From the NCBI RefSeq assembly GCF_009936135.1, contig NZ_CP047901.1, positions 60,181-124,180 of the forward strand: a stretch of 64,000 bases of DNA, given 5' to 3'. Below the pieces are notes generated by a model. The model was not told where the DNA came from. It searched no databases and saw only the letters and a program-made list of their open reading frames with translations. Below, piece after piece: positions 1-64,000 of the stretch. How positions within the stretch are numbered: position 1 is the first letter of the stretch; each line of letters starts with the position of its first letter. Both the position numbers and the translations under genes were made by a program. The stretch is from Candidatus Chazhemtobacterium aquaticus (GTDB lineage Bacteria > Patescibacteriota > Microgenomatia > UBA1400 > Chazhemtobacteraceae).

Positions 1-122
1 TCTACTCAGAACTACACTTCGAGAAATGTTTCTTCCCAGACTTTAACTCACAAAAACTTGAATCAGCCATAAAAACCTTCAACAAAAGAAAAAGAAGGTT
101 TGGAGGTGGACATAAAGTATGA
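1..122 (+). CDS. 3' end (C-terminal ~40 aa) of a second cis-prenyltransferase (UppS-like) paralog, truncated by window start
   Basis: Translation of nt 3-119 gives YSELHFEKCFFPDFNSQKLESAIKTFNKRKRRFGGGHKV*. This parallels the C-terminus of the UppS at 1195-1893 (YAELYFEKKLFPDLTPRDIDKAIREYSTRNRRFGRS*). Stop TGA 120-122 overlaps the next ATG 119-121. Confidence 0.5.
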   Translation, partial: YSELHFEKCFFPDFNSQKLESAIKTFNKRKRRFGGGHKV

Positions 123-1198
123 ACATCTCACAAAAAATTTTACATCACAGGGACACCTTCAATCCCCGCTTCAAGGAGTATTTTGAAAATCTAAATAATC
201 GGTTATCCTTCCCTAATAAATCTATCTATCCCAAAATCTGCGTTGATTTAATTAAAGATCTTTCGTTAGTTGGAGGAAAAAGACAAAGGGTAGCCTATTT
301 ATATGAAGCCTTTAGTCTGGGTCAAGGCACAAAGATTACCTCATCAACTGAAAAACATCTAACTGCATGCGCCATAAGTATCGAGCTGTTGCAAACCCAT
401 TTACTTATTCATGATGACATCATCGACAACTCTCCCATCAGAAGAGGTAGTCCAACAACCTTACAACATCTAATCAAAAAGACAAAGTTAGATAATAACA
501 TCCCGTTAGGTATGGCTATCATGGCTGGAGATATTGCGGCATATCTTGCTCTCGATGTACTTCATAGCTGCAACCTACCTCCAAAATTACTTTCCAAAAT
601 CGTCAACATACAAACAACTGCCGGAATCGATACCTTTCTTGGCCAAATATTCGATTTGGAACGAGATATGCCCAACACGCTCTTTAACGAGGATAGCATA
701 ATCGAGCTTGCTGACTTCAAAGCGTCAAGATCGTCCACACTAGCCCCTATGCTAATTGGAATCTCGCTTTCAAGCCAAGACACAACTAACAACATAAATA
801 TAATCAGAAAATACGCCACAAGCGTTGGAATAGCAGGACAACTACAAGACGATTATCTTGGCATGTTCGGTGACCCCGAAAAAACCGGAAAATCAAATAT
901 CTCTGACCTTAAAGAGGGAAAAAGGACTCTCTTAATTACAAAAACATTAGAAACATGCAACAACCAAGAAAAAAAGATTATTAGCCAAGTACTAGGCAAC
1001 CCAACAATCAACCACAAACAAGCAAATATGGTAAAAGAAATTATCAAGAAATACCATGTCGACATTTTATTAAAGAAAACCGCACAAAAATATGCGCAAT
1101 TAGCATACAGTGAAGCTAAAAGTTGGTCTCACTGGAATAAAGAAGCAGTAGATTTCTTCGCTGAATCAGCTAAGTGGTTTATAAATAGAACGGTATGA
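119..1198 (+). CDS. trans-polyprenyl diphosphate synthase (polyprenyl synthetase family)
   Basis: First Asp-rich motif LLIHDDIIDNSPIRRG and second Asp-rich motif GQLQDDYLGMFGD. SD-like GGAGGTGG upstream. ATGA-coupled to the upstream gene fragment. Confidence 0.85.
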   Translation: MNISQKILHHRDTFNPRFKEYFENLNNRLSFPNKSIYPKICVDLIKDLSLVGGKRQRVAYLYEAFSLGQGTKITSSTEKHLTACAISIELLQTHLLIHDDIIDNSPIRRGSPTTLQHLIKKTKLDNNIPLGMAIMAGDIAAYLALDVLHSCNLPPKLLSKIVNIQTTAGIDTFLGQIFDLERDMPNTLFNEDSIIELADFKASRSSTLAPMLIGISLSSQDTTNNINIIRKYATSVGIAGQLQDDYLGMFGDPEKTGKSNISDLKEGKRTLLITKTLETCNNQEKKIISQVLGNPTINHKQANMVKEIIKKYHVDILLKKTAQKYAQLAYSEAKSWSHWNKEAVDFFAESAKWFINRTV

Positions 1199-1893
1199 AA
1201 AACCTAAACACCCAACAACTTAATCACATCGCTATCATCGTAGACGGAAATAGAAGGTGGGCTAAAAGTCGTAACTTGCCCACCTTCAAAGGACACAAAA
1301 AAGGCTTCTCCAATACTATAAAGATAGCGAATCATATACATTCTAGAGGCATCCACACAGTAACATTTTGGTTATTTTCAACAGAAAACTGGAACCGATC
1401 ACAGGAAGAGGTGACATATTTAATGGACTTATACCCAAGTGTTATAGAAAACCATCTAAAAAACTCCCTAAAACACAAAACTAAAATCATCCACTTAGGA
1501 AGAAAGGATAGACTCTCACAAAAAATAATTAATTGCATTAACAAAGCAGAAAAAAATACAGAAAAATTTAAGGATAGAGTCACGTGTATTGCGCTAGATT
1601 ATGGTGGCAAAGATGAAATATCTCGAGCAAGCAAGCTCGTTCAAACAAAAAAACAAGATATGAATCCCGAAAACATTGAGGCCCATCTCGACACCTCAGT
1701 TTTAAAACACCCAAACCCCGACTTAATTTATAGGACCTCGGGAGAACTCAGACTTTCAGGATTTATGACCTGGCAATCAGCATATGCAGAACTATATTTC
1801 GAAAAAAAGCTTTTTCCTGATCTAACCCCTAGAGATATTGACAAAGCTATACGAGAATATTCAACGCGTAACCGACGCTTTGGTCGCTCTTAA
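1195..1893 (+). CDS. uppS: undecaprenyl diphosphate synthase (cis-prenyltransferase)
   Basis: HIAIIVDGNRRWAK, FSTENWNRS, RTSGELRLSGFMTWQSAYAELYF. Start overlaps the preceding stop by 4 nt. Confidence 0.9.
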   Translation: MKNLNTQQLNHIAIIVDGNRRWAKSRNLPTFKGHKKGFSNTIKIANHIHSRGIHTVTFWLFSTENWNRSQEEVTYLMDLYPSVIENHLKNSLKHKTKIIHLGRKDRLSQKIINCINKAEKNTEKFKDRVTCIALDYGGKDEISRASKLVQTKKQDMNPENIEAHLDTSVLKHPNPDLIYRTSGELRLSGFMTWQSAYAELYFEKKLFPDLTPRDIDKAIREYSTRNRRFGRS

Positions 1894-1906
1894 ACAATAA
1901 GCACCT

Positions 1907-2479
1907 CTACAAACCCCAACCAATCAACACAAACAAAATTACAAAACCCCAAACCACCGTTCTCACCTCAGGCTCGCTAAGCTCTCTCCTAATCTGCCAA
2001 AACCACAACCTCACATCTCGACCCCGATCAAAATAATCTGCCAACAAATCAAAAACTAAGTGAAGCCCCATTCCCAACATAAATCCCCTACCAAATGGTG
2101 CTCCCACACTGGTTAAGGCAAATATCCCCAACACCACCCAAGCGCCTAAAAATAACACGCTTCTCATCGCCAATTTAGTCTGATCAGTCCTTTCTTCTAA
2201 AACACTCACCAACCCTTTAACCAACTCACCCCTAGCAATCAAATCCTTCATCTTAATCGACAGAGTCTCCTCTGGATGTTGCCAGAAGGCATAATATAGC
2301 CGATCCAAAAAAATAAAGGAAAAACCCAATAATGCCCCTAGCCACCACCACAACAAATACAAATCTATCTCCCACCTACCCATCAATAATCTTGCCCCAG
2401 TCAGTATTAGCAGTACTCCAAATAACACTACTTGATGCAATAACAACTTGCCTTGCCTTAACCTATCCATTAATACCAA
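1907..2479 (-). CDS. hypothetical polytopic membrane protein
   Basis: Long ORF with several hydrophobic helices. No recognisable motif. Confidence 0.35.
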   Translation of the reverse strand: MVLMDRLRQGKLLLHQVVLFGVLLILTGARLLMGRWEIDLYLLWWWLGALLGFSFIFLDRLYYAFWQHPEETLSIKMKDLIARGELVKGLVSVLEERTDQTKLAMRSVLFLGAWVVLGIFALTSVGAPFGRGFMLGMGLHLVFDLLADYFDRGRDVRLWFWQIRRELSEPEVRTVVWGFVILFVLIGWGL

Positions 2480-2519
2480 TCTATCACATCTCTGTTAAAT
2501 TAACCGCCAGACTTGAATT

Positions 2520-3419
2520 CTACAACTCCAGCTTCCGCAAGAACTCCCGAAACTCACCATTAATATCTGGATGCTTCAGTCCAAACTCCACTACTGTCTT
2601 TAAATACTGCAGCTTATTCCCAGTATCATGAAACCTCCCTCCTTTTATCTCTACCGCCAACACTCTTTTTCCATCCTCCAACATTAAGCGTAATGCATCG
2701 TTGTAATACAACTCTCCACCCTCATCCATCTGCGCCAACGCCTCGTCCAAGTAATTAAATATGTCAGGTGTAAACAAAAAACTACTTACATTACCCAAAT
2801 CAGAAGGAGACTTGTCTTTTCCCGGCTTCTCAATAATCACCTCAGCATCAATTACCCCATCCTCAATCTCTCTTCCTCCCGCAAAACCCCACCGTTTATA
2901 CTCCTCATCTTTAGTCGCCCGAACCGCCGCCAAACAACTCACTCCATACTTTTCATAAGCCGCAATCAACTGCCGAAAATCACTTGGAGTCGCCTCAATG
3001 AAATCATCGCTCCATGTATATATAAATGGCTCATCTCCAACCAAATGCCGAACATTAAGCAAGGGCGTTCCGTTTCCATATGGCCCCTTTTGCCTAACGT
3101 ATGCAAAGTTTGCTAAATTCCCAATCGCTCTCACCTCATCTAACAAGTGCTTCTTACTCTCCCCACCCATCTTCAGGTTCTTAACCAAATCACTACTCGG
3201 AGCGTCGAAATGGTCCTCAATACTTCGCTTATGAAAACCAGTCACAATAATAATGTCCTTAATTCCTGCCTCAACCAAACTCTCAACCACAATCTGAATC
3301 ACCGGCTTATCTACAATCGGCAACATTTCCTTAGGCATTGCCTTTGTTTGTGGCAAAAACCTAGTCCCAAAACCGGCCGCTGGTATCACTGCTTTACGCA
3401 CTTTTTGCGCCATGTTCAC
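2520..3419 (-). CDS. galU: UTP--glucose-1-phosphate uridylyltransferase
   Basis: N-terminal KAVIPAAGFGTRFLPQTKAMPKEMLPIVDKPVIQ nucleotidyltransferase signature. Confidence 0.9.
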   Translation of the reverse strand: MNMAQKVRKAVIPAAGFGTRFLPQTKAMPKEMLPIVDKPVIQIVVESLVEAGIKDIIIVTGFHKRSIEDHFDAPSSDLVKNLKMGGESKKHLLDEVRAIGNLANFAYVRQKGPYGNGTPLLNVRHLVGDEPFIYTWSDDFIEATPSDFRQLIAAYEKYGVSCLAAVRATKDEEYKRWGFAGGREIEDGVIDAEVIIEKPGKDKSPSDLGNVSSFLFTPDIFNYLDEALAQMDEGGELYYNDALRLMLEDGKRVLAVEIKGGRFHDTGNKLQYLKTVVEFGLKHPDINGEFREFLRKLEL

Positions 3420-3424
3420 CTAGT

Positions 3425-3718
3425 TTACCACTTCTTAACTCCACCATCCTTCTTCTTCTCCCTCAGCTGTTTCAATTTCCACATAAACAAACCTCCCTTA
3501 TTTTTTGCATTAGCACCTCTCACAAATATTCTTACCTCTTCAAGTAAAGACCTATCTTCATTCTTTGCCAATCTCATATAGATTGCTTTATGCTCCAAAT
3601 CCTCAAGCTCTAAAGCCAATCGATAAGCATAATCCTGCCACTCCCGACTTATTCTCCTCTGCTTATCCTCATCAATCTGATAACTCTTTAGTATTCTCTT
3701 TAAACTTTGCATACTCAA
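3425..3718 (-). CDS. hypothetical small charged protein
   Basis: ORF only. K/E/R-rich. Lies between galU and a membrane protein in the same orientation. Confidence 0.3.
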   Translation of the reverse strand: MSMQSLKRILKSYQIDEDKQRRISREWQDYAYRLALELEDLEHKAIYMRLAKNEDRSLLEEVRIFVRGANAKNKGGLFMWKLKQLREKKKDGGVKKW

Positions 3719-3723
3719 AAAAA

Positions 3724-4932
3724 TTATTGATTACTCTCTTTTCTCATCGGTAAGGTCATCAACCCCCCCAGAGCTCCTATTCCAAATACAATCTGCCACC
3801 CCCCCGGCCACATTAACACCACCACTCCCACAACAGCTACCAAAACTACTCCTAACGAGTAAAAAATTTCTCGATAACTTATTACCCGAACCACCCCTTT
3901 ACGTTCCGCTAAAGTGTATATATAGCCATACAAAGGCACCGACATCCAAGGCAGTGCTGCTTGGTACAATAAGTCCAGCCCAAACACTGACCAGACGCCT
4001 CTAGCCAAACCTCTCACCACCATCATTACCGCTGTTATCACATTACCCGTCACAAACAACCTCTCATCTTCATCTCCGCCAAAAGACCTCAACCAATCAA
4101 AGCTCTTGCTTGCTAAAAACACTCCCAACATTGATACACCCAACGCCGCACTTGTCACTGCTCCCAACTCTTCCAAGCTCCCAATCACAATAAAAACAAA
4201 CAATGGCCATATCCAGGCAGACACACCATCCATGATCCCCTGACCCCAAAACGACACCAAACTTTGTTTCTCATCTTTCCAAAACGAAACCAGATCACCA
4301 AAACCCACCCCATCCTCGTGTTTATGCTTTTCCATAAAATAGATTGGTATCAACGACATTACCAACACACTCACACCTACTCCAAACAAAATATCAAATC
4401 CCCACATACCAGCAATTACTCCTCCCGCAAACGGACCTAAAACCGAGCTGCCTCGGTTTATCATGTTCCGCACCCCTATCTCCTTCCCCATCCTCTCCTT
4501 GTGACCAAAATCAACATTCATTGATAACCTAGGAATCCAATACAACACTATCTCAAACCCCAAAACCACGGAAGCAGGTACTAACCACCAAACTGACCTC
4601 TCAGCCATTACTAGCAACCCATAATAAACAACACCTAAAAAACCAGCTACTGTTATGCTCCAACGAAACCCTTTCACCTCGATAAGTCTCGCCGTCACCC
4701 AAACAGCCACTATCACTGTCAACCTTGTTAATGCCAAAAAAAACATCAAAAACACCACCCCCGTCTTCCAACCACTCCCCCACTCCACTCCAATCAAATA
4801 CACATAAATTGGCACAAAAATCCCCAACAAGCCAATCGCCATTGCTCTAAAAAAAGTGTTCCAATAACTTGCCTGTAAATTAGATTCACTCCTATTCTTT
4901 CTCCTCCACCACCATCTTCTGATCATATCCAT
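3724..4932 (-). CDS. polytopic membrane protein, possibly MFS-type transporter
   Basis: About 10-12 predicted hydrophobic helices over 402 aa. No specific motif verified. Confidence 0.45.
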   Translation of the reverse strand: MDMIRRWWWRRKNRSESNLQASYWNTFFRAMAIGLLGIFVPIYVYLIGVEWGSGWKTGVVFLMFFLALTRLTVIVAVWVTARLIEVKGFRWSITVAGFLGVVYYGLLVMAERSVWWLVPASVVLGFEIVLYWIPRLSMNVDFGHKERMGKEIGVRNMINRGSSVLGPFAGGVIAGMWGFDILFGVGVSVLVMSLIPIYFMEKHKHEDGVGFGDLVSFWKDEKQSLVSFWGQGIMDGVSAWIWPLFVFIVIGSLEELGAVTSAALGVSMLGVFLASKSFDWLRSFGGDEDERLFVTGNVITAVMMVVRGLARGVWSVFGLDLLYQAALPWMSVPLYGYIYTLAERKGVVRVISYREIFYSLGVVLVAVVGVVVLMWPGGWQIVFGIGALGGLMTLPMRKESNQ

Positions 4933-4937
4933 CCACT

Positions 4938-5501
4938 TTACCTTGTTATCTCTAGCCTCTCAACCAACTCATTAGTTACTTTACCAATCACCTCCTCAAT
5001 TATAACTATCTCATTCTTCATAAACCTGTTTAGAACATACTCCTCGCCAATAATCCTCCTATCCTCCCGATTATCAACTCCAACTCTAACTCGCCAATAC
5101 TCATCACTACCCAACATCAAAGTTATGTTATTCAAGCCGTTGTGATCTTTAGGTCCTCGTCCTTTTTGAATCTTGTACTCTCCCAATCGAATGTCTAAAT
5201 CATCATGAATCACATAAATATCTTCACTCTCAACTTTATAAAAACTTGCAACCCTTTGCACCGACTCACCCGATCTATTCATATATGTTTCCGGCTTAAT
5301 CCATATCACCTCGTTCTCCCGACAAACCATAGCCTTCATCTTCTCTTCTCGCTTAAACTCACCACCCACCATTTTATCCACCACCATATAACCAACGTTA
5401 TGTCGTGTCATAAGATACTTTTCTCCCGGATTACCCAACCCAACCACCAATCTCATTGCTATAATACTGACTAGTAATACTCTGATTATAGCTTTACCCA
5501 C
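4938..5501 (-). CDS. pth: peptidyl-tRNA hydrolase
   Basis: MRLVVGLGNPGEKYLMTRHNVGYMVVD matches the Pth N-terminal signature. True start may be the internal Met at about 5456. Confidence 0.85.
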   Translation of the reverse strand: MGKAIIRVLLVSIIAMRLVVGLGNPGEKYLMTRHNVGYMVVDKMVGGEFKREEKMKAMVCRENEVIWIKPETYMNRSGESVQRVASFYKVESEDIYVIHDDLDIRLGEYKIQKGRGPKDHNGLNNITLMLGSDEYWRVRVGVDNREDRRIIGEEYVLNRFMKNEIVIIEEVIGKVTNELVERLEITR

Positions 5502-5520
5502 TCACTACTCCAAACTCTCA

Positions 5521-6414
5521 ATGATCAAACCAAAATCCAATCAACAACCAATCTTCTCAATCATTATTCCTTCGCTCAACGAAGAAACAGCCCTCCCTCG
5601 TCTTCTCGAAGATTTAACCCAACAAACTAATCAAAAGTTTGAAGTTATTCACGTCGATGGACAATCAGAAGACAATACATGCAAACTTGCCCAAAAATTT
5701 GCCTCAAAATTACCCTCATTCAAACAGATCATCTCCCCTATTCGCCACGTCAGCCATCAAAGAAACTTAGGAGCCAAAGTCGCCACTGGCACTTACCTTC
5801 TTTTCCTTGACGCCGATAGTCAAATCCCTCCCTATTTCCTCGAAGGCATTTCCTACCAAATCCACCGCCAACCAGTTGACCTCTTTACCACTTGGCTTAA
5901 AGCCGACAGTGATCGAACCGCTGATAAAGCCATTGTCACCTCAATTAATCTAAGCCTTGATATCTCCAACTCTCTCGACGCACCCTTTGCCCTTGGCACT
6001 ATTATCGGAGCCTCTCCCAAAGCTTTTAAAAAAATTGGCGGCTTCCGAGAAGATGTCAAATTTGCCGAAGATGAAGACTTCATCAGAACCGGACATAAAC
6101 TCAACCTCTCCTTCGCTATCTACCGTCATCCCAGACTAATCATGGATCTACGCCGCTTCCGCCACGAAGGCAGCCTTACAACACTTCAACAAATCGCCAC
6201 TAAAAGACTCTCAATTATTACCTCCAAGTCGCACCAAATCCTAAAACCTCGAGACTACGCTATGGGGGGGCACGTATTTAGGGATAACTCCGCAGGCAAA
6301 ACCGCCTTCATCCGCCTAGACAATGTCATTCGCCAGTTCGCCAGGAAACCAAAACTCAAACAAACCCTCAAGGATCTTATCACCTTCCAAGAACTCGAAG
6401 ATCCTAACCAATAA
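5521..6414 (+). CDS. family 2 glycosyltransferase
   Basis: N-terminal FSIIIPSLNEE and a DxD-like LFLDADS, typical of GT-A fold GT2 enzymes. Confidence 0.8.
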   Translation: MIKPKSNQQPIFSIIIPSLNEETALPRLLEDLTQQTNQKFEVIHVDGQSEDNTCKLAQKFASKLPSFKQIISPIRHVSHQRNLGAKVATGTYLLFLDADSQIPPYFLEGISYQIHRQPVDLFTTWLKADSDRTADKAIVTSINLSLDISNSLDAPFALGTIIGASPKAFKKIGGFREDVKFAEDEDFIRTGHKLNLSFAIYRHPRLIMDLRRFRHEGSLTTLQQIATKRLSIITSKSHQILKPRDYAMGGHVFRDNSAGKTAFIRLDNVIRQFARKPKLKQTLKDLITFQELEDPNQ

Positions 6415-7444
6415 TCCAACTCATCAGTCCTCTCCAAACCTCAATCCCGTAACCACTCTTTGTCAACTCCACCACCAGCAAAATTAGATAAACTAAGATC
6501 AATGCCACCCCTTCCCACCGATCCAACCTCCTCTTAGTTTTTGTCAACAACCAGAACAACCAGAAAACAATAATATATGCCAACGTGGCCACTAAATACG
6601 AATCTATTGCTTGGACTTTGATAGGTGAAACCAAGGCAGTCACCCCTATTACCAAAGTTGAGTTCGTCACCACGCTACCCAATAAACTTCCAAAAATCAA
6701 CACTGCATCCCCCTTCATAGCTGCTTTCAACCATAATACCAACTCGGGCAAACTTGAACCTACTGCTAAACCAAAAATACCTACCAGTAAGATCGGTATC
6801 CCAAAGCCTTGAGCCAAAACCAAACCCATATCTACCACCACCTCAGAAGCTGCTACCACCACCACCATCCCCACCAGCACCCAAGCCAGTGGCCTTGTCG
6901 TTTCCCGACTCCCTATCCTACGCAAAGCCGATCTAGTCATTTCTCTTACATCCCACTCAAGCACCTTTCTTGGCTTACCCTTACTTACCAACCACAAATA
7001 AACCCCATAGACCACCAGCAACAACAAACCCTCAACTCGACCCAAACTCTTGTCCATTAATAGCAATAAAGGTAGAGAACCAACCAAAAAAGTATAAACC
7101 AAGTCCTCTCGTGCATAATTACCTACAACAGCCACTGACCCCCCCACTAACACCGCGCCACCAATCACCAGCGACAAGTTAGCAATATTGCTCCCTATCA
7201 CATTTCCCAAAGACAAAGATGAAGCTCCTTCCAATGCAGAGCTTATACCTACAAATAACTCGGGCAAACTCGTCGTTACCGCCATTAAACCAACTGCTAC
7301 TCCAAACCTGCCCCACTTAGTCACTCTGATCAATTCATCCAATCCCCTTACCACAGCATCAGTTGCCTTGACTAACACTCCAACCGCCAACAACATCACC
7401 ACCACCTGCCATGCCATGCTAGATGCCAACATGCTCCCATTCAA
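6404..7444 (-). CDS. Ca2+/cation antiporter (CaCA / YrbG-like sodium-calcium exchanger family)
   Basis: Two alpha-repeat motifs: GNVIGSNIANLSLVIG and SSLPELVLWL...GSLLGSVVTNSTLVIG. About 10 TM helices. Confidence 0.85.
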   Translation of the reverse strand: MNGSMLASSMAWQVVVMLLAVGVLVKATDAVVRGLDELIRVTKWGRFGVAVGLMAVTTSLPELFVGISSALEGASSLSLGNVIGSNIANLSLVIGGAVLVGGSVAVVGNYAREDLVYTFLVGSLPLLLLMDKSLGRVEGLLLLVVYGVYLWLVSKGKPRKVLEWDVREMTRSALRRIGSRETTRPLAWVLVGMVVVVAASEVVVDMGLVLAQGFGIPILLVGIFGLAVGSSLPELVLWLKAAMKGDAVLIFGSLLGSVVTNSTLVIGVTALVSPIKVQAIDSYLVATLAYIIVFWLFWLLTKTKRRLDRWEGVALILVYLILLVVELTKSGYGIEVWRGLMSWIIG

Positions 7445-10006
7445 TCATGAGCTCCTTGAATAAGCAAACTTAACTCCCTCAACCATCGCCACCAATACCA
7501 TCGAAGCCATCACTACAATCAACCAATCCAAGATATCAAGCTCCACAGTTTGGAAAATTTCCTGTAAAAAAGGCACATAAACTACTATCACTTGAAGAAC
7601 GAATCCCATACCAACACCTAACAATAACCACGGGTTCCGCTTCCATCCCACCCTCCAAATCGGTTCCGACAAGGACCGCGAAGAAAATACATAAAACAAG
7701 CTATTTACCCCCAACATTACAAATGCCACCGTCCGAGCATGTTCCAAACTATATTCCAAAATATTGTAAACATAACCAAAAGCCATCAAGGTCATCGCCG
7801 CAGCAACAGAAGATATCATCACAATCAGTGTTACCACCTCACCATCAATTAAACTACCTGACCTACCCCTAGGGGGGTCTTTCAAGACATCACCCTCTCT
7901 GGGTTCCACCGTCAAAGCCATACTCGGAAAACCATCACTAATCAAGTTTATCCATAAAATCTGAGTCGCCAAAATCGGCAAAGGCCAACCCAATAACATT
8001 CCTCCTACTACTACCACAATTTCCGCAAACGCATCAGCCAACAAATACACAATAATTTTCTTCAAGTTATCATATACTCCCCGCCCCTCCTCAATTGCCA
8101 TCACAATCGTCTTAAAGTTACTATCAAGCAACACCACATCCGCCGTCTCTTTACTCACCTCACTCGCCTCATTAACTACGATTCCAATATCCGCCCGCTT
8201 CAACGCCGGCGCATCATTGACTCCATCCCCAGTCATCGCCACTACATTACCACGTCGTTTTAACGCTTCAACTATCCGAAGTTTTTGCTCAGGATTCGTT
8301 CTAGCAAATAATATCACTCGATCAATAACCTCATCTAACCTTGTATCTGAAATCTCCTCTAGCTCATCTCCCTCCATCACCAAGCCATCCACCTCATCAC
8401 CTAACAACTCTAGCTGTTTCAAGATTGCTACCGCCGTTTCTCGATAATCTCCAGTAATCACCTTAACTCCAATCCCCGCCCGTTTAACCTTATTCAAAAC
8501 AGATCTCACCCCCTTACGTACCGGATCCTCGTACACCAAAATTCCTATCCAATCAATATCTCCAATGTCCTCTCGCTTGATCTTCAACTTACCAGAGACT
8601 GTCTTCTGACCAAAACCTACTAACCGATAACCCTTACTTCCCATTTCCTCAAATTTACTCTTCCACGCATCTGCCTCTCTCTTACTCATCCCCTTTGCCA
8701 TAGACAGCACCACCTCCGGCGCTCCAGACACCAACAATTTTTGTTTCACGCCATCCTTATGTAAAGTCGCAATATACTTATCCCTCGAGTTAAATGGCAG
8801 ACTATATACTCGCTCATACTTCTTCTTTAACTCCTCACCACTCTTTACACCTTCACCCAACTTGCCCACTTTCGATCTAGCCCAATCACTCATCCCGTAC
8901 TCCAACGGATCCCTCATATCGTTACATAACACCGCCGTCATCACCATATCTTTCTCTTTCTTTTTACTAGGCTTACCATCTATATCAAGCACCGCTCCTG
9001 TCACTCTCATCTTCCCTTCCGTTAAGGTACCCGTCTTATCTGCACAAATCACATTCACACTTCCCAAGGTCTCCGCCGCCGTCAATCTTCTTACCACCGC
9101 CTTTTGCTTCAAAATTCGCTGCATTCCAATAGCCAAAATCACCGTTAAACTCACCACCAAACCCTCAGGAATAGAGGCGACTGCCAAGGCCACCGCTGTT
9201 GGAAAAATCTCCTCAAAACTGTCTCCCACCGCCAAACCAGCTAATAACACCAATAGTGATACCACTCCCACTAAAACAGCCAGCTGTTTTGACAATCTTT
9301 CCACCTTAATCTGCAGTGGTGTCTGTTCTGCCGGCGCATCCTTCAGTGACTTAGCTACCTTACCCACTGCTGTCTCACCTCCAATCCGAATTACAATCAT
9401 CCTACCCACACCCATTTTTACCTCAGTCCCCATAAAAGCCTTATGCTTGTTATCAACCTTATCAAAAACACTCCTAACCTCTTCCACGCTCTCACATTTC
9501 AACACTCGCCCACTCTCACAATCATACTTTTCAACTGGCGCACTCTCTCCCGTTAAAATTGCCTCATTTGTAAACAACCCTTCCTCGCCTACCAAAATTC
9601 CATCAGCCGGAACTTTATGCTCATCTGCTAAATAAACTAAGTCACCAGGCACCAATTCTCTTGCCAAAACCATCTTCCACTCTCCATCTCGATACACCTT
9701 CGCCCGCGGAGCCAACACACCTTTTAAGGCCTCCAAACTTTTTTCTGCTCTATACTCCTGAAAAAATCCTAACAAAGTATTTATCGCCACCGCAAACAAA
9801 ATCACCCCAGTATCAACATAATCCCCCAGCCAAAACGTCACCACTGACGCTAACAACAAAACATATATCAAAGGCGACTTGAGCTGTAACCAAAATATTT
9901 TTATAGCCGTCAACTTTCTCTCCTGAGCAATTACATTCTCCCCATAAACACTCCTTATTTTTTCCACCTCCTGCGTCTTTAAACCATTTCTCCAATCTCG
10001 ACCCAT
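7445..10006 (-). CDS. P-type (P2) cation-transporting ATPase, Ca2+-ATPase-like
   Basis: Phosphorylation motif ICADKTGTLT. Hinge motif MTGDGVNDAPALKRADIGIV. PEGL motif in M4 (SIPEGLVV). 853 aa. Confidence 0.9.
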   Translation of the reverse strand: MGRDWRNGLKTQEVEKIRSVYGENVIAQERKLTAIKIFWLQLKSPLIYVLLLASVVTFWLGDYVDTGVILFAVAINTLLGFFQEYRAEKSLEALKGVLAPRAKVYRDGEWKMVLARELVPGDLVYLADEHKVPADGILVGEEGLFTNEAILTGESAPVEKYDCESGRVLKCESVEEVRSVFDKVDNKHKAFMGTEVKMGVGRMIVIRIGGETAVGKVAKSLKDAPAEQTPLQIKVERLSKQLAVLVGVVSLLVLLAGLAVGDSFEEIFPTAVALAVASIPEGLVVSLTVILAIGMQRILKQKAVVRRLTAAETLGSVNVICADKTGTLTEGKMRVTGAVLDIDGKPSKKKEKDMVMTAVLCNDMRDPLEYGMSDWARSKVGKLGEGVKSGEELKKKYERVYSLPFNSRDKYIATLHKDGVKQKLLVSGAPEVVLSMAKGMSKREADAWKSKFEEMGSKGYRLVGFGQKTVSGKLKIKREDIGDIDWIGILVYEDPVRKGVRSVLNKVKRAGIGVKVITGDYRETAVAILKQLELLGDEVDGLVMEGDELEEISDTRLDEVIDRVILFARTNPEQKLRIVEALKRRGNVVAMTGDGVNDAPALKRADIGIVVNEASEVSKETADVVLLDSNFKTIVMAIEEGRGVYDNLKKIIVYLLADAFAEIVVVVGGMLLGWPLPILATQILWINLISDGFPSMALTVEPREGDVLKDPPRGRSGSLIDGEVVTLIVMISSVAAAMTLMAFGYVYNILEYSLEHARTVAFVMLGVNSLFYVFSSRSLSEPIWRVGWKRNPWLLLGVGMGFVLQVIVVYVPFLQEIFQTVELDILDWLIVVMASMVLVAMVEGVKFAYSRSS

Positions 10007-10025
10007 ACCCTACAATATACACCAC

Positions 10026-11087
10026 ATGAAGCTAACCAATTTTGACTACCATCTTCCTCCTTCTCTTATTGCTCACCATCCAAACAATCCTCGTGATCGA
10101 AGTCGACTCCTCTTCCTCAATAAAACTACCGGGCAAACAAGACACTACCACTTTTCGGATCTTACCAAACTTCTCACTCCCAATGACGTGCTAGTCCTCA
10201 ACCAAACCAAAGTCTTTCCTGCCCGACTCCACCTCCACAAATCAACTGGGGGTAAAGTCGAGATTCTGCTCACCAAACGCCTATCACCAAACTCTTTTGA
10301 AGCCATATCCAAACCAGGTCTTAAACCTAACCAACCACTCTTCCACAACCACAAACACATCGCTACCACCACTCCCAACTCTAATCCAGAACTACCCATC
10401 ATTAACTTTACAATCTCCGCCTCAAAACTTGATCAATTCATTAACTCAACTGGTGCCACTCCCATTCCTCCATATATTCACCCTCATTCGACCGAAAATA
10501 AACTCAGGCACTATTATCAAACTGTATTTGCCAAAGAATCTGGCTCGGTCGCAGCCCCAACCGCAGGACTCCACTTCACCTCTAGATTACTAAAAAACTT
10601 ATCCAATCACGGCGTTAACATCCAATACCTTACCCTTCATGTTGGTCTAGGTACCTTTAAACCAGTTACCTCAAAACAACTCTCAACCAACACTCTTCAC
10701 CCGGAAAGCTATAACCTCAACTCTGCCACAGCTCACAATCTTAACCAAGCAAAACAATCAGGTAAAAGAATTATCGCCGTTGGTACAACCACCACCCGCG
10801 TCCTTGAAAGTTGTCTTGATCAAAATAATCACCTCACACCCAGTAATGGTCAAACCCAACTCTTTATCAAACCGTCCTACCATTTTCGCTTTATTGACGG
10901 CCTAATTACCAACTTCCATTTACCCCAAAGCAGCCTCCTTATGCTCACCTCCGCCTTCATCTCTCATCCCAATACCCCCCACCACTTCAGCTCTTTTTCC
11001 AAATCACACCTCGGCCAAGCCTACCAAGCCGCCATCGAACAACGTTACCGCTTCTACTCCTTCGGAGACGCCATGATCATCATCTAA
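10026..11087 (+). CDS. queA: S-adenosylmethionine:tRNA ribosyltransferase-isomerase
   Basis: N-terminus MKLTNFDYHLPPSLIAHHPNNPRDRSRLL...LVLNQTKVFPARL matches the QueA hallmark. Confidence 0.9.
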   Translation: MKLTNFDYHLPPSLIAHHPNNPRDRSRLLFLNKTTGQTRHYHFSDLTKLLTPNDVLVLNQTKVFPARLHLHKSTGGKVEILLTKRLSPNSFEAISKPGLKPNQPLFHNHKHIATTTPNSNPELPIINFTISASKLDQFINSTGATPIPPYIHPHSTENKLRHYYQTVFAKESGSVAAPTAGLHFTSRLLKNLSNHGVNIQYLTLHVGLGTFKPVTSKQLSTNTLHPESYNLNSATAHNLNQAKQSGKRIIAVGTTTTRVLESCLDQNNHLTPSNGQTQLFIKPSYHFRFIDGLITNFHLPQSSLLMLTSAFISHPNTPHHFSSFSKSHLGQAYQAAIEQRYRFYSFGDAMIII

Positions 11088-12790
11088 ATCCTCATTTCTT
11101 TAAGCTCTCTTAGACTCGTAATCTGATCAACACTTTTATCGTCTCTCAGTTTTACTAGCCGTGGAAATCGCAACGCCAATCCAGCCGTGTGGGTCGGACT
11201 CTCTGTTACCTCATCTGCCGCCAGCTCCACCACCAACTCTGGTTCCACATACACATCAGGCTCTAAAGCCTTATCAATAACATACTCACTTGGTCGCTCT
11301 CTAACCACCAAACGATCAAGCCTATTCTTTAATTCCCTAAATAACTCATCCGTTAATCCTGTTCCTACCTTTGTCACGGTCACATAACCACTTCCACCCT
11401 TAATCCCAACCAAAAAAGCCCCAATCCCAAACTGAGCCCGCTTACCCCTACCTCGATAGTACCCCATCACCACACAATCAACCGTATCTGACAGCTTCGC
11501 GTGCGACTCCTCAACCTCCTTCATCTTCACCCACCTCCATCCGGTCCTCCCTGGAACATACTCACTTCCTAGCTTTTTTACAATCACCCCTTCTAAACCC
11601 TCGCCAAGTAACCGCTCATGCATTTGGCGAATCTTTTTCGGATCATCTGTCTCCCAATAATCGTCAACCACTAATAAATCCTTATCCTTAATCACATCTT
11701 TTAAGATCGCTCTTCTTTCCTCATAAGTTTTATCGATTAAACTCTTTCCATCCAAATACATTACGTCAAACACAAAAAACTTTAACGGCACCTTTCCTGC
11801 CTGATTTGCTACTCCATGTTTTCTCTTTCGCGTAATTGTCATCTGAAACGACATCATCTTCCCTGTTTTAGGATCTATTCCGACAGCCTCACTATCCAAC
11901 ACCAACTCATCTGCCTTTACGTGTAGAACCATCTCTTTTAACTCGGGAAACATCTTGGAAGTTTCTTCCAAATTTCTTGTAAACGTTCTCACCTCCCAAT
12001 CTTTACCACCCCTCCTGAAATGAATCTGCACTCTTGTTCCATCAAATTTTGGCTCAACCGCAACCCTCCCCATTTTTTTTATCATTGCCTTACTTGACTT
12101 CAACCTCTGACACAACATCGGTGAAATCGGAACCCCCAGCTCCATCTCAATCTTATTTGCCACTTCATCAATTCCCTTCTCCTTAACCGACTTTACCAAC
12201 CACCCAATATCCGGACGCATCTGGTACACTCTTTCCAATTTTGACTTAGCGGACTTATCTCCCCTATATGCCCAACTAACCGCATCCAACAAAGTTTTAT
12301 CTGAAAAACCTAAGCGCAGCTTACCCAACACTATTCTGACTACATATTTTGCTGACAATCCATCCAGGTCACCCAAAAGTGAAGCCAGACCAACCAACTT
12401 TCTCTCTTGTGAACCCGCTCCACTCTCTTTAGCAATTCTTTCCAAAATCTTATGTACCTCAACCACTGTTAATCTACTTGGTCCGCTTTTTAACAAACCC
12501 TCAACCACCTCACCCAAGTCTCCTTCTTTCTTATACACGCTGACAACCTCCCCCAAATCTTTCTCGGTCACCCTCGCTACTGCTTTCTGAACCTGCTTCT
12601 CTGCCAAACCAAATTCCAAACTATCATATAATGGCCTTAATCTCCCTAATATCAAATATGCCACCACATCAGCCTCATTCACCTCTACCTCTCTCACCAA
12701 CTCAGCCAACAACTCAGTCATTCGATTCCTCGAACTCACCCGCTCCAACTCACTCAACTTTTGTCCCAACCTTTCAAACTTCATCATCAC
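11084..12790 (-). CDS. ATP-dependent DNA ligase
   Basis: Adenylation motif I KFDGTRVQIH. Motif III VLDSEAV. Motif IV EGVIVKKL. Motif V WVKMK. Confidence 0.9.
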   Translation of the reverse strand: MMMKFERLGQKLSELERVSSRNRMTELLAELVREVEVNEADVVAYLILGRLRPLYDSLEFGLAEKQVQKAVARVTEKDLGEVVSVYKKEGDLGEVVEGLLKSGPSRLTVVEVHKILERIAKESGAGSQERKLVGLASLLGDLDGLSAKYVVRIVLGKLRLGFSDKTLLDAVSWAYRGDKSAKSKLERVYQMRPDIGWLVKSVKEKGIDEVANKIEMELGVPISPMLCQRLKSSKAMIKKMGRVAVEPKFDGTRVQIHFRRGGKDWEVRTFTRNLEETSKMFPELKEMVLHVKADELVLDSEAVGIDPKTGKMMSFQMTITRKRKHGVANQAGKVPLKFFVFDVMYLDGKSLIDKTYEERRAILKDVIKDKDLLVVDDYWETDDPKKIRQMHERLLGEGLEGVIVKKLGSEYVPGRTGWRWVKMKEVEESHAKLSDTVDCVVMGYYRGRGKRAQFGIGAFLVGIKGGSGYVTVTKVGTGLTDELFRELKNRLDRLVVRERPSEYVIDKALEPDVYVEPELVVELAADEVTESPTHTAGLALRFPRLVKLRDDKSVDQITSLRELKEMRI

Positions 12791-12813
12791 TAACTTTCTA
12801 ATAACAACTCCTC

Positions 12814-13926
12814 CTATCTTAAAACCTTTAGAGAATATTTTGCACCCTTAGTTTTTCCTCGCTTTTTTACCAAACTTTTTTTCATCAAATCTTTTAAATC
12901 TCGCAAAATCGTGTCATCACTCACCATGGGCAACAACTTTCTTGCCTCTGTCATCGTCATCCATTCATGAGTCTCCAAATACTCTATCAACCTAATTTGT
13001 CTCTCTTTCAAGGCTACCTGCTTACCCATTCTACCCCGCAACCTGTTATCCACTGACAATTTCTTTACCTTTTCCTTAACTTTATCCATCTCTATCGCCA
13101 TTGCCTCAGCAAAAAACTCGAGCCAACTAGTCATATCTCCTCCTGACTCAAACACTTTGACAAAAGCATCATAGTAAGTCTCCACATTCCGATCAAAATG
13201 TTCTTCGATGCTAAAGAACCTTCTCGCATCTATTCCTTCTACTGCTAGCACTAATAAGGCCATGGCTCTAGCCACCCGCCCATTACCCTCTATAAACGGA
13301 TGGATTCTCGACAACTCGAAATGTACTACACCCGCCCTAATAACTGGATGCATCTCACCAGCCTTTGCGCTATTCAACCATACGAAAAAGTCCTCAATCT
13401 GATATGGAACCTCCACTGCATTAGGTGGTCGATAAACCACCTCTCCATCTTTCACCCCTCTTATTACCACCTGATCTTGTCGATATACTCCCACCTTGTG
13501 TGGCTCAATTACTCTCTCCATCGTCAAAGCGTGTATCTGCAATAATTGTTTCTGAGAATACTCAAACTTTCCACCCCTACTTAAATAATCTTCAACCAAA
13601 TCATCAAGATAACTCAAAACATTTCGATAGTTAATCACTTCCTGAACATCTCTATCTCTAGCCGTAATACCCGCTTTCTCTGCCACCTCAGCAGCCAACG
13701 CACCTCTTTCAGTCTCCTGTCTTACCACCTGCTCTGCCTGCTCCAAAGTTAAATCATTCCCCTCAACATGAGTCCCAAAATGTACTGTTCGCACCACCGC
13801 TTCCTCCTTAAATTTTGCCTCCCATGCCGGTACCAGAGGAGCATTATTAACTACTTCTTTTGCCGCCTCAACCAAACCAACAAACCTCAACAAGTTATTA
13901 GAAATCGTATACTTAGGCTCAAACAT
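12814..13926 (-). CDS. Fic family protein (AMPylase-type) with C-terminal winged-helix region
   Basis: Canonical Fic motif HPFIEGNGRVARAMA. Confidence 0.9.
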   Translation of the reverse strand: MFEPKYTISNNLLRFVGLVEAAKEVVNNAPLVPAWEAKFKEEAVVRTVHFGTHVEGNDLTLEQAEQVVRQETERGALAAEVAEKAGITARDRDVQEVINYRNVLSYLDDLVEDYLSRGGKFEYSQKQLLQIHALTMERVIEPHKVGVYRQDQVVIRGVKDGEVVYRPPNAVEVPYQIEDFFVWLNSAKAGEMHPVIRAGVVHFELSRIHPFIEGNGRVARAMALLVLAVEGIDARRFFSIEEHFDRNVETYYDAFVKVFESGGDMTSWLEFFAEAMAIEMDKVKEKVKKLSVDNRLRGRMGKQVALKERQIRLIEYLETHEWMTMTEARKLLPMVSDDTILRDLKDLMKKSLVKKRGKTKGAKYSLKVLR

Positions 13927-13988
13927 TCACCACAATTGTTGCAAATTATGCAGGAAAAATCAAGTACAATCCTGTTAAAATACCTTAT

Positions 13989-14297
13989 ATGGCCAAAAAG
14001 ATAGAACCACCCAACTCGTTCCGCGACCTTCCTCTAGCTACGATTAAACAGATGCTCACCCTTGCTACCTCAGGTTTTGGTCTTGTTGCAGCTCTTGCTT
14101 GGAATGAAGTTATCAAAGAGACTGTTAATCTCTATATCCGACCATACTTCGCCAAAGGATCAGGCCTCATCTCTCTATTTATCTACGCTATCGCTATTAC
14201 CGCGCTCGCCGTCATCGTTACTCTCCAGTTAACCAAACTCCAAACCCAACTCGAATCCTCCTCCCAACCTAAAAAAACCAAAAAACGTTCTAACTAG
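13989..14297 (+). CDS. small membrane protein (two hydrophobic helices)
   Basis: ORF with two TM-like segments. No motif. Confidence 0.35.
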   Translation: MAKKIEPPNSFRDLPLATIKQMLTLATSGFGLVAALAWNEVIKETVNLYIRPYFAKGSGLISLFIYAIAITALAVIVTLQLTKLQTQLESSSQPKKTKKRSN

Positions 14298-15168
14298 TCT
14301 CCATCAAGCTTCTCTTATAAACAACTGGAACTCTCTCTACCAAATCATCTGCATTAAACATCTCCCCTCTCTCACTATCTAACTCCTCAGCCGTTTTCTT
14401 TACTAAGAAGTTTGCCGCTGCCGCTGCCAACACAGGAGGGTTTTTAACCAATAATCCAGCCGTCAAACCAGCTACCACATCACCCGTTCCCCCTTTACTC
14501 AAACCCGGACTCCCACCTTCAACCAAATATGTACTATTACCATCACTCACCACGCTCACCACTCCCTTAAGAGCAATTACACACCCATGCTTAACCGCCT
14601 GCCTCTCAACCTTCTCTACTACACCATCAAAATCTCGCCAGTTTATCCTCTCTCTAAAAAGCATCTCGTACTCCTTCGTATTAGGTGTCACTACTGCTCC
14701 CAATGGAATCAACCCATCATCCATCACCTGCAAGCTCCCACCATCTAATGCCCACTTTTTTAACGGAAACTCACTAACTAGTCGTTCAGTTAAAGCTTTG
14801 GTCTCACGACCCTCTCCGTCACACACCTGACCATTATGCCCCCCTTTCTCACTCACATACCTCATCAACCCGGGCCCGATCAGTACCACGTCGGATTTCT
14901 TAATATACTCATCCAATTCATCCCTAGGTATCCAGATAAACGCACTCAAACTCGTCTTAATCTTCTCGGCTATATCTCGATTTTCTTCACCAGAGGCAAA
15001 ATAAACCATATCAACCAACCGACTAGCAGCCTTAAGCGCCAACACCGGCGCACCATGAAACAGACTCGAACCTCCAACAATTACCACCTGGCCTCCATCA
15101 AACTTAGTCATTGTCGCTTCTGGGCGCCACAAACTAATCAAATCACCACTCTCAAACTTTTTTCTCAT
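14290..15168 (-). CDS. nnrD: ADP-dependent NAD(P)H-hydrate dehydratase (YjeF C-terminal / carbohydrate kinase-like domain)
   Basis: VVIVGGSSLFHGAPVLALKAA, GPG, and GGTGDVVAGLTAGLL signatures. Confidence 0.8.
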   Translation of the reverse strand: MRKKFESGDLISLWRPEATMTKFDGGQVVIVGGSSLFHGAPVLALKAASRLVDMVYFASGEENRDIAEKIKTSLSAFIWIPRDELDEYIKKSDVVLIGPGLMRYVSEKGGHNGQVCDGEGRETKALTERLVSEFPLKKWALDGGSLQVMDDGLIPLGAVVTPNTKEYEMLFRERINWRDFDGVVEKVERQAVKHGCVIALKGVVSVVSDGNSTYLVEGGSPGLSKGGTGDVVAGLTAGLLVKNPPVLAAAAANFLVKKTAEELDSERGEMFNADDLVERVPVVYKRSLMETS

Positions 15169-16226
15169 TCTTCCAATTTAATCACCTTTACATTCTCCAA
15201 ACCACTCAAGTCATCCTCATTGGTAGTCGTAACTACTACCTGCCTTTCCAACATCACCCTATGTACTTCCACTGCATGTTCCTCATCAAACTCAGAAAAA
15301 ACATCATCCAACAACAATACCACCTTCTTCTTCAATGCTTCCTCCAAATACAACAACTCCCCCATTTTCAGTCCCAATACAGCCATTCGTTGTTCACCCC
15401 TCGAACCATACACCGACAAATCTCTCTCTCCACCATCAACCGAAATGACCACAAAATCATCCTTGTGAGGACCAACTAAAGTGTGACCAGCCATTATCTC
15501 CTCGCGCTCGTACTGTTTTATTCTTCTCTCATTAATCAAACTCTTGTCATACTCAATTCTTAATCCATCAAACAAATCACTTCTCGAAAAAACATCATTA
15601 ATATACCCCACTAATCTTTCTCGCATCTCTGTAATAACCTGACCGTGTTTTATCACCAATCCGTCCCAAAAAGTCAATTGATACTTACTCACTTCTCCTT
15701 CTCTCACCGCCTCCAAGACTCTATTTCTCCTCCTTAAAGCCTTCTCATATGCCATCAAACTTCTTCGATATTCACCCCTCTCTTGAACCAACACTCCATC
15801 AAACCACTTTCTTCTCAACGATGGTGATCCATCCATTAACTCCAAATCCTCTGGTCTAAACACCACTGTCGGCAACATGCCAACAAAATCTTCTTTTTTC
15901 TTGCCAACATCATTAATCAAATATCTTCTCTTTGCCACTCGCTTTCCACCCATCTCCCCTCTAGTTAAGATCACTGAAAGCTTCGTCTCCTCGCCTTCAT
16001 CCTCTACCACTACCTCTACCCTCCCCATCTCCTCGCCAAAACGAACCATCTCTTCTATTCTGCCAGCCCGAAAACTTTCACCCACAGATATCAACCTCAA
16101 ACCCTCTAATACATTCGTCTTTCCAATAGCATTAGGCCCCACTACCACCGTCACCGCCTCACCAAACTCAATTCGTTTTTTTTCATAGCTTCTATACCCC
16201 TCCAAACTTAAAGTTGCCAACCTCAT
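15165..16226 (-). CDS. recF: DNA replication and repair protein RecF
   Basis: N-terminal Walker A VVVGPNAIGKTNVLEGL and C-terminal signature/Walker B LLLDDVFSEFD (SMC-like ABC ATPase). Confidence 0.85.
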   Translation of the reverse strand: MRLATLSLEGYRSYEKKRIEFGEAVTVVVGPNAIGKTNVLEGLRLISVGESFRAGRIEEMVRFGEEMGRVEVVVEDEGEETKLSVILTRGEMGGKRVAKRRYLINDVGKKKEDFVGMLPTVVFRPEDLELMDGSPSLRRKWFDGVLVQERGEYRRSLMAYEKALRRRNRVLEAVREGEVSKYQLTFWDGLVIKHGQVITEMRERLVGYINDVFSRSDLFDGLRIEYDKSLINERRIKQYEREEIMAGHTLVGPHKDDFVVISVDGGERDLSVYGSRGEQRMAVLGLKMGELLYLEEALKKKVVLLLDDVFSEFDEEHAVEVHRVMLERQVVVTTTNEDDLSGLENVKVIKLEE

Positions 16227-16260
16227 GCCTAGATTTTACCGCATTACCTAAGGACCCTTA

Positions 16261-16809
16261 TCAACCCCTACTACGCCATCGGCCACCACCAAAAAATAAA
16301 TCAGAAATATCAAGCTTAGCCACGTGTAACCACCACTCCTTAAACAAGGCATAAATCATTAATATACTCAAAATTGGCCACGGTGCCGATACTAGCAAAT
16401 CTATTTCCAAAAAGCTTGGCAACACCATTTTTAACAAAAACAGTCCAGTCACCATATTGGGAAATATCAACAATAACCACTCTTTTTTCGTCAACCCATA
16501 CAACACTTGACCAAACATTCTCCACCCAAATACAAGCATAAATATATACCACACGGTGTCCCTCTGCCAGTACCATACTACATATGTAGCTATCGATACC
16601 AAGAAAACTAAATCCATCCACTTATCCCATTTCTCATAAGAATCCCTCTTCCAGCCCATTCGCTCAAACATATCTCCATCAACTGTATCCAACAATGTAT
16701 TAACTATTATTCCAACTAAGGGGTTTATCCATACCCATCCCACGGCCAATAATCTAAGTAAAGACCACCACTTCCACAATGTACTTTTCTTTTTGATAGA
16801 CTTTTTCAT
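16261..16809 (-). CDS. hypothetical membrane protein
   Basis: Hydrophobic helices. Weak DxxDG-like segment. No confident family. Confidence 0.3.
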   Translation of the reverse strand: MKKSIKKKSTLWKWWSLLRLLAVGWVWINPLVGIIVNTLLDTVDGDMFERMGWKRDSYEKWDKWMDLVFLVSIATYVVWYWQRDTVWYIFMLVFGWRMFGQVLYGLTKKEWLLLIFPNMVTGLFLLKMVLPSFLEIDLLVSAPWPILSILMIYALFKEWWLHVAKLDISDLFFGGGRWRSRG

Positions 16810-16837
16810 ATTGGTCTAACCTCATTTAACCATACCC

Positions 16838-18811
16838 GTGAATAAAACAATCAACATCGCATTAGTATCTCACGTTGACTGGACTTCTCATGGAGGAGTT
16901 CAAAAACACACCCTAGCTCTAGGAGAAGCCCTCAAAAAACTTGGTGTTTCCGTTACCTATATCTCACCTACTCCTCAAAAAACCGATCCGCCCCAACCTC
17001 ATATCCAAATCGGTCAACTCATTCGTGTACCCACACCAAATGGGTCTTGGGGAAGTATTAGTCGTACCATCAAAACTCCCAACCAAATCCGCGACATTAT
17101 TACTAAAAACAAATTTGATCTGCTCCATTTTCAGGAACTAATTGCCCCCTCTATCAGCTGGCAAATCATCAAGGTTTCCTCGGTTCCCAACTTAGCCACT
17201 TTTCACACTGGCTGGAATAAAGACGCCCCCCAAGAAAATCTCCAACCACTTATCAATCAAATTGGCCAAAACCTTAAACCGTACCTAACCGCCAGTATTG
17301 CCGTCTCACCCACCGCCGCCCAAACCAATAGACAAATTATCCAACCTCCCCTCCACATCATTCCCAACGCTGTAGACCTAAGCCTCTTTACTGCCAGACA
17401 TCCAAAACCAAAACATATCGACTCCAACAAATTAAACCTTCTCTTCATTGGCCGTTTTGAAGAACGCAAAGGTCTCCCTCATCTTCTTCAAGCTCTCAAA
17501 TATCTACCCTCAAATCTCAAAACCCAAATTAATCTCAATATAATCGGCTCCGGTCCCCAAATCCAACTTGTCAAAAAACAAATTAAAGAACTTAACAACA
17601 AACCAACTATCAATCTCTTAGGTTACGTATCAGATTCTCAAAAAGCCGCCTATCTTCAACACTCAGACCTTTTCATAGCTCCCTCAACAGGTGGAGAAAG
17701 TTTCGGCATTGTTCTCATCGAGTCTTTAGCAGCTGGCACCCCTGTCATTGCTGGCAACAATGATGGCTATTCGTATCTCCTTCGCCATTATCCATACAAA
17801 GACGGTATTGTTGACGTCACCAACCACCATCTCTTTGCTCAAATCATAACCCACCTTGCCACCCATCCAAGACTTAGACGCCAACTCTCGCGCTGGGGTA
17901 AAACCTTCGCCAACCAATACTCCGCTGACAAAATTGCCCTAAAGCATCTAAATCTCTACCAAAAAATACTTTCAAACTATCAACCCCTCATCTACTCACC
18001 CCCTCGCTCACCTCACAATATCGGATTCTACAAAACTCAATCTAAGCCTAAAAAAATTCTCCTCCTCCATGGCCAAAAAGGCGGAGCTCTTCGCTTCAAA
18101 TCCATCATCACTTATCTAAGTCGAGATTACCAAGTCATCGCTCCCGATCTCCCTGGCTATGGCAATTCACCAACCAATCAACCTCACACTACCGACCACT
18201 ATACAAACATCCTAAAACACTGGATCTCTGACCAAAAACTATCCAACTTCTCAATTATTGGCTTATCTATGGGGGGTATCATTGCCATTAAACTCCTCAA
18301 AAAACTCAAGTTCCAGCCTGAAAAACTAATTCTCTTGGCCACTCCAGTCAGTCACAAACATCTTACTCTAAACACCAAACAAAACCTGATTAAGTTTCTC
18401 ACTCACCCATACTTACTAAAGTACCCCCAAATATATCAAGGCATAGATCGCATTATCAAATCTGACCGACTAATGACCACCCTCTATCAACTCATTCAGC
18501 CCAACATCATTGATCCAAAGACTCTTGCTTATGAAATCGACCAGTGGCGCCAACAACCTTCCCGAGTTATGGCCGAAACAGCCCACGATCTACTTCAAAC
18601 AGACCTTACTCAAGAGCCACCAAATAACGTCCCCACGATTTACCTCTACACACCCAAAGACAACTACGTTAATATGAAACAAACCATTCCTGCTATCAAA
18701 GCTATTCTCCCCAACACTAGATTTGTATCCCTGAATCTAGACAAGCATGTCCCCCAAGGAGAAATTAGCCTCCAATTAGTCAAACAACTAACCAAGTCTA
18801 TAAAACTATGA
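16838..18811 (+). CDS. fusion protein: N-terminal GT4 (group 1) glycosyltransferase, C-terminal alpha/beta-hydrolase fold
   Basis: GT4 motif region GGESFGIVLIESLAAGTPVIA. C-terminal LLHGQKGGALRF...APDLPGYGNS and nucleophile elbow GLSMGG. Confidence 0.75.
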   Translation: MNKTINIALVSHVDWTSHGGVQKHTLALGEALKKLGVSVTYISPTPQKTDPPQPHIQIGQLIRVPTPNGSWGSISRTIKTPNQIRDIITKNKFDLLHFQELIAPSISWQIIKVSSVPNLATFHTGWNKDAPQENLQPLINQIGQNLKPYLTASIAVSPTAAQTNRQIIQPPLHIIPNAVDLSLFTARHPKPKHIDSNKLNLLFIGRFEERKGLPHLLQALKYLPSNLKTQINLNIIGSGPQIQLVKKQIKELNNKPTINLLGYVSDSQKAAYLQHSDLFIAPSTGGESFGIVLIESLAAGTPVIAGNNDGYSYLLRHYPYKDGIVDVTNHHLFAQIITHLATHPRLRRQLSRWGKTFANQYSADKIALKHLNLYQKILSNYQPLIYSPPRSPHNIGFYKTQSKPKKILLLHGQKGGALRFKSIITYLSRDYQVIAPDLPGYGNSPTNQPHTTDHYTNILKHWISDQKLSNFSIIGLSMGGIIAIKLLKKLKFQPEKLILLATPVSHKHLTLNTKQNLIKFLTHPYLLKYPQIYQGIDRIIKSDRLMTTLYQLIQPNIIDPKTLAYEIDQWRQQPSRVMAETAHDLLQTDLTQEPPNNVPTIYLYTPKDNYVNMKQTIPAIKAILPNTRFVSLNLDKHVPQGEISLQLVKQLTKSIKL

Positions 18812-19284
18812 ACCTCATCAACCGCTTCAAACCCAAACCAGACAAAGGTCTCCCCTTTCTTATTTTCCTCTCATTCCTAGGCACATTTATTAGCTCACGC
18901 CTTCTTGTTTACTTCCTCCCCAACCTTTTTCTTACCGTTAGAGGTAACCACATTCACCATTTCGCCTATGGCATATTTCTCCTTAGTATCCTAGGTTTCA
19001 TCACCCTCACTCACGACCTCAGCAACAAAATGCGTCTCCGTTTAGCTATTTTTTATGGAATCGCGCTAGGTCTTGCTTATGATGAATTTGCTATGTGGCT
19101 TGAACTAGAAGACATCTATCATTCACGCACCAACTATGATGCCATCATCACCATTTCTCTAATCCTACTTAATATCATCTACTTTGCCGATTTCTGGAAA
19201 CGTTGGGGCAATCGACTAAACAAACTTCTCCTCATCCTCCTCTGGCAAACCCCCAAAAACACCCTTAAGCTTTTTCGACGCTAA
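18808..19284 (+). CDS. hypothetical membrane protein
   Basis: ORF with 3-4 hydrophobic helices. Start overlaps the preceding stop. Confidence 0.35.
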   Translation: MNLINRFKPKPDKGLPFLIFLSFLGTFISSRLLVYFLPNLFLTVRGNHIHHFAYGIFLLSILGFITLTHDLSNKMRLRLAIFYGIALGLAYDEFAMWLELEDIYHSRTNYDAIITISLILLNIIYFADFWKRWGNRLNKLLLILLWQTPKNTLKLFRR

Positions 19285-20154
19285 TCACACTTGGCACTCA
19301 GGACAATAATATGTTCCTCTTCCTCCGATTTTGGTTTTAACAATTTCTCCACCACAGTTTAAACAAGTCTCACCCTCCCGTTTGTACACCAAAAAATGCT
19401 CCTGATATTTCCCACCCAATCCTTGAGTGTCTCGAAAATCAGAATATGTCGCACCACCATATCTTATTCCCCGCCTCATCACTTCTTTTAAGGCCGCGTG
19501 TAATAACCCAACCTCTTTCTTGGTTAAACTGTTAGCTATTCGACTGGGGCAAATTTTTGCTAAGTTTAAAGCATCATTTGCATAGATGTTTCCTACCCCA
19601 CCGATTTTCGCGCTATCCATAATCACCAGTTTCACCGACCTAGCTGATTTAGATAACACTCGCGTTAAATACCCAAGACTAAAGCTTTCGTCTACCACAT
19701 CAGGTGGCAACTCATTCTCCATCTTTCTCCAGTCATCCCCAGACAACACTCTAATCCACCCAAAAATCCGCATATCATTAAAAAACAATTTCGACCCATC
19801 AACTAAATTAAATATCACTCGAGTATGCTTGTTTGGCAATTCACCCACCCAATCCCTAGTTGGATGTCCCCCTACCACCCCTCGCTTCAAATGATTAACA
19901 TTCCAGGACTTCAAGCGCCACACCAACTGACCAGTCATTTTCAGATGTACTAATAACACCATCTCCCACCTATCAAACTCCAAAACAACCATCTTTGCCC
20001 TCCTGAAAACCCTAGCGATCTTTCTACCACACAAGTCTTTGGCATCACCCTGGAATGACTTTTTATTCAACACCTCAACCCTATCAATCACCCTTCCCTT
20101 TATTTTTTCATCCAATTGCCGAGCAGTTATCTCCACCTCAGGTAACTCAGGCAT
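19285..20154 (-). CDS. mutM: formamidopyrimidine-DNA glycosylase
   Basis: N-terminal PELPEVE catalytic motif and C-terminal zinc finger CLNCGGEIVKTKIGGRGTYYCPECQ. Confidence 0.9.
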   Translation of the reverse strand: MPELPEVEITARQLDEKIKGRVIDRVEVLNKKSFQGDAKDLCGRKIARVFRRAKMVVLEFDRWEMVLLVHLKMTGQLVWRLKSWNVNHLKRGVVGGHPTRDWVGELPNKHTRVIFNLVDGSKLFFNDMRIFGWIRVLSGDDWRKMENELPPDVVDESFSLGYLTRVLSKSARSVKLVIMDSAKIGGVGNIYANDALNLAKICPSRIANSLTKKEVGLLHAALKEVMRRGIRYGGATYSDFRDTQGLGGKYQEHFLVYKREGETCLNCGGEIVKTKIGGRGTYYCPECQV

Positions 20155-21262
20155 TTTTAACCACCTCCTTAATTACACCTTCAAACTCCTTATCAAACCT
20201 CGCTCGCGAGAATCTTTTCGCCCATTTCTTAATCCTACCCTCATCCCACTTTATTTTATTAAACTTATCCATTCCTTTCCGAATTGAGTTCACATCAGTA
20301 CCGTTAATTAATACTCCAGTCACGCCTTCCTTAACTGTCTCTCTAAAACCACCTCCATTAAATGCTATCACCGGAGTTCCGACCGCCATTGACTCAACCA
20401 CTGTCATTCCAAAATCCTCATCCTTAGCCAAGGCAATAAATCCCTTTGCTTTTGCATACAAACTCACCAACTCCTCATCACTCACCCTCCCCAACATCTC
20501 CACCCTCATCTCCTTTAATCTCTGCTCCACTTTGGTATAACCAGCTGATCCACCAGCAATCTTTAACTCAAAACCCAACTCACTGGCAGCTCTCGCCGCC
20601 TCCTCCAAACCTTTAGCTCCAACTAATCTTGATACAATCAAAAAATAATCCTCTCTACTCAAATCATCAGACTTCCCCACAAACTTATCTATCTCAATTG
20701 GTGGATATATTATCACCGAATCTTTCCGATAAAACTTCTTGACCCTGTTCTGCACATTTCTACTATTTACCACCCACTTATCCACTCGACTTGCTGCCTC
20801 AAAATCAAACTTTCTCAAAAAATGATTCACCACGTAAGCATAGATCTTTACCGGCCAGTATTTCTGTAAATCAATCGATGTTTCATAACCGTACAAAAAT
20901 CTCGGCGGTGTATGACAATACGCAACTACTTTAGTTTTATCACCAACCCTAAAACCTCGAGCAATATATCCAGAACAAGAAGTAATCACCAAATCATAAT
21001 CACTTAAGTCAATCGACCCCCAAATCCAGGGCAACAAAAATCGCAACGGCGAATACAATCTCCAACGCCGAATCAGCCAAGCCCACCTACTTTCTACAAT
21101 CTTTCTATCCGCAAATTCCTTATCACACGCCGATCCCTTAACCCTAAAGGCAGTATAAATTGGTGCCTCTGGATACATATCTGCCAATACCCGAAGCACC
21201 CTTTCAGCACCACCAAACTCCTTAATAAAATCATGAACTATTGCCACTTTCATCAACCTCAT
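20147..21262 (-). CDS. GT4 (group 1) glycosyltransferase
   Basis: C-terminal GT-B motif EDFGMTVVESMAVGTPVIAFNGGGFRETV. Confidence 0.8.
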   Translation of the reverse strand: MRLMKVAIVHDFIKEFGGAERVLRVLADMYPEAPIYTAFRVKGSACDKEFADRKIVESRWAWLIRRWRLYSPLRFLLPWIWGSIDLSDYDLVITSCSGYIARGFRVGDKTKVVAYCHTPPRFLYGYETSIDLQKYWPVKIYAYVVNHFLRKFDFEAASRVDKWVVNSRNVQNRVKKFYRKDSVIIYPPIEIDKFVGKSDDLSREDYFLIVSRLVGAKGLEEAARAASELGFELKIAGGSAGYTKVEQRLKEMRVEMLGRVSDEELVSLYAKAKGFIALAKDEDFGMTVVESMAVGTPVIAFNGGGFRETVKEGVTGVLINGTDVNSIRKGMDKFNKIKWDEGRIKKWAKRFSRARFDKEFEGVIKEVVKNA

Positions 21263-21511
21263 TCTATCAGGATCTTAAACCTCAAATCTAATGATATACT
21301 TTGCAGTATGGCTACCAATAAAAAACCTAATGACACGAACCCCAATTGTCACGCAACAGCCAACACAATATACGGCCTTGGATTAGTTGGCGCTCTTGTC
21401 TACTACCTCCAACAGTCCTCAACCATCGTTGAAGGCTTAATCGGTATTCTCAAATCCATTGTATGGCCGGCTATCCTTATCTATCGCGTTTTCTCCAATC
21501 TGCAACTCTAG
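21233..21511 (+). CDS. small hydrophobic protein, likely starting at an internal Met (~21308)
   Basis: ORF only. One or two TM-like segments. Convergent with the 21559-22059 gene. Confidence 0.3.
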   Translation: MNYCHFHQPHSIRILNLKSNDILCSMATNKKPNDTNPNCHATANTIYGLGLVGALVYYLQQSSTIVEGLIGILKSIVWPAILIYRVFSNLQL

Positions 21512-21558
21512 ACACCAAAGCACCCTCTCTCGAGGGTGCTAGTCGACCAAAAAAGGGC

Positions 21559-22059
21559 CTACCAATCCGCTCCAAACTCTCCACTCATGCCATGCATCCT
21601 TAAACCACGTCCAATTCCCATACTAAAATATGACAGATCAATACCATTCTCCTCTGCCCAAGACTTTAGCTCTTCATGACGAGCCATAATCTCATCTCGA
21701 CGCTCGTCAGGAGACATCTCTCTTAAAGCCGTCCAATTACTCTCCTGCTCAGCCCTCATCTCCTCATGTTTCTGCAAAATCATTTCTCTCTGATCTTCAG
21801 TTAACTTGCCATCAAGCACCGCCTGAGTCAATCGATTCTCGAACTGAACCCCCACCTGCTCATAACGTTGTTCTTGAAAATCCTCCATTGCCGTCAACAC
21901 CTCTTCTTCATCCAAATCAAATCTCTCGGCAATAAACTGAACCAACGGATGGTTTTTAAATTGTTCATCAGCCTTCACCTGGCCCACTCCATACGCCAAC
22001 ATGGCCATTAAAGCTAATGCCGCCACTGGCAACACAATTGTCTTTTTCATTCTATTCAT
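21559..22059 (-). CDS. secreted hypothetical protein
   Basis: N-terminal signal-peptide-like MNRMKKTIVLPVAALALMAMLAYG. Acidic helical remainder. Confidence 0.4.
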   Translation of the reverse strand: MNRMKKTIVLPVAALALMAMLAYGVGQVKADEQFKNHPLVQFIAERFDLDEEEVLTAMEDFQEQRYEQVGVQFENRLTQAVLDGKLTEDQREMILQKHEEMRAEQESNWTALREMSPDERRDEIMARHEELKSWAEENGIDLSYFSMGIGRGLRMHGMSGEFGADW

Positions 22060-22150
22060 TCCAAACTCACCTCCCTTCCTTCACCCCTTAACTTATATCC
22101 AAACTCTTACGGGTGACTACCTATACTACGCCCAACTCTCAAGAAATATT

Positions 22151-22711
22151 TCACAAATGTCTAAATTGCTTTATCCCTCTCACCTTTCCAGAACCAGGTG
22201 TTCCTGGCCCAAGATATCTTTCTCTCCACTCATCCAATCCTCTAGGGTGCTCCTGATACATATATAGCTGTTTTAACAAAGGTTTCTGCCTAAAAAAACC
22301 ACCTAACCCGATCCAATTCATCAATATCGTTAATACTACTATCACCAACACCATTACCACCAGAGCTAAACCCAACCCTCGTTTATACACAAACTCATAC
22401 TCCCTCAATAAATATCCGCCCACCAATATCATTAACATCGCCACAATTAACATTTCCCATGGGAAGAACCTCATCCACATTAAGCACCATCCCAAACTCA
22501 CATTTTCAAATCCCATTCGAGCCAACACCACAAACCGGATATAGAACGCATGCGTTACCAAAGCGCCCAATCCCACCAACAACACCAATCCCACCCCCAC
22601 CATTACCGACCCGAGTACAAAATAAATTCTTGGCCGCATCCGTATCTGACCCTTATGAATTTTCTTCATCACCTCCTCCTCAAACTTTTGTTTATCCTTA
22701 TCTTTCTCCAT
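22151..22711 (-). CDS. membrane protein, putative anti-sigma factor
   Basis: Immediately downstream of, and overlapping, the ECF sigma gene. Short cytoplasmic N-terminus followed by TM helices. Confidence 0.4.
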   Translation of the reverse strand: MEKDKDKQKFEEEVMKKIHKGQIRMRPRIYFVLGSVMVGVGLVLLVGLGALVTHAFYIRFVVLARMGFENVSLGWCLMWMRFFPWEMLIVAMLMILVGGYLLREYEFVYKRGLGLALVVMVLVIVVLTILMNWIGLGGFFRQKPLLKQLYMYQEHPRGLDEWRERYLGPGTPGSGKVRGIKQFRHL

Positions 22712-23273
22712 TATTTCGCTTACATAATTTTTTTACCAAAGCCTTACCCCGGCTTAATCTAGTTCCCACCGTCCCCATACTAATACGCAAAATCTCACTA
22801 ATTTCTTCATAACTCTTCTCCTCAAGATAATACAATACTAATACAGCCCGATATTTCTCACTCAACTCCGCCATACAACTGTCCAACCACTCCTTCATCA
22901 GTTTATCATCAAGTTTATCCTCAGGACTCTGCTCCCTACTCTCAAACACCCCCCACAAATCAGCATCCAGTGGCCAATATAAAATTTTCTTTCTACCCCT
23001 CATCTCACTAATCGTTTCATTATGAGCAATCCGATATATCCACGAGCTAAACTTTCTCCTTACATCAAAACTGTTTAAATTCTCATATCCCTTAACCATA
23101 GCTCTCTGCACTATCTCAGCCGCCAAATCTCCATCTCGTATCATATACTGAACATACCTCCACAGCTTATCACCATACCTCCTCACCACCTCACTATATG
23201 CCTCCTTATCCTTCTCTCTCACATAAACAACCAACTTTTCGTCACTCAAAGAAGCCAACACATCTCGCTTCAT
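22698..23273 (-). CDS. ECF-type RNA polymerase sigma-70 family factor
   Basis: Region 2 (AAEIVQRAMVKGYENLNSFD...FSSWIYRIAHNE) and region 4 HTH (SYEEISEILRISMGTVGTRLSRGK). Confidence 0.85.
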   Translation of the reverse strand: MKRDVLASLSDEKLVVYVREKDKEAYSEVVRRYGDKLWRYVQYMIRDGDLAAEIVQRAMVKGYENLNSFDVRRKFSSWIYRIAHNETISEMRGRKKILYWPLDADLWGVFESREQSPEDKLDDKLMKEWLDSCMAELSEKYRAVLVLYYLEEKSYEEISEILRISMGTVGTRLSRGKALVKKLCKRNNGER

Positions 23274-23430
23274 AGTTTAATATCAATTGCTTATTAAAAA
23301 CCCATTCCAGATGGACTAAGCGGGGTCACCTCCACCTGACCAGCTACAATACCCAGCCCAGCCAATACCGCCAAACCTAAGGCCAAAAGAACATATACCC
23401 AACTTTTATCAATCATCATCATAATATAAC

Positions 23431-24375
23431 CTAACTAAACAACCCTTCCAAATTTTCATCCCACTCATCATTAGGCAGTTTATCTATCAAACTTCTAAAC
23501 GCCAATTTCTCAAACAACTCAACCACTCTTTTACGATCATAGTTTGACAGCTTACACTTCTTCCAAGACAACTGAACCGGCACCTCCAACACAATCTTTC
23601 CCAATTTTCTCGACATATACGCATCTTTCTCGCCTTCTTCCAACATTCGAGTGAATCTTTCACCTACCAACTCTACTACCCTGCTTCTATCTTTCCTCAA
23701 AACTTGATACAACTCATCCAATCCACCAAACTCAATTATTAACTTACTAGCCGTCTTCTCACCAATCCCCTTAATCCCGGGAATATCATCACTGATATCA
23801 CCCATTAACGCTTTTAAATCTACCAACTGCTCTGGTCTCATCCCGTACTTTGCCACTACTGCCTCTCTGTCATACAACATCGACCCCCTTGACTGACCTT
23901 GCCGACTTGGAGCCGCCGGCATCCAAACTCTTACCTTCTCGTCTCTAACTAATTGTAAAGCGTCCCTATCCCCAGTTACGATAATTACTTCACTCTCTAC
24001 ATCCTTAATGGCTTGCCTTGATAAAGTACCCACCACGTCATCCGCTTCATACCCTTCTACTCCAAACTGTGGAATATTCAGCATCTCAACCACTTCCTGA
24101 GTCCTGCCGATCTGTCCTATCAGCTCATCATCAGGCTTTTCTCTTTTAGCCTTATATCCCTCATACTCTTTATGTCTAAAAGTCGGCTTTCCCACATCCC
24201 AAGCTACCACCACGTGACTCGGCTTCAGTTTCTCAATCACCGTCATCAGTATTGTCGTAAAACCGTAAACCGCATTAGTCAACTCACCATCGGGTGCAGT
24301 TAAACTCAATGGATAAGCATGATACGCCCGATGCAAAATGGCCATTCCATCAACTAAAACTAATCTTTTACTCAT
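23431..24375 (-). CDS. 5'-3' exonuclease (FEN/PIN-like, Pol I N-terminal-domain type) without polymerase domain
   Basis: LVLVDGMAILHRAYHA N-terminal motif and H3TH region (GIKGIGEKTASKLI). Confidence 0.85.
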   Translation of the reverse strand: MSKRLVLVDGMAILHRAYHAYPLSLTAPDGELTNAVYGFTTILMTVIEKLKPSHVVVAWDVGKPTFRHKEYEGYKAKREKPDDELIGQIGRTQEVVEMLNIPQFGVEGYEADDVVGTLSRQAIKDVESEVIIVTGDRDALQLVRDEKVRVWMPAAPSRQGQSRGSMLYDREAVVAKYGMRPEQLVDLKALMGDISDDIPGIKGIGEKTASKLIIEFGGLDELYQVLRKDRSRVVELVGERFTRMLEEGEKDAYMSRKLGKIVLEVPVQLSWKKCKLSNYDRKRVVELFEKLAFRSLIDKLPNDEWDENLEGLFS

Positions 24376-24854
24376 ACCCCTTTCCGATTTCTCACTGATA
24401 TATCACCTGTCTCACCATTCAAAAATACAAAAACCTCATCCTCGGGATTAAACTGCTCATCTCTCTCCCAGCGCCATCCTCGAGTAAACCTCCTATCCTT
24501 AACTCTTTTCCAAGACACCACTTCACCTCTCTCTTTTGTTAATAAAACTGGTTTACAACGAGATTGTTTACCAGAATCAATCAGCATCAGCTCGTCCGCC
24601 TCAACCTCCATCAACAATAACTCTAATCTCTTAACCGTCCATGTTATCTCGATATCTTGATCTACCTCACCCAAATCTACACTCTCAACCACATCCCCAT
24701 TATCATTGTCCATTCTCACTACCACCACCGGACCATCCAACTTCCGAGCTGCCACAATTATCTCATGACCACTCCAATCTAACCTTACCCAATTAGCTTC
24801 ACTTTCAGCCACCTCGATACCGACAGTTCTATACTCAATTCTCTGGCCTGTCAT
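24372..24854 (-). CDS. hypothetical protein
   Basis: ORF, ATGA-coupled to the downstream exonuclease gene. Confidence 0.3.
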   Translation of the reverse strand: MTGQRIEYRTVGIEVAESEANWVRLDWSGHEIIVAARKLDGPVVVVRMDNDNGDVVESVDLGEVDQDIEITWTVKRLELLLMEVEADELMLIDSGKQSRCKPVLLTKERGEVVSWKRVKDRRFTRGWRWERDEQFNPEDEVFVFLNGETGDISVRNRKGV

Positions 24855-24869
24855 ACGGCCTATTCTACC

Positions 24870-26765
24870 TTATTCATTACTAGCCTTCTTAACACCCATT
24901 ATCTTTTCAAACTCCTCTCCTTCTACTGTTTCTTGAGCTAACAAAACCTCAACTAGCTTATCCACTTTCTTCATATTCTTACGCAATACAGCTTCAGCTG
25001 TCTTCATTGCATCATCAACCAACCTCTTCACCTCCTTATCAATTTTTGCCTTCATCTCTTCCGACACTTGATCCGGCTCCACAAAACTCCTTCCCCACTC
25101 CGATGTTTCCCACATCGGCCCTAAAGCTACTGGGCCCAAATCACTCATGCCAAAATCCACCACCATTTTTCGAGCCACTCGAGTCACTTTCTCAATATCA
25201 TTAGCTGCTCCGGCTGTCAGTTCCTTAAATACCAACCTTTCAGCCGCCCTACCACCTAACATCATTGCCATCATATCAATCAGCTCAGACTTAGTTTGTT
25301 GATACTTATCTCGCTCTGGTAAAGCCAAGGTTTGCCCCAAACTCATCAACCTGCTCACTATACTCACCCGGTGCACTGGATCTGCTCCCGGCAGCATATG
25401 GCCAACCACAGCATGACCAGCTTCATGATAAGCTGTCATCTTCCTTTCTAAATCACTTTGCAATCTCCTTTTTTCAGGACCCAACTTCACCTTCGTTGCC
25501 GCTTCCTCGATATCTTTAGCACTAATTGCCTTTTTTGCCGACCGAGCTGCCTGAATCGCTGCCTCATTAAGCACGTTTTCCAAATCAGCTCCAGAAAAAC
25601 CAACCGTCCTCTTTGCTACCCTGTTCCAATCAAGCCCTTTATCAAACGGCTTACCCTTGGCATGAATCGCCAATATCGCCTTTCTCCCCTCAATATCTGG
25701 CATATCTAACGACACTCTTCTATCAAATCTTCCCGGACGCACCAAAGCTGGATCAAGCACATCTGGTCTATTTGTCGCTGCCAGCACTATTACATTGTCA
25801 TTTGGCGTAAACCCATCCATCTCCACCAAAATTTGATTCAAAGTTTGTTCTCTTTCATCATGTCCCCCCACCGATCCAGCCATACCTCGCACTCTACCAA
25901 TCGCATCCAGTTCATCAATAAAAATAATTGCTGGTGCAGCCTTTTTAGCCGTGTTAAACAAATCTCTCACCCTTGAAGCTCCCACCCCCACCAACATCTC
26001 CATAAACTCACTTCCAGCCATTGAGAAAAATGGCACTCCAGCCTCGCCCGCCACCGCCTTAGCTAGCAGCGTTTTACCTACCCCAGCCGGACCAATCAAC
26101 AACACCCCTTTAGGTGTCCGCGCTCCCAATGCTCGATATTTCTTAGGACGTTTCAAGAAATCCACCACCTCCTCTAACTCTCTCTTAGCCTCATCTACTC
26201 CAGCTACATCCTTAAAAGTCACATTTTGTTTACCCTTAGCAAAAACCTTCGCCGTACTTTTGCCAAATCCAAAAATATTACTCTGAGCCCCTTTAGCTTG
26301 CTTCAGCATCATATACAACAAGAATCCCATCACCAGAAGAATTGGTAAGTTTAACAACAACGAAGCCATCAATCTTCCCATTGCCTGTGATTGAACCGAT
26401 ATCTCAACCTGATCAGGATTAACACCCTCTTGTTGAAGGGTATCAATAAAACTCGACCCTTCTTCCTTTCTTGAAATCTTAATCTCCTCACTTACATACT
26501 CCATCAAAATCTCATCACCGTTCAAACTGACCTTTCTCACCCTATTTTCCTTAATATCACTAATTGCTTGTGAAATCGGTACCTCATCCAATAACATTGA
26601 TGGATCCATCAAAGACAAAGCAAACGGCAAGAAAAGCAAACCTATCAATAGCCACATCAGCCACCTTCTCGGCCTCATCTTGAAACCCAACTCTATCTTT
26701 CTAATTCTTTCCTCGGGCAAACGTTTATCCCTATTTTCCATCTCGCTCATTGTACCAGCTCTCAA
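24870..26765 (-). CDS. ftsH: ATP-dependent zinc metalloprotease FtsH
   Basis: AAA Walker [24 protein letters not shown], second region of homology, and HEAGHAVV zinc-binding motif. Confidence 0.95.
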
Positions 26766-26781
26766 AGCCTCAAACCATCAC

Positions 26782-27207
26782 CTACTTATATCCCAACTCA
26801 AACAAAAACTGCTTCTGATAACCAATCACCTTCTCCGGCAAGGTCGTAAAAAAATGTTTCCTAGAATCAGTTTCCACCTTAATATCTTCTACTTTAACCA
26901 CATAATGAATCAAATGACCTCGTGGATCACCATCTGGATTCTCAAATAACCCAACAAACTGCCATACACCTGAGTCCACTCCTTGGCCACACTCATCCTC
27001 CAATACTCTCCTAACACACTCACTTATACTTTCTCCCTTCATCAGAAAACTGCCAGGCAAATGCCAACTTCCCTTAAAAGGATCCCCTTGCCTTCTCAGC
27101 ATCAATAATCCACCTTCTTTGTTCTCAACAACCACCTCCACCACCATCCGCGGAGCCAGCTTCAAACTCAAAAGAAACTCATCCAAACTCAATCTTAATC
27201 CGGTCAT
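26782..27207 (-). CDS. NUDIX hydrolase
   Basis: Nudix box GSFLMKGESISECVRRVLEDECG. Confidence 0.75.
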   Translation of the reverse strand: MTGLRLSLDEFLLSLKLAPRMVVEVVVENKEGGLLMLRRQGDPFKGSWHLPGSFLMKGESISECVRRVLEDECGQGVDSGVWQFVGLFENPDGDPRGHLIHYVVKVEDIKVETDSRKHFFTTLPEKVIGYQKQFLFELGYK

Positions 27208-27209
27208 AT

Positions 27210-27545
27210 CTACCTCACCTCACTACCATTTACAACTCTCCCATCAACTGGCATCAGTACTGGCCTACCTTCTTGCTCCACCATTATCATCATCCCCTGA
27301 CTTTCCTCCGGACCCATTTTTTTGTACTTCATATTAACCACAAACACATACTTTTTACCAATTAACTCCCCAGGTCCATACCACTCTCGAATACCAGAAA
27401 ACATCACCCTCTTTCCTATTTCTTCTCCAAAATCCACCTCATACCTAACCAGTTTTTCACTCCAATCAGGCAAACTTGCCGCCACCACCTCACCTACCCG
27501 TAGATCAAGCTCCCCAAACTGGTCATAACTTATTTCACTCTTCAT
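27210..27545 (-). CDS. tRNA-binding protein (CsaA/Trbp111-like OB-fold domain)
   Basis: DLRVGEVVAA...VDFGEE...RVMFSGIREWY...GKKYVFVVNMK matches the Myf/EMAP tRNA-binding domain pattern. Confidence 0.8.
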   Translation of the reverse strand: MKSEISYDQFGELDLRVGEVVAASLPDWSEKLVRYEVDFGEEIGKRVMFSGIREWYGPGELIGKKYVFVVNMKYKKMGPEESQGMMIMVEQEGRPVLMPVDGRVVNGSEVR

Positions 27546-27546
27546 T

Positions 27547-28542
27547 CTAAAACTTAATTTTCATAGCCTCCTTCATCTCTCCAACTACCTCATCGGCAAT
27601 CTCCCTCACCTTTTTACTTCCCTCTAAAGCTTTCTCCAACAATTCCTGCTTTCTCTCTTCAGCCTCACGCCTCTTCTCCCTAATCGGACTCAAAAACTCA
27701 TCCATCACTTCAAACAACCTCTCCTTCACCACAACATCTCCCACCTTCCCTGCCCGATATCTTGATTTCAAGTCCTCAACCTCGCTTTTATCACTATTAA
27801 ATAAGTCGTGATAAGTGAAGGCAATGTTTCCCTCCACCGAACCCGGATCATCTGCATGAATCCTATTAGGATCTGTATATACTAAGAAAACCTTCTTTCG
27901 CAACTCATCTCGGGAATCACCCAAATATATCGCATTATTAAGCGACTTACCCATCTTCTCATTTCCATCAACCCCAGGCACATTCTTCTCCACACCGTAC
28001 ACCGCCTCAGGTTCAGTCAACACCGCCTTACCATACATCTCATTAAACTTTTTCGCCAAATCCCTTGTACCCTCAACCATTGGCGCCTGATCCTTACCCA
28101 CCGGCACCAGATCAGCCCTCACACACAATATATCCGCCGCTTGGTGTACCGGGTACATAAAAAAGCCCAACGGCGTACTTTTCTCCATCCTTTTTTGTTT
28201 TAACTCAGTCTTTATAGTCGGATTGTGTGATACCTGCTGTATTGTCACAAAATTTGCCAAGTAAACAAAAATCTCATGAATCTGTGGCACCTCACTCTGG
28301 ATAAACACCGTTGTCTTATCAAAATCTATACCTACTGCGTAATAATCACACAGTAACTCTAAAATCGAATCTTTAACTCTTCCTGGATCATCAAAGTTAT
28401 CTGTCAACGCCTGCACATTGGCTATCAATACAAACTGATCATGGGTTTCCTGCATCTCTACTCTATTTCTCAAAGACCCCAAAAAATGACCAATATGCAA
28501 TCTTCCCGTCGGCCTGTCTCCTGTCAAAACTCGCTTCTTCAT
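27547..28542 (-). CDS. trpS: tryptophan--tRNA ligase
   Basis: HIGH-type motif TGRLHIGHFLGS and KMSKS-type motif KMGKS. Class I aaRS, 331 aa. Confidence 0.9.
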   Translation of the reverse strand: MKKRVLTGDRPTGRLHIGHFLGSLRNRVEMQETHDQFVLIANVQALTDNFDDPGRVKDSILELLCDYYAVGIDFDKTTVFIQSEVPQIHEIFVYLANFVTIQQVSHNPTIKTELKQKRMEKSTPLGFFMYPVHQAADILCVRADLVPVGKDQAPMVEGTRDLAKKFNEMYGKAVLTEPEAVYGVEKNVPGVDGNEKMGKSLNNAIYLGDSRDELRKKVFLVYTDPNRIHADDPGSVEGNIAFTYHDLFNSDKSEVEDLKSRYRAGKVGDVVVKERLFEVMDEFLSPIREKRREAEERKQELLEKALEGSKKVREIADEVVGEMKEAMKIKF

Positions 28543-28592
28543 GGCAACATTCTAACCTGTTTCACAACAACTGTGAACCAACTCAAATTATG

Positions 28593-28666
28593 TAGCAGGG
28601 GCGAGGATCGAACTCGCGACCTTGGGTTTATGAATCCCATGCTCTAACCAACTGAGCTACCCTGCC
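28593..28666 (-). tRNA. tRNA with CAT anticodon (Met; could be initiator or lysidine-modified Ile2)
   Basis: Reverse complement folds as GGCAGGG-TA-GCTC-AGTTGGTTA-GAGC-A-TGGGA-TTCATAA-ACCCA-AGGTC-GCGAG-TTCGATC-CTCGC-CCCTGCT-A. 74 nt. CCA not encoded. G1-U72 wobble. One A-A mismatch at the base of the anticodon stem. Confidence 0.8.
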
Positions 28667-28821
28667 AGATCTACCTTATATATTCTATCATTCCATGGCT
28701 AAACCAGCCATCCAACCCCTCATTCTTCTCAATAAATTCTTACTCTTTCGCACATGAACTATGACTACCTATCCAACCAAGACCTTATCCATATCTCAAT
28801 TACCCCAAAATAACCCGAATT

Positions 28822-28850
28822 TGTCAATCCCAAGTTAGCCTTGTATAATA
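28822..28850 (+). promoter_or_regulatory. sigma70-like promoter (TTGTCA - 17 nt - TATAAT) upstream of the tmRNA candidate
   Basis: ttgtca at 28822-28827, a 17-nt spacer, and tataat at 28845-28850, about 30 nt upstream of the predicted mature RNA 5' end. Confidence 0.4.
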
Positions 28851-28878
28851 CACACAAGCTCATTTTATGTGCTTAACA

Positions 28879-29134
28879 TGCGGGCGGAAGGTCGGTATCT
28901 TGAGAGGCTCAAATGGGCCCTTTTGTGAGTAATCGCAATCGAAAACCTGGCTATATCGGTGAAACCCACGAAATAAGTGGGCAACCCCGAGGGAAGTCGT
29001 AATTGACCCCGTAGAGACTACACGCCGGGCTCCCCAATAAATAAGGGATGATGATATAGTCCGACACTCCAAGCAATTGGAGATAACCGTGCATAATCTC
29101 TCTTAACCGGGGTTCAACTCCCCGGGCCCGCAAC
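28879..29134 (+). ncRNA. ssrA: probable tmRNA (ssrA); structured RNA with tRNA-like 3' domain
   Basis: 3' end CCGGGG-TTCAACT-CCCCGG-GCCCGCA-A-CCA resembles the tmRNA T-arm, acceptor strand and encoded CCA (E. coli ssrA ends GGGTTCAACTCCC...CCACCA). 5' TGCGGGC at 28879-28885 pairs perfectly with GCCCGCA. Local G+C is higher than the surrounding intergenic DNA. No full tRNA cloverleaf is present. No G3-U70 pair or tag frame could be verified. Confidence 0.4.
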
Positions 29135-29143
29135 CAAAATCAT

Positions 29144-29500
29144 CTATTCTCCAAAGAACAGATCCCACCATTTTTGCCAATTTGGCCTCTTTTCTTCGTT
29201 TTTCTCTCTCAATCCCCTTTCTACCAACTCAACCTCAGGCACTAACACCACCGTTTCACCTGGCAACCTTCGCGTCAATTTATCACGTACTTCCTTCTCT
29301 TTAAACTCATCACTTCTAACTTCTTCTAAACGTGCAGACAACAACTCCTGCTCAGCCTTAACCTCTTCCAAATTTACCTCTGCTTCAACAAGACGATCCT
29401 TAGCCTGATATAAATCCCACAGGCTCCTACCCAAAACCCAACTCAAATACACCAACACCATCAACAAGATTACTTTTACTATCTGCCTTCTCTTAGCCAT
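29144..29500 (-). CDS. septum formation initiator family protein (FtsB/DivIC-like)
   Basis: N-terminal TM anchor followed by a coiled-coil region LWDLYQAKDRLVEAEVNLEEVKAEQELLSARLEEV. Confidence 0.55.
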   Translation of the reverse strand: MAKRRQIVKVILLMVLVYLSWVLGRSLWDLYQAKDRLVEAEVNLEEVKAEQELLSARLEEVRSDEFKEKEVRDKLTRRLPGETVVLVPEVELVERGLREKNEEKRPNWQKWWDLFFGE

Positions 29501-29627
29501 ATCTTATCTATAATTTAAGCACAATCCAATACCCCCTAAGTTCTTGACGTTGTAAAACCAGCGTGATATCATTATATCCGATAATCTTTTTTAGGAAGAT
29601 ATATAACTAATCATCTAAAAATAACTC

Positions 29628-30500
29628 ATGGATCAAACCAATCCCTTTCGCTCTGCTCAAAACGAGTTCCAAAAAAGCCTCGAGTCTACAGGCAGGGCCA
29701 CTGCCACCATTTTAGCCTACACTAAAGATATCGAACAACTTCTCGATTTCGTGGCAAAAACCGGCAAAACTAGCCCCGAACAAGTAGATACACAGGACAT
29801 CAATGACTTCAAGGCCTACTTAGCCGATAAAAACTATACTGCTAAATCAATTTCCCGCAAAATTAACTCCATCAAATCTTTCTTTCGCTATCTTCAGTCT
29901 CAAAAAAAGATTGACTCAAACCCAGCCACGACCGTAACTCATCCCAAATATCAACTTAAGCCACCTCGAATTCTTACTAGAATCGAATATCGCGCACTTC
30001 GAGACGCTTGTCGCGATGATGTTCGTATCAGCGCTATTGTCGAACTTCTTCTTCAAACAGGTATGCGTATTGGTGAACTTGCCAATCTTGAATTAGAAGA
30101 TCTTGATCTAAACGAAGATAAAATCACTATCCGTGCCTACGAGTCCCACCCTTCCCGCACTATTCCCCTTAATTCCTCTGCCAAAGAAGCCCTCAAACTC
30201 TACCTCGAAGACCGCCCTAAAACCGATACAAAAAATGTCTTTGTCACCAAAACGGGTAATTCCTTTTTAGTTCGCAACATCAGGAGTAGTATTGACCGCT
30301 ACTTCCGCCTAGCCGGCATTGAAGACGCCAAAGTAAACGACCTTAGACATACTTTTATCGCCCACCAACTCACCTCAGGCACCCCTCTTGTTTATGTCAG
30401 CAAACTTGTCGGCCACAAACGTCTTTCTACTACCGAAAAATATCTCGAATTCATCAAAGAAAAAACCGCCAAAGACAAGCCAAAACTCGAGGAGCTTTAA
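29628..30500 (+). CDS. tyrosine site-specific recombinase, XerC/XerD family
   Basis: Catalytic residues in context: R in TGMRIGEL, H-x-x-R in LRHTFIAHQL, and H...Y in LVGHKRLSTTEKY. 290 aa, Xer-sized. Confidence 0.85.
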   Translation: MDQTNPFRSAQNEFQKSLESTGRATATILAYTKDIEQLLDFVAKTGKTSPEQVDTQDINDFKAYLADKNYTAKSISRKINSIKSFFRYLQSQKKIDSNPATTVTHPKYQLKPPRILTRIEYRALRDACRDDVRISAIVELLLQTGMRIGELANLELEDLDLNEDKITIRAYESHPSRTIPLNSSAKEALKLYLEDRPKTDTKNVFVTKTGNSFLVRNIRSSIDRYFRLAGIEDAKVNDLRHTFIAHQLTSGTPLVYVSKLVGHKRLSTTEKYLEFIKEKTAKDKPKLEEL

Positions 30501-30501
30501 T

Positions 30502-30900
30502 CTACCCCCTCTTTCTTCCCGACAATCTTCTTAACTCATCAACTGTTGCCCGCGCAATAAATCTCAACACTCCGGCCAACTTATTGATATCCCCGACCAC
30601 CATAGACAACCACCCAGCTGTTGACTTTCTCTCATCCTCAATTATCAGCAAAGCGCTTTTAACATGTGCCATCTCCATCTCCATACCACTTACCTCGTCA
30701 GTAATTTTAATCGTCACCGGATGATTATTGTTTCCCACCTCCATCTCTCCTGAAACCACCATCGACTCATCCTCACTTCCCGCCTCATCAATCCAATCAT
30801 CCCCACCATCCTCCTGCCACCAACCCTCATTAAGAGGCGATTCTCCCAACACTAAAATACGATCTTGCTTACTTTTCTTTTTACTCACCGAAGAAGACAT
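30502..30900 (-). CDS. hypothetical protein
   Basis: ORF only. Acidic N-terminal half. Confidence 0.3.
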   Translation of the reverse strand: MSSSVSKKKSKQDRILVLGESPLNEGWWQEDGGDDWIDEAGSEDESMVVSGEMEVGNNNHPVTIKITDEVSGMEMEMAHVKSALLIIEDERKSTAGWLSMVVGDINKLAGVLRFIARATVDELRRLSGRKRG

Positions 30901-30951
30901 CCACTAATTATAACCCCCCCCAATTCAACTCTCCAGCTTAATTATCAACCA

Positions 30952-33294
30952 CTATAACTGTCCTCGTCTCTCTATCTCATTCTCAACCTCTTCCCTATCC
31001 TTACCGTATTTCAACCTAGACAACTCCTTAATCATCTCAGCCACTCGTCTATCCCCCATTCTTTTCTCCGCCTCAAGGTCCCTCCACACATTCATCGAAA
31101 ACGGTGGTACCGGTGTTCCCTCCACGATCGTCTTAACATAAGTAGTCTGAGCCGGGATATTAGTCAAATCAGACTCATTAAACACCGGCGCAAACTCCTG
31201 AGCCATAATGTTGGCATCAGAAACACCCATCCTAAACACCACCATGGTTCCCACATTACCAAAAATTGCATTCCTTACTTCCTCATCAATCTGGCTCACA
31301 AACTGGTTAGCCACCGTCAAAGAAAGGGCGTACTTTCTAGCCTCTGACAAAATCTGAGCAAAATCTGGTGTGGCAAAATTCTGAAACTCGTCCACATAGA
31401 AGAAAAAAGGCTTTCTTTCTTCTCTTGGCATATCTTGTCTTGATAAAGCTGCCGCCAAAATCTTTGGCACCAACACCAATCCCAAAAAGTTGGCATCCTC
31501 TTCACCTAACAATCCTTTTGATAACTTGAGAAACACAATCTTACCCTCATCCATTGCTTTGCGGAAATTCAAAGTAGACTGACTCTGGCCAATAATGTTT
31601 CTGATCATCTTATTGGTAATAAATCGGCCAAACTTACTCACGATATAGTCAAGAGTCTCACTCTTGTGAAACTCACTTGTCTGAGCAATCTGTTCAGTCC
31701 AGTACCTCTTCACAATCGGATCTTTAATTTTAGGCAACAGCTCCTGAACATATTTTTCGTTTTGCAATATCCTAGTTACCTCAATAAAGGTCGCCCCTGG
31801 TACCACGGCCGCAGTTAACATCGCATTTCTGATCGCATGCTCGAATCGAGGACCAACCATCCCCGTCTTATGCGGATCATACAGCTTATACATCAAATTA
31901 ATGATCGAGCTAGCCACAAAATGCATCTCCTCTTCATGATTTACTTCCAGCAAATTAAACCCCATCGGTCTCTCCGTATCTGCAGGATCAAAAACAATAA
32001 CATCCTCGGCTCTCTCCGGCGGCACCAACTCCAACAGCTCGTCAATACCCTCACCATGCGGCTCTAAAAAACAAACTCCATGACCAGCTTTAATATCCTG
32101 CAAAATCATCGATTTTAACAACTCAGTCTTTCCTGTTCCAGTCCTTCCCAGAACATACATATGTCTCATTCGATCTTTCTCGGTAATATGTATTGCCCTC
32201 TCCTGGCCGCGATAAACACTTTTACCTAAATACAAACCTGAAGTTGGAATACCACCAGTCGCCGGAGCCATTCTCGCTGGTAACCACACAATATGTGGCG
32301 TCTCAATCGTTTTATTCGGCAAGTGCCAGAGTGTTGCTAACTCATCGCTCGATAAAATTGAGTTCTGACCAAACATTGATTGATAGCGATAAATAAAATC
32401 AACCATAAACTGACTCTTCCACCCAATCGACTTCCCACTCAAACCATTCATCTCTGAATTAAACTGAGAAAAAGCCCCCTTAACGTTATTTAAGTTAGCC
32501 CTAGCTTGCTCTTGAGTCGGAGCCACACTCACCAGCCTAATTGTTGTTAAGAAACCAGGTTTACCCACCTTAGTATCCACAGCCTGCATATCTTCGGGTG
32601 ACATCTTAAAACTGGCCTTCTCAGGATCAGCCTCCGCTTTTTTCAAACCACTCAAATACTCCTTACCCGCTTTACTCCAATTCGAATCTGCTGGGGAAAT
32701 TAATACCTGAATTGCCGCCGCTTCACCTTCTCCCATCTTTGCCAGTGTTGCTGTTACCAAACTTAAAGGATCAGTCGCCAGCTCTTTATATGTTTTCAAA
32801 GGCATGTAGCTTTTATCCCTTACTACCAACTCAGCAAACTCAACCTTTCCCTCTTCACTAAAAATATTAGGTTCCTCAACCACTTTCACCTCGGCTCCTG
32901 GATACGCTCCCGAGATTTGCTTCTCTACTAATGAGACCAAACTCTCATGACATGACACATAAAACGCTATCGCTTCTTTCTTTGCCACAATTTCAAAACT
33001 CAGGTGCTGCTGAGCCTTAAATCTCTGCCAAAACCCACCTCTCTTGATTGAATACAGCGCTGCAAACATCTGTTCTGCCGCCTCAATTTTCACCTCATTA
33101 TCTCTTGGCACCAAAATCTGCATCACCACAAATCGTAAGCTTACCTCCTCTCGATTCTTATATTTAAACCACTGCATCATTGCCACTCCCAAACCAGCCG
33201 TTACTATCACCACTACCGACAATACTGCCACTATCCCAAAAACCATACTCACCCACTCCGTCATATTTGTTAACAAATCTATACCACTATTCAT
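30952..33294 (-). CDS. VirD4/TraG/TraD-like type IV secretion coupling-protein-type ATPase
   Basis: N-terminal TM helices. Walker [11 protein letters not shown]. Walker [12 protein letters not shown]. 780 aa. Architecture matches the T4CP / TrwB family. Confidence 0.55.
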
Positions 33295-33649
33295 TGCCTA
33301 CCTGTCTATAAAACACCCTACCGGGGTATTTTTTAATAATCATGACGCTCCACTCAGCCAACCAACGCAAACTATTTGACACCTTACTTTTCAAACCTGT
33401 TTTCATCTCACCCTCCGTCAACGGCAATACTATCTCCGCCTCATCAGGTACAGACTGAGCCACTACCTGACCATGATCATCAACAATTTGTTTAGGCAGA
33501 CTCACCTGACCACTAACAACCGGCTTTACCCCCCCTCCATCATTGTCTACCTCCACCTGTTTTTCCACTCTCTCCAAATAACTGTCTACTTCCTCCGCAG
33601 CTATTTCCTCAGCAGTCTTCTGTCGCACTTCTCTCTCTAGGGCAGTCAT
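33287..33649 (-). CDS. hypothetical protein
   Basis: ORF overlapping the T4CP-like gene start by 8 nt. Confidence 0.3.
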
Positions 33650-33694
33650 AATCCTATCTTATCATTGATCTCACCTCATCCCAACCTAAAATCC

Positions 33695-34264
33695 TTAGTA
33701 ATCCAAACCACGTACCGCTTTAATCCCCCGATCAAATGGATGCTTTATTTTCTTCATCTCTGTTACCAAATCAGCCAGCTCAATCAATCTCTTACCCGCC
33801 CCCCTCCCTGTTAATATCAAGTGTGTCTTACCCCTCGACTCAAGCAACCCAACAATTTCATCCTCATTCACCAAACCATCTCCTATAGCATTAACCACCT
33901 CGTCCAACACCAATAGATCCACTTTTCTTAATTTTTCTCTTGCTAATTCTAAAGCCATCTTTGCCGCTTCCTTATGATCACTGACACTTGCATGATCAGT
34001 CGGTAACTGATAAAAACCCCTTCCCATCAGAAAAATCTCCATATTCTCAAAGTTTTCCCCAATCTCCTGGTCCACAGTTGGCCACCTAGCTTCCTTGTAC
34101 CACATAATTACTACCACTCTCATTCCAGTTTTTGCTGCCCTCACCGCAGTCCACAAAGCAGCCGAGGTTTTGCCTTTACCCTCACCAGTAAACACATATA
34201 CCATCCCTTGTTTACCCACGCTACTCTTAACCATCTCTAAATTATTAACACTTACTCGCCCCAC
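33695..34264 (-). CDS. ATP:cob(I)alamin adenosyltransferase (CobA/CobO/BtuR family)
   Basis: P-loop VFTGEGKGKTSAALWTAVRAAKTGMRVVVIMW and C-terminal HLILTGRGA match the CobA-family layout. Confidence 0.85.
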   Translation of the reverse strand: MGRVSVNNLEMVKSSVGKQGMVYVFTGEGKGKTSAALWTAVRAAKTGMRVVVIMWYKEARWPTVDQEIGENFENMEIFLMGRGFYQLPTDHASVSDHKEAAKMALELAREKLRKVDLLVLDEVVNAIGDGLVNEDEIVGLLESRGKTHLILTGRGAGKRLIELADLVTEMKKIKHPFDRGIKAVRGLDY

Positions 34265-36782
34265 ATGAGTAGCACTTTGAACAACCCTCCTCTATTACCA
34301 AAGTCGCTTGCCCACACTCGGGACACAAATCCCGCCTCTCTTTGGTTAAAGGCAGCGCTTCCTGCTGCACCACCTCACCCAGATCTCCACTACTCACACT
34401 ATCCAATAGTGGTGATTTACTCGCAAAACCGTTACTCCCACCCTTCACTTCCTGCTCAACTTCTGGTTGCATATGCTCTCGCAAAACCTTTGCCACTCCA
34501 TCCGCCAAACTTCGCACCTTACCATTACCAAAACCCACACTCTCTGCCCCCCCAATTCCAGCTAATTGTTCAACCACAGCCTCAGCCACAGAACGTGCTG
34601 GTAACACGGAAGGTACTCTCAGGGAAAGCGACACCAGTCTACCAATCGCCTCAGCATCGGCTGTAACATGTGTCCCCGCCTTACCCACATTTACAAACAC
34701 CTCAAAAGGGTTACCCAAATCATCACTATTAACTACCACAAACGCCGTCCCCACCGGAGTCTTGATCTTATATGTACTTCCAACTAACTTCTTCGGCCTT
34801 ACTCGTAACTCCGCCACCTCAGACCGAGTTTCACTCTTCTCCTCGATAACCATCCCCTTATCATCAGTCTTTTTATCAGTCTTGCTTCCCACGTTTAAGA
34901 CCTGCCAATCTTTTGAACCATCTCGATATACCGTAATTCCCATACAACCCTCCGACCAGGCTTGCAGATATGCCTGAGCTACATCATCGACCTTTGCCTC
35001 ATTCGGTAAGTTAATCGTCTTGCTTACTGCGTTATCGGTATACCTCTGCCATGCCGCTTGCATCATTACATGATCAGCCGGCTTGATCTCGTGACTGGTT
35101 ACCAAAACCTTTCTCCATTTATCAGGCACTCCTTTCACATCGTGCACATTACCCGTTTCTGCAATTTTTTCCTCCAATTCTTTACTCCACCAACCCTCTT
35201 TCTCTCCAATCTCTCTCAAAACCGGATTTACAAACACCAACTCTCTATTAATATGCTCATCCTTAACTGTATGTCGATATGCCAATGCAAAAATCGGCTC
35301 TACTCCACTGCTTGAATTAGCAATAATCGAAATCGTCCCAGTTGGCGCTATCGTTGTCACCGTCGAATTACGAAGCGGCCTACCTTCTTTGTATATACTC
35401 TCACTCCATAAAGGAAATGGGCCCCGATCCTCCGCCAGCGCTTCACTAGCCTTATGCCCCTCATCACTAATAAATCTCATGATTTTCTCAGCCAAATCAA
35501 AAGCCTCTTTAGAATCATAAGGAATTCCCAACAAAAACAGCATGTCTGCCCAACCACCAATCCCCAAACCAATCCTCCTAATCTTTCTAACCGTCTCCCA
35601 AATTTGCGGTAAAGGATACGGATTAACCTCGATCACATCATCCAAAAACCTAACTGATTGCCAAACCGCTTCTTTCAATCCATCCCAATCAACCCCTCTA
35701 CCTTCCTTTCCGTCCTTAACAAAATATCTTAAGAAAATACTTCCCAAATTACACGCGTCAAAACCATACAGCGGTTGTTCTCCACATGGATTAGTGCTCT
35801 CTATTGGCCCCAAACTCGGCACTGGATTAGCCTTACTCGCATTAACCCGATCAATAAACACCATTCCGGGATCCCCCGACCTCCAAGCTGAGTCACAAAT
35901 TAAATCAAAAATCTCTCTTGCTCGCTCCTTACCAACTACCTCTTTTGTATGTGGAGCCACCAACTCATACTCACCATCTTCCTCCAAAGCCTTCATAAAA
36001 TCGTCGGTAGCCAACACTGAAATATTAAAGTTTGTTATCCCCCCCTCAAGCTTACAAGTAATAAACTCTTTAATATCTGGGTGATCCACTCTAAGCATTC
36101 CCATATTAGCCCCTCTTCTTGTTCCACCTTGCTTGACTTGCTGTGTTGCCGCGTCAAATATCTTCATAAACGACACAGGACCGCTGGCAACCCCTCTCGA
36201 GGTTTTCACAAACGCTCCCTGCGGTCTCAACCTACTAAACCCAAAACCAGTGCCTCCTCCGCTCTGATGAATAATTGCCTGCCATTTAATTGCATCAAAT
36301 ATACCAACCAAAGAATCCTCCACTGGCAACACAAAACAAGCCGAATACTGCAATCCGTTACCCTTACCCGCATTCATTAGAGTTGGTGAGTTAGGTAAAA
36401 ACTTAAGCGACACCATTAGTTTGTAATAACTTTTAGCTAGCTCAATTACTGCTTTCCTATCAGCCCCCCAAACCACTTCAGCACTCGCAATCGCGAAAGC
36501 CACTCTCCACACCATCTCCTCCGGCGTCTCTTTCACCTCACCTTGAGCATCTTTATCCAAGTATCTTTCTCTTAAAACCTTCAGTGCTTGCTCAGACCAC
36601 TGTCCGACTGGTAAATCATCCGGTAATTCTGGCCTATCTCCCGCCTTAGCAGAAACTAGTTTCATCACCTCCCCGTAATCCTTCATCTCTTGTTTTACTT
36701 TCCTATACTCAATATCATCTCCTTCTCTCTCTTTTTCTTTTTCTTCTTTTTTAATCTCGTAAATTGTTGCTGAAACTGCCAT
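34245..36782 (-). CDS. nrdJ: adenosylcobalamin-dependent (class II) ribonucleotide reductase
   Basis: LNSPTLMNAG...YSACFVL and NPCGEQPL catalytic-Cys motifs. 845 aa with C-terminal Cys4 zinc ribbon CPECG...CSKCYSCG. Confidence 0.9.
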   Translation of the reverse strand: MAVSATIYEIKKEEKEKEREGDDIEYRKVKQEMKDYGEVMKLVSAKAGDRPELPDDLPVGQWSEQALKVLRERYLDKDAQGEVKETPEEMVWRVAFAIASAEVVWGADRKAVIELAKSYYKLMVSLKFLPNSPTLMNAGKGNGLQYSACFVLPVEDSLVGIFDAIKWQAIIHQSGGGTGFGFSRLRPQGAFVKTSRGVASGPVSFMKIFDAATQQVKQGGTRRGANMGMLRVDHPDIKEFITCKLEGGITNFNISVLATDDFMKALEEDGEYELVAPHTKEVVGKERAREIFDLICDSAWRSGDPGMVFIDRVNASKANPVPSLGPIESTNPCGEQPLYGFDACNLGSIFLRYFVKDGKEGRGVDWDGLKEAVWQSVRFLDDVIEVNPYPLPQIWETVRKIRRIGLGIGGWADMLFLLGIPYDSKEAFDLAEKIMRFISDEGHKASEALAEDRGPFPLWSESIYKEGRPLRNSTVTTIAPTGTISIIANSSSGVEPIFALAYRHTVKDEHINRELVFVNPVLREIGEKEGWWSKELEEKIAETGNVHDVKGVPDKWRKVLVTSHEIKPADHVMMQAAWQRYTDNAVSKTINLPNEAKVDDVAQAYLQAWSEGCMGITVYRDGSKDWQVLNVGSKTDKKTDDKGMVIEEKSETRSEVAELRVRPKKLVGSTYKIKTPVGTAFVVVNSDDLGNPFEVFVNVGKAGTHVTADAEAIGRLVSLSLRVPSVLPARSVAEAVVEQLAGIGGAESVGFGNGKVRSLADGVAKVLREHMQPEVEQEVKGGSNGFASKSPLLDSVSSGDLGEVVQQEALPLTKERRDLCPECGQATLVIEEGCSKCYSCGASKC

Positions 36783-36801
36783 TTTTTTAACAAAATAAAT
36801 A

Positions 36802-37302
36802 CTAATTAGCTTTTTTAATCTCCAACTCCTCCATCACCGCCTTAAAATCCCTTAAATTATCCACATCCAGATACACACTAGCAAATCTTAAATAAGCCAC
36901 ACCGTCAATCTTTCTAAGCCTCGTTAGCACTAACTTACCAATATCCGTGCTCTTTACCGTGGTCGATTTTCGATTCAATAGCTTCATCTCGATCTCATCA
37001 ACCACACTCTCGATCTCTTCCTCACTTATTCCTCTTTTCCAACACGCCTTCTGTATCCCTCTTTCCAACTTATCCCGACTAAATTCTTCTAACTCACCCG
37101 AACGTTTCTCCACCTTTAAATCAATATTTCCTACCTTCTCATAAGTAGTAAACCGCTTTTTACATTTCAAACACTCTCGTCTCCGCCTCACCTCTCCACT
37201 GTCACCTGTAGACCGGCTTTCCAACACTGTTGAATTCTCATTTCCGCAATACGGACACCGCATATTCTTTAATTCAAATTCATATTCGCAAGCACCACCC
37301 AT
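36802..37302 (-). CDS. nrdR: transcriptional repressor NrdR
   Basis: MRCPYCGNENSTVLESR...RRRECLKCKKRFTTYEKV zinc ribbon followed by an ATP-cone. True start probably the internal Met at about 37263. Confidence 0.9.
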   Translation of the reverse strand: MGGACEYEFELKNMRCPYCGNENSTVLESRSTGDSGEVRRRRECLKCKKRFTTYEKVGNIDLKVEKRSGELEEFSRDKLERGIQKACWKRGISEEEIESVVDEIEMKLLNRKSTTVKSTDIGKLVLTRLRKIDGVAYLRFASVYLDVDNLRDFKAVMEELEIKKAN

Positions 37303-37558
37303 AGTGGCAAGAAATACCCTAAAACACTACCGTTAACCTGTCAACCCTATCCATATATACCAAAACATATCACCCAGCTCAAATACCGCATAAATTACTC
37401 TAATCAGTCCCAAAGCTCAAATCCCACCACCACTGCGTAAAAACAACCAATAACAACACCACCACCTCTTACTCATTCCTATAAAATGTACCGTTTAATC
37501 CAGACAACAACCCTTTCTTTTTTCCAATTGAAACCACTAATTCTTAAACCTATAAACA

Positions 37559-38140
37559 CTACTCTCTCTCCAAGACTCTCTGCAATCTCTTGTTATGTTC
37601 ATTGGCTCTATCCTTATACTCATCCATTCTCGGTCTCGTTTTCTCGCTCACCTTTTCTACTAAACCACGCCAAGTCTCCCTATACTTAGCTGTTCCTCGC
37701 TCTAAACTATTAGCCCAAACCCCCACATTCTCCCCCTCAACTTTAATTTCCTCTATCATCGATATTGCCCTTTCTTGATACATCATTGCTTTCAAACCAG
37801 TTTCCACTCCTAAATCCTCCTCCCCTCTCTCCAACAGCACCTTAGCAGCAGCCATTCTCTTGTCGGCATACAAAACCATTAACTCTATTTTCTTACCACG
37901 ATCAAAAGTCAACCACTCAACCACCCTATCCCTCATCATTTTAAGAGGATACAAATAATGCCCGGGCAATAACCCTGGATAGGGCAACTCATACATCACC
38001 TCACCCTCCTCAATCATCTCGCTGACTCCCATGCCAACTCCTGGTTCACTCACGCTCACAGTCTCCTCTCGAGCTCTCACCATGGACACACCCAGTATTA
38101 ACACAGCCATCACCACCGCCATTAACCTCAACAATTTCAT
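37559..38140 (-). CDS. secreted hypothetical protein
   Basis: Signal-peptide-like MKLLRLMAVVMAVLILGVSMVRA. No motif. Confidence 0.4.
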   Translation of the reverse strand: MKLLRLMAVVMAVLILGVSMVRAREETVSVSEPGVGMGVSEMIEEGEVMYELPYPGLLPGHYLYPLKMMRDRVVEWLTFDRGKKIELMVLYADKRMAAAKVLLERGEEDLGVETGLKAMMYQERAISMIEEIKVEGENVGVWANSLERGTAKYRETWRGLVEKVSEKTRPRMDEYKDRANEHNKRLQRVLERE

Positions 38141-38175
38141 TCTCCCTCCATTCTACTCCAATTACACAAGCTCTA

Positions 38176-39420
38176 CTACTTAACCCCTACCTTTCTCTCT
38201 CCCAAATACTCCAATATGGTCCTTGCATAAATCTCAGTCACTTTCCTTAAACTCTCTAAGTCAACCCACTCACCTTCCGCTCCCTCACCCCCATCTGGAC
38301 CAAAACCAGCAATACAAGGGACATCTCTACTTGTTAACATCCAAGCATCGTTCCAGGGCCCACACCCTTCAAGTTTAGGTTGTTTACCCAACACTTCCTT
38401 AGCCTGCTCAGCCAGCACCTGTACCAACCCCTCACTTCTCTCAATCTCCATCGATGGCACAAACAATAAATCCTCCAGATCCCACTCCAAATCAGTCAAT
38501 CCAGACAACCGGTCCTCGATCCATAAACGAACCTGCACATCCGTATTCCCAGGCATTAATCTAACATCCCCCCACGCCTCACACTTGTCAGGTACAACAT
38601 TAACACTTGTTCCACCTTTAATTTTTGTTGGAAAAGTGAACACCGGCAACCTTCCTGGAAAAGCCCTAGCCGGCTTGAAAGGAAGATCAAAACCAGACAA
38701 AACTCTCATCACCCTATCCATTTGTAATATGGCATTCTTTCCTTTCTTGCCTCTTTCCCACGCCCTTCTCCCTGTATTTACCGCTTCTCCATAAGTCTTG
38801 AGTAAAAACCTATAACCACCTCTGTGTCCAATAGCAATCTTATCAGTTCCTGGTTTACCCAATATTGCCGCCTTAGCTTTAATCCCCTTATTAATCAAAT
38901 ATGCCAAACCAATCTTACTCGCCCCCTCCCCCATACCATCAGCTACAAACGCCATTCTCAACTTCCCATCCAATCTAACCCCTAAATCAGCCAATGCCTT
39001 ATACGCAAACATATAAGCCGACAATGTTGCCTTCATGTCCAAAGCTCCTACTCCATACAACCTTCCGTCTCTAACAATTCCAGAAAATGGTGTATTAATC
39101 AACTCGCTTCCAACCCCACCCGTATCCATATGTCCAACCAACAAGATACTTTTTCTTGATCTTGCCGGACCCCAAGTAGTCACCAAATTTGGTCTACCAC
39201 TTCTGGCCCTCAAATACCTTGGCCGCAACCCCCAATCACGAAACTTACCTCTAATCAACTTGGCTACCTTAACCTCAACCTGCGCGCTTCTCATTGCCCC
39301 ATCTCCAGGATTAACACTCTTTGCCCTTACCAACTCCGCTAATAACTTAGATTGCTCTTCAAAGTTACTCTCAACCTGTTTAGCAATATCCCGACCCAGT
39401 TTTTTTGTCAATTGATACAT
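38176..39420 (-). CDS. M20 family metallopeptidase (ArgE/DapE-like)
   Basis: HxD metal site LLVGHMDTGG, GALDMKATLS, and acidic dimetal ligands. Confidence 0.8.
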   Translation of the reverse strand: MYQLTKKLGRDIAKQVESNFEEQSKLLAELVRAKSVNPGDGAMRSAQVEVKVAKLIRGKFRDWGLRPRYLRARSGRPNLVTTWGPARSRKSILLVGHMDTGGVGSELINTPFSGIVRDGRLYGVGALDMKATLSAYMFAYKALADLGVRLDGKLRMAFVADGMGEGASKIGLAYLINKGIKAKAAILGKPGTDKIAIGHRGGYRFLLKTYGEAVNTGRRAWERGKKGKNAILQMDRVMRVLSGFDLPFKPARAFPGRLPVFTFPTKIKGGTSVNVVPDKCEAWGDVRLMPGNTDVQVRLWIEDRLSGLTDLEWDLEDLLFVPSMEIERSEGLVQVLAEQAKEVLGKQPKLEGCGPWNDAWMLTSRDVPCIAGFGPDGGEGAEGEWVDLESLRKVTEIYARTILEYLGERKVGVK

Positions 39421-39472
39421 AGCTTGGCCATCATCCTAACACCCACTCTCAAGTTTTGTAAAGCTTTCCTGG

Positions 39473-40114
39473 TTAACCAAACATATAAATCGCCACCCCC
39501 CACCACCAATGACTCAGTATCGGCGCAATCACGTTTCTTGTTCTCATCATCACCCAATAATTACCCATTGCCATCAACATAATAACTACCAAAAAACCCA
39601 ACATCTCCCCGCCACCATACCCATATACGAATATCGCAATTGGTAAATGTAACAAAGCAAAACCCAATCCGGTAAGAGTAATAGCCACCCATTCACTTAC
39701 CACAAAACCCTTAATCTTCTGCAACAAATAACCCGAAAAAACTACCTCCTCAGTAACTGCCGTCACCAATCCTATTCCCACTACATCCAACCACCCCATC
39801 GCCTCACCATCCAGTTTTATCTCTCCATACTTACTCCAACCAGCCAACCACGCCACCAAACCATATAGCAAACCTAAAGACATTCCCCAAACTAACGCTC
39901 CTTTAACAGATCCTTTAAACAGATTGACTCTCCTCTTTTCCCTTGACCACAGCCACCACAAAGGTAACATCCACACCACTGGCTTAAACCACAGCTCCTC
40001 AATTACCTCCGGCAATCTTATCAACAATCTAAACAAACCCCAAGCTGCCAACAAATAGACGTAATACATCAACACCTTCAAAAAACTCCCATCCTTCTTA
40101 CTTCTCATCTTCAA
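39473..40114 (-). CDS. CPBP family intramembrane metalloprotease (CAAX protease-like)
   Basis: EExxxR-type motif TAVTEEVVFSGYLLQ and FxxxH motif FALLHL. Confidence 0.8.
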   Translation of the reverse strand: MKMRSKKDGSFLKVLMYYVYLLAAWGLFRLLIRLPEVIEELWFKPVVWMLPLWWLWSREKRRVNLFKGSVKGALVWGMSLGLLYGLVAWLAGWSKYGEIKLDGEAMGWLDVVGIGLVTAVTEEVVFSGYLLQKIKGFVVSEWVAITLTGLGFALLHLPIAIFVYGYGGGEMLGFLVVIMLMAMGNYWVMMRTRNVIAPILSHWWWGVAIYMFG

Positions 40115-40142
40115 CCATTCTAGAACGCCTAAACCAACAGGG

Positions 40143-40664
40143 TCAATCTTTAGGCGACTTGAGCATGACCCGGCACTTTACAGACATTTCCATTACTTCT
40201 CGAAAACCATCCACCAACTTTCGCGCCTCCTCCAGACTAACTAGCCTCTCTCTACCAGCAAAATAATGAAAAATCATGTTTCTTCCTTCTCTCCACGCCT
40301 TCCACATTAATCTAGGAAACTTCTTATACTCAGCATCATCTGTTTTTTCACACATCCTTTGTAAATCATCAAACAACCACCAACCATTCCTATACTTAGC
40401 CGGCAAACTCGGGTTCAAACTTCTCCCAATTCTAAAGTGCTTACTCAGGTAAGTTTTCTCACTGATTAAGCCAATATTATGCAAGAACTTCTTCACAAAA
40501 CCTTCATATGCTTTCGCCATCGGAAAAACCACAAACGAATAATCCACCAGCTCTTCAGCGCCCATCTCTTCACGGTCGAGCAAATAATAAGCCTCCTCAA
40601 CCAAATCACGCATTGTCGGCTCTAAGTACTCAAACCAATCTTGCTCTTTAAACATACCCCCCAT
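40143..40664 (-). CDS. hypothetical protein
   Basis: ORF only. Confidence 0.3.
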   Translation of the reverse strand: MGGMFKEQDWFEYLEPTMRDLVEEAYYLLDREEMGAEELVDYSFVVFPMAKAYEGFVKKFLHNIGLISEKTYLSKHFRIGRSLNPSLPAKYRNGWWLFDDLQRMCEKTDDAEYKKFPRLMWKAWREGRNMIFHYFAGRERLVSLEEARKLVDGFREVMEMSVKCRVMLKSPKD

Positions 40665-40713
40665 AATAACATGACCCCTCCATTATCAATCCATCAAACT
40701 ATATAATGTCCCC

Positions 40714-43299
40714 ATGGCTTCAAAATCTCGATCAAAAAAAACTACCCCTCCCTCTCCGACACCAAAAACCAAGCAATCTCGAAAGATAAAGTTGTCTCAT
40801 TTTCTTTCCCTATCACGCCTCCGGCTTCCTCATCCTCAACTCCATCTCCCCCACCTCCAGCGTAAACACATAATAATCATCAGTATTCTGATAGCTACCT
40901 TACTCTTCACAATTGGCTTTATCCTCTTTAAAGATGTCCCCAATCCCACTTCTCTATCCAAACGTCCTGCTCCCGTATCAACTCAAATTCTTGATCGCCA
41001 TGGCCAACTTCTCTACGAGATTTACACCGACCAAAACCGTACTCCAGTCTCCATCAAAGACTTACCCGATCATCTCACCCAAGCTACCATCTCCATCGAA
41101 GACAAAAACTTCTACTCCCACCATGGCCTGGACTTAAGAGGCATTGCCCGAGCCGCTTTCAAAACCCTCACTGGCCAGCGTCTCGAAGGCGGATCCACCA
41201 TCACTCAACAATTGGTCAAAACTGCTCTGCTTAATGATCCGTCCCGCACCATCTCACGTAAAATCAAAGAGGCAGCTCTTGCCATTCTCACCGAAATTAT
41301 CTACTCCAAAGACCAAATTCTAGAGATGTACCTCAACAACGTACCCTACGGTGGCACTGCTTACGGCATCGAAACAGCAGCCCGTCAATACTTCAATAAA
41401 TCAGCCAAAGACCTCACTCTTGCAGAAGCCACCCTACTTGCCGGACTTCCCCAAGCCCCCACCCGTTACTCGCCCTTTGGTGCTCACCCCGAACTAGCCA
41501 AACAACGCCAAGAACAAGTCCTTCGCCGTCTCCACGAAGATGGATATATCACCTCAGAAGAACTCGAGACTGCCAAGAATGAATCACTAAATTATGCCAG
41601 CGTTAAATCAACCATCAAAGCTCCCCACTTCGTCCTTTGGATCAAAGACCTTCTCGTCGACCGCTACGGCGAAGATTTAGTCAACCTTGGTGGACTTAGA
41701 GTTACCACTACCCTAGACCTTAATCTGCAAGAATACGCCCAAGCCTCCCTATCAGCCGAAGTTGACAAGTTAGAACGTCTCAAGGTCGGTAATGGAGCCG
41801 CCCTAGTCACCAAGCCAAAAACCGGAGAAGTGCTTGCTATGATCGGCTCAAGAGACTACTTCGACAAAGAACATGACGGAGCTGTCAATATCACCCTCCG
41901 TTACCGCCAACCAGGATCCTCAATCAAACCCCTCAATTACGCCGTCGGACTCCTTAAGGGTTGGCCAACCTCCACCATGTATCTTGATATACCCACTTGT
42001 TTCACTCAGTCTGGCCAAAAAGCATATTGCCCAAAAAACTATGACAACACCTGGCACGGGCCGACCCAAATGCGCTTCGCTCTTGGTAACTCCTACAACA
42101 TCCCTGCAGTTAAACAACTTGCCCTCAACGGTCTTGACGCTATGATCGCCACTGCCTCAGCCATGGGCATCACTGGCTGGGACAATCCCGATCGCTTTGG
42201 TCTCTCACTCACTCTAGGCGGTGGAGAAGTCCGCATGATTGACATGGCAGTCGCCTTCGGCGTCTTCGCCAACTCGGGCGTCAAAGTACCCCTTAATCCA
42301 ATTCTAAAAGTTGAAACATATACCGGACAAGTTCTTGAAGAAACCAATCTTGAAACCATCGCCGACCTCGCCTCAACCTCGCCCCTCAACTGGGATGATT
42401 TCTGGAGCAAACCACGCTCATCCAACAACCCAACCACTCAAACCACCTCCGTTGATCTGGGAATTGCCTCACCCTATTCCAGTTTCTTTGATCGCTTACT
42501 TGGCAAAAAACCCGGCAACCAAACTCTTAACATCACCATTCCCGAAACTCAGGTTACCACCGTCCTCCCTGAAGAAGTAGCCTACATCATCTCCCATATC
42601 CTCCTCGACAACAATGCCAGGGTTGGCGCCTTTGGATCAAGCAGCGAGCTCGTCATTCCTGGACATACTGTCTCCGTCAAAACCGGAACCACCAACGATC
42701 TACGTGACAACTGGACCATTGGCTTTACTCCCGACTATCTCGTCACCACCTGGGTCGGCAACAACGATAACACCTCCATGAGCTACGTTGCCTCAGGTGT
42801 TACCGGCGCCTCGCCCATCTGGAACGATATCATGCGTTTTGTCCTAAAAGACGAAAAAGACCGCTTTCCCACTCGCCCCCAAGGTATCGCCGATGCCCAA
42901 GTCTGTACCCTAACTGGTCTGCTTGCCTCTCCCGACGCCCCTTGTGACACCCGAAACGAAATCTTCATTAAAGATCACCTCCCTCTCCCCTCCACCACTT
43001 TACCCACTCGCAAGCAAATCTGGATCAGGCGGGACACCAACCAACCCCTTCTTCCAGGCGAAGAGGTTATTGACCTCAATCTTGAAGAACACACCGTTGT
43101 CTCAGACCCCTTCACTCAAGAATTCTGCCTTGACTGCGCCTATCCCCAAGAAACCAAGCCCAACCCTGACAATCCCGATGAACAAATTCCCACGGGCAAA
43201 ATCTCCTACCCCACCTTCATCATCAACTACGATCTCTTCAAAGCTAAAAACATCACTCCCACCTCCTGGATCAATACCACTCAACCACCCATAAACTAA
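40714..43299 (+). CDS. class A penicillin-binding protein (bifunctional transglycosylase/transpeptidase)
   Basis: GT51 motifs EDKNFYSHHG and GGSTITQQLVK. Transpeptidase motifs SSIK, SYN and KTGTTND. N-terminal TM anchor. Confidence 0.9.
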   Translation: MASKSRSKKTTPPSPTPKTKQSRKIKLSHFLSLSRLRLPHPQLHLPHLQRKHIIIISILIATLLFTIGFILFKDVPNPTSLSKRPAPVSTQILDRHGQLLYEIYTDQNRTPVSIKDLPDHLTQATISIEDKNFYSHHGLDLRGIARAAFKTLTGQRLEGGSTITQQLVKTALLNDPSRTISRKIKEAALAILTEIIYSKDQILEMYLNNVPYGGTAYGIETAARQYFNKSAKDLTLAEATLLAGLPQAPTRYSPFGAHPELAKQRQEQVLRRLHEDGYITSEELETAKNESLNYASVKSTIKAPHFVLWIKDLLVDRYGEDLVNLGGLRVTTTLDLNLQEYAQASLSAEVDKLERLKVGNGAALVTKPKTGEVLAMIGSRDYFDKEHDGAVNITLRYRQPGSSIKPLNYAVGLLKGWPTSTMYLDIPTCFTQSGQKAYCPKNYDNTWHGPTQMRFALGNSYNIPAVKQLALNGLDAMIATASAMGITGWDNPDRFGLSLTLGGGEVRMIDMAVAFGVFANSGVKVPLNPILKVETYTGQVLEETNLETIADLASTSPLNWDDFWSKPRSSNNPTTQTTSVDLGIASPYSSFFDRLLGKKPGNQTLNITIPETQVTTVLPEEVAYIISHILLDNNARVGAFGSSSELVIPGHTVSVKTGTTNDLRDNWTIGFTPDYLVTTWVGNNDNTSMSYVASGVTGASPIWNDIMRFVLKDEKDRFPTRPQGIADAQVCTLTGLLASPDAPCDTRNEIFIKDHLPLPSTTLPTRKQIWIRRDTNQPLLPGEEVIDLNLEEHTVVSDPFTQEFCLDCAYPQETKPNPDNPDEQIPTGKISYPTFIINYDLFKAKNITPTSWINTTQPPIN

Positions 43300-43386
43300 C
43301 CACAAACGAACCCATAATATTGACATTTATCCTCCACTCCCCTAAACTATCCCCATCGTTCTTTCTGCTTTACAGGAGAAAACGGC

Positions 43387-43566
43387 ATGTCAACGATTGA
43401 TTACTCCAACATGTCATCCCAAGAGCTAGAACACCTTGCTCCAGATGATCCGGATGCGGCATGGGAGCTGTTTAACCGAATCCTTGATCAAGGTGAACCA
43501 CTAGGAGACCTGGAACCCGACGAGGCTCAGTCCCCTTCTTCTCCAGCAGTCGTTGTGAACGACTAA
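43387..43566 (+). CDS. small acidic hypothetical protein (59 aa), not in the supplied ORF track
   Basis: ATG preceded by AGGAG 7 nt upstream. Translates as MSTIDYSNMSSQELEHLAPDDPDAAWELFNRILDQGEPLGDLEPDEAQSPSSPAVVVND. Followed by a hairpin plus T-tract. Confidence 0.4.
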   Translation: MSTIDYSNMSSQELEHLAPDDPDAAWELFNRILDQGEPLGDLEPDEAQSPSSPAVVVND

Positions 43567-43584
43567 CCCGGAACAGTAAGAACA

Positions 43585-43623
43585 ACACCCCTGTGCCTAC
43601 CCGCCCAGGGGTGTCTTTTTTCT
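43585..43623 (+). terminator. rho-independent terminator-like hairpin plus T-tract
   Basis: acacccctg / caggggtgt 9-bp stem with a 12-nt loop, followed by cttttttct. Confidence 0.55.
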
Positions 43624-43642
43624 ACAAGGTACAATTATCACC

Positions 43643-44935
43643 ATGGAAATCACTCCCCCATCACCATCTCCAAAACCTTCTCGTGTTCATATTGGCCCTA
43701 TCATCCTTGTCATTCTCTCTCTCACAGCCTTCATTCTTGCCGGTATCATCTATCTAACTCGCTCCACTCCTCCACCCCTTCTCTCACCACTAGCCCAAAT
43801 TGCTAATCCAGTCGCCGATATATTAGGAATTAACCCAAAACATCCAGAAAAAATCATCTACGGCTTTCTACCTTTCTGGAACATGAATGAATCCGACAAT
43901 TTCAACTATCACCTACTCACCCATGTCGCCTATTTTGGTCTAGACTACAACCCAGACGGAACTATCCACAAAATCAGTGATGACAACACCCTTGAACCAG
44001 GTTGGAATCAACTCAACTCAAGCCAAGCCAATCAGGTTTTCCGTTCAACCAAATCCGCCCGAGGTAAGACTATCATTGTCATGCGAGCCATGACCCAAAA
44101 ACTAATTGAGTCACTTGTCAATAATCCCGATCACCGCCAACAGGTCATCGACTCAACCATGGAGATTCTTGATCAAAAAAACTTTGACGGGATCAATATT
44201 GATTTCGAATATGTTGGCACTCCAGACACTCAAACTAAAAATAACTTTTCTCTTCTTGTAAAACAATTAAGCTCTGTCTGCAAACAAACGCGTCCTGGCT
44301 GTGAAGTTAGTATAGATGTTTTCGCAGACTCAGCCGTTAAAAACCGAATTTGGGATTACGCCAGCATCACTCCTCACATTGACTACGTTATTATTATGGC
44401 CTACGACTTCTTCCGCTCATCCTCATCCCAAGCCGGACCCGTCGCCCCATTAAGAGGGGCATGCTCAGAATCATCATCAGACCAATCGACTTGTCTCGAA
44501 TATGACGTAGCCCAAACTATCGCCGACTTTTCCAAAATAATCCCTGCTGAAAAAATTATTCTTGGAGTTCCTTACTACGGCTATCAATGGCAAACCACCA
44601 CGTCTGAGTTCTTAAGCAACACCTATCAAAAAACCGGTGCCACAGCCACTTATAAACGCATCCAGGAACTCCTAACATCATCAAACCAAGAAGACAGATC
44701 AGCTATTCTCGGCCTCTCAACTCACTGGAACGACACCACCCTTACTCCTTGGATTACCTACACCGACACTGAAGGCAATATCCAACAAATCCACTACGAA
44801 GACGAACATTCCCTTTCTCTAAAATATGATCTGGTCAACCAAAGCAATATTGCCGGAATCGCTATCTGGGCTCTTGGATATGATGGACACTGGCCACAAC
44901 TATGGCAGCTTCTTCAACACAAATTTCTCAAATAA
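43643..44935 (+). CDS. glycoside hydrolase family 18 domain protein (chitinase/peptidoglycan hydrolase-like), membrane-anchored
   Basis: GH18 catalytic motif FDGINIDFEY (DxxDxDxE). N-terminal TM helix. Confidence 0.8.
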   Translation: MEITPPSPSPKPSRVHIGPIILVILSLTAFILAGIIYLTRSTPPPLLSPLAQIANPVADILGINPKHPEKIIYGFLPFWNMNESDNFNYHLLTHVAYFGLDYNPDGTIHKISDDNTLEPGWNQLNSSQANQVFRSTKSARGKTIIVMRAMTQKLIESLVNNPDHRQQVIDSTMEILDQKNFDGINIDFEYVGTPDTQTKNNFSLLVKQLSSVCKQTRPGCEVSIDVFADSAVKNRIWDYASITPHIDYVIIMAYDFFRSSSSQAGPVAPLRGACSESSSDQSTCLEYDVAQTIADFSKIIPAEKIILGVPYYGYQWQTTTSEFLSNTYQKTGATATYKRIQELLTSSNQEDRSAILGLSTHWNDTTLTPWITYTDTEGNIQQIHYEDEHSLSLKYDLVNQSNIAGIAIWALGYDGHWPQLWQLLQHKFLK

Positions 44936-45017
44936 CCAATCAAAAGAGATCAAAACACATCATCTCTAATATTTTCTCTCTTTATTTTCATCCCCTAACC
45001 TTGCTAAAATTGTCCCA

Positions 45018-47603
45018 ATGCGCCACACCGGACAGGGGTCATTGATAAACAGATCTCTATACCAACTCACCCATAAAATCACAAAATACTTTAATACCCT
45101 AAATCATCTATCAAACAAGCAACACAAAAATAAGCTGCCAATCAATCACAATCCTATAAATCGAGTCACTCAATTCCTCAAATATCTTGGTCGTCCTGTT
45201 TTCAACATTCTTCTCCTCCTCATCCTCTTCTCCAACTTTACAATCACCCAAACTCTCAACTTACTTGGTTTAATCGGTCGTGCCACCCTCAACCTCCCTC
45301 CTGCAATTTTAAACCTCTTTAAACACGTAAGCTTACCCCGTCTTTCCAAACCATCTATACCAAAGATTGGTCTTCCACACCTGCCTAATCTGAAGCTTCA
45401 TTTTTCTCAAAAAACTCATCACCCCATCCAATTCTCAATTCCTCAATTACCCCATTTACAACCACCCCACTTTCCCAAACTCCCTTCGCCTCGCATAAAA
45501 CTACGCCCATCTCTCCTCAATCTCTCCGTCCTCACGCTTATTTTCATCTCCACCTTTCTTTATTACTGGATTCTTAAAGATCTACCCTCGCCACGAAAAC
45601 TTTCAAATCTACAGCCGGAACTAACTACCCAAATCTTTGATCGACACGGTCGACTTCTTTACAAGATATATGACCAAGAAAAACGCACTCTAGTCTCTCT
45701 GGAAGATATCCCCCTCCATACTCGCCAAGCCACCATCGCTATTGAAGACAAGCACTTCTACTCTCATCAAGGCCTTTCGCTAAAAGGCATAATCCGTGCC
45801 ATTCAAAGAAACCTTACTACTCAAGAGATCCAGGGCGGTTCCACCATCACCCAACAACTCATTAAAAATACCTTACTTACAAACGAAAAAACCCTACAAC
45901 GCAAAATCAAAGAAGTTATTCTTGCTATTCACACCGAACTGATCTTCAGTAAAGACCAGATTCTCCAGATGTACTTCAACCAAGTTGGCTACGGTGGCCC
46001 AGCATATGGGATTCAGGAAGCCGCTCAACAATACTTTGCCAAAAATGTCTCAGATCTAAATCTAGCCGAGTCAGCCCTACTTGCTGGCCTACCGCAATCA
46101 CCCACTCGCTACTCACCTTTTGGTGCCCACCCAGAACTCGCCAAGCAACGTCAAATCCAAGTACTAGATCGCATGCTTGAAGATGAGTATATTACCCTTC
46201 AACAATATCAAGACGCGCTTAATACCCCCCTTACTTTCGCCCCACCCCAAACCAGTATTCTTGCTCCTCATTTCGTCATGTATATCAAAGACCTCCTCGT
46301 CTCATACTTCGGCGAAGAACTTGTCACCCACGGAGGTCTCCAAGTCCACACCACTCTAGACCTAGATATCCAAAACCTTGCCCAATCCATCCTCAATCAA
46401 GAGCTTGATCAACTTAAAAATCTCCATGTCAACAACGGAGCCGTACTTATCACCAACCCTCCTTCCGGCGAAATCCTAGCTATGATTGGATCAAAAGACT
46501 ACTTTGATATTGCTCACGATGGTCAGGTAAACCTAACTACCAGTCTTCGCCAACCAGGCTCAGCCATTAAGCCTATCAACTATGCTCTTGCTTTTGAAAC
46601 CGGACTGACTCCCTCAACCATTATCCACGACACTCCCATAACCTTTAATCTCCCCGGATCCAAACCCTACACTCCCAACAACTATGACGGACGTTTCCAC
46701 GGAGCCGTTACGCTCAGAACCGCTCTTGCCTCATCATATAATGTTCCAGCCATCAAGCTCCTAAATAGAAACGGGGTTATCCAAATGGCCAGATTAGCAT
46801 CACAAATGGGTATCACCACCTGGGACAACCCTGCTCGCTACGGCCTTTCTCTTACCCTGGGAAGTAATGAGGTCAAAATGACCGACATGGCTGAAGTCTA
46901 CGGTACCTTCGCCAATTTAGGTGTTCACGTACCCCTTAATCCCATCCTCTCCATCAAAGACTCCTCCGGTCAACCTCTTAAATTCAATCTCTGCAACCTA
47001 CCCCAAACCGATACCAATCAATCCACCTTCACTGTTCAAGCTGCCACTACAAATACCAACTGCCAACCACATCAAGTCATCTCACCAGAAACCGCTTATT
47101 TAATCTCCGACATACTCTCTGACAACCAAGCCAGAACTCCTGCATTTGGCTCTCGTTCAGTTCTCCACATCCCTGATTACCAAGTCGCCGTTAAAACCGG
47201 TACTAGCAATGATCTGCGTGACAACTGGACCATTGGCTATACACCTGAACTCCTAGTTGCTACCTGGGTTGGCAACAACGATAACTCACCCATGAGTCGC
47301 ATTGCTTCAGGCATCACCGGAGCCTCACCCATCTGGAGTCAAATTACCTCACAAATCCTTAAAAACACCGTTCCAACTACCTTCCCCACCCCATCCAACA
47401 TTGTCAAGGTTCCCATTTGCACTCTCACCAACACTCTTACCTGTTCTGCTTGCCCCTCAACTAGGTTAGAAACCTTCATCCAAGGCACCCAGCCCACTAT
47501 TTCCTGTACCACCGAACAAATCAACCAAGCTCTTGAAAAGAACACATCCTCACCTTTAGCCCAATCTTCTTTAGATCAAAACGATAACGCCTCCTCAGAT
47601 TAA
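45018..47603 (+). CDS. class A penicillin-binding protein paralog with long Pro/Leu-rich N-terminal extension
   Basis: EDKHFYSHQG, GGSTITQQLIK, SAIK, SYN and KTGTSND. The RYSPFGAHPELAKQRQ block is identical to the first PBP. True start uncertain. Confidence 0.85.
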   Translation: MRHTGQGSLINRSLYQLTHKITKYFNTLNHLSNKQHKNKLPINHNPINRVTQFLKYLGRPVFNILLLLILFSNFTITQTLNLLGLIGRATLNLPPAILNLFKHVSLPRLSKPSIPKIGLPHLPNLKLHFSQKTHHPIQFSIPQLPHLQPPHFPKLPSPRIKLRPSLLNLSVLTLIFISTFLYYWILKDLPSPRKLSNLQPELTTQIFDRHGRLLYKIYDQEKRTLVSLEDIPLHTRQATIAIEDKHFYSHQGLSLKGIIRAIQRNLTTQEIQGGSTITQQLIKNTLLTNEKTLQRKIKEVILAIHTELIFSKDQILQMYFNQVGYGGPAYGIQEAAQQYFAKNVSDLNLAESALLAGLPQSPTRYSPFGAHPELAKQRQIQVLDRMLEDEYITLQQYQDALNTPLTFAPPQTSILAPHFVMYIKDLLVSYFGEELVTHGGLQVHTTLDLDIQNLAQSILNQELDQLKNLHVNNGAVLITNPPSGEILAMIGSKDYFDIAHDGQVNLTTSLRQPGSAIKPINYALAFETGLTPSTIIHDTPITFNLPGSKPYTPNNYDGRFHGAVTLRTALASSYNVPAIKLLNRNGVIQMARLASQMGITTWDNPARYGLSLTLGSNEVKMTDMAEVYGTFANLGVHVPLNPILSIKDSSGQPLKFNLCNLPQTDTNQSTFTVQAATTNTNCQPHQVISPETAYLISDILSDNQARTPAFGSRSVLHIPDYQVAVKTGTSNDLRDNWTIGYTPELLVATWVGNNDNSPMSRIASGITGASPIWSQITSQILKNTVPTTFPTPSNIVKVPICTLTNTLTCSACPSTRLETFIQGTQPTISCTTEQINQALEKNTSSPLAQSSLDQNDNASSD

Positions 47604-47609
47604 ATACTC

Positions 47610-47918
47610 TTAATCCAGTTCGTACACCGCAGGACCAAACCAACCAACCCCTCCCTCTCTCACTGACTCTACCTCAACAGACCGACTCGTCTCACTCCTC
47701 CCTTCTCGACTAACCAACCTCCCCCACCAACTGGCCCCTCCTGCCTTTAAAGAAAACAACAAACTGATCAACACACTCACTGCCAATATCACCAGCACCC
47801 AAACTTTGCTCTCATTCTCCTTGCTCTCCTTCTTTGCCTCTCTATCTTCCCCAGCATCCTCTTCATTCATTCCCCTAATCTTTAACTGTCTACCCGTTGT
47901 CTCTTTTTCCTCTGCCAT
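47610..47918 (-). CDS. hypothetical protein
   Basis: ORF only. Charged N-terminus and one hydrophobic helix. Confidence 0.25.
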   Translation of the reverse strand: MAEEKETTGRQLKIRGMNEEDAGEDREAKKESKENESKVWVLVILAVSVLISLLFSLKAGGASWWGRLVSREGRSETSRSVEVESVREGGVGWFGPAVYELD

Positions 47919-47937
47919 ATATCCATTCTAACCCACT

Positions 47938-48927
47938 CTAACACTTGTGTACCCTTGCCCTACACCAAACCTCTTCATTTACCAAACCTTCTGGCTCTTC
48001 ACCAGCCAGAGTTCTAAGTATATTGTTCACCGCCATCTCCGCCATTAACTCTCTTGCTTCATTAGTTGCTGATGCAATATGTGGTGTTAATACCACATTA
48101 TCAAGTTTAAATAGTCCAGTATTAACTCTACTCTCATCCTCAAACACATCCAAACCAGCACCAGCGATCCTCCCCTCCTTTAACATCTCTATCAACTCAT
48201 TCTCTTTTACAACCGCCCCACGAGCTGTATTAATCAACACCGCCGTCTTTTTCATCATCATTAATTCCCTTTTACCTATCATTCCTTCAGTCTCTTTATT
48301 CAATGGCACGTTAAGACTAATCACATCCGCCTCCTTGAGTAACTCATCCAGTTTCTCTTTGTACTCACCCTTACACTCCTTCTCGACATCAACACTTCTT
48401 GATCTGGAATAATATATCACCTTCATCCCCAGCCCATAGCCCAACCTAGCCGTCCATTCACCTATCCTCCCCATACCCACTACTCCCAACACCTTTCGTC
48501 TCACTGTCATACCCACCATCAAATCAGGCTCCCAACCCTTAAACTTACCTGACCTTACATACTTGTCTCCTTCCACAATCCTTCTCATCACCGTCAACAT
48601 TAATGCTATTGCATGCTCAGCCACTGACTCTGATAACGCCGCTGGTGTATTTGTTACCACTATTCCTCGTCTAGTTGCCTCACTCACCTCTACGTTATCA
48701 AAACCAACCGCACAGTTACTTATTATTTTCAAATTCTCTCCCGCCTTCTCCATTACTTCAGCATCAATTCTCTCTGTTAACAATGATAAGATCGCGTCCA
48801 CTCCTCTAACCTTTCTTAACAAATCTTTTCTTGAAATCTCTCTTCCCGGCCAAACAACAACCTCATATTTCTCAGCCAGCCTATCAACAAAATCCCCCGC
48901 CAATTTCTGTGTTACAAAAACCTTCAT
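47938..48927 (-). CDS. D-isomer-specific 2-hydroxyacid dehydrogenase (glycerate/phosphoglycerate dehydrogenase family)
   Basis: NAD-binding VLGVVGMGRIGEWTARL, ARGAVV, LDVFEDE and TPHIASAT motifs. Confidence 0.85.
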   Translation of the reverse strand: MKVFVTQKLAGDFVDRLAEKYEVVVWPGREISRKDLLRKVRGVDAILSLLTERIDAEVMEKAGENLKIISNCAVGFDNVEVSEATRRGIVVTNTPAALSESVAEHAIALMLTVMRRIVEGDKYVRSGKFKGWEPDLMVGMTVRRKVLGVVGMGRIGEWTARLGYGLGMKVIYYSRSRSVDVEKECKGEYKEKLDELLKEADVISLNVPLNKETEGMIGKRELMMMKKTAVLINTARGAVVKENELIEMLKEGRIAGAGLDVFEDESRVNTGLFKLDNVVLTPHIASATNEARELMAEMAVNNILRTLAGEEPEGLVNEEVWCRARVHKC

Positions 48928-48976
48928 ATTCCAATTCTAAATATACTCATTAATAATGATCCCTAACTAATATAAC

Positions 48977-49972
48977 CTATGTTCTCACTTTTTCCTCAAC
49001 TAATCTCAATTCTTTCTTCATCCACTTGTCTAACTCACTCTCACTCAATAATCCTTCCTTAACTCCTATTTTCATCACCTCACTTGCTCCATTCGCCGCC
49101 CCAGCTTTCAAGCTATCCGCCAAACTCCAACCCTTGATCCTTCCATATACAAAACCACTACCAAATGCATCACCTGCTCCCGTATCATCTACACTCTTAA
49201 CTCTATACGCTCCTGCCCGAACCCTTATCTCTCCATCAAACGCAACCGACCCCTTTTTACCCTCTGTCATGACTACCAACCCTCGACTCGCTAACCGACC
49301 AGCTCCTTTCATCAGCTCAACATCATCATCAAAACTAACTCCCAATAATCCAGCCAGTTCCAATCTATTCAACAACAACACATCTATCTTACCCAACACT
49401 CTCTCCAACCTACTCTTATCTTTCAGCTCCGCCTTTCCTGGATTAAACGCTACCTTTATCTCCTGCTTATTAGCAAACGCCACAATATCCTCAAGCAAAC
49501 TCATCTTGCCACCCAAACTGGACACATAAAACCATTTTGACCCCTTCACCTTTTCCCAATCAATCTCTCTTGATAACAACTCCTTACTTACTCCTCGATA
49601 AGTCAGTATTGACCTCCCCCCCTCCTTATCCACCAATATCACCGACAAAGCCGACTCTCCCCCCTTTTCCTCGACCATTAACTCACTTCCCAAGTTATAT
49701 TTTTCCAATGCTCGTTTAATCATCCCTCCAATTTCATCATCTCCCAACTTCACCACCGCACCCGCCTTCAACCCCTTCTTTATAAAGCTCACCGCCGAAT
49801 TGGTTCCTCCTCCTCCCACATCAACATTGATCCCATCAACCTCAGTTTTTCCACCATATACCTGACACAAACCCACCCCACCAGCTATCTGGTGACCCTT
49901 CATCACCCTAAACTCACTCGATCTAATTGTCACATCAAGTACTACTGACCCAAAACTAACCACATCATACAT
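48977..49972 (-). CDS. PfkB family carbohydrate kinase (ribokinase-like)
   Basis: C-terminal anion-hole motif DTGAGDAFGSGFV. N-terminal GG motif region. Confidence 0.8.
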   Translation of the reverse strand: MYDVVSFGSVVLDVTIRSSEFRVMKGHQIAGGVGLCQVYGGKTEVDGINVDVGGGGTNSAVSFIKKGLKAGAVVKLGDDEIGGMIKRALEKYNLGSELMVEEKGGESALSVILVDKEGGRSILTYRGVSKELLSREIDWEKVKGSKWFYVSSLGGKMSLLEDIVAFANKQEIKVAFNPGKAELKDKSRLERVLGKIDVLLLNRLELAGLLGVSFDDDVELMKGAGRLASRGLVVMTEGKKGSVAFDGEIRVRAGAYRVKSVDDTGAGDAFGSGFVYGRIKGWSLADSLKAGAANGASEVMKIGVKEGLLSESELDKWMKKELRLVEEKVRT

Positions 49973-49995
49973 AGACCCATGTTAACATACCCTCA

Positions 49996-50658
49996 ATGAA
50001 TGTCCGCATCGAACCCTCCTGGAAAAAGGTTCTCCAAACAGAATTTAACCAACCCTACTTCAAAAAACTTACTGAGTTTGTCAAAAAAGAATATATCTCC
50101 ACCACCGTCTATCCACCCCCAAAATTCATCTTTAATGCTTTTAACTCCACTCCATTTAACCAAGTCAAGGTTGTTATTTTAGGCCAAGACCCCTATCACG
50201 GCCCCAACCAAGCCCACGGCCTCTGTTTCTCAGTTCTCCCCCCTACTCCTCCGCCACCCTCACTCCAGAATATCTACAAAGAGATAAAAAGCGACATCGG
50301 CCATATTACCAACACCTCAGGTGATCTCACTCATTGGACCAAACAAGGCATTCTTTTACTTAATGCCACTCTCACTGTCAGGGCCCACCAAGCCGGCTCC
50401 CATCAAAACAAAGGTTGGGAACAATTTACTGACGCTGTAATTAAGGTCCTCAATCAACAAAAAACCGGTCTCGTCTTTATTCTTTGGGGTGCTTACGCCC
50501 GCAAAAAAGGTGCCAACATCGATCGCCAACGCCATTTAGTTATTGAGTCAACTCATCCATCACCCCTCTCTGCCCATGCGGGTTTTTTTGGCAGTAAACC
50601 CTTCTCCCAAACTAACACCTATCTCCTCCTCAATGGACATCAACCCATCAACTGGTAA
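49996..50658 (+). CDS. ung: uracil-DNA glycosylase (family 1)
   Basis: VKVVILGQDPYHGPNQAHGLCFSV water-activating loop and HPSPLSA motif. Confidence 0.95.
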   Translation: MNVRIEPSWKKVLQTEFNQPYFKKLTEFVKKEYISTTVYPPPKFIFNAFNSTPFNQVKVVILGQDPYHGPNQAHGLCFSVLPPTPPPPSLQNIYKEIKSDIGHITNTSGDLTHWTKQGILLLNATLTVRAHQAGSHQNKGWEQFTDAVIKVLNQQKTGLVFILWGAYARKKGANIDRQRHLVIESTHPSPLSAHAGFFGSKPFSQTNTYLLLNGHQPINW

Positions 50659-51406
50659 ACACCAGTTTACCCAACTTCTCTGCCACCTCAACCGGCCTCT
50701 CGGCTTGCCACACGTTTCTACCGATCGCCAATCCCTTAGCCCCCGCCGCCATAATACCCCTTACCTCACTCTCAAGTCTTTCCCATCCAATCTTTCCTCC
50801 TCCTTGCGCCAACACCCCCGTCTTACCAGCAGATTTAACCACCCACTTAAAACTTTCCTCATCACCAGTGTAATATGTTTTAACATAATCAGCATTAAGC
50901 TCCATTCCCAGTCTTGCCGCATATGCCACCGTCTCTTTGTCATGCTCCTTACCCACCACCTTACTTCCCCTAGGATACATCCAAGCAATCACCGCTAAAC
51001 CAGCTTTATGCGCCTCATCCTCAATTAGACTAAACTCACGCATCATCTCCCCTTCATGCTCACTACCAACATAAATGGTATATCCCACTCCCTTTGCCCC
51101 CAACTCAATCGCCTTTTTCACTGTGCATAATTGTGGACTATATGGCTCCTTTCCCTTACTATATGAACTCGCTCCATTCAACTTCACTACCAACGGCACT
51201 TTTGCCTTTTTTTGATCATAATATTTTGCCGCCACTCCTTCCTGAAAAATTACTCCTGTAAAAAACCCGCTCTCCGCGATCTCCATGATATAAGAAGGAT
51301 CCACATTCTTCCCATTAAAATCAATCGGACCATGCTCAAATCCTTGATCATAAGCTAACAACATCACCCTTCCATCTCTTTCAAAAACACTCATATTATT
51401 TTCCAA
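50648..51406 (-). CDS. class I aldolase, DhnA/FbaB (archaeal-type fructose-bisphosphate aldolase) family
   Basis: LLAYDQGFEHG, VKLNG, and YVKTYYTG conserved-Lys contexts. 252 aa. Confidence 0.7.
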   Translation of the reverse strand: MENNMSVFERDGRVMLLAYDQGFEHGPIDFNGKNVDPSYIMEIAESGFFTGVIFQEGVAAKYYDQKKAKVPLVVKLNGASSYSKGKEPYSPQLCTVKKAIELGAKGVGYTIYVGSEHEGEMMREFSLIEDEAHKAGLAVIAWMYPRGSKVVGKEHDKETVAYAARLGMELNADYVKTYYTGDEESFKWVVKSAGKTGVLAQGGGKIGWERLESEVRGIMAAGAKGLAIGRNVWQAERPVEVAEKLGKLVFTS

Positions 51407-52367
51407 CTAATTCTCTAATCGCCTTGATTATAACCTCTTTACTCATTCCATACTTTACTAATAACTCCTCCGGCTTACCACTCTCTCCAAACACATCACT
51501 CATCCCCACCATTCTCATTTTCACCCCCACACCTTCCTTAACTAATACCTCTGCCACCGCGCTCCCCAAACCACCAATAATCTGATGCTCCTCCGCCACC
51601 ACTACTCGTTTGCATTTCTGTGCCACCCGAATAATCTCACTCTCGTCTATCGGTTTAATTGTATGAATATTAATCACCTCGACATCCACCTTGCCCGACA
51701 ACTCCTCAGCCGCTCGTAATCCCTCATACACCATTGCTCCGCTCACAATCAACCCCACCTCTCCCCCTCTTCTTAATACCTGAGCTTTACCTAACACAAA
51801 AGGAGTCATCTTGCTTGTTACCACTGGCCTTGCTGGAGCAGTCATCCGCATATACACCGGCCCCTCATGTACTACTATTGCCCTTGTCGCCCTTTTAACC
51901 TGTTCATAATCTGCCGGTGACACCACCACCAGATTTGGTAACGACCGGACCATACCCACATCCTCAAAGCTTTGTTGATTGGCTCCATCCTCACCATTGC
52001 CCGCCCCGGCATGTCCTCCCACCACTTTGACATTCGCTTTTCCTACACAAACACTCACCCGTAACTGATCATAGTTTCTTCCTGGTGAAAAACACGCAAA
52101 CGAATTTACAAAAGGAATCTTTCCTTCCAAAGCCATTCCCGCCGCCACCCCCATCATATTCTGCTCCGCTATTCCCATCTCCACAAATCTGTCTGGATAA
52201 TGCTTGGCAAAATCCTTGACTCTAGTACTCTCCATCAAATCCGCCACTACTACCCACATACGCTCATCTTTACCCAACTCCAACAACACCTCGCCATATC
52301 CATCTCGCATCGCCTTCACCTCCACCCTATCTAAATCCTCCACCAACTGCATCTCTGGATTAATCAT
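51396..52367 (-). CDS. transketolase, C-terminal (pyrimidine-binding) subunit
   Basis: Pyr and C-terminal domains, GHAGAGNGEDGANQQSFEDV. Overlaps the N-terminal subunit gene by 8 nt. Confidence 0.85.
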   Translation of the reverse strand: MINPEMQLVEDLDRVEVKAMRDGYGEVLLELGKDERMWVVVADLMESTRVKDFAKHYPDRFVEMGIAEQNMMGVAAGMALEGKIPFVNSFACFSPGRNYDQLRVSVCVGKANVKVVGGHAGAGNGEDGANQQSFEDVGMVRSLPNLVVVSPADYEQVKRATRAIVVHEGPVYMRMTAPARPVVTSKMTPFVLGKAQVLRRGGEVGLIVSGAMVYEGLRAAEELSGKVDVEVINIHTIKPIDESEIIRVAQKCKRVVVAEEHQIIGGLGSAVAEVLVKEGVGVKMRMVGMSDVFGESGKPEELLVKYGMSKEVIIKAIRELVGK

Positions 52368-53193
52368 CTTTTGTTTTTCCTAATTCCGACAATGCCTCAA
52401 CCGCCTCTGCTGCACTTGGCGCCTTACCATGCCACTCAACCAAGCCCTCCATGAACCCAACCCCCTTACCCGGTATTGTATGAAGCAGTATCACCGACGG
52501 CCTCTCATAAACCATTCTTACCTTTGCAAAAACCTCCATAATCGATCCAATATTATGTCCATCCACCTCAAACACCTCCATCCCAAACGCCTCAAGCTTT
52601 GTTCTCAATGGTTCCAGTGGCATCACCTCCTCAGTTCGCCCATCAATCTGCATATTATTCCTATCAATCACCACCGTTAAATTCGCTAATTTTTCCTTGT
52701 TTGCCAGCATATACGCTTCCCACACCTGACCCTCTTGTTGCTCACCATCTCCCATAAAACAGACCACTCGCCATTGTTTTCTCTCTCGCTTCCCCACTAT
52801 AGCCATTCCCACCGCCTGAGAAATCCCCTGACCCAACGGACCACTCGTATTCTCAATCCCCGGCAAACATCTTACTACCGGATGCCCCTGCAATCTCGAG
52901 TTAATCTGACGCAAACTCATCAGCTCTTTCTTTTCAAAAAAACCCATCTCCGCCAACACTGCGTACTGAGCTGGACAATAATGACCAGCCGAAAGCACCA
53001 CTCGATCCCTCTCCTCATCCCAAGGATTATTAGGATCAACTCTTACCAACCCTCCCAAATACAGCGCCGTCCAGAAATCAGCCGCTCCCAAAGCTCCCCC
53101 CGTATGTCCACTTCCCACATTAACCAACATCTTGATTATCTCCTCCCTTATCTCATCTGCCTTTTCCTGCAACTCACTCACCGTATACCTCAT
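52360..53193 (-). CDS. transketolase, N-terminal (thiamine diphosphate-binding) subunit
   Basis: GHTGGALGAADFWTALY and the GDGEQQEG ThDP-binding motif. Confidence 0.85.
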   Translation of the reverse strand: MRYTVSELQEKADEIREEIIKMLVNVGSGHTGGALGAADFWTALYLGGLVRVDPNNPWDEERDRVVLSAGHYCPAQYAVLAEMGFFEKKELMSLRQINSRLQGHPVVRCLPGIENTSGPLGQGISQAVGMAIVGKRERKQWRVVCFMGDGEQQEGQVWEAYMLANKEKLANLTVVIDRNNMQIDGRTEEVMPLEPLRTKLEAFGMEVFEVDGHNIGSIMEVFAKVRMVYERPSVILLHTIPGKGVGFMEGLVEWHGKAPSAAEAVEALSELGKTKDD

Positions 53194-53233
53194 ATCTTCA
53201 CTTTATCCCAAAACCACCCCCCTTACAAAACTC

Positions 53234-53884
53234 TCAATTAATAAAAGCCTTCTCAATATTCTCACCATTACCCATCTCTACCTCCTCTCCATGCTCACCC
53301 TTTAGCAACTCCATCTCATACTTCCACAATGCCTCCATCGCCGCCTCAGGTGTTGTCACTATCCTATATACCCTTAGCGCCTCTGGCCTAATCCTCATAT
53401 TAGCCGCAAACGCCTCCATGATTGTATGCCAAAAAGAACCGTAAAGAATCAGTGGTTTATGTCTTCCTAAATACAACTTAGCCAAACCCCATGCCATCCC
53501 AAACTCACTCACCGTTCCCGTTCCTCCGTTAAATAAAATATAAGCGTTCCCTAACTCCAACAACTTCAAGGTTCGATCCAAATAATTATTCATGATGATT
53601 TCCTTATCTGCCTTGTTTAACGGATCCTTACCCTCAAAGTTCTCCATGTGTTTAGGATAAAAAGTAGCCACATATGCTTTACCACCCCCTTCATGAGCCC
53701 CTTCAGTCGAAGCTCTCATCACCCCTGGACCCCCTCCGTTTACTACTACCAAACCATGTTCCGCCACCATCCTCGCCACCTCCTTTGCTGAGTCATATAA
53801 ACCATCTCCCTCATGAGCATCGGCATAACCCAAAAATGACACCGCCCTAATTCTCCTAAATGGTCCAATCTTATCCGCTGGCAT
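53234..53884 (-). CDS. LOG family protein (TIGR00730 Rossmann-fold nucleotide phosphoribohydrolase-like)
   Basis: VVNGGGPGVMRA and PGGTGT-like FNGGTGTVSEF motifs. Confidence 0.75.
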   Translation of the reverse strand: MPADKIGPFRRIRAVSFLGYADAHEGDGLYDSAKEVARMVAEHGLVVVNGGGPGVMRASTEGAHEGGGKAYVATFYPKHMENFEGKDPLNKADKEIIMNNYLDRTLKLLELGNAYILFNGGTGTVSEFGMAWGLAKLYLGRHKPLILYGSFWHTIMEAFAANMRIRPEALRVYRIVTTPEAAMEALWKYEMELLKGEHGEEVEMGNGENIEKAFIN

Positions 53885-53885
53885 A

Positions 53886-54563
53886 TTATTCCTCCAAATT
53901 CCTTAACTGCTCAAGTTTAGCTACCACATCTCCAGCCCGCAAGAGCTCTCCACCAACCGCAAACTCCATATCCAAAAAATTACGGTCCAACTCCTCCTCA
54001 CGAATTTGCTCCGCCCACTCAGCCGCCACACACCTCTTTATCTCACTTACTCCCAAACCTCCATCAACCACAATAGGTATATCACTCCTCATCTTTCTCA
54101 CCGACGCAATTTTACTTAGAACCCTTTCATCAAACTCCTGACCCTGAAAACCTGCCTTAACTGACATCAACAGCACCGCATCCAAGTCATAGACATATTC
54201 CTCCAATCTATCCACCTCTGTTTCTAAATCTAACGCCAATCCTACCCCCATTCCCGCCACTTGTGTCTCTGCAATATATCCAGCTACATCATTCATTCTT
54301 TCTATGTGAGCAAACACCCTTCCAGTTCCACCCCTAACACACCTCTTCACCCACTTTTCGGGCCTATCCACCATCAAATGCCAATCCCATTCCACCACCG
54401 TATCAATCACCTCCAAATCCTCCGGATTAACTGTCTTATTATCTGCAAACACCCCATCAATTACATCCACCTGGACTCTCCCAACCAACCCCTTTACCTT
54501 ATCAAAATCCTCCTGAAACTCCCTTAAATTCGGCCTCAAAATAGCTGGAATAATCTTCACCAT
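53886..54563 (-). CDS. rpe: ribulose-phosphate 3-epimerase
   Basis: IIPAIL...VQVDVIDGVF, DWHLMV, MSVKAGFQGQEF and VDGG motifs. Confidence 0.85.
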   Translation of the reverse strand: MVKIIPAILRPNLREFQEDFDKVKGLVGRVQVDVIDGVFADNKTVNPEDLEVIDTVVEWDWHLMVDRPEKWVKRCVRGGTGRVFAHIERMNDVAGYIAETQVAGMGVGLALDLETEVDRLEEYVYDLDAVLLMSVKAGFQGQEFDERVLSKIASVRKMRSDIPIVVDGGLGVSEIKRCVAAEWAEQIREEELDRNFLDMEFAVGGELLRAGDVVAKLEQLRNLEE

Positions 54564-54586
54564 CGTAGCAACTATCTTACCACTTT

Positions 54587-55078
54587 CTAATCACTCTCAA
54601 ATCGTAATTTATCCAACTTAACCAAACGTCTAACAAACCTCTCCTCACCACTAAACTCCGTCTTCATAAAAACCTCAACCATCTCCTTTATCACCTTCTC
54701 ACTACTGTAATCCGCCGCAATCGCCAAACAATTAACATCATCATCAGTTCTCGCCTTTCTTACCTGCTCCACATCAAAACCCAGAGCACATCTCACCCCA
54801 TCAAACCGATTCGCCACAATACTTACCCCCACCCCATTTCTACAAAAAACTACACCTCTCACTTCCTTATCTCCACCAACCTCCCTAGCTACTTGCTTAG
54901 CATAATCAACAAAATCATCCTCGGCCATATAATTGACTGCTCCTACATCAATTACATCAATACCCCGATCAACCAACCAATCCTTCACTACTTCCTTAAC
55001 TTGATACCCTCCATGATCCGCCCCTATCACCACTTTCATACCCATTATCTTATCATCCTCCAACCCCAAACTCCTCAC
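54587..55078 (-). CDS. rpiB: ribose-5-phosphate isomerase B
   Basis: MKVVIGADHGGYQVK and GVVFCRNGVGVSIVANRFDGVRCAL. Probable true start at the internal Met (~55039). Confidence 0.9.
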   Translation of the reverse strand: MRSLGLEDDKIMGMKVVIGADHGGYQVKEVVKDWLVDRGIDVIDVGAVNYMAEDDFVDYAKQVAREVGGDKEVRGVVFCRNGVGVSIVANRFDGVRCALGFDVEQVRKARTDDDVNCLAIAADYSSEKVIKEMVEVFMKTEFSGEERFVRRLVKLDKLRFESD

Positions 55079-55355
55079 GTACTTCCTCGCTCATCATCGC
55101 CGGTATCCAAAGAGGATCCCATACCAACTCTAACTCAACTCTTTCCACTCCTTCCAATTTACCCACAGCACTCTTCACCATTTGATCAATCAACCCCGCC
55201 AAAGGACATCCTGGACTCGTTAGAGTCATCTCCACCCTAACCACTTCCTCATTTATCTCCACCCCATACACTAATCCCAAATCAACTACATTAATACCCA
55301 ACTCAGGATCAATCACTCCCTTTAAAGCATTAAAAACATCTTGATCTTTCAGCAT
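55053..55355 (-). CDS. DUF59/MIP18-family Fe-S cluster assembly protein (SufT-like)
   Basis: VIDPELGINVVDLGLVYGV and a conserved Cys in TLTSPGCPLAG. Confidence 0.8.
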   Translation of the reverse strand: MLKDQDVFNALKGVIDPELGINVVDLGLVYGVEINEEVVRVEMTLTSPGCPLAGLIDQMVKSAVGKLEGVERVELELVWDPLWIPAMMSEEVREEFGVGG

Positions 55356-55373
55356 CCACTCATCATACCAACT

Positions 55374-55586
55374 TTATCTCTTTAGCTGAAACTGAGCCTC
55401 AGCCAAACAATAAACTGACCAAGCTGCCAACAAGACTGCCACCAGCATCCACTGAGTACTGGCCAGATAAATATCGTATCCAACTGATCCTAATCCAGCC
55501 AAAATCGCCGCCGAAATGCTCAGCAACATCATCCCCTTGGCTAAAGCCAACTTATCCTTATCACGACTAAACATAAACCCACTCAC
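55374..55586 (-). CDS. small membrane protein
   Basis: 70-aa ORF with two hydrophobic helices. Confidence 0.3.
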   Translation of the reverse strand: MSGFMFSRDKDKLALAKGMMLLSISAAILAGLGSVGYDIYLASTQWMLVAVLLAAWSVYCLAEAQFQLKR

Positions 55587-55618
55587 CTCCCTTCACCAAC
55601 AGCCCACCAGGGCAACTA

Positions 55619-56119
55619 CTACTTAAAAGTACCTTTAAGTACTTCTTTCTCGGGAGACTTGTCATCCCTTACCTCCAATGTAATCACAACTAAATCATAT
55701 TCCACAAGCCCTTCATCGCCCACAAACTCAAGTAACCAACCACCTTTCTCTTTTATTAGCTTTCCCACATTCACTCTCCTCTCTCCGCCTATCAACCACC
55801 CTTCATAGAACTCGCCGTTACCCAACTCCGGCAAATCAGCCATCACTGAATGATACAACCGCCCACCCGTTACCTCTCGAGTTGCAACTCCAAAACCTGA
55901 CTCCCCCTCCACTGGCCTCAACTCCACTCGTTCAGCCGTATCAGACACCGCACCCATTCCTCTAAATCTCTCAAGCACCTCCTCACTAATCTCCAAGTTG
56001 TCCCCCACCTCAATTACATCTTCTGGCTCAACTCGATTTGTCATCCAATACCAACCCCCAACTGCCACCAAACCCAAAAAAACCAAACCCCAAACCAACC
56101 CATATCTTTTCATACCCAT
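55619..56119 (-). CDS. membrane-anchored hypothetical protein
   Basis: N-terminal TM, then a soluble domain. No motif. Confidence 0.3.
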   Translation of the reverse strand: MGMKRYGLVWGLVFLGLVAVGGWYWMTNRVEPEDVIEVGDNLEISEEVLERFRGMGAVSDTAERVELRPVEGESGFGVATREVTGGRLYHSVMADLPELGNGEFYEGWLIGGERRVNVGKLIKEKGGWLLEFVGDEGLVEYDLVVITLEVRDDKSPEKEVLKGTFK

Positions 56120-56127
56120 ATTCTATC

Positions 56128-56751
56128 CTATTCTGCCAACTCTGCTTCCACCGCTCGCAGTAAATCTCCAACTGCAGTCTGCTTACCGTTAACAAAAAAT
56201 GTCGGTGTCCCTCTCACTCCCAATCTCATAGCTTCCCCGTAATCATTCATCACTAGCTCCTTATGCCTTCCCTCTTCAAGTGACTCAACAAACATCTCCC
56301 GATCCAAGCCCAATTCTTCAGCATAATCAGATAGCTTAACCTCAATCTCTTTTTCTTCCGCCCATTCTCCTTGCCGTTCAAACAACAAGTCATGATACTC
56401 CCAAAACTTGCCTTGATCGTGTGCCGCTTCCGCTGCCTCAGCTGCAATCAAAGCATTCTTGTGAATACTTGACAGTGGCATATGTCTAAACACAAATCTC
56501 ACTCCCTCTCTATTCTGTACTTGTTTCACTAATCCCTGTGCCGCCTTACAAGCAGGACACTGAAAATCACTAAACTCCACCACCTCTACCTTAGCATCCT
56601 CCGCTCCCATTACCAACCTCTCCTCACCCGAAATCTCTTTGACCTCTCCACCCATCTGATCTCCAGTCATCCTACTCATCCCCAAGGCTACTACAATCAA
56701 CAGCAACAAACTTCCTCCTATCACTCCAAAAATCAACTTAGCATCGTTCAT
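56128..56751 (-). CDS. thioredoxin-fold DsbA-family thiol:disulfide oxidoreductase, membrane-anchored
   Basis: CxxC active site in EFSDFQCPACKAA. N-terminal TM helix. Confidence 0.8.
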   Translation of the reverse strand: MNDAKLIFGVIGGSLLLLIVVALGMSRMTGDQMGGEVKEISGEERLVMGAEDAKVEVVEFSDFQCPACKAAQGLVKQVQNREGVRFVFRHMPLSSIHKNALIAAEAAEAAHDQGKFWEYHDLLFERQGEWAEEKEIEVKLSDYAEELGLDREMFVESLEEGRHKELVMNDYGEAMRLGVRGTPTFFVNGKQTAVGDLLRAVEAELAE

Positions 56752-56791
56752 AAGTCCCTATCTTGCACTAAACTAATCCAAGATTCAAGTC

Positions 56792-57052
56792 TTACTTCGG
56801 CCAAATCTTCTCTCCTGTCTCAATATTGATTACCTCAATCGCCATCGTCGGACAAGACTGAGCTGCCAGCAACTTCTCCTCATCTACATTGCCATCCTGG
56901 TCAATAATATCCGCAATATTCTGCTCGTTTAGCTTAAAAGTAGCCGACGCGATTGCCTCACATGACGCTGCTCCAATACACTTATCATTAATTACCTTTA
57001 CCTGATACTTAGTCTTAACCGGCTTATCTTCTGATCCTTTTGAATAACTCAT
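56792..57052 (-). CDS. small ferredoxin, probably [3Fe-4S] type
   Basis: CIGAASC ... SCP pattern. This is CxxAxxC...CP, with the second Cys of a 4Fe ferredoxin replaced by Ala. Confidence 0.7.
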   Translation of the reverse strand: MSYSKGSEDKPVKTKYQVKVINDKCIGAASCEAIASATFKLNEQNIADIIDQDGNVDEEKLLAAQSCPTMAIEVINIETGEKIWPK

Positions 57053-57128
57053 TCTATTTATAAAACTTAAATTGTAACGCTACCCCATATCCTAATAAAA
57101 CTTAAGCGAGTCCACAATCCCCTTGTTC

Positions 57129-57851
57129 CTAAAAAAACTTCTCAAAATTAACCTCACTCTCACCCACTCCCAACGACATCAACAATTTACTAGTCTCCTC
57201 AACCATCTCTCTGCTTCCACATACATAAGCCTGCCAACTCTTTAGATCTCCACCATGATTCTTCAAGCAATCACCCACATGCCCATTACATCCTTTCCAA
57301 TTATCACCCCCCCTGCTTAAAACCACATCGATCTTAAAGTTTTCATACTCTTTTTCCAAATCCATCCATTCTTTCATCCAAAATAAATCCTCCTCATGCC
57401 TCATCCCCCAATATAGTCTCACTGGCCGAACCTCTCTCTTAATTTTTAACAAATCATTAATCATTGGCCGAAGTGGTACCACCCCACTGCCTGTTCCCAC
57501 CATCAAAAAACCCTTTGTGTCTTGCCTTAAATGCCCATCACTAACCACAAACTCACCCATTGGTCCCAGCACCTCAACCTCATCACCCACCTCCAAATCC
57601 AACACATAACGACTCCCCACACCCATCGGGGCCGTATCAACTACCAACTGTAACTCCTCTTCACCCGGATAACTTGCCAAGCTATAACTCCTTCTTTCCC
57701 CTTCTTCATTTACTTTAATGCTTACATACTGACCCGCCCTATACTCCAACCCTCCTCTTTCCAACCACAAAGACCAATAACTATTGGGCCACTTCTCTTT
57801 CCGTTTTACTCTCACTCGAACCTGTTTCATCTCCTTTGTATTTTCCATCAC
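57129..57851 (-). CDS. ferredoxin-NADP reductase-type FAD/NAD(P)-binding oxidoreductase
   Basis: FAD motif RSYSLAS and NAD(P) motif GTGSGVVPLRPMI. Confidence 0.8.
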   Translation of the reverse strand: MMENTKEMKQVRVRVKRKEKWPNSYWSLWLERGGLEYRAGQYVSIKVNEEGERRSYSLASYPGEEELQLVVDTAPMGVGSRYVLDLEVGDEVEVLGPMGEFVVSDGHLRQDTKGFLMVGTGSGVVPLRPMINDLLKIKREVRPVRLYWGMRHEEDLFWMKEWMDLEKEYENFKIDVVLSRGGDNWKGCNGHVGDCLKNHGGDLKSWQAYVCGSREMVEETSKLLMSLGVGESEVNFEKFF

Positions 57852-57853
57852 TT

Positions 57854-58381
57854 CTAACGCATACTATTCAAAATACTCATAAAAGTCTGCTCATATCCAT
57901 TCTGTGGCTTTAGGTCAAACTTTGTAAAAAACATCTGTACAATCAACAACCTATCCCCCTTAATCGTATATGCAAAATTACCTACTCTTTCCCATTTTAA
58001 ACTCTCCGTCGTTACCGCCCCCCTCATCTCCTTACCTATTACATCTCCTCCAAAAAACTGCTCAAATGAATATTTGCTCGCATCATAACAAAAAAGGGAA
58101 AACAAAGACCTTTTTTCCACTACCCCACCCACCATCTCGTCAAAAACCACCTGAGCCAAAGGCTCCTGCGACAATGACAGCTTAATATCCGACCTCACCC
58201 AATTCTTCGGATACTCAAACTCCACTCCACACTCACTACTCACATATCGATTAGACCCCAAGCCGCCACCCACACCTTTACTCCTCGCCACAATCACCAC
58301 CGCCAACCCCACCATTGCCACCAACGCCACCACCAAACCGGCGTAAGCCATCACCTTTGAACTACCTTTCATGACTACCAC
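57854..58381 (-). CDS. membrane-anchored/secreted hypothetical protein
   Basis: ORF with a GTG start and an N-terminal hydrophobic segment. Confidence 0.3.
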   Translation of the reverse strand: MVVMKGSSKVMAYAGLVVALVAMVGLAVVIVARSKGVGGGLGSNRYVSSECGVEFEYPKNWVRSDIKLSLSQEPLAQVVFDEMVGGVVEKRSLFSLFCYDASKYSFEQFFGGDVIGKEMRGAVTTESLKWERVGNFAYTIKGDRLLIVQMFFTKFDLKPQNGYEQTFMSILNSMR

Positions 58382-58397
58382 TCTATCATACTAACTC

Positions 58398-58406
58398 TGT
58401 TATACT
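58398..58406 (+). promoter_or_regulatory. extended -10 promoter element (TGtTATACT) upstream of the DGR template repeat
   Basis: tgttatact lies 17 nt upstream of the first TR base. No clear -35 element. Confidence 0.3.
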
Positions 58407-58422
58407 CCTACTAGTTTTAGGC

Positions 58423-58557
58423 TTACGCCTTCCTACGGGGAGCCAATTGGAACAACGGATCCAATGCCGGTGTCTTCACCCTCAACCTGAACAATACGCC
58501 CGACAACTCTGGAAACAACAATATTGGCTTTCGTTGCGCCGTCTCCCCCTAAGTAAT
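58423..58557 (+). repeat. DGR template repeat (TR), 135 bp
   Basis: Matches the reverse complement of 60272-60406 at 127 of 135 positions. All 8 mismatches fall on TR adenines. TR carries AAC codons in the target reading frame. Confidence 0.9.
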
Positions 58558-58672
58558 CAAACCTGCGAGATCTCCAGATCATTGATCCACCCATCAATCA
58601 CTGGAGCCGGGCACCATCCAATTACCAGCCTAAGACTCGTCATCCACTTTAAGGAGACAGAGATAGTAAAAG

Positions 58673-58709
58673 AGTAACCAGTCTCGGGATTAATCAACGG
58701 TTACTCTTT
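58673..58709 (+). promoter_or_regulatory. perfect 9-bp hairpin in the TR-RT spacer (DGR RNA structural element candidate)
   Basis: agagtaacc - 19-nt loop - ggttactct, between the TR 3' end and the RT start codon. Confidence 0.4.
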
Positions 58710-58721
58710 TACACTTCTATC

Positions 58722-59855
58722 ATGTTTGACCGCATCATCTCTTTTAACAACCTGCTTTCCGCCTATTACAAAGCCAGAAGACACAAACGTTTCCAAAAAC
58801 CTCTCCAAATCTTCGAGTTTAATCTCGAAAAAAACCTCATCAACCTCCAAACCAATCTCGCCACCAATCAATACCGCCCCAGAAAATACCACCGCTTCAT
58901 CACCTTTGAACCCAAAAAACGTCAGATCTCAGCCCCTGTTTTTATCGACCGCATCCTCCATCACGCCATCATCACCGTTATTGAACCCATCTTTGAAAAC
59001 GTTTTCATTAACCACTCCTTCGCCTGCCGCAAGGGTAAGGGCACCCACTTTGGTATGCTCCAAGTCTCCCAAGTCTATCACCAGATCCGTCAGCATCACC
59101 CCCGCTTCTACTGCCTTAAATGCGACATCAAAAGCTATTTCGCCAGTATTAATCATCAGATTCTTCTCCGCCTGCTATCAAAACACATCTCCTGCCCCAA
59201 AACCATCAAATTACTCACCACTATCATCACCAGCTACCACGACACACCCGGCTGTGGCATCCCCATCGGCAATCTTACCTCGCAGCTATTCGCCAATATC
59301 TACCTCCACCCTCTCGACCTGTACTTAACCAAAACCCTTAAACTCAAAAACTACTTTCGTTACATGGATGACTTTCTTGTCATCTCTCCCGACAAAGAAT
59401 ATCTCCTTGCCCTCCGTCGTCAAATCAACACCTTTTTAACCACCAATCTCAAACTCACCCTCCACCCCAAGAAAAACAATATCTTTAGGGCTGATCGTGG
59501 CCTGGACTTCCTAGGCTATCTCATCAAACCCCATCAAACCACCATCAGAAAAAAGACCCTCCGCCGTTACAAAAAACGTCACAAAAAACGCCTCAAGAAA
59601 CTAAAAACCTTAAAACACCTCCTAAAAAACCACAACCAGCCCCAGCAACTCTCCCTCTTCGCTCCCCCACAAAATCTAACCGACCCGGATCTATCAAACC
59701 AAATTACCGCTCTCCAACAAAAACTTCGCTCCTCCCGTAATTCCTTCAAAGGCTTCCTCCGTTACTCCACCCACCAACGTCTATCTTCTGGTGGTGTAAC
59801 TATCAACAACATCACCATCCCCAACATCTTCCCCAAGAAACCCAACAAGCCCTAG
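58722..59855 (+). CDS. DGR-type reverse transcriptase
   Basis: RT motifs, including YMDD in FRYMDDFLVIS. DGR-specific IGxxxSQ motif (IPIGNLTSQLFANIYL) in place of the group II intron QG. 377 aa with no maturase or endonuclease domains. TR lies immediately upstream. Confidence 0.9.
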   Translation: MFDRIISFNNLLSAYYKARRHKRFQKPLQIFEFNLEKNLINLQTNLATNQYRPRKYHRFITFEPKKRQISAPVFIDRILHHAIITVIEPIFENVFINHSFACRKGKGTHFGMLQVSQVYHQIRQHHPRFYCLKCDIKSYFASINHQILLRLLSKHISCPKTIKLLTTIITSYHDTPGCGIPIGNLTSQLFANIYLHPLDLYLTKTLKLKNYFRYMDDFLVISPDKEYLLALRRQINTFLTTNLKLTLHPKKNNIFRADRGLDFLGYLIKPHQTTIRKKTLRRYKKRHKKRLKKLKTLKHLLKNHNQPQQLSLFAPPQNLTDPDLSNQITALQQKLRSSRNSFKGFLRYSTHQRLSSGGVTINNITIPNIFPKKPNKP

Positions 59856-60190
59856 AGCCTACTCACCCTCATCCACGCATTTAGCAATCTCCCAATCTCA
59901 TTTATTTTCTCCGCTACTACCCCGTATTTCTTAATCGACAAAAACCCTACATCCTTGGCTACTCTCACATATACCCGAAACAAATCAAGATTTACTGAAA
60001 TCTTCTTCTGTTCCGCTCTCCGATCAGGTTTACTGTTAGCAATAACCGTTAGTCTAATCATTTCCATATTAGTTTTTAGCAAAGCATTTGATAACAAAAA
60101 CCGTTGCGCTTTAGGAAACCTCGCCACCATCCGATGGGTATACAAGTACAGGTCATATATTTTCTGAAAGATTATCAGCTGATCAATCAT
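59852..60190 (-). CDS. avd: Avd-like accessory variability determinant (four-helix-bundle, TIGR02436-like)
   Basis: 112 aa from the internal Met, with GGGGGTGAG SD-like sequence 6 nt upstream. IYDLYLYTHRMVARFPKAQRF...L pattern is typical of Avd / 23S-IVS four-helix-bundle proteins. Directly downstream of the VR-bearing gene. Converges on the RT with a 4-nt overlap. Confidence 0.65.
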   Translation of the reverse strand: MIDQLIIFQKIYDLYLYTHRMVARFPKAQRFLLSNALLKTNMEMIRLTVIANSKPDRRAEQKKISVNLDLFRVYVRVAKDVGFLSIKKYGVVAEKINEIGRLLNAWMRVSRL

Positions 60191-60215
60191 ATTTTTCTCA
60201 CCCCCCCAAACCGAA

Positions 60216-60238
60216 GGCTCCGACTCAAGGTCGGAGCC
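60216..60238 (-). promoter_or_regulatory. perfect 9-bp hairpin (ggctccgac-tcaag-gtcggagcc) downstream of the VR; candidate DGR homing hairpin and/or transcript terminator
   Basis: Located 34 nt after the VR end, between the target stop and the avd start. No U-tract follows on the transcribed strand. Confidence 0.5.
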
Positions 60239-60271
60239 AGATAACAAGATTTTAAAAGATAGCTACGCCAA

Positions 60272-60406
60272 ATTACTTAGGGGGAGACGGCGCAACGAAA
60301 GCCAATATTGCTGCGCCCAGAGTTGCCGGGCGTATTGTTCAGGCTGAGGGTGAAGACACCGGCATTGGAACCGTTGTTCCAATTGGCCCCCCGTAGGAAG
60401 GCGTAA
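60272..60406 (-). repeat. DGR variable repeat (VR), 135 bp, at the 3' end of the target gene
   Basis: See TR. Encodes ...FLRGANWNNGSNAGVFTLSLNNTPGNSGRSNIGFRCAVSP*. Differences from TR give N->S, D->G, N->R and N->S, plus 3 silent changes. Confidence 0.9.
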
Positions 60407-62667
60407 TCAATATTACTCGACCCTCCCTGATAATATCTACCCACCCTCTTATTCAAATCCCAACTACTATCACTCGGTTTCAGTACGTCATAACTTAAAA
60501 CACCATAATCACTCACACTCGACCAATCAACCCAACTTGTACCCCCTCCCACCGGCTTATTAGGCCCCCTCACCACATCATCCGTCCATTCCCATACATT
60601 ACCCGCCAGGTCCCAGATCACCTCGCCATTAGATAAATAATGAGTTCGTCTTTGGGTGGCACCATTGCCACAGGTTGGATCAACATCTTTAGTGACCGTG
60701 CCATAGCAGCCTTGGGAATCGTCAGTCGAAGCTTGAAGCGCCAGAGCCGGGCCGTTATCATTATGACCCGCCACCAAATACTGACTTCCCGGACTATTAC
60801 CACACCCTGTCCCGTTTAAAGCACACCAGTTACTCCCCAACCTCTCCAGATTTCTCGCTATCGTCATCCACTCGTTATTAGTCACCAAATGCCACCCCTG
60901 CGTCTGGCAATAAGTCCTGGCATCTACCCCCGATCCGCCAGCATTCTGAGCAATTCTGGCAATCGGTGCCCCTTGAGGCGTTGACACTACATCTCCTCCC
61001 ATATCCTCTATACATCTACACCCCGACAAAATATTTCCCCACGTATCATAACCAGTGTTGCATGACGCATAAGCACCGCTTGCCGTATCCCCCACCCCGT
61101 CACCATCAGCATCACACTTAGCCTGATACTTCATCACACAAAAATCACTCGTTCCATATAGCGGATCACCTGGTACATGAACAAAACCACTAGGACACGC
61201 CACCTGAGCATTAGCAGGCTCTAAAGACTGTGTTTTACCAAACTTAACCGCCGCACCAATTACATCCACATACACCTCGAACAAAGTACGATCATAAGCA
61301 TAAATCAGCACATCATCCATCTTACCGTTAAAGTAATTAGGCGTCGCCCCTGCTCGACCAACAAACACCGACCCCCCCGTTACCGACCATAAAGACAAAG
61401 CCGGCGATGACACCAGTCGGCCGTCTACATAAAAACTGGCATTGACCCCATCATATGACACCGCCACATTAGTCCACTCTCCCGCCGATATACCAGCCCC
61501 GCTGCTCGTCACCACCGACCCTCCCACTGGCCCGAAGCTCAACTCCCCTCCGCTCGTCATCTGGAAGGTATAACCGTTCGTGTGAGGCTGCGACACAATC
61601 GCATAATTACCCAAGGAAGACACATAAACCCAAGCCGAGATCGTCATCGCCCCGCCTAACTGAAACCGTCCGTGATTACCCAGATCAACATAGTCATCAC
61701 TTCCGTCAAAAAGTAAGGCATAATTGTCATTACCCGCTACCCACTGGCTGTTATCACTCGGGAAATTCACCAATGCCGCTCTGGTATAGTTTTCCAGCCT
61801 GTTCATCGTCTGCAAACCAGAACCATCATCAAAACCTAATCTCACTACCGGCCTGCCTCTTTCCATCGCATAAGCCAACGACCCTTCATCTCTCGTCCCT
61901 GAGAATACTCTTACTTCATCAATCGAACCGTCCAGATAACCAGTATAACTGCCAGCCCCCGTTTTTGTTACACCTAAATAAAAATCAGCCGCCGTATCAC
62001 TCAGTGCCGTCCCCACCGACGAAACACTCCCTTCTCTAACCCCATTCACATACAAATATATGGTACCCGGACTGGTTGCGTTATAGTAACCCTGCAACAA
62101 GTACCAAACATTGGGCAGTATCTGCGTCGTTCCTGTTGCTGTCTTAATCGCCGCCGCTGTCCCGTCAGGCGACACCTGGAACTTGGGCCATACCCTGCCG
62201 TCTGCATCAGCCTGAATTATCAACCGATAACTCCTTATATCAAGCGTCTCATCCCACTTGGCCACCACCGTCTGAAACGCACTCTCAGATGCTGATACCG
62301 TATCAAACTTCACCCACGCCTCTACCGAAAAACTCCCTGTCTGGGAAAATACAGCCGTGTCCAGAGCTATCCCGTAATCATCAACACCATCAAACTCAGC
62401 TTTTCTCCCATATTTGGCTTCCGCCCCAATCCCCGTCTTCGTCCCCGTCACCCCACTCCCTGTCGTTGTCAACGTCAAGTCATTAACCCCCACCCGATCC
62501 TTAATCAAAGTCGTTCCATCCCCCTGAACGCTCTCAAAATCGTAATAAACCACCGGCTCGTCCCACACACTCCAATCAGCCCACACTACCCCCGCCCAGC
62601 CCAAAAACCACCAAAAAACCAGCAAACATCCCAACACCTTCCCGATCCTATTTTTCCCACATTCCAT
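60277..62667 (-). CDS. DGR target (variable) protein: signal peptide, two LamG/concanavalin-like domains, C-terminal FGE-sulfatase/C-type-lectin-fold domain carrying the VR
   Basis: N-terminal hydrophobic MECGKNRIGKVLGCLLVFWWFLGWAGVVWA. LamG-like blocks (FSVEAWVKFD..., MTISAWVYVS...). FGE hallmark GNVWEWT, ending in GFRCAVSP with the VR in the last 43 codons. Confidence 0.85.
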   Translation of the reverse strand: MECGKNRIGKVLGCLLVFWWFLGWAGVVWADWSVWDEPVVYYDFESVQGDGTTLIKDRVGVNDLTLTTTGSGVTGTKTGIGAEAKYGRKAEFDGVDDYGIALDTAVFSQTGSFSVEAWVKFDTVSASESAFQTVVAKWDETLDIRSYRLIIQADADGRVWPKFQVSPDGTAAAIKTATGTTQILPNVWYLLQGYYNATSPGTIYLYVNGVREGSVSSVGTALSDTAADFYLGVTKTGAGSYTGYLDGSIDEVRVFSGTRDEGSLAYAMERGRPVVRLGFDDGSGLQTMNRLENYTRAALVNFPSDNSQWVAGNDNYALLFDGSDDYVDLGNHGRFQLGGAMTISAWVYVSSLGNYAIVSQPHTNGYTFQMTSGGELSFGPVGGSVVTSSGAGISAGEWTNVAVSYDGVNASFYVDGRLVSSPALSLWSVTGGSVFVGRAGATPNYFNGKMDDVLIYAYDRTLFEVYVDVIGAAVKFGKTQSLEPANAQVACPSGFVHVPGDPLYGTSDFCVMKYQAKCDADGDGVGDTASGAYASCNTGYDTWGNILSGCRCIEDMGGDVVSTPQGAPIARIAQNAGGSGVDARTYCQTQGWHLVTNNEWMTIARNLERLGSNWCALNGTGCGNSPGSQYLVAGHNDNGPALALQASTDDSQGCYGTVTKDVDPTCGNGATQRRTHYLSNGEVIWDLAGNVWEWTDDVVRGPNKPVGGGTSWVDWSSVSDYGVLSYDVLKPSDSSWDLNKRVGRYYQGGSSNIDYAFLRGANWNNGSNAGVFTLSLNNTPGNSGRSNIGFRCAVSP

Positions 62668-62695
62668 CTCTATTTAAGTATATCACCGCCGACCA

Positions 62696-63046
62696 TCACT
62701 CCACCAACGCCCTAATCGCAGACAAAGGCAACAACACACATTTCATTCTCGCTGGATTTACCTCTCCCATTAACTCAACCACCACCCTCCCATCAAGCTC
62801 TCTCACCTCATCAACCTTCATACCCTTAACCTTATCACTTAACATTGAGGCTGCTGCCGTTGATAATGCACACCCCACCCCTTTAAACCGAATATCTCTG
62901 ATCACTCCTCCATCCACCTTAGCGTAAAACTCAACCATATCTCCACACGTTGCATTACTCTGCTTACTTCTTTTATTAGCCCCTTTAAGATCACCAAAAT
63001 TCCTTGGATTTCTGGCATGATCAATAATTTCTTCTGAGTACTCCAT
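62696..63046 (-). CDS. sufU: SufU/IscU-type Fe-S cluster scaffold (NifU N-terminal domain family)
   Basis: DHARNPRNFG, ATCGDMVEF and GVGCALSTAAASM conserved Cys contexts. Confidence 0.85.
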   Translation of the reverse strand: MEYSEEIIDHARNPRNFGDLKGANKRSKQSNATCGDMVEFYAKVDGGVIRDIRFKGVGCALSTAAASMLSDKVKGMKVDEVRELDGRVVVELMGEVNPARMKCVLLPLSAIRALVE

Positions 63047-64000
63047 TATCTTTTCCGAAATACTTTTTTAACCTCAACCAACTTATCAATCAAGTAATCA
63101 ATCTCAGCCCTAGTGTTATACACATAAACACTCGCCCTTGCTACTGCCATCTCTCCTAGACTCTCAACCACTGGAGCTCCACAATGCTGACCGCTCCTAA
63201 TCGCAATTCCAAAACCATCCAACACCTGCGCCGTATCATGAGCATGTATACCTGGCAAGTTAAAGGTAACCACCCCTGCTCGTTTTTTATAATCCCCCGT
63301 GCCATACACCTCTGCCTTACCCTTTATTTTCTCTAAAGCATAAGCCACCAGATCCTGCTCATGCTTCCATACCTCATTCATTCCCAAATCTTCTAGATAA
63401 TCGACCGCCGCCCCCAGTCCCACCATTCCTGCCATATTAGGAGTCCCCGCCTCAAATTTCCATGGCAACTCGTTCCACTCACTCTTACCAAGCTCAACCT
63501 GTCCAATCATGTCCCCACCATACAAAAACGGTGGCATCTCCTCTAGTATCTCCCGCCTACCCCACAACACCCCTATTCCCGTTGGCCCCAACATTTTATG
63601 TCCAGAAAACACCAACCAATCAACTCCCATTTTCCCAACCTCAGTCTTCATCACTGGCACACTCTGAGAACCGTCTATCAAGATCTTTGCCTTTGTTTTT
63701 GCCCGAACCATCTTAACGATTTTCTCAAGCGGATTTACCGTTCCTAGCACATTTGATACCGCTGTTATCGCCACCAGTTTCGTTTTCCCTCCCAAAGTCT
63801 GCTCTAAACTCATTACTCTCACTCCTTGAAACTCCCTCTTCTCTCCTCCTCTCATCCTTATCTCACCCCCCTCATCTACATCCACCACCCGCAATACTGC
63901 TCCCTTTTTCTGGCACAACATCTGCCAAGTTACTAAGTTAGAATGATGTTCCATCAAAGACACCACCACCTCATCTCCTTTACCAATATTTTTCTCCCCC
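63046..64000 (-). CDS. sufS: cysteine desulfurase (SufS/NifS class V aminotransferase), N-terminus outside the window
   Basis: The reading frame stays open to the window edge (…GEKNIGKGDEVVVSLMEHHSNLVTWQ…). PLP-Lys context FSGHKMLGPTGIG and active-site Cys loop RSGQHCGAP. Stop overlaps the sufU start. Confidence 0.85.
   Translation of the reverse strand, partial: GEKNIGKGDEVVVSLMEHHSNLVTWQMLCQKKGAVLRVVDVDEGGEIRMRGGEKREFQGVRVMSLEQTLGGKTKLVAITAVSNVLGTVNPLEKIVKMVRAKTKAKILIDGSQSVPVMKTEVGKMGVDWLVFSGHKMLGPTGIGVLWGRREILEEMPPFLYGGDMIGQVELGKSEWNELPWKFEAGTPNMAGMVGLGAAVDYLEDLGMNEVWKHEQDLVAYALEKIKGKAEVYGTGDYKKRAGVVTFNLPGIHAHDTAQVLDGFGIAIRSGQHCGAPVVESLGEMAVARASVYVYNTRAEIDYLIDKLVEVKKVFRKR

What the first reader, a model, noticed from the sequence alone, without database searches (positions are those of the whole stretch)
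1..64000. Extreme, orientation-independent strand asymmetry (C much greater than G, A greater than T on the plus strand) that shapes protein composition
Three hand-counted 60-nt samples, near 2401, 41221 and 25501, gave G/C counts of 7/15, 10/19 and 11/19 on the plus strand, whether the local gene is on plus or minus. Consequently plus-strand proteins (both PBPs, QueA, the GT4-hydrolase fusion, the RT tail) are rich in P/T/S/Q/N/H/L/I. Minus-strand proteins (FtsH, P-type ATPase, T4CP-like ATPase) are rich in G/V/E/K/R/W/M. The polarity never flips, so there is no replication origin or terminus in the window. About two thirds of genes sit on the G-rich strand, which is presumably the leading strand. 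The skew also explains the many long P/T/S-rich antisense ORFs in the six-frame track.
Basis: seen in the sequence. Interest (0 to 1): 0.5.

Follow-up and report, generated by a model that had tools for sequence, protein, structure and literature searches.

The report
Extreme one-sided G/C strand bias
One DNA strand of this small groundwater bacterium carries almost three times more C than G whichever way the genes point; this is real and still being produced by lopsided mutation, but it was already published for this same genome in 2020.

Summary
The plus strand has C 21,020 and G 7,377, a GC skew of -0.48. All 64 one-kb bins are negative, and so are the fourfold-degenerate sites of all 59 genes (about -0.73 to -0.84). 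A>T is weak (+0.034) and is not a strand property.

The window matches Candidatus Chazhemtobacterium aquaticus Ch65: its ribonucleotide reductase (RNR) is 845/845 identical. The genome-wide G/C disparity of Ch65 was published by Kadnikov et al. 2020, and a 2024 survey of 17,873 complete genomes shows it as an obvious outlier. The finding is therefore already known.

New here:
- Six independent strain assemblies show the same skew.
- Polarised synonymous substitutions show that the G-rich strand takes about 3.5x more C>T and about 3x more A>G than the C-rich strand, in genes of both orientations.
- These rates predict an equilibrium skew of -0.72, against -0.80 observed. The bias is ongoing and mutational, and it resembles the mitochondrial heavy strand.
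- Orthologues drift in opposite amino-acid directions according to strand.
- The G-poor strand has half the stop-codon density, which explains the spurious ORFs.

The cause is still unknown; near-unidirectional replication with long single-strand exposure is the most likely.

The parts
1..64000 (.). Continuous segment in which the plus strand is C-rich and G-poor (GC skew -0.48) with no sign change. The same polarity continues for at least 9.9 kb upstream of the window.
   Evidence: The upstream 9,882 bases, read from Logan contig SRR6186653_16844, have skew -0.46.
34245..36782 (-). Class II (B12-dependent) ribonucleotide reductase gene on the G-rich strand. It was used to identify the organism and to fetch strains and relatives.
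   Evidence: It is 845/845 identical to QHO63067.1 of Ca. Chazhemtobacterium aquaticus. Its fourfold plus-strand skew is -0.75.
24244..46782 (.). Stretch aligned with six syntenic strain assemblies that differ from the window by 1-5.6%. It was used for the polarised substitution spectrum.
   Evidence: All strains show skew -0.44 to -0.46. At fourfold sites G>A is 0.33 against C>T 0.093, and T>C is 0.148 against A>G 0.050, all in plus-strand sense.
40714..47603 (+). PBP1a, GH18 and second PBP1a genes on the C-rich strand. They are examples of plus-strand genes whose synonymous sites are as G-depleted as those of minus-strand genes.
   Evidence: Fourfold skews are -0.86, -0.85 and -0.81. Pfam families Transgly+Transpeptidase and Glyco_hydro_18.
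24870..26765 (-). FtsH gene on the G-rich strand, an example of a G/V/E/M-enriched protein.
   Evidence: Pfam AAA and Peptidase_M41. Fourfold plus-strand skew is -0.78.
8862..9635 (+). Example of a long spurious ORF (257 aa) on the G-poor strand, antisense to the P-type ATPase gene at 7445-10006.
   Evidence: There are 20 non-gene open frames of at least 150 codons on the plus strand and none on the minus strand.
49996..50658 (+). Uracil-DNA glycosylase gene. Uracil excision capacity is encoded, so the excess C>T is not explained by simple loss of this enzyme.
   Evidence: Pfam UDG, E = 3.9e-17.
19285..20154 (-). Formamidopyrimidine-DNA glycosylase (Fpg/MutM) gene. Removal of 8-oxoguanine is encoded, which fits the absence of G>T changes.
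   Evidence: Pfam Fapy_DNA_glyco, H2TH and zf-FPG. G>T was seen at 0 of 100 fourfold G sites.
1..1893 (+). Weak-skew island formed by a prenyl-transferase/synthase gene cluster that starts about 630 bp upstream of the window. Overall skew is only -0.13 to -0.22 and GC is 0.37-0.38.
   Evidence: The fourfold skew is still -0.44 and -0.57.

Best explanation
The window is a piece of the roughly 0.8-Mb chromosome of Candidatus Chazhemtobacterium aquaticus Ch65, or a clone identical to it (Microgenomatia, order UBA1400, candidate phyla radiation).

Its C>>G asymmetry is a true property of the DNA. It is produced by a mutation pressure that treats the two physical strands differently, whatever the direction of the genes. 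The G-rich strand (window minus strand) fixes C>T about 3.5 times and A>G about 3 times more often than the C-rich strand does, and T>G about 4 times more often. Seen from the plus strand, G is continually lost to A, and T and A are converted to C.

These rates alone predict the observed composition, so the skew is at or near mutational equilibrium and is being maintained now. It spills over into non-synonymous sites, pushing proteins encoded on the two strands towards opposite amino-acid compositions. It also halves the stop-codon density on the G-poor strand.

Shown here: the asymmetry, its independence of gene orientation, the substitution spectrum, the equilibrium, and the effects on proteins and ORFs.

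Inferred: excess C>T and A>G on one strand is the signature of base damage or deamination in single-stranded DNA, as on the mitochondrial heavy strand. The published whole-chromosome skew never changes sign. The most likely cause is therefore that the replication fork crosses (nearly) the whole chromosome in one direction. In that case the same parental strand, the G-rich one, would always be the strand exposed single-stranded, and in a slow-growing cell it would be exposed for unusually long.
For: Identity:
- The RNR is 100% identical to Ch65 protein QHO63067.1.
- There are no differences over 22.5 kb from a Logan contig of run SRR6186653.
- The genome-wide disparity is published: G 14.97%, C 29.83%, a monotonic cumulative skew and no AT trend (PMC7143001).
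- Ch65 is shown as an obvious outlier in a survey of 17,873 complete genomes (PMC11514846).

Real, not an artefact:
- Six further assemblies from different projects carry the same skew, -0.44 to -0.46.

Mutational and orientation-independent:
- Fourfold-site skew is -0.84 in plus genes and -0.73 (plus sense) in minus genes.
- All 59 genes are negative.

Spectrum at fourfold sites, 320 polarised substitutions, plus-strand sense:
- G>A 33/100 against C>T 83/889 (p = 1e-9).
- T>C 92/623 against A>G 33/660 (p = 3e-9).
- A>C 18/660 against T>G 4/623 (p = 0.004).
- A<->T changes are symmetric.
- The direction is the same in plus genes and minus genes taken separately, and when only safely polarised terminal branches are used.

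Equilibrium:
- The predicted equilibrium is GC skew -0.72 and GC 0.43. The observed values are -0.80 and 0.435.

No sequence motif:
- No neighbouring-base motif accompanies the asymmetric transitions, which argues against a motif-specific deaminase.

Graded lineage trait with a conserved sign in the syntenic locus:
- 0.44 in Ch65.
- 0.40 in a relative whose RNR is 72% identical.
- 0.29 at 69% identity.
- 0.14 to 0.16 in relatives at 48-60% identity.
Against: - Nothing in the window shows the direction or mode of replication. The unidirectional model is an inference from published whole-genome skew, which I could not recompute.
- Genome-wide, genes are not enriched on the G-rich strand (389 against 449) and the rRNA genes lie on the C-rich strand. 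If the G-rich strand is the leading strand, that would mean many head-on genes.
- A purely deaminative process (transitions only) cannot make the plus strand 60% pyrimidine. A transversion asymmetry is also needed. It is seen (A>C against T>G) but rests on 22 events.
- True intergenic sites show no detectable asymmetry (61 substitutions, low power).
- No clear positional gradient of fourfold composition appears across the window.
- The window (-0.48) and its upstream flank (-0.46) are more skewed than the published genome mean (-0.33). I cannot explain this from gene orientation alone.
- A uracil-DNA glycosylase gene is present.
- Parsimony polarisation at very biased, fast sites carries some error.
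Confidence: 0.6

Rival explanations
1. Asynchronous strand-displacement or rolling-circle-like replication of the whole chromosome, as in mitochondria. One parental strand, the G-rich one, would be displaced and stay single-stranded for a large part of each cycle. This differs from a conventional unidirectional theta fork with Okazaki fragments.
For: The asymmetric pair C>T plus A>G on the G-rich strand is the heavy-strand signature of mtDNA. The magnitude (-0.48 overall, about -0.8 at fourfold sites) is of the size I recall for animal mtDNA (from memory), and it is more than twice the largest value among 67 prokaryotic metagenome loci. Some bacterial genomes have been reported with a skew pattern read as rolling-circle replication (PMC7111523).
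Against: No positional gradient of fourfold A/(A+G) or C/(C+T) is seen across the 64 kb. The GC-skew trend is weak (rho = -0.28, p = 0.03) and is influenced by the weak-skew island. However, the window is only 8% of the chromosome. AT skew is nearly absent, unlike in vertebrate mtDNA. No replication genes were examined. No cellular chromosome is known to replicate this way.
Confidence: 0.15
2. The replication direction is as in the best explanation, but the asymmetry comes from different error spectra or fidelities of leading- and lagging-strand synthesis, or from strand-biased mismatch repair, rather than from damage to exposed single-stranded DNA.
For: The T>G/A>C asymmetry is not a deamination product. 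There is no sequence-context signature. Uracil-DNA glycosylase and Fpg genes are present.
Against: Polymerase asymmetries known in bacteria give far smaller skews (own knowledge). The dominant asymmetric classes are exactly the two deamination-type transitions.
Confidence: 0.15
3. Ordinary bidirectional replication, with the skew set by transcription or gene orientation, or by selection on codon or amino-acid usage.
For: 80% of the window's genes lie on the G-rich strand, and coding strands are generally G-rich at codon position 1.
Against: Synonymous fourfold sites of plus-strand genes are as G-depleted on the plus strand (-0.84) as those of minus-strand genes (-0.73). Synonymous codon choice is therefore opposite in the two gene sets, and a single tRNA pool cannot favour both. 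The substitution asymmetry is the same in both orientations. Genome-wide gene counts are balanced.
Confidence: 0.03
4. An artefact of sequencing, assembly or chemical conversion of the DNA.
For: None beyond the oddity of the composition.
Against: Intact, homologous genes lie on both strands. The skew is identical in seven assemblies from NCBI, JGI and Logan runs of different projects, at 1-5.6% divergence. The skew is graded among relatives. The base counts do not fit a C>T or G>A conversion of a strand-symmetric genome.
Confidence: 0.01

Closest known systems
Genome-wide G/C strand disparity of Candidatus Chazhemtobacterium aquaticus Ch65 (Kadnikov et al. 2020, Microorganisms 8:320, PMC7143001)
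   Same: It is the same organism and the same phenomenon: one strand is strongly C-rich, there is no AT disparity, there is no turning point, and gene-strand distribution does not explain it. The window's RNR is 100% identical to the Ch65 protein.
   Different: The paper reports only whole-genome base counts (skew -0.33) and cumulative curves, and it proposes unidirectional theta replication. It gives no codon-position, substitution-spectrum, equilibrium or protein-composition analysis. The window is locally more extreme (-0.48).
Monotonic but weaker skew in Ca. Collierbacteria and Ca. Beckwithbacteria (order UBA1400), same paper
   Same: The polarity is the same in the syntenic RNR locus. The trait is graded: local skews are 0.40, 0.29 and 0.14-0.16 in progressively more distant relatives.
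   Different: The magnitude is two to three times lower. Published genome values correspond to about -0.14 and -0.16.
Canonical replication-associated GC skew of bacterial chromosomes (Lobry 1996; Grigoriev 1998; own knowledge, also summarised)
   Same: One strand carries G>C irrespective of gene orientation. The skew is attributed to asymmetric mutation during replication.
   Different: The canonical skew changes sign at the origin and terminus, and I recall it as usually about 0.2 or less (from memory). Among 67 metagenome loci the maximum was 0.205. Here the value is 0.48, with about 0.8 at neutral sites, and the published genome shows no sign change. T>A on the G-rich strand is almost absent.
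Heavy/light-strand asymmetry of animal mitochondrial DNA
   Same: There is excess C>T and A>G on the G-rich strand, giving a very G-poor complementary strand. The magnitude is comparable, and the effects on codon and amino-acid usage are strand-dependent.
   Different: mtDNA also has a marked AT skew and a positional gradient tied to the time spent single-stranded. Neither is evident here. This is a cellular chromosome of about 0.8 Mb with genes on both strands.
Bacterial genomes whose skew pattern was read as rolling-circle replication (Chen et al. 2020, Genome Res, Table S7; PMC7111523)
   Same: The cumulative skew lacks the usual two-armed shape.
   Different: The genomes seen in that table are large Actinobacteria, and a search of the paper's supplementary files for Collierbacteria or Beckwithbacteria names found none. 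I did not compare their skew magnitudes.

Membership tests
Ca. Chazhemtobacterium / UBA1400-type whole-chromosome G/C disparity | The sequence belongs to the Ch65 genome or lineage | tested here: met
   The RNR is 845/845 identical to QHO63067.1. GC of 44.4% compares with the published 44.8%.
Ca. Chazhemtobacterium / UBA1400-type whole-chromosome G/C disparity | One strand has C>>G while A is about equal to T | tested here: met
   C 32.8%, G 11.5%, A 28.8%, T 26.9%.
Ca. Chazhemtobacterium / UBA1400-type whole-chromosome G/C disparity | Cumulative skew is monotonic over the entire closed chromosome | not testable with these tools
   It is monotonic over the window plus 9.9 kb upstream. The whole-chromosome statement is taken from PMC7143001.
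Canonical bidirectional replication skew | The skew is present at synonymous sites regardless of gene orientation | tested here: met
Canonical bidirectional replication skew | The sign reverses at origin and terminus, and the magnitude lies in the usual bacterial range | tested here: not met
   No reversal occurs in 74 kb, and |skew| of 0.48 compares with a maximum of 0.205 among 67 comparison loci. The published genome shows no reversal.
Mitochondrial heavy-strand-type single-strand damage asymmetry | Excess C>T and A>G on the G-rich strand | tested here: met
   The ratios are 3.5x and 3.0x, with p about 1e-9 for each, in both gene orientations.
Mitochondrial heavy-strand-type single-strand damage asymmetry | Neutral-site composition shows a positional gradient that follows the time spent single-stranded | tested here: inconclusive
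   Fourfold GC skew against position gives rho = -0.28, p = 0.03. A/(A+G) and C/(C+T) show no significant trend. The window covers only 8% of the chromosome.
Mitochondrial heavy-strand-type single-strand damage asymmetry | Strand-displacement (asynchronous) replication | not testable with these tools
   This needs coverage or ssDNA profiling, or replication-gene analysis of the whole genome.
Transcription- or selection-driven strand bias | The sign of the bias at synonymous sites follows the coding strand | tested here: not met
   The plus-strand sign is the same for plus and minus genes.

The most novel reading that the evidence does not exclude
The chromosome of this free-standing candidate-phyla-radiation bacterium is copied by an asynchronous, mitochondrion-like strand-displacement (or rolling-circle-like) mechanism. 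One parental strand would stay single-stranded for long periods. This would make it the first cellular chromosome known to replicate in that way, and it would explain the most extreme Chargaff-rule violation among complete prokaryotic genomes.
Probability: 0.15. Interest if true: 0.8.

Novelty: already known. Interest (0 to 1): 0.4.

Why it matters
The phenomenon itself is not new. It was published for this very genome in 2020, and a 2024 survey shows it as an obvious outlier among complete genomes. Its cause remains unexplained.

The analysis here turns a compositional curiosity into a defined mutational phenotype:
- There are roughly threefold strand differences in C>T and A>G.
- The composition is at equilibrium.
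- The trait is graded across relatives.

This makes the replication-mode hypothesis testable with existing metagenomes, through coverage profiles and a genome-wide spectrum.

There are also practical consequences:
- Public gene calls in two assemblies miss a real 861-aa gene on the G-poor strand.
- That strand is littered with long false ORFs.
- Proteins of the same lineage drift towards opposite amino-acid compositions according to strand. This can mislead homology searches and phylogenies.

Tried and rejected
- **Conversion or assembly artefact: rejected.** The base counts do not fit a conversion, the genes are intact, and seven independent assemblies agree.
- **Transcription or codon selection: rejected.** Fourfold-site analysis by gene orientation rules it out.
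- **Motif-specific deaminase (APOBEC-like): no support.** Neighbouring bases of the asymmetric transitions match expectation.
- **Metagenome-contig scan with an RNR alignment.** It returned only distant relatives (43-64% identity). I used them only as a background distribution of skew.
- **Intergenic substitution spectrum.** It yielded 61 events and no detectable asymmetry. The test was underpowered, and it probably covered constrained sequence.
- **Positional gradient test.** The result was inconclusive.
- **Coordinate error.** That call used coordinates off by one for five short genes. This was corrected, and the results did not change materially.
- **ARAGORN with its intron option.** It did not find the intron-containing tRNA. 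Manual splicing was needed.
- **Chen et al. 2020 supplementary tables.** A search for Collierbacteria or Beckwithbacteria entries found none.


Full report
**1. The observation**

The plus strand of the window holds C 21,020, A 18,405, T 17,198 and G 7,377. GC content is 44.4%, GC skew (G-C)/(G+C) is -0.480, AT skew is +0.034 and purines make up 40.3%. All 64 one-kb bins and all 32 two-kb bins have negative GC skew, from -0.68 to -0.17, so the sign never changes. A further 9.9 kb upstream, read from a public contig identical to the window, has skew -0.46. By contrast, AT skew is negative in 26 of the 64 one-kb bins. For scale, 67 metagenomic loci carrying a homologue of the window's ribonucleotide reductase (RNR) have a median |skew| of 0.047 and a maximum of 0.205.

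**2. Independence of gene orientation**

I took the 54 long ORFs that behave as genes, and later added five short called genes. I then split the base composition by codon position and by gene strand.

- At fourfold-degenerate sites, plus-strand genes have G 4.0% and C 44.9% (skew -0.84).
- Minus-strand genes, read in coding sense, have G 36.8% and C 5.7% (+0.73). On the plus strand that is again C-rich and G-poor.
- DNA outside the long ORFs has skew -0.48.
- Each of the 59 genes has a negative plus-strand fourfold skew, from -0.30 to -1.00.

Synonymous codon choice is therefore opposite in the two gene sets. That rules out translational selection and transcription as the cause. AT skew at fourfold sites is -0.18 in plus genes and about +0.02 (plus sense) in minus genes.

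**3. Identity of the sequence and prior knowledge**

The RNR at 34245-36782 (minus strand) is 845/845 identical to QHO63067.1 of Candidatus Chazhemtobacterium aquaticus, whose contig is 801,504 bp long. A Logan contig of run SRR6186653 is identical to the window over 22.5 kb.

Kadnikov et al. [quoted passage not shown] They reported the following:
- G 14.97%, C 29.83%, A 27.87% and T 27.33%.
- A near-linear fall of cumulative GC skew over the whole chromosome, with no AT trend.
- 449 genes on the C-rich strand and 389 on the G-rich strand, with the rRNA genes on the C-rich strand.
- Weaker versions of the pattern in Collierbacteria and Beckwithbacteria.
- A hypothesis that the origin and terminus are adjacent, or that replication is of the unidirectional theta type.

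A 2024 survey of 17,873 complete genomes shows Ch65 as an obvious outlier for P(G) = P(C) (PMC11514846). A literature search found no later mechanistic work. The finding is thus a rediscovery of a published but unexplained feature.

**4. Not an artefact**

Six further syntenic assemblies differ from the window by 1.0-5.6% at the nucleotide level. They are GenBank MWCC01000006 and DYGF01000007, JGI 3300029893, and Logan assemblies of SRR30949869, SRR29552641 and SRR22541074. All have the same skew, -0.44 to -0.46, over the shared 14-22 kb.

**5. What maintains the skew**

I aligned these strains over window 24244-46782. I polarised substitutions by parsimony, treating states confined to one terminal lineage or one two-member clade as derived. 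At fourfold sites there are 320 substitutions. In plus-strand sense:

| Substitution | Count and rate | Complementary type | Count and rate | Ratio | p |
|---|---|---|---|---|---|
| G>A | 33/100 = 0.33 | C>T | 83/889 = 0.093 | 3.5x | 1e-9 |
| T>C | 92/623 = 0.148 | A>G | 33/660 = 0.050 | 3.0x | 3e-9 |
| A>C | 18/660 | T>G | 4/623 | 4.3x | 0.004 |

A>T and T>A are equal. G>T was not seen (0/100).

Put in terms of the G-rich strand, C>T, A>G and T>G are each several-fold more frequent there than on the C-rich strand. The pattern holds separately in plus-strand and minus-strand genes. It also holds when only branches that cannot contain the root are used.

The stationary composition of the estimated 12-rate matrix has GC skew -0.72 and GC 0.43. 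The observed values at the same sites are -0.80 and 0.435. Gains and losses of each base are balanced. The skew is therefore an equilibrium that is being maintained now, not a relic. Neighbouring bases of the asymmetric transitions match expectation, so there is no sign of a motif-specific deaminase. True intergenic sites gave only 61 substitutions and no detectable asymmetry, which I treat as lack of power.

**6. Mechanistic reading**

Excess C>T and A>G on one strand is what the mitochondrial heavy strand shows. There it is attributed to damage of single-stranded DNA during asynchronous replication (PMC11792237). In bacteria the parental strand that serves as lagging-strand template has the same sequence as the leading strand. 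It is the strand exposed single-stranded, and it becomes G-rich (established view, summarised).

The published skew never changes sign. The simplest model is therefore that the fork crosses nearly the whole chromosome in one direction, so the same strand is always the exposed one. The size of the effect suggests long exposure or weak repair of such damage. This step is inference.

Several points count against a simple picture:
- A uracil-DNA glycosylase gene and an Fpg gene are present in the window.
- Transitions alone cannot make the plus strand 60% pyrimidine, so the A>C/T>G asymmetry matters. It rests on 22 events.
- If the G-rich strand is the leading strand, the genome-wide gene counts and the rRNA orientation imply much head-on transcription.
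- Across the window there is no convincing positional gradient of neutral composition.

Polymerase-error asymmetry and a true strand-displacement mode remain open rivals.

**7. A graded lineage trait**

In the same syntenic locus, oriented on the RNR coding strand, the overall skews are as follows:

| Genome | RNR identity to window | Overall skew |
|---|---|---|
| Ch65 | 100% | 0.44 |
| GCA_964354845.1 | 72% | 0.40 |
| Logan assembly of ERR13624443 | 69% | 0.29 |
| CP055308 (802-kb genome) | 59% | 0.14 |
| A Beckwithbacteria MAG | 48% | 0.15 |
| A Woesebacteria-labelled MAG | 60% | 0.16 |

The fourfold-site skews run in the same order. The sign is conserved, and the magnitude rises towards Chazhemtobacterium.

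**8. Consequences**

*Proteins.* H, Q, T, N and P are 2.1-2.8 times and I 1.7 times more frequent in plus-strand proteins. M, V, E, W and G are about 2-3.7 times and R 1.4 times more frequent in minus-strand proteins. K does not differ. In alignments with orthologues from the two less skewed relatives, the window's plus-strand proteins show net gains of T, Q, H and P. Its minus-strand proteins show net gains of V, M and W in both comparisons, with E and R in one and G in the other, and net losses of I, N, S and F.

*Open reading frames.* Stop codons occur at 34 per 1000 codons on the plus strand and 68 per 1000 on the minus strand, as the base frequencies predict. There are 20 non-gene open frames of at least 150 codons on the plus strand and none on the minus strand, and they are rich in S, L, T and P.

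*Annotation.* In two public assemblies the gene calls omit the 861-aa PBP1a at 40714-43299. They list small opposite-strand ORFs there instead.

**9.

The description and its consequences are right. The conclusion that there is no origin or terminus in the window does not follow in a genome whose skew has no turning point anywhere. The leading-strand assignment rests on a local gene bias (47 of 59 genes here) that the genome as a whole does not share.

**10. Open point**

The window (-0.48) and its flank (-0.46) exceed the published genome mean (-0.33). Even the plus-strand genes here average about -0.40, so gene orientation alone does not account for the gap. Other parts of the chromosome must be less skewed, or a short part must be reversed. 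I could not fetch the rest of the genome.

**11. Verdict**

This is a real and extreme feature, and it is already known. The new material is the mutational spectrum, the equilibrium, the graded phylogenetic distribution and the effects on proteins and ORFs. The replication mode that causes it is still untested.

Noticed in passing
window 58423-62667: A diversity-generating retroelement (DGR). A 135-nt template repeat at 58423-58557 (plus strand) lies just upstream of the reverse-transcriptase gene at 58722-59855 (Pfam RVT_1, E = 4e-24). It matches the last roughly 43 codons of the 796-aa LamG/FGE-sulfatase-fold protein gene at 60277-62667 (minus strand; variable repeat at 60272-60406). There are 8 mismatches, and all 8 fall at adenines of the template copy (A>G six times, A>T once, A>C once). 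[quoted passage not shown]
   Followed up: yes
window 28880-29133 (+): A tRNA(CAU) gene is interrupted in its anticodon loop by a 182-nt group I intron at 28910-29091 (Rfam RF00028, 79 bits). ARAGORN recognises a 76-nt tRNA-Met(cat) only after splicing at U28909 | G29091. It lies about 210 bp from an intact tRNA-Met(cat) on the other strand at 28592-28666.
   Followed up: partly
L008 18031-18558 (also L010 and L014); corresponds to window about 28.6-29.1 kb: Three strain assemblies carry an extra ORF between the DivIC-like gene and the TrpRS gene, near the intron-containing tRNA. In L008 the interval is about 460 bp longer than in the window and the ORF is 175 aa. It has no Pfam match.
   Followed up: partly
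window 40714-43299 (+): The public gene calls for the Logan SRR6186653 contig and for GenBank DYGF01000007 do not list this 861-aa PBP1a gene. They list several 33-114-aa ORFs on the opposite strand instead. Other assemblies call the gene correctly. This is probably a side effect of the unusual composition on gene finders.
   Followed up: partly
window 1-1893 and about 630 bp upstream (L016 9252-11775): Three plus-strand prenyl-transferase/polyprenyl-synthase genes form an island of weak skew (-0.13 to -0.22 overall; fourfold -0.44 and -0.57) with lower GC (0.37-0.38) and strong A>T (+0.20 to +0.27). This may reflect later acquisition or stronger constraint.
   Followed up: partly
window 43000-46800 vs L012 (JGI 3300029893): L012 and L011 encode the same RNR protein. 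All 277 differences private to L012 fall within 43-46 kb, in the GH18 gene and the second PBP1a gene. This suggests a divergent, recombined allele of these cell-wall genes.
   Followed up: no
window 1-64000 vs published genome: The local GC skew (-0.48, and -0.46 in the 9.9 kb upstream) is clearly stronger than the published whole-genome value (-0.33). The cause is unknown. It implies weaker-skew or reversed segments elsewhere in the chromosome.
   Followed up: partly
window 29628-33294: A tyrosine recombinase gene (29628-30500, plus strand) sits next to a 780-aa DUF8128/TraG-like ATPase gene (30952-33294, minus strand). The pair is conserved in order in all strains and in relatives down to 59% RNR identity. 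It looks like a stable chromosomal module rather than a recent mobile element.
   Followed up: no

Follow-up and report, generated by a model that had tools for sequence, protein, structure and literature searches.

The locus described here occupies about 4.3 kb (positions 58398-62667) of the window, by which we mean the whole 64-kb stretch of DNA that was analysed. On the plus strand, a template repeat (TR) is followed by a spacer and a reverse transcriptase (RT) gene. On the minus strand, an avd accessory gene and a long target gene converge on the RT gene, and the 3' end of the target gene carries a variable repeat (VR). Every defining component of a diversity-generating retroelement (DGR) is present (RT, TR/VR, Avd and target, each of which was tested), and the element is complete and real. 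To our knowledge, no natural system other than DGRs targets proteins for hypermutation in prokaryotes. A sequence-only reading of this DNA had proposed a full DGR parts list, and the features that it named, which are the 135-bp TR, the RT, a spacer hairpin, the 796-aa minus-strand target, a perfect 9-bp hairpin and an Avd-like gene, are all found where it placed them (Table 1). Its interpretation agrees with the RT type, the adenine-only mismatches, the Avd family cutoffs, the fold of the VR-bearing domain and the hairpin.

Table 1. Features of the DGR locus, in order along the window.
Feature	Position	Strand	Description
Possible -10 box (TATACT) for a TR-spacer-RT transcript	58401-58406	+	Candidate, read from the sequence
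Predicted stop duplex, 5' strand	58413-58423	+	11-bp RNA duplex abutting the 5' border of the TR
TR	58423-58557	+	135 nt; 35 adenines; 11 AAY codons when read in the VR frame
Structured spacer (Sp)	58558-58721	+	164 nt, from TR to RT start; covarying helices
First spacer stem-loop	58564-58613	+	Just 3' of the TR; helices 1 and 2
AUUAC pentamer, predicted primer strand	58621-58625	+	Can pair with the 3'-terminal GUAAU of the TR (58553-58557)
Predicted stop duplex, 3' strand	58627-58637	+	One nucleotide after the AUUAC motif
Long stem-loop	58666-58712	+	14-bp perfect stem (58666-58679 / 58699-58712), 19-nt loop
DGR reverse transcriptase ORF	58722-59855	+	377 aa; Pfam RVT_1, E 4e-24
avd accessory gene	59852-60190	-	112 aa; convergent on RT, 3' ends overlapping by 4 nt
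GC-rich hairpin	60216-60238	-	Perfect 9-bp stem, 5-nt CTTGA loop; 33 nt past the TR/VR homology
Conserved VR 3' flank, candidate IMH-equivalent recognition element	60239-60271	-	GTAGCTATC and further (T)ATC repeats every ~8-10 nt
VR	60272-60406	-	135 nt; target codons 754-796, stop codon and 5 nt beyond
Target gene	60277-62667	-	796 aa; hydrophobic N-terminus, two LamG domains, C-terminal VR-bearing FGE-sulfatase/C-type-lectin fold

The TR and VR form an inverted repeat that is 94% complementary over 135 nt. When the TR is aligned with the reverse complement of the VR, every one of the eight mismatches is at a TR adenine (six A>G, one A>T and one A>C), an outcome with a chance probability of ~1e-5 given 35 adenines among 135 positions. 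Silent third-position changes in Gly codons make up three of the eight substitutions, which therefore reflect mutation rather than selection. The coordinates earlier proposed for the VR stand, but its description as the last 135 bp of the target needs adjustment, since on the minus strand the repeat overruns the stop codon (60277-60279) by 5 nt. The changeable codons, 11 AAY and five others, would allow ~9e15 protein variants, as computed from the TR adenines, and no stop codon is reachable by substitution of these adenines. The 3' end of the repeat is A-free and GC-rich. TR and VR are identical over 39 nt at their 3' ends, and hence there is no obvious IMH/IMH* distinction within the repeat, and only the flanks tell donor from recipient. 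Our own blastn-based DGR scan recovers this pair as the only one in the window. As a control, the scan found an adjacent TR/VR pair with A-biased mismatches in 17 of 27 loci retrieved by RT homology.

RTs of the DGR clade carry [I/L/V]GxxxSQ in place of QGxxxSP, together with YxDD. In the RT studied here, IGNLTSQLFAN aligns to IGSLTSQLFAN of the Bordetella enzyme bRT, its closest solved relative, YMDD is conserved, and equivalents of bRT residues F66, R74, I76 and D138 are kept. By these sequence features the RT is of the DGR type, as had been supposed, rather than that of a group II intron or a retron. Full-length homologues at ~60% identity occur in Levy-, Roizman- and Shapirobacteria. The closest named relatives of both the RT and FtsH belong to CPR/Microgenomates, specifically Collierbacteria, and sequence relationships thus place the host as a Collierbacteria-like Microgenomates (CPR) bacterium, in keeping with an earlier impression of a reduced genome.

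The avd product exceeds the equivalog cutoff of NCBIfam DivGenRetAVD (89.8 bits; cutoff 80) and the cutoff of Pfam bAvd (75.6 bits; cutoff 40), and a search by sequence found no significant solved relative. A purine-rich GGGGGGGTGAG lies upstream of its ATG at 60190. Reverse-strand avd genes are the rule in CPR DGRs (PMC5758913), and Wu et al. 2018, who list 48 architecture variants, describe the CPR arrangement B3, TR-(avd)-RT (PMC5758913). Unlike B3, in which avd lies between TR and RT, the element described here has avd downstream of RT and convergent with it. Of ten loci examined from its Microgenomates subclade (RT identity at least 54%), nine have this TR-RT-(avd) layout, and B3 is found in two CPR loci that are more distant, L008 and L024.

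Pfam detects Laminin_G_3 in two stretches of the target (E 5e-44) and FGE-sulfatase at residues 582-793, and its GNVWEWT and GFRCA motifs can be aligned with an FGE paralogue. An AlphaFold2 model of residues 480-796 has a pLDDT of 92.3, and the top Foldseek match of the VR-bearing domain is TaqVP (5vf4; E 1e-8, probability 1.0), followed by FGE and Mtd. In this model, the VR sits in a variation-tolerant C-terminal fold at the 3' end of the ORF. Homologues carry the same C-terminal module fused to prepilin-type N-termini, or standing alone. The N-terminus, read by eye from MECGKNRIGKVLGCLLVFWWFLGWAGVVWA, is probably a signal peptide or anchor, and the protein is probably exported. CPR bacteria live attached to other cells. 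The ligand of the target may plausibly lie on a host cell or phage surface.

The RNA around the TR is predicted to be highly structured. The TR and spacer fold as a whole with z = -4.45, and four spacer helices are supported by covariation across nine clade members, with compensatory changes at 22 of 27 pairs. Within these helices 89% of cells are paired, versus at most 58% when the partners are slid, and none of 500 shuffles reached the observed score. Helix 2 covaries in all six of its pairs, and the stem-loop that includes it may, judging from its position, be the Avd-binding counterpart. Helix 4 belongs to the long stem-loop just upstream of the RT gene and shows compensatory changes in 8 of 11 pairs; the stem-loop ends 9 nt ahead of the RT start codon, in the position of the bRT-binding stem-loop in Bordetella.

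Between these structures, the AUUAC pentamer is invariant in all nine clade spacers, in an alignment with a mean identity of 47%. Its pairing with GUAAU extends in a lineage-specific manner: the duplex reaches 7 bp in L036 (-7.4 kcal/mol), and in L032 it is longer, with interruptions (-6.5 kcal/mol). In Bordetella, Sp53-56:TR118-121 forms the template:primer duplex, which lies two nucleotides from the stop duplex (bioRxiv 10.1101/2023.10.23.563531). On the basis of this analogy and of the predicted pairing, we infer a priming role for AUUAC. The second predicted duplex, 58413-58423/58627-58637, is a candidate analogue of the Bordetella avd:Sp 'cPRT stop'. It has an RNAduplex energy of -16.3 kcal/mol (shuffles -7.5 +/- 2.2, with 0 of 300 as good), and L003, L031 and L032 are each predicted to form an equivalent duplex of different sequence at the border of the TR. 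In both the primer and the stop duplex, pairing is kept among relatives while sequence differs. The predicted structure fits cis-primed reverse transcription. Relatives also have a TATACT/TACACT/TATAAT-like hexamer about as far upstream of the TR. The possible -10 box in the window was not flagged by a promoter scan because it lacks a good -35.

On the other side of the element, an alignment of eight clade VR flanks reveals a conserved sequence next to the VR. The combination AGTAAT-N5-GTAGCTATC is found once in each of nine retrieved clade loci (L002, L003, L028/L029, L032/L033, L034, L035, L038), and lies at the 3' border of the VR wherever the VR was mapped. In L031 and L036 the flank stays beside the VR even with the target gene in inverted orientation and the VR away from avd. 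GTAGCTATC by itself is not rare in the window, but the A-free GC-rich repeat end, the clade flank motif and the 9-bp hairpin occur together beside the VR only. GC-rich hairpins of different sequence are present at the same position in L032 and L039; in Wu et al., only 34% of DGRs have GC-rich inverted repeats downstream of the VR (PMC5758913). The hairpin in the window also matches a loose terminator pattern, and its role is therefore ambiguous. A tentative reading, which taken as a whole we consider rather unlikely, is that the subclade uses a distinct form of target-site recognition together with antisense-coupled convergent expression of RT and avd. The DNA element, composed of AGTAAT-N5-GTAGCTATC, (T)ATC repeats spaced at about one helical turn and the GC hairpin, would then replace the IMH/IMH* mismatch logic of Bordetella and be read by a protein, such as the Avd pentamer or a host factor, and the 3'-overlapping genes would be coupled via antisense transcription. 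The clade-conserved motif may be of interest to specialists, as may the composition of the VR described below.

By analogy with the Bordetella phage DGR, the steps as far as the cDNA could be as follows. Transcription from just upstream of 58413 would yield an RNA in which the RT mRNA follows the TR and the 164-nt spacer, and whose spacer stem-loops would be bound by RT and pentameric Avd. Pairing of AUUAC with GUAAU at the 3' end of the TR would prime cDNA synthesis in cis. Synthesis would copy the TR in the 3'-to-5' direction, place random nucleotides opposite its adenines and halt at the predicted stop duplex. The cDNA would then replace the VR on the opposite strand, probably guided by the A-free GC-rich repeat end, the GTAGCTATC/TATC flank and the hairpin, for which these roles are proposed.

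Several observations indicate that information has passed from TR to VR. The L028 locus is 90% identical to that in the window, and the TRs of the two differ at three non-A positions. The L028 VR differs from its own TR at 18 positions, 17 of them at A, and carries the alleles of the L028 TR at the three non-A positions, so that the transfer must postdate the divergence of the two lineages. Between samples, sister elements vary almost entirely in the VR and at TR adenines. L036 and L037 share 99.7% identity across 10.3 kb, with 17 of their 29 mismatches in the VR and 16 of these 17 at TR adenines. Between L032 and L033, the 14 VR differences (12 at TR adenines) equal the BLAST total of 14 mismatches between the loci.

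The composition of the VR provides a further indication. Its third codon positions contain 6 G and 25 C, versus 290 G and 83 C in the rest of the target gene (Fisher p 9e-11); the C count is inflated by AAC codons, but without the 11 AAY codons the values are still ~6 G and 18 C. This is the composition of the opposite, TR-bearing strand, a footprint of one-way copying from TR to VR that is visible only because this lineage has an extreme G/C strand disparity. Strong strand bias and an inverted TR together thus act as a natural compositional tracer of one-way information flow. Based on the L028 alleles, the variation among sister VRs and this composition, mutagenic retrohoming probably takes place, and the DGR is probably active in its host.

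It is improbable, in our view, that the locus is a decayed remnant with recognisable parts, in which retrohoming has ceased and the TR/VR differences are relics. Exact-sequence look-ups returned no further sample with the same RT or FtsH, and just 8 of the 35 TR adenines (23%) are substituted in the VR, versus 49% in L028, so that the last homing event may have been partial, old or filtered by selection. However, the RT and Avd are full length, have intact catalytic residues and align end to end with their homologues. TR and spacer are 97% conserved among relatives whose whole loci are 90-95% identical (97-99% for the TR in L028 and L030), and both the L028 alleles and the VR-confined variation of sister elements argue against decay. 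The opposite-strand composition of the VR does so as well, because it would erode under strong strand bias had copying ceased long ago. An origin as part of a prophage or mobile element that, like the DGR of Bordetella phage BPP-1, varies a receptor-binding protein of a phage appears very unlikely, even though many DGRs are phage-borne (PMC8144416, PMC5758913) and relatives carry the cassette in differing chromosomal neighbourhoods, which means that it moves or is rearranged. The flanking genes in the window have housekeeping functions (NifU, cysteine desulfurase, ferredoxin, ferredoxin reductase, DsbA), and the third-position GC skew of the RT gene (-0.77) matches the extreme strand bias of the genome, which argues for long residence. 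Moreover, the target has a hydrophobic N-terminal leader and LamG domains, not tail-fibre domains, and the CPR DGR clade is nearly all cell-encoded (PMC8144416).

We give almost no credence to the possibility that the RT is that of a group II intron, retron or DRT system, with a repeat pair that arose independently by duplication of the gene's 3' end. The top-scoring NCBIfam model for the RT is indeed a group II intron RT/maturase (TIGR04416, 151 bits), with weaker matches to Drt3a (82), Drt2 (73) and retron St85 (62), but all of these fall far under the curated cutoffs (300, 200, 390 and 235, respectively). No DGR-RT model is among the NCBIfam matches returned, and so their ranking cannot place the RT in the DGR clade. 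Among solved structures, by contrast, bRT (8ub7) matches with E 2.6e-50, and the top-ranking group II intron RT with E 1.4e-20. Rfam finds neither group II intron nor retron RNA in the window, and with these scores both a group II intron RT/maturase and a retron/DRT defence RT are rejected. The adjoining avd gene also speaks against such systems, and plain duplication would not confine all eight differences to the adenines of one copy.

The locus is very probably a chromosomal DGR of a Collierbacteria-like Microgenomates bacterium, which diversifies the ligand-binding tip of one probably exported LamG/C-type-lectin-fold protein. DGRs are enriched in CPR bacteria and unusually frequent there (PMC8144416, PMC5758913), and this element is a well-preserved further case of a common system, without a new principle. 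It is a clean and compact case, with intact RT and Avd and a single adjacent target that has recognisable LamG and lectin-fold domains, and its predicted RNA elements correspond one-to-one with those of the solved Bordetella RNP. These traits make it a reasonable choice for reconstituting a CPR DGR in a heterologous host.

The element resembles that of BPP-1 (mtd-avd-TR-brt) in its IGxxxSQ/YMDD RT, its Avd, its ~135-nt TR and VR with adenine-only differences, the location of the VR at the 3' end of the gene for a C-type-lectin-fold protein, the GC-rich A-free repeat end and a hairpin downstream of the VR. Elements of the solved Bordetella RNP that are also predicted here, and in the same order, are a stem-loop after the TR, a primer strand to the TR 3' end, a stop duplex, and a short stem-loop followed by a long one. 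Unlike BPP-1, the element is chromosomal rather than phage-borne, its TR and VR are mutually inverted, its repeat contains no IMH/IMH* difference, and its hairpin lies 33 nt past the homology with a 5-nt loop. The avd gene is on the opposite strand, downstream of RT, and the upstream strand of the predicted stop duplex is consequently intergenic rather than avd coding sequence. The last base of the predicted primer motif is C; in Bordetella, priming starts from A56.

CPR/Patescibacteria DGRs (the 'CPR set' of Wu et al. 2018 and DGR clade 2 of Roux et al. 2021) come from the same host lineage, and share cell-encoded location, reverse-strand avd and a single adjacent target with the element in the window (PMC5758913, PMC8144416). 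Their targets usually lack recognisable domains (Roux et al., PMC8144416), unlike the LamG and FGE-type domains found here. Thermus aquaticus TaqVP (PDB 5VF4), although the top structural match of the VR-bearing domain, has only ~14% identity to it, with a TM-score of 0.47, and the protein in the window adds two N-terminal LamG domains and a leader.

The diversity-generating retroelement (DGR) that the sequence-only reading proposed is present in the window with all of its listed parts: a template repeat (TR) and variable repeat (VR), a DGR-type reverse transcriptase (RT) gene, an accessory variability determinant (avd) gene, a 796-aa target gene that converges on the RT gene, and a perfect 9-bp hairpin. 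We identify the element as a DGR with high confidence.

Features of the DGR in the window
Feature	Position	Strand	Description
TR	58423-58557	+	135 nt; 94% complementary to VR; with VR, the only long inverted repeat reported by repeat search
14-bp perfect stem	58666-58712		Before RT gene
RT ORF	58722-59855	+	377 aa; Pfam RVT_1 match
avd ORF	59852-60190	-	112 aa from ATG
9-bp perfect hairpin	60216-60238		
VR	60272-60406	-	135 nt; inverted-repeat partner of TR
Target ORF	60277-62667	-	796 aa

Alignment of the TR and VR in register gives eight mismatches (58441, 58459, 58485, 58503, 58513-58515 and 58518), and these are restricted to adenines: all eight sites are A in the plus-strand copy, and the other copy has G at six, T at one and C at one. 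Adenines make up 35 of the 135 TR positions, and the random chance that all eight differences fall on A is ~1e-5. Three of these eight differences lie at the third position of Gly codons and are silent, which points to a mutational process that acts regardless of coding, rather than to selection. Our self-BLAST scan for A-biased repeats recovers the proposed pair and no other in the 64-kb window. Applied to 27 loci that were retrieved by RT homology, the same scan found a TR/VR pair adjoining the RT homologue in 17, which both validates the scan and shows that this RT family is associated with such pairs. The scan detected no pair in three loci of relatives (L001, L002 and L034), and L002 and L034 carry the VR-flank motif described below. 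In the target reading frame, 11 TR codons are AAY and five more have A at position 1 or 2; every remaining TR adenine inside the ORF falls at a silent third position. The number of possible protein variants is therefore ~15^11 x 4^5, or ~9e15, and a stop codon is unreachable.

The nearest solved structure to the RT is that of the Bordetella phage BPP-1 DGR RT (bRT; 8ub7, E 2.6e-50), compared with 1.4e-20 for the best group II intron RT. The sequence IGNLTSQLFAN aligns with IGSLTSQLFAN of bRT, a YMDD motif is present, and equivalents of bRT residues F66, R74, I76 and D138 are kept. Assignment of the RT to group II introns, retrons or DRTs was rejected, because no score against the corresponding NCBIfam models comes near its cutoff; also, an Rfam search of the whole window detected neither group II intron RNA nor retron RNA. 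The avd product exceeds the curated cutoffs of the NCBIfam model DivGenRetAVD (89.8 versus 80) and of Pfam bAvd, and a sequence search against solved structures yielded no significant relative of it.

The target protein begins with a hydrophobic N-terminus, MECGKNRIGKVLGCLLVFWWFLGWAGVVWA, that, as read by eye, is probably a signal peptide or anchor. Pfam domains that follow are two Laminin_G_3 domains and a C-terminal domain of the FGE-sulfatase type. Residues 480-796 were modelled with AlphaFold2 from 52 homologues, with confident results (pLDDT 92.3). In the PDB, the top match of the model is TaqVP, a DGR variable protein from Thermus aquaticus (E 1e-8), followed by formylglycine-generating enzymes and by Bordetella Mtd. 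The C-terminal module is found in ~1,500 proteins, in which it stands alone or is fused to LamG domains or to prepilin-type N-termini.

The arrangement of the genes is shared with close relatives. Where the RT is at least 54% identical, avd lies on the minus strand downstream of the RT gene and convergent with it in nine of ten loci. In two more distant loci from Patescibacteria (CPR), L008 and L024, avd is reversed and lies between the TR and the RT gene, whereas in several non-CPR loci it is upstream and on the same strand as the RT gene. In the survey of Wu et al. 2018 (PMC5758913), which lists 48 architectures, 90% of CPR DGRs have TR-(avd)-RT, with reversed avd, so the layout in the window is a clade-conserved variant of a known CPR theme. 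The 3' ends of the RT and avd genes overlap by 4 nt (59852-59855), leaving no room for a terminator between them, and the two transcripts could therefore overlap in antisense. The overlap is also 4 nt in L028, a close relative, and reaches 53 nt in L036.

Within the RT clade, the LamG target gene occurs in both orientations with respect to the conserved TR-RT/(avd) core (compare L031 4578-6911 and L036 7502-9898 with the window). Consequently, some genomes have TR and VR as inverted repeats, and others have them as direct repeats separated by 4 kb. The cassette also occupies differing chromosomal neighbourhoods within the clade. L001 (CAYRMT010000006.1), which is labelled as uncultured Gammaproteobacteria, has a Microgenomates-type spacer and an RT 59% identical to that of the window. 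The RT match ends early, at residue 279, and tBLASTn detected no avd in this locus, which may be a CPR contig that was mis-binned, or else a decayed copy.

The identity of TR and VR extends through TAAGTAAT, beyond which they diverge. Only downstream of the VR is there a conserved GTAGCTATC, followed by more (T)ATC repeats and the GC-rich hairpin. The composite AGTAAT-N5-GTAGCTATC occurs once per locus in nine fetched clade loci, and lies at the 3' border of the VR wherever a VR was mapped. GTAGCTATC by itself is not over-represented in the window (5 matches versus 6 expected), and specificity resides only in the composite motif. In L031 and L036, where the target gene has the opposite orientation and 4 kb separate the VR from avd, the flank still adjoins the VR, which indicates that the flank belongs with the VR rather than with the avd promoter. 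The flank and hairpin may be the equivalent of the Bordetella target-recognition element (IMH) plus cruciform. The hairpin is also compatible with a loose terminator pattern.

The spacer between the TR and the RT gene appears to form a structured RNA. We aligned the region between the TR 3' end and the start of the RT gene in nine clade members, at a mean identity of only 47%, and found four helices with strong covariation. Compensatory changes occur in 22 of 27 pairs, 89% of cells are paired versus at most 58% with slid partners, and the covariation score was reached by none of 500 shuffles. An invariant AUUAC (58621-58625) between the first and second stem-loops is the complement of GUAAU (58553-58557), the last five nucleotides of the TR. 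With lineage-specific sequence this complementarity is longer, comprising 7 bp in L036 and an extended, interrupted duplex in L032. One nucleotide after AUUAC begins a predicted pairing of 58627-58637 with 58413-58423, which abuts the 5' border of the TR; its energy is -16.3 kcal/mol, versus -7.5 for shuffles, and in relatives a corresponding duplex with another sequence lies at this border. The resulting order, which is a post-TR stem-loop, primer strand, duplex with TR-upstream sequence, short stem-loop, and long stem-loop before the RT gene, is the same as in the cryo-EM complex of Bordetella bRT, Avd and RNA (bioRxiv 10.1101/2023.10.23.563531). By analogy, the window elements may have primer, stop and binding roles. 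Similar predicted elements in CPR DGRs were already reported in that study.

Comparison with relatives suggests that the element in the window is probably active. One close relative, the JGI contig L028, shares 90% identity and its layout with the window. Its TR differs from that of the window at three non-adenine positions, and exactly these alleles are found in its VR, which implies that TR sequence has been copied to the VR since the lineages split. The L028 VR differs from its own TR at 18 positions, 17 of them adenines. An extra T just 3' of the GC-rich run in the L028 TR is missing from the VR, which fits a transfer boundary within the GC-rich segment. The TR and spacer show 97% conservation across the window, L028 and L030, compared with 90-95% identity for whole loci.

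For each of two sister elements, whose RTs are 60-61% identical to that of the window, assemblies came from two different samples. Over 10.3 kb, L036 and L037 share 99.7% identity, and 17 of their 29 mismatches fall inside the 125-nt VR, 16 of these at TR adenines. The VRs of L032 and L033 differ at 14 positions (12 at TR adenines), and the BLAST mismatch total for these loci is likewise 14. A metagenome scan with the 3' half of the TR, in which adenines were made degenerate, returned only two contigs, L029 (the same contig as L028) and L030 (TR only), and so no further VR alleles of the window's own element. The VRs of L038 and L039 derive from more diverged TRs that are absent from their contigs, and the many non-A positions at which they differ from the window TR carry no information.

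Strand composition provides a further record of copying. GC skew is ~ -0.5 in every 2-kb bin of the window, the plus strand being very G-poor relative to C. Third-codon-position skew is ~ +0.75 in minus-strand genes and ~ -0.75 in plus-strand genes, so the bias tracks the DNA strand, and not transcription or gene direction. G/C strand disparity was previously described in the Microgenomates order UBA1400, including Collierbacteria (PMC7143001), and extreme skew is therefore not a discovery here, although it is stronger in the window than in Ch65 (roughly -0.33 as computed from figures in PMC7143001). RT-relative loci at ~60% identity have ordinary skew, near 0.1. The RT gene, with a third-position skew of -0.77, is fully adapted to its own strand, which indicates that the inverted arrangement is old.

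The VR is the sole part of the target gene with C-rich third positions (G 6 / C 25, versus G 290 / C 83 in the rest of the gene, 60407-62667; Fisher p 9e-11). AAC codons contribute some of this C, and the counts are still about G 6 / C 18 without AAY codons. The VR thus has the composition of the opposite, TR-carrying strand. Such a composition would be expected if VR sequence arises by evolution of the TR and is then copied one way, and it records this one-way transfer from TR to VR over the long term.

DGRs are enriched in CPR bacteria (PMC8144416), and a reference survey contains a large "CPR set" (PMC5758913), so a DGR in this genome will not surprise a specialist. Modest interest is added by the predicted one-to-one match of RNA elements to the Bordetella RNP, the conserved VR-flank motif and the strand-composition footprint.

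Of roughly 6,400 RT homologues, the nearest (~60% identity) belong to Candidatus Levybacteria, Roizmanbacteria and Shapirobacteria, and among named proteins the FtsH in the window is nearest to that of Candidatus Collierbacteria (70%). Searches for the exact RT and FtsH sequences returned no record. Genes neighbouring the DGR are housekeeping genes (NifU, cysteine desulfurase, ferredoxin, ferredoxin reductase and DsbA), which indicates that the element is chromosomal.

Elsewhere in the window, a group I intron (28900-29083, plus strand; Rfam RF00028, 79 bits) is surrounded by tRNA-like sequence (28880-29135 with flanks), with a T-arm and acceptor end, CCGGGGTTCAACTCCCCGGGCCCGCAACCA, downstream. 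The intron probably splits a tRNA gene; ARAGORN called no tRNA at this locus (there is a tRNA-Met on the opposite strand, at a distance of 230 nt), and brute-force splicing combined with ARAGORN gave ambiguous exons and anticodon. Two paralogous class A penicillin-binding proteins of 861 aa each, 50% identical, are encoded at 40714-43299 and 45018-47603, with a GH18 glycosyl hydrolase gene (43643-44935) between them, and all three genes are on the minority plus strand.

Follow-up and report, generated by a model that had tools for sequence, protein, structure and literature searches.

Organization of the locus

The 64-kb window (the whole stretch of DNA analysed here) carries a template repeat (TR), a structured spacer RNA and a reverse transcriptase (RT) gene of the type found in diversity-generating retroelements (DGRs), all on the plus strand. 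An avd gene and a gene encoding a 796-residue secreted target protein lie on the minus strand, with a variable repeat (VR) at the end of the target gene. DGRs are a well-known kind of reverse-transcriptase system, which recodes the end of a single gene for a surface protein at positions templated by adenines. The RT, avd and target reading frames are all intact, and there is no third copy of the TR/VR sequence in the 64-kb window. The repeats and genes are arranged as follows.

58423–58557, plus strand: TR, non-coding, 135 nt with 35 adenines; seven AAC and four AAT codons in the target frame
58722–59855, plus strand: DGR reverse transcriptase, 377 residues (RVT_1, 85.9 bits)
59852–60190, minus strand: avd (accessory variability determinant), 112 residues, read from the ATG at 60190 (NF033474, DivGenRetAVD)
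60272–60406, minus strand: VR, comprising the last 43 sense codons of the target, its stop codon and GTAAT
60277–62667, minus strand: target gene (variable protein), 796 residues, with two Laminin_G_3 domains and a C-terminal FGE-sulfatase/C-type-lectin domain (Pfam)

The neighbours of the locus are NifU/SufS and FNR-like genes, a chromosomal context, and the FtsH protein places the host closest to Candidatus Collierbacteria. An intron-containing tRNA was recovered by manual excision of its intron; ARAGORN made no call with or without its intron option.

The same architecture is present in independent assemblies. Three related loci (L001, L003 and L033) have the target oriented as in the window, and in two others (L002 and L006) the target is on the other strand relative to the RT gene. 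Genome and metagenome scans indicate that the clade has at least the members listed here, and the set used for RNA structure comprises 12 loci.

The two repeats differ only at template adenines

A repeat search between positions 56000 and 64000 returned a single inverted repeat, with arms at 58423–58557 and 60272–60406 (135 nt, 94%). The first-pass annotation had reported 127 identities over 135 positions, with mismatches confined to template adenines. Base-by-base comparison of TR with the reverse complement of VR agrees on both counts: all eight mismatches (six A>G, one A>T and one A>C) fall on an A of the plus-strand copy, and none of the 135 positions has a mismatch at a C, G or T of TR. 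The mismatches are at offsets 18, 36, 62, 80, 90, 91, 92 and 95 (0-based), which correspond to 58441, 58459, 58485, 58503, 58513–58515 and 58518 in TR, and to 60388, 60370, 60344, 60326, 60316–60314 and 60311 in VR. The codon changes in the target frame also read as first described. Three are silent (GGA>GGG, GGA>GGT and a second GGA>GGG) and four are replacements (AAC>AGC, N>S; GAC>GGC, D>G; AAC>CGC, N>R; and again AAC>AGC, N>S).

We also looked for signs that the repeats belong to something larger. The 60 nt past each repeat end are unrelated, so TR and VR are not part of a larger duplication.

The VR had been described as close to its template, with 27 of the 35 TR adenines unchanged. That count holds, and the closeness is unusual (8 of 35 adenines changed, against 14–21 of 32–36 in relatives). 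Within AAY codons, the window VR has changes at just 4 of 22 adenines, fewer than any relative. Selection, consensus assembly or low activity could each account for so few changes.

A GC-rich segment, GCGCCGTCTCCCCC, is present as a candidate for an IMH-type constant 3' segment, and TR and VR show no difference right up to where their homology stops. Unlike in the Bordetella phage BPP-1 DGR, there are thus no IMH/IMH* mismatches, and donor and recipient would have to be distinguished by flanking sequence. Identity of TR and VR to the 3' end has also been noted for some other DGRs (Wu et al.).

Reverse transcriptase, Avd and target protein

The remaining defining parts of a DGR, namely RT, Avd and target, are present and intact, and the interpretation of the repeats as a DGR is supported. 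The best solved match of the RT is PDB 8ub7 (E 2.6e-50), compared with 1.4e-20 for the best group II intron RT. We identified 8ub7 as the BPP-1 enzyme (bRT) by comparing its alignment with that of BPP-1 Brt, and the window RT is 37% identical to Bordetella phage Brt (E 2e-58). RTs of the DGR type carry a catalytic YxDD and an (I/L/V)GxxxSQ motif. Here GIPIGNLTSQLFAN and YMDD are invariant in the clade (IPIGNLTSQ with IGNLTSQ; FRYMDDF), and the window RT has all of the clade-invariant residues. It differs from the BPP-1 enzyme in having an extra C-terminal segment of ~85 residues that is conserved in the clade. Among the matches listed, its closest relatives are from Levy-, Roizman- and Shapirobacteria. 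Viral contigs yielded no RT relative closer than 46% identity, and the exact RT sequence was not found in the gene index.

The avd gene runs towards the RT gene, and the two share 4 nt at the RT 3' end. Avd is found in most DGRs, but not all. The protein encoded here scores 89 bits against NF033474 (cutoff 80) and 74.8 against PF22296 bAvd (cutoff 40), and its pairwise comparison with BPP-1 Avd gives an E value of 3e-4; a phmmer sequence search returned no solved relative. As to its start, the family match begins at residue 24 of a longer, TTG-initiated reading frame, and GGTGAG is found 8 nt before the ATG.

The target protein begins with a hydrophobic signal-like segment, the signal peptide being judged from sequence only. 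Its C-terminal domain matches PF03781 (27.3, cutoff 23.3). The AlphaFold model of the last 308 residues has a pLDDT of 91.4, and its best solved match is a DGR variable protein, TaqVP (5vf4, E 1.8e-7), followed by FGEs and Mtd. Thermus aquaticus TaqVP and Treponema denticola TvpA have an FGE-type C-type-lectin fold in which VR encodes C-terminal strands, as it does here. However, TM-scores to these proteins are only about 0.4–0.5 at a sequence identity of about 16%, and the present target has in addition two N-terminal Laminin_G_3 domains. The protein probably has a binding role at the cell surface.

A conserved RNA structure brackets the template

The region from upstream of TR to the RT start codon contains the following elements.

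58401–58406, plus strand: -10-like box TATACT, putative promoter of the TR–spacer–RT transcript, ~7 nt upstream of the first paired RNA base
58413–58423, plus strand: 5' strand of a long-range TR-bracketing duplex, ending on the first TR base and pairing with 58627–58637
58553–58557, plus strand: GTAAT, the final 5 nt of TR and of its homology with VR; putative template strand in the priming duplex
58565–58612, plus strand: spacer stem-loop P1, directly after TR; candidate Avd-binding stem-loop
58621–58625, plus strand: spacer ATTAC, complementary to GTAAT 58553–58557; putative primer strand
58627–58637, plus strand: 3' strand of the TR-bracketing (cPRT-Stop-like) duplex
58639–58665, plus strand: stem-loop P2 (58639–58658), then a purine/A-rich tract, consensus GATAAAGAAAGC
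58666–58712, plus strand: spacer stem-loop P3, with a 14-bp stem, just before the RT start codon

The long-range duplex and the three stem-loops are seen, with compensatory changes, across the 12 loci. In the alignment 93.3% of cells are paired, a value that 0 of 500 shuffles reach, compared with 78.6% after shuffling and 39–49% when the partners are slid, and compensatory changes are found at 32 of 44 pairs. In the window itself every helix is intact and the RNA folds with z = -4.0. The TR-bracketing duplex (11 pairs, 97% paired) has changes on both sides at 7 of its 11 pairs. P1 consists of two helices (100% and 98% paired; 6 of 7 pairs compensatory) and occupies the position of the Avd-binding stem-loop of Handa et al. 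All seven pairs of P2 are compensatory (81% paired) and the A-rich tract after it is conserved; in P3, 12 of 14 pairs are compensatory (93% paired). A search of Rfam for a DGR spacer RNA family gave chance-level matches only.

The putative priming duplex behaves differently. GTAAT and ATTAC are almost invariant in the 12 loci, and this 5-bp duplex has no covariation for or against it; the GTAAT variants GTAAA (L033/L007) and GCAAT (L090) weaken the duplex and do not compensate. We also considered whether the primer strand in the spacer is a better match for the end of VR than for that of TR, and rejected the idea on inspection: the gain is one base pair in the window and none in L003.

A sigma-70 scan called no canonical promoter upstream of TR. 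The scan missed the TATACT box because it has no -35 match, and (T)A(T/C)ACT is kept at the same place in the 12 aligned clade loci. A promoter function for TATACT, like a stop function for the TR-bracketing duplex, would fit these positions.

The arrangement matches the cryo-EM-based description of the BPP-1 RNP, in which the 3' end of TR pairs with the spacer, and directly after it come a duplex of the spacer with sequence just 5' of TR, a short stem-loop and adenosines. GTAAT:ATTAC resembles BPP-1 TR117-129:Sp47-56, the TR-bracketing duplex is the analogue of the 'cPRT Stop' avd:Sp duplex, and P2 with its A-rich tract resembles the Stop stem-loop with its A-minor adenosines. The priming duplex is 5 bp here and 7+3 in BPP-1, and a single nucleotide (C58626) separates ATTAC from the Stop-like duplex where BPP-1 has two. 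The priming nucleotide would be expected at or next to C58625. Moreover, target and avd are on the strand opposite to TR and RT and converge on them, unlike in BPP-1, so that the 5' Stop strand is a dedicated leader here rather than the avd end. The 5' strand of the Stop duplex, then, need not belong to avd, and this clade offers clean covariation support, outside Bordetella phage, for the Stop duplex and the spacer stem-loops seen by cryo-EM.

VR turnover and strand composition

A search for alternative VR alleles in related genomes had been proposed in the first-pass annotation, and it found them. L001 is an independent JGI contig from a roughly 90%-identical relative (RT protein 93% identical) that shares gene order, spacing and repeat ends with the window. 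Its TR is near-identical to that of the window and its VR differs at 25 positions (TR 97% identical, VR 81.5%); the TR is also better conserved than the flanking DNA (88–93%). Of those 25 differences, 21 are at TR adenines, and three of the other four are at sites where the two TRs differ, each VR following its own TR. Similarly, L003 and L004 have the same RT protein and the same TR, and different VRs. The TR/VR differences within relatives, counted as A versus non-A, are 14/0, 15/0, 17/2 and 19/2.

The host has an extreme G/C strand asymmetry, as published for its order, and the VR departs from it. The third-position GC skew of the VR is -0.61, compared with +0.745 (minimum -0.29) across 2267 windows from the other ORFs on the minus strand. 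Its third positions are 58% C and 14% G, where other minus-strand genes have 5.7% C, and the 60 codons directly upstream of the VR have a skew of +0.92. The same VR composition pattern is found in L001, whereas in relatives without strand skew the VR skew is 0 to -0.26. The VR alone carries the composition of the strand of TR, which is independent evidence for TR-to-VR copying. The window locus and L001 amount to a natural experiment because of the host's extreme asymmetry: codon composition in the VR remains that of the opposite (TR) strand and the adjacent codons have equilibrated to their own, sequence-only evidence of sustained one-way copying from TR to VR over evolutionary time. The target is on the G-rich strand, and so presumably co-directional with replication. 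In a reconstituted system, a co-directional target, with its sense strand as the lagging-strand template, favours retrohoming.

These data bear on whether the element still operates. A genuine DGR that was recently silenced, its VR last rewritten some time ago and no longer diversifying the target in this lineage, would account for a VR so near its TR. We regard this as improbable. The three reading frames, the clade-invariant RT residues and every RNA helix in the window are intact, the TR is more conserved than its flanks, and the VR has not drifted to the strong composition of its own strand, as the adjacent 60 codons have. Furthermore, all three silent GGA sites are changed, which suggests that the last event was fully mutagenic.

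The idea that the repeats are an ordinary inverted duplication or gene-conversion tract beside an unrelated RT (of a group II intron, a retron or a defence system) draws on sub-threshold RT matches to group II intron, Drt and retron models, and is effectively refuted. The chance of eight of eight mismatches on A is (35/135)^8, about 2e-5, with 35 A in 135 nt, and the bias towards A recurs in every relative. The NCBIfam scores of the RT are far below the cutoffs, both for the group II intron RT/maturase (TIGR04416, 151 bits against 300) and for defence RTs and retrons (Drt2-5 and retron St85/Ec67; at best 81.8 against 200 for Drt3a and 62.5 against 235 for retron St85). No RNA of a group II intron was detected in the window with Rfam, the locus has an Avd gene, and the repeat ends coincide with covarying RNA helices. 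A VR or TR collapsed or chimerically joined in metagenome assembly is scarcely credible: although the source is evidently an uncultured CPR bacterium, for which a consensus assembly could make VR look nearer TR than any real molecule, the independent L001 contig agrees with the window in gene order, spacing and repeat ends, and more distant relatives repeat the layout.

A cellular DGR that resembles the BPP-1 system

With A-only mismatches, intact RT, Avd and target, helix covariation, VR turnover between relatives and a TR-strand imprint on the VR all observed here, we consider it very probable that this is a complete, apparently working chromosomal DGR of a Collierbacteria-like ultra-small bacterium (Microgenomates, CPR), and that it works like the DGR of BPP-1. 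That prototype (mtd-avd-TR-brt) has in common with the present locus the RT, Avd, a TR adjoining the RT gene, a VR at the 3' end of a target with a C-type-lectin fold, adenine-specific differences and a GC hairpin after VR. By contrast, the BPP-1 element is phage-borne and its target is a tail fibre, whereas the element described here is cellular and its target is a 796-residue LamG-LamG-FGE protein.

By analogy, the transcript would begin just after TATACT and consist of the leader strand, TR, the structured spacer and the RT gene. The spacer would form its three stem-loops. Of two long-range duplexes, one would pair the GTAAT that ends TR with the ATTAC of the spacer, and the other would join the 11 nt at the 5' border of TR to the spacer stretch that follows ATTAC after one nucleotide. 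RT and Avd would bind the TR–spacer RNA, and cDNA would be primed in cis from the spacer next to ATTAC:GTAAT, as in BPP-1. TR would be copied from its 3' end, with misincorporation opposite adenines, until a halt at the TR-bracketing duplex. Priming in cis together with such a stop would explain why the homology starts exactly at 58423 and ends exactly at GTAAT. The cDNA would then take the place of the VR that ends the target gene. As many as 11 AAY codons, together with a few other codons, would be recoded in the part of the secreted LamG-LamG-C-type-lectin protein that putatively forms its ligand-binding face.

DGRs of this type are common in CPR bacteria, and cellular DGRs of CPR/Patescibacteria were reportedly described by Paul and colleagues in 2017. 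They constitute 'DGR clade 2' of Roux et al. 2021 (PMC8144416). Host group, chromosomal context and an FGE-sulfatase/CLec target are the same here and nothing essential differs; the locus is one more CPR cellular DGR, of an already-known type and ordinary as such. What this lineage adds is the extreme strand asymmetry, and its clade has both target orientations relative to RT.

Phased repeats and a hairpin follow the VR

Two further elements lie downstream of the VR.

60216–60238, minus strand: GC-rich hairpin, GGCTCCGAC-CTTGA-GTCGGAGCC; positional analogue of the DGR target-site hairpin/cruciform
60239–60260, minus strand: three phased ATCT repeats, ATCT-N6-ATCT-N4-ATCT, between VR and hairpin; absent after TR

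The ATCT pattern has its sole match in the 64 kb, both strands included, at this site. ATCT repeats follow the VR in all eight clade loci with sequence there, whichever strand carries the target.

Similar features were seen more widely. At 145 DGR target sites, repeats phased at 7–8 nt are found just 3' of VR, and the TRs are without them. Taken together, the short post-VR repeats have a phase of 7–10 nt, and the units elsewhere are NCTG(A), AATCTGG or CTTGA, present three to five times. They are always on the sense strand, usually just before a GC hairpin, and never after TR. The DnaG primase of E. coli initiates at the trinucleotide CTG.

In position, the phased repeats correspond to the 21-bp portion of the BPP-1 IMH by which the direction of transfer is set. 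The repeats could tell a recipient VR from a donor TR and, more speculatively, may work through lagging-strand priming or through an oligomeric factor, for example pentameric Avd. We suggest, tentatively and with more doubt than conviction, that phased post-VR repeats are a widespread and so far undescribed determinant of the DGR target site. Their presence after the VRs of 145 DGRs is a lead on cDNA integration, the least understood step.

RNA–DNA pairing of the repeats with the conserved spacer motif GCCAGAT was considered and rejected. Sharing of reverse-complement 6-mers within a locus came to 2.0, only slightly more than the 1.56 for permuted loci. The 6-mers that repeats and spacer share are family-wide (CCAGAT), with no covariation, and such pairing is a weak idea.

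The ATCT repeats and the hairpin may both serve in target recognition. The hairpin also has the appearance of an ordinary terminator and might end transcription of the target. Hairpins are found at the same place in five relatives (L001, L003, L006, L086 and L087), and their sequences differ.

A complete DGR with a mutated variable repeat

The inverted pair proposed in the first-pass annotation (58423-58557 / 60272-60406, 135 nt, 94% complementary) is the sole long repeat within 56000-64000, and we found no third copy in the 64-kb window. Comparison of the plus arm with the reverse complement of the minus arm confirmed the reported 127 of 135 identities. The claim that every mismatch sits on a template adenine also held: all eight do (6 A>G, 1 A>T, 1 A>C), and none is at a template C, G or T. 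With 35 adenines in 135 nt, the chance of this is ∼2e-5. The 60 nt flanking each end are unrelated, and the homology does not extend into a larger duplication. The codon changes had likewise been read exactly: three are silent (GGA>GGG, GGA>GGT, GGA>GGG) and four are replacements (N>S, D>G, N>R, N>S).

The following features make up the locus.

58423-58557, plus strand: template repeat (TR), intergenic, 164 nt upstream of the RT ORF
58722-59855, plus strand: RT ORF, 377 aa, RVT_1, with motifs IPIGNLTSQ and RYMDDF
59852-60190, minus strand: avd, converging on RT; DGR Avd model 89 bits (curated cutoff 80)
60272-60406, minus strand: variable repeat (VR), comprising the target's last 43 sense codons, stop codon and 5 bases
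60277-62667, minus strand: target ORF, 796 aa, converging on RT; VR-terminated

Because an RT, avd and a VR-ended target surround the repeats, the plus arm is the TR and the minus arm the VR, as the first-pass annotation had supposed, and all parts of a diversity-generating retroelement (DGR) are present. The locus is a cellular DGR of a CPR bacterium with an FGE/C-type-lectin target, a kind already known.

The best solved relative of the RT is 8ub7, a 328-aa chain whose sequence, on alignment, is that of Brt from Bordetella phage BPP-1 (37% identity to the window RT). A group II intron RT identity was rejected, with an E-value of only ∼1e-20 against 2.6e-50 for 8ub7. No NCBIfam RT model reaches its cutoff against this protein, all scoring far below. 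Both RT motifs are invariant in the clade. An RT C-terminal extension of ∼85 aa that BPP-1 Brt lacks (residues ∼293-377; 59600-59855, plus strand) is conserved in the clade, with S338, S341, G344, L346, G357, P367 and I369 invariant; the last RT codons overlap the convergent 3′ end of avd by 4 nt.

The target is hydrophobic at its N-terminus and carries two Laminin_G_3 domains, with an FGE-sulfatase domain at the C-terminus. AlphaFold models its last 308 residues with confidence (pLDDT 91.4); the closest match of the model is the Thermus aquaticus DGR variable protein, with formylglycine-generating enzymes and Mtd next.

Turnover of the variable repeat among relatives

A close relative, JGI contig L001, has the same layout (RT protein 93%, RT gene DNA 90% and TR 97% identical). 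Relatives do carry alternative VR alleles. The L001 and window VRs differ at 25 positions, 21 of them TR adenines; three more are sites at which the two TRs differ, each VR matching its own TR. Two further assemblies, L003 and L004, share the same RT protein and the same TR and have different VRs. TR/VR differences number 14 at A sites in locus L033 and 15 in L086, with 0 elsewhere in each.

The VR had been described as close to its template, and indeed the window VR is nearer its own TR than any relative's VR. Only 4 of its 22 AAY-codon (AAC or AAT) adenines are altered, as are all three silent GGA sites. Selection for Asn, consensus assembly or chance could account for the few AAY changes. 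The window TR and VR show no IMH/IMH* difference.

The target lies on the RT strand in loci L002 (4578-6911) and L006 (∼3900-6238) and on the opposite strand in the window, L001, L003 and L033; target orientation is therefore flexible within the clade. The ATCT repeats flanking the VR move with the target in both orientations in these same loci. By contrast, avd is antisense to RT throughout the clade (RT ∼60% identity), whichever strand the target takes.

The variable repeat carries the composition of the template strand

The plus strand of the window is 32.8% C and 11.5% G, a skew of ∼-0.48 that is seen in each 2-kb bin and does not depend on gene orientation. Such a genome-wide G/C disparity is on record for the Microgenomates order UBA1400, which contains Collierbacteria; Ch65 has 29.8% C and 15.0% G (Kadnikov et al. 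2020, PMC7143001), and the window is more extreme. The disparity is present in L001 and absent in relatives at ∼60% RT identity.

Minus-strand genes have a third-position GC skew of +0.745 (sd 0.17, minimum -0.29 among 2267 windows, each of 42 codons) and C3 of 5.7%; in plus-strand genes the skew is -0.70. The VR, on the minus strand, has a skew of -0.61 and C3 of 58%, whereas the 60 codons immediately upstream have a skew of +0.92. L001 is similar (VR -0.73, flank +0.56), and the VR skew of unskewed relatives ranges from 0 to -0.26. AAC codons do not explain the excess C3 of the window VR; among its non-AAY codons C3 is ∼61% (manual count). The VR thus bears the composition of the TR strand and escapes the mutation pressure of its own. 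Sustained TR-to-VR overwriting predicts just such an imprint, and the retention of TR-strand composition speaks against an element long dead. As a DGR the locus is of modest interest; this imprint merits follow-up.

As the G-rich strand is presumably leading, the target on it presumably runs in the direction of replication, which was recently shown to be the favoured orientation for retrohoming.

The strand bias extends to the proteome of the window: G/A/D/E/V make up 41% and P/Q/H 6% of minus-strand proteins, compared with 22% and 14% on the plus strand. G/A/D/E/V account for 12.7% of the window RT and 16-24% of 35 clade homologues from other genomes. A target patch ∼60 codons upstream of the VR (∼60590-60775, minus strand, codons ∼631-693) has a third-position skew (∼-0.2) and C3 (26-29%) atypical of its strand. 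The patch has no matching repeat in 56000-64000 and could be what is left of a VR that was older or longer, or else a recombination tract.

A conserved RNA structure brackets the template repeat

We aligned 12 clade loci over the stretch that begins 20 nt ahead of the TR and runs to the start codon of the RT. An 11-nt strand ending at the first TR base (58413-58423) pairs with spacer 58627-58637, and the best spacer/upstream duplex occurs at exactly that position in 12/12 loci (97% paired, with changes on both sides in 7/11 pairs). A conserved TATACT box lies 7 nt ahead of the leader strand. Three stem-loops covary in the alignment.

58565-58612, plus strand: stem-loop P1
58639-58658, plus strand: stem-loop P2, followed by a conserved A-rich tract
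58666-58712, plus strand: stem-loop P3

Taken together, the helices are paired in 93.3% of cells, compared with 78.6% for shuffled columns (0/500 reach the observed value) and only 39-49% with slid partners; 32/44 pairs show compensatory changes.

One nucleotide upstream of the 58627-58637 strand, spacer ATTAC (58621-58625) is complementary to GTAAT (58553-58557), the final five bases of TR/VR homology, and may form a short priming duplex. Both motifs are nearly invariant in the 12 loci and so give no covariation signal. The arrangement is that of the BPP-1 RNP described from cryo-EM, in which an Avd-binding stem-loop directly follows the TR, a TR:spacer template-primer duplex and the spacer:pre-TR duplex ("cPRT Stop") after it are two nucleotides apart (one in the window), and beyond this come a short stem-loop and adenosines making A-minor contacts. 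By this analogy cDNA synthesis would start at ∼A58552 and end at ∼58423, and both sharp repeat ends would follow from these end points.

Phased repeats follow the variable repeat

CGTAGCT directly follows the VR and precedes two further elements.

60239-60260, minus strand: ATCT x3, a pattern unique within the 64 kb
60216-60238, minus strand: 9-bp GC hairpin, 3′ of the ATCT repeats

In 8/8 clade loci that extend this far, the VR is followed by these elements in this order, whichever way the target is oriented; in clade loci the TR never is. The hairpin may be a simple terminator.

Phasing is also evident across 145 unique TR/VR pairs from fetched loci L001-L247 (87 cellular/metagenomic, 58 viral). 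Self-similarity in the 40 nt after the VR peaks at lag 7 (0.39) and lag 8 (0.35), with a harmonic at lag 14, whereas TR flanks reach 0.25 and random sequence 0.26; the best lag is 7 or 8 in 95/145 flanks. The units, NCTG(A), AATCTGG, CTTGA or ATCT, occur in 3-5 copies directly 3′ of the VR and usually precede a GC hairpin whose loop is of the GCGATAGC type; TR flanks lack these units. The BPP-1 equivalent is the 21-bp IMH element TCTGtgaccaCCTGatTCTTGag, ahead of a GAAA hairpin. Neither Guo et al. 2011 nor Wu et al. 2018 was found to mention this phasing, which is possibly described elsewhere. A primase or Avd role is speculation, and the repeats merit follow-up.

Chromosomal setting

Homologues of the window RT number in the thousands, and among the matches listed the nearest with a name are from Levy-, Roizman- and Shapirobacteria; on viral contigs no RT is closer than 46% identity. 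The DGR neighbours are housekeeping genes (NifU, cysteine desulfurase-like, FNR-like reductase, FtsH, ribonucleotide reductase, PBPs), and FtsH is closest to Candidatus Collierbacteria. On these grounds the DGR sits on the chromosome of a Microgenomates (CPR) bacterium; cellular DGRs are known to be common in that group.

A group I intron (RF00028, 79 bits, 28900-29083) splits an apparent tRNA gene (28879-29135, plus strand) whose T-arm, acceptor stem and encoded CCA are visible. In-silico intron removal yields an ARAGORN-called tRNA, mostly tRNA-Leu (CAA or UAA by splice points); a tRNA-Met adjoins it on the opposite strand (28592-28666). A 780-aa protein with TrwB/TraG-like type IV coupling-protein domains (30952-33294, minus strand) and a three-domain ATP-dependent DNA ligase (11084-12790, minus strand) are slightly unusual chromosomal neighbours for a very small genome.

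Follow-up and report, generated by a model that had tools for sequence, protein, structure and literature searches.

A chromosomal DGR in a Microgenomates (CPR) lineage: reverse transcriptase, repeats, spacer RNA and a conserved neighbour

Known DGRs and the layout of the locus

The described systems closest to the locus reported here are the DGR of the Bordetella phage BPP-1, known as a complex of bRT, Avd and TR/Sp RNA (PDB 8UB7-8UBF), and the DGRs of CPR bacteria, which are well documented (PMC5758913, PMC8144416) and form the 'CPR set' of Wu et al. 2018 and DGR clade 2 of Roux et al. 2021. In BPP-1 the order is mtd-avd-TR-brt on one strand. A structured spacer separates the template repeat (TR) from the reverse transcriptase (RT) gene downstream, and the variable repeat (VR) lies at the C-terminus of a protein with a C-lectin fold, the tail fibre. 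In the CPR set avd is oriented opposite to TR and RT, and 90% of the set has the architecture B3, TR-(avd)-RT, in which avd is placed between TR and RT (Wu et al., PMC5758913).

We analysed a stretch of 64,000 nt (the window) and conclude with high confidence that the RT ORF listed in Table 1 belongs to a complete, chromosomal and evidently still active DGR in Microgenomates (CPR), in the Ch65/ADurb.Bin238 lineage. Because DGRs are well documented in CPR bacteria, the locus is a fresh example of a known system and not a new kind, and it leaves the general picture of DGRs unchanged. What it adds is the confirmation of a complete, apparently active DGR in the lineage of a published closed 0.8-Mb CPR genome (Ch65); the paper on the Ch65-lineage genome does not mention a DGR (PMC7143001).

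As in BPP-1, TR, structured spacer and RT follow one another, here on the plus strand, and the 164 nt between TR and RT contain the structured spacer alone, with no avd. The minus strand has the target gene, which carries the VR, and the avd gene, which separates the target from the RT. Both genes are convergent with the RT, in contrast to the textbook same-strand cassette and to the single-strand order of BPP-1. The two systems also differ in their setting, as the BPP-1 DGR is found in a phage whereas the window DGR is chromosomal, in a CPR bacterium, and the genes around the cassette are chromosomal housekeeping genes. In this respect the locus resembles the DGRs of the CPR set, which are likewise cellular and CPR-encoded.

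The reverse-strand orientation of avd relative to TR and RT is shared with the CPR set, but the B3 order is not. In the window and in its close relatives (L001, L002 and L085-L088) the order is TR-RT-(avd), with avd downstream of the RT. In these relatives the RT and avd genes were tail to tail every time, overlapping by up to 53 nt or standing up to 221 nt apart. Upstream of the RT came the TR, at a distance of 140-190 nt, and a LamG protein of roughly 775-800 aa, encoded on either strand, served as target. The TR-RT-(avd) layout is uncommon, and it falls within the plasticity described by Wu et al., who distinguished 48 architectures (PMC5758913). Set against the CPR-set DGRs, the window locus also has a target with a signal or anchor and two LamG domains, and an extra conserved neighbour, gene X.

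Table 1. Features of the DGR locus, with positions in the window
Feature	Positions	Strand	Description
Gene X	57854..58372	-	172 aa from ATG (175 aa from GTG at 58381); divergent from TR-RT
Template repeat (TR)	58423..58557	+	135 nt, upstream of RT, same strand as RT
GC-rich block GCGCCGTCTCCCCC	58536..58549	+	3' end of TR, position of IMH*
Structured spacer RNA	58558..58721	+	164 nt, TR end to RT start
DGR reverse transcriptase (RT)	58722..59855	+	ATG start, 377 aa; from the ORF listing
avd accessory gene	59852..60190	-	112 aa from ATG at 60190; convergent with RT
GC-rich hairpin GGCUCCGAC-CUUGA-GUCGGAGCC	60216..60238	-	9 bp, 33 nt downstream of the VR end
Variable repeat (VR)	60272..60406	-	last 43 codons and stop of the target gene
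Target gene	60277..62667	-	796 aa, VR at C-terminus

The product of avd was recognized by both family collections, as Pfam bAvd (E 9e-21; 74.8 bits against a cut-off of 40) and as the NCBIfam equivalog DivGenRetAVD (89 bits against a cut-off of 80). Read mechanically, the avd ORF reaches back to a TTG at 60247. The ATG given in Table 1 is the more likely start because a protein of 112 aa is called in the 98%-identical record L091; the overlap with the RT is the same with either start.

The class of the reverse transcriptase

A sequence-only reading of this DNA had described the RT as a protein of 377 aa with a catalytic YMDD box, a DGR-type IGxxxSQ motif in the fingers region and no maturase, endonuclease or primase domain, and had noted that its stop codon overlaps the convergent avd gene by 4 nt. 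Each of these features was confirmed. The plus strand is very C-rich and spurious long ORFs are frequent there; the ORF, present in the ORF listing, is nonetheless taken to be a real gene because it has both a domain match and homologues. The sole Pfam domain is RVT_1 (residues 65-266, E 4e-24), and a Pfam search at E ≤ 0.01 gave no maturase/GIIM, HNH or primase domain. At the 3' end, the two convergent genes have in common the palindrome CTAG at 59852-59855, the RT stop TAG being 59853-59855 and the avd stop the reverse complement of 59852-59854.

The catalytic box reads FRYMDDFLVIS in the translation, with YMDD at residues 214-217 (NYFRYMDDFLVISPD), and the fingers motif reads IPIGNLTSQ, with I182-G-N-L-T-S-Q188 as its core (GCGIPIGNLTSQLFANIYLHPLD; IPIGNLTSQLFANIYL). 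The published signature of DGR RTs is [I/V/L]GxxxSQ, as against QGxxxSP (PMC7826257). The window RT has the former and group II intron RTs the latter, and an aligned group II intron RT has PQGGNLSP at the same columns, in keeping with the earlier statement that these enzymes carry QG there. Among 30 RT homologues, down to 42% identity, P-I-G-N-L-T-S-Q was invariant, as were RYMDDF and R67. When the RT was aligned with bRT, R67 corresponded to R74, I182 to I181 and Q188 to Q187. Given the invariance in the 30 homologues and the alignment with bRT I181-Q187, the IGxxxSQ motif is not a chance match. R74 and I181 of bRT are two residues that have been shown to promote adenine mutagenesis (PMC7826257). 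The BPP-1 system thus has the same [I/V/L]GxxxSQ and YMDD motifs, the equivalents of these two residues and the same Avd partner. In contrast, the window RT is 49 aa longer than bRT, with a clade-specific C-terminal extension (approximately residues 300-377) that forms a helix and a beta-hairpin according to the alignment and an AlphaFold model.

Among PDB sequences, the best match of the RT was 8ub7_A (328 aa), with 174.6 bits and E 2.6e-50. Group II intron RTs reached at most 76.8 bits (7uim_D), and retron, Drt and G2L4 RTs were weaker than 7uim_D. The AlphaFold2 model, for which 30 homologues were the input, had a mean pLDDT of 90.8. In a Foldseek comparison of this model with the PDB, the top four matches (8ub7, 8ubd, 8ubc and 8ubf) were all states of the DGR ribonucleoprotein reverse transcriptase, and the GsI-IIC group II RT came next. 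The match to 8ub7 had E 3.7e-23, 34% identity over 311 aligned columns and a target-normalised TM-score of 0.83. The RT is a genuine DGR reverse transcriptase, closest to that of the Bordetella phage in sequence and fold.

In the NCBIfam collection the top match was nominally the group II model TIGR04416 (group_II_RT_mat). The TIGR04416 score of 151 bits is half of the 300-bit cut-off and the match ends ahead of the maturase part of the model; a group II model comes first because there is no DGR-RT model among the NCBIfam matches. We consider the probability negligible that the RT is that of a group II intron, or a group II-like (G2L) RT, and that the repeat adjoining it is a coincidence. DGR RTs are known as the closest relatives of group II RTs (PMC5758913), and group II intron RTs such as GsI-IIC RT (6AR1), the next-best structural matches, have the same fingers-palm-thumb fold as the window RT. 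However, bRT scored about 100 bits above the best of them, the window RT has neither the maturase/X (GIIM) nor the endonuclease (HNH) domain, and its motif is of the IGxxxSQ and not the QGxxxSP type (PMC7826257). There is likewise no ribozyme: intron RNA domains flanking the ORF, against which the sequence-only reading was to be judged, were not detected when 6.5 kb (56500-63000) was scanned with Rfam, and no group II intron matched at E ≤ 1. Finally, an adenine-specific TR/VR pair and Avd adjoin the RT.

The same Rfam scan returned no family of any kind at E ≤ 1, with two sub-threshold chance matches only, and so neither msr/msd nor a DGR RNA family was seen in 56500-63000. This bears on a second alternative, that the RT is a retron, Abi or DRT/UG-type defence RT standing by chance beside a lectin gene, which we regard as very improbable. 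PADLOC matched the RT with generic RT, UG/DRT and RT-Cas1 models at E 1e-35 to 1e-37, whereas the NCBIfam retron and Drt models were far under their cut-offs (retron_St85, 62 against 235; Drt3a, 82 against 200; Drt2, 73 against 390) and retron and DRT structures ranked well below the DGR RT in both the sequence and the Foldseek comparison. Homologues are named 'retron-type reverse transcriptase' in some public records, but this is a generic automatic label. The adenine signature of the TR/VR pair and the presence of Avd are, in contrast, specific to DGRs.

The relatives of the RT are found in similar surroundings. The homologues closest to it among the matches listed share 54-62% identity; they come from Levy-, Roizman- and Shapirobacteria or further Patescibacteria, and carry no annotation beyond RNA-directed DNA polymerase. 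A profile search of genome contigs gave, among the matches listed, mostly distant relatives and one close relative (L027). An adenine-biased repeat pair, defined as one with at least 80% of mismatches at adenines of one copy, was present at all of the close relatives examined and adjoined 60 of the 80 distant RT relatives among the matches listed (L003-L082). In a phage collection, RTs of Vibrio, Bordetella, Bacteroides and crAss-like phages matched at 40-48% identity. The DGR context is decisive for the class of the RT, given the adenine mismatches between TR and VR, the presence of Avd and the repeat pairs at the relatives. The checks made on the sequence-only reading all favoured a DGR RT.

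Repeats, spacer RNA and VR variation among strains

TR and VR form an inverted repeat of 135 nt with 94% identity. The two were compared in the sense of the target gene, with the copy upstream of the RT taken as the template. All eight of the mismatches fall at TR adenines, where the expected fraction is 35/135 (p ~ 2e-5), and the window pair therefore shows the adenine-only changes known from BPP-1. The TR has 35 adenines and, when read in the frame of the VR, 11 AAY codons.

The target protein begins with a hydrophobic signal or anchor, as read from the ORF translation, and has two Laminin_G_3 (ConA-like lectin) domains (Pfam E 5e-44). Its C-terminus (residues 582-793) has an FGE-sulfatase/C-type-lectin fold, matched with 27.3 bits against a cut-off of 23.3, and it is this part that carries the VR. 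The diversified protein is thus a LamG-lectin surface protein, in place of the tail fibre of BPP-1.

Two elements at the 3' side of the repeats may correspond to elements of BPP-1, the GC-rich block and the hairpin that follows the VR. The block was compared with the IMH as described in PMC5758913; within the VR, an IMH-like GC block lies at 60280-60293. The 3' ends of TR and VR are identical in the window strain, and hence there is no visible IMH/IMH* sequence difference within the window repeat, which distinguishes it from BPP-1. The post-VR hairpin has no similar counterpart after the TR and also fits the pattern of a terminator. From its sequence and position it could be a DGR target-site hairpin, the terminator of the target gene, or both; the role of inverted repeats after the VR has been described (PMC5758913, PMC3240598). 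Upstream of the TR, no sigma-70-like promoter stands out, and the counts in the promoter and terminator scan were no higher than those in shuffled sequences.

The spacer between TR and RT is a conserved, structured RNA. It comprises a closing stem, hairpins P1 (58572-58606), P2 (approximately 58639-58658) and P3 (58666-58712), and a conserved unpaired motif, AAUUACCAGCCUAAGAC, at 58620-58636. P3 has 12-14 bp and ends 9 nt ahead of the RT start codon. Folded as a single sequence, the spacer had a z of -3.9, better than all 200 shuffles. An alignment of nine loci, made up of the window spacer and its counterparts at eight further loci of the clade, gave a consensus of 26 base pairs, with compensatory changes in 21. 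In it 89.7% of cells are paired, compared to 42-53% after the partners were shifted by 1-3 columns, and the covariation score was reached in none of 500 column shuffles. In BPP-1 the RNA 3' of the TR is required, and the window spacer is alike in kind (PMC6182149; bioRxiv 10.1101/2023.10.23.563531). The covarying spacer offers a second, independent RNA for comparison with the BPP-1 structure.

If the locus works as the BPP-1 DGR does, an RT-Avd complex would bind a plus-strand transcript containing the TR and the folded spacer, and the spacer RNA would prime cDNA synthesis. The RT would be faithful at U, C and G and would misincorporate opposite A, aided by R67 and I182 (the equivalents of R74 and I181 in bRT). 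The mutagenised cDNA would then replace the VR on the opposite strand, and the GC-rich block and the downstream hairpin may mark the 3' boundary and the recipient. The expected outcome would be up to ~31 variable adenine positions, covering the 11 AAY codons, at the tip where a LamG-lectin protein, secreted or at the surface, would bind its ligand.

Variation among strains was followed in six records of the lineage (L090-L095) together with L002 and L084. The VR alleles of the window, L090, L091 and L002 were compared; L092 was left out because its VR is rich in indels, its RT is uncalled and its coverage is 3.8x, and it was treated as assembly noise. Nucleotide identity to the window is 96.6% for L090, 98.3% for L091 and 90% for L002. 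Mismatches between TR and VR were at TR adenines in 13 of 15 cases in L090, 14 of 16 in L091 and 17 of 18 in L002; together with the 8 of 8 in the window itself, the four alleles give 52 of 57, and the set of sites differs for each VR. Over the four alleles taken together, changes were seen at 28 of the 31 adenines between TR positions 12 and 100. The GC-rich block has four adenines on its 3' side, and no VR allele was mutated at any of them. A metagenome pattern scan for further VR alleles found two contigs only, L083, which is the L002 contig, and L084, a TR-only fragment.

The TRs varied far less. Those of L084 and L090-L095 equal the window TR save for one C/T site, and the TR of L002 has three non-adenine changes relative to the window TR, which recur in its own VR. 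The RT differs by 3-4 residues between strains, with all of the catalytic positions kept, and an exact-sequence look-up of the window RT gave no match. The element was called active because the TR is nearly constant while each VR has its own set of changes at adenine sites. This pattern is the one expected from repeated TR-to-VR homing, which consensus assemblies from different samples may suggest but do not prove. Contigs L093 and L094 break off inside the TR, and such ends are consistent with heterogeneity, of the repeat or of the population, breaking the assembly. The VR of L091 retains a C where its own TR has a T; together with the five non-adenine mismatches out of 57, this indicates either that the process is not simple adenine mutagenesis throughout or that the assemblies are consensus mixtures.

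The L091 site, which could be read as a TR change later than the last homing event, and the small number of changes in the window VR, which differs from the TR at just 8 of the 35 adenines, are also what might be seen if the RT were a DGR RT by descent in a fossil cassette, with old VR differences and no homing today. We consider this improbable. RT, Avd, TR and spacer are all intact, with the few RT substitutions sparing the catalytic positions, and strains at 96-98% genome identity have completely different VR alleles but TRs that are the same bar the one C/T site. The contig ends within the TR of L093 and L094 may likewise reflect such heterogeneity. Near-identical strains from several metagenomes, with a constant TR and different VRs, make the locus a convenient natural system for the study of DGR turnover, in ultra-small and presumably episymbiotic bacteria.

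Gene X and strand composition

Gene X encodes a protein with a TM anchor, an extracytoplasmic domain of PsbP/Mog1-like fold and two invariant cysteines; it has no Pfam match. The protein is 100% identical to one from 'Microgenomates group bacterium ADurb.Bin238'. A homologue of X (34-51% identity) was found beside the DGR in all 11 of the independent loci examined. The gene orders at these loci were (X)-TR-RT-(avd), target-RT-avd-TR-X (L089) and target-avd-TR-RT-X (L097), with different wider neighbourhoods. No X homologue was found at the 80 distant DGR loci (L003-L082). The family is tiny, with 56 matches in a search of 5.8 billion proteins and 34 in a full HMMER scan of 1.84 billion representatives. 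From this distribution we infer that X is a member of the cassette, as a candidate clade-specific DGR-linked gene.

Two identities for X were rejected. It is not a second DGR target, since the whole window of 64,000 nt holds no second VR. Nor is it the CH1 accessory gene, which is described as encoding an acidic protein of 160-169 aa and as being confined to DGRs without avd (Wu et al. 2018, PMC5758913); judged by that description X does not qualify, since it always co-occurs with avd.

If it lies outside the cytoplasm, the X protein would have the variable surface protein, rather than the RT, as its partner. We tentatively suggest, while giving the idea somewhat less than even weight, that the Microgenomates DGR lineage is a distinct cassette variant in which X is a fifth conserved component, the extracellular partner of the diversified LamG-lectin. 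If this were true, X might act, for example, as an anchor, chaperone or co-receptor of the LamG-lectin, and it would be the first DGR-linked gene to serve the target protein rather than the retrohoming machinery. The conserved PsbP-like neighbour gives a testable starting point for understanding the use made of the variable surface lectin.

The DNA of the window is strongly asymmetric in composition, with a GC skew of approximately -0.5 over its whole length. The skew tracks the DNA strand and not the direction of the genes, the GC3 skew being approximately +0.75 in minus-strand genes and approximately -0.75 in plus-strand genes; strand asymmetry of this kind is already known from published work on Ch65 and related bacteria (PMC7143001). 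Few genes lie on the plus strand, and the RT is among them; the residues G, A, V, D and E together make up 12.7% of the protein, compared to 18-24% in its 55-62%-identical homologues.

Gene X and its association with the DGR

Gene X, which in the window is divergent from the template repeat (TR) and the reverse transcriptase (RT) gene of the diversity-generating retroelement (DGR), adjoins the DGR at each of this RT clade's 11 loci, among which three different gene orders occur. It was absent at all of the 80 distant DGR loci, and its family has only about 34–56 members among billions of proteins. The protein has a PsbP/Mog1-like fold with two invariant cysteines; no Pfam family was matched. 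In the related cassette L096, T4SS pilin genes immediately adjoin gene X.

Strand asymmetry

There is an extreme G/C strand disparity across the whole window (1–64000), as previously described for the Ch65 lineage (PMC7143001), with a plus-strand GC skew of about −0.5 in almost all 2-kb bins. The skew at the third codon position of the window genes is about ±0.75 and tracks the DNA strand rather than the direction of the gene. The RT gene is on the C-rich strand, and its product is depleted in G, A, V, D and E residues (12.7%, compared to ∼20% in homologues). Also on the C-rich strand, opposite to the prevailing gene orientation, are the genes for two paralogous class A penicillin-binding proteins (861 aa each) and the GH18 glycosyl hydrolase between them. 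A further window protein matches TrwB/TraG (type IV coupling protein); the surrounding genes are otherwise housekeeping.

Public gene annotations include a 'hypothetical protein' of 49–53 aa called antisense to the TR. This call is most likely spurious and produced by the G-rich strand.

Variation and assembly at the cassettes

Related cassettes carry inserted genes of the toxin-antitoxin or defence type (AbiEii, Fic), either between the components of the DGR or directly beside them. The adenine signature between the TR and the variable repeat (VR) is retained in the cassettes with AbiEii or Fic insertions. In L097, from a single-cell genome, the order is avd-TR-RT-X on a single strand, the canonical arrangement and not a convergent one. 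Here the RT was called as two pieces (143 and 178 aa), which could be due to a frameshift in the RT or to a sequencing error.

Two independent assemblies of the window strain (L093 and L094) both terminate exactly within the TR. In a low-coverage assembly of the same lineage (L092), the VR is riddled with indels and no RT was called. The combination of the TR/VR repeat and a heterogeneous VR seems to be what breaks or corrupts the assemblies at this locus.

Features in the window, related cassettes (L001, L085–L089, L096–L098) and same-lineage records (L090–L095)
Feature	Locus	Position	Strand	Remark
Gene X	window	57854–58372	−	172 aa, TM-anchored
Gene X homologue	L001	2083–2679
Gene X homologue	L085	4050–4622
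Gene X homologue	L086	4030–4578
Gene X homologue	L087	4082–4651
Gene X homologue	L088	4122–4676
Gene X homologue	L089	6935–7597
Gene X homologue	L096	6001–6546
Gene X homologue	L097	5503–5973
Antisense 'hypothetical protein'	window	58433–58597	−
Antisense 'hypothetical protein'	L090	5791–5940
Antisense 'hypothetical protein'	L091	4305–4466
Antisense 'hypothetical protein'	L095	1745–1894
AbiEii and 192-aa gene	L088/L098			between avd and target
Fic	L096	3390–4448		between avd and RT
AbiEii	L087	2394–3026		upstream
Split RT	L097	4495–5516	+	GCA_000398025.1
TR-internal contig end	L093	1–126		window 58423–58548
TR-internal contig end	L094	1–126		window 58423–58548
TrwB/TraG-matching gene	window	30952–33294	−	780 aa
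Class A penicillin-binding protein pair and GH18	window	40714–47603	+
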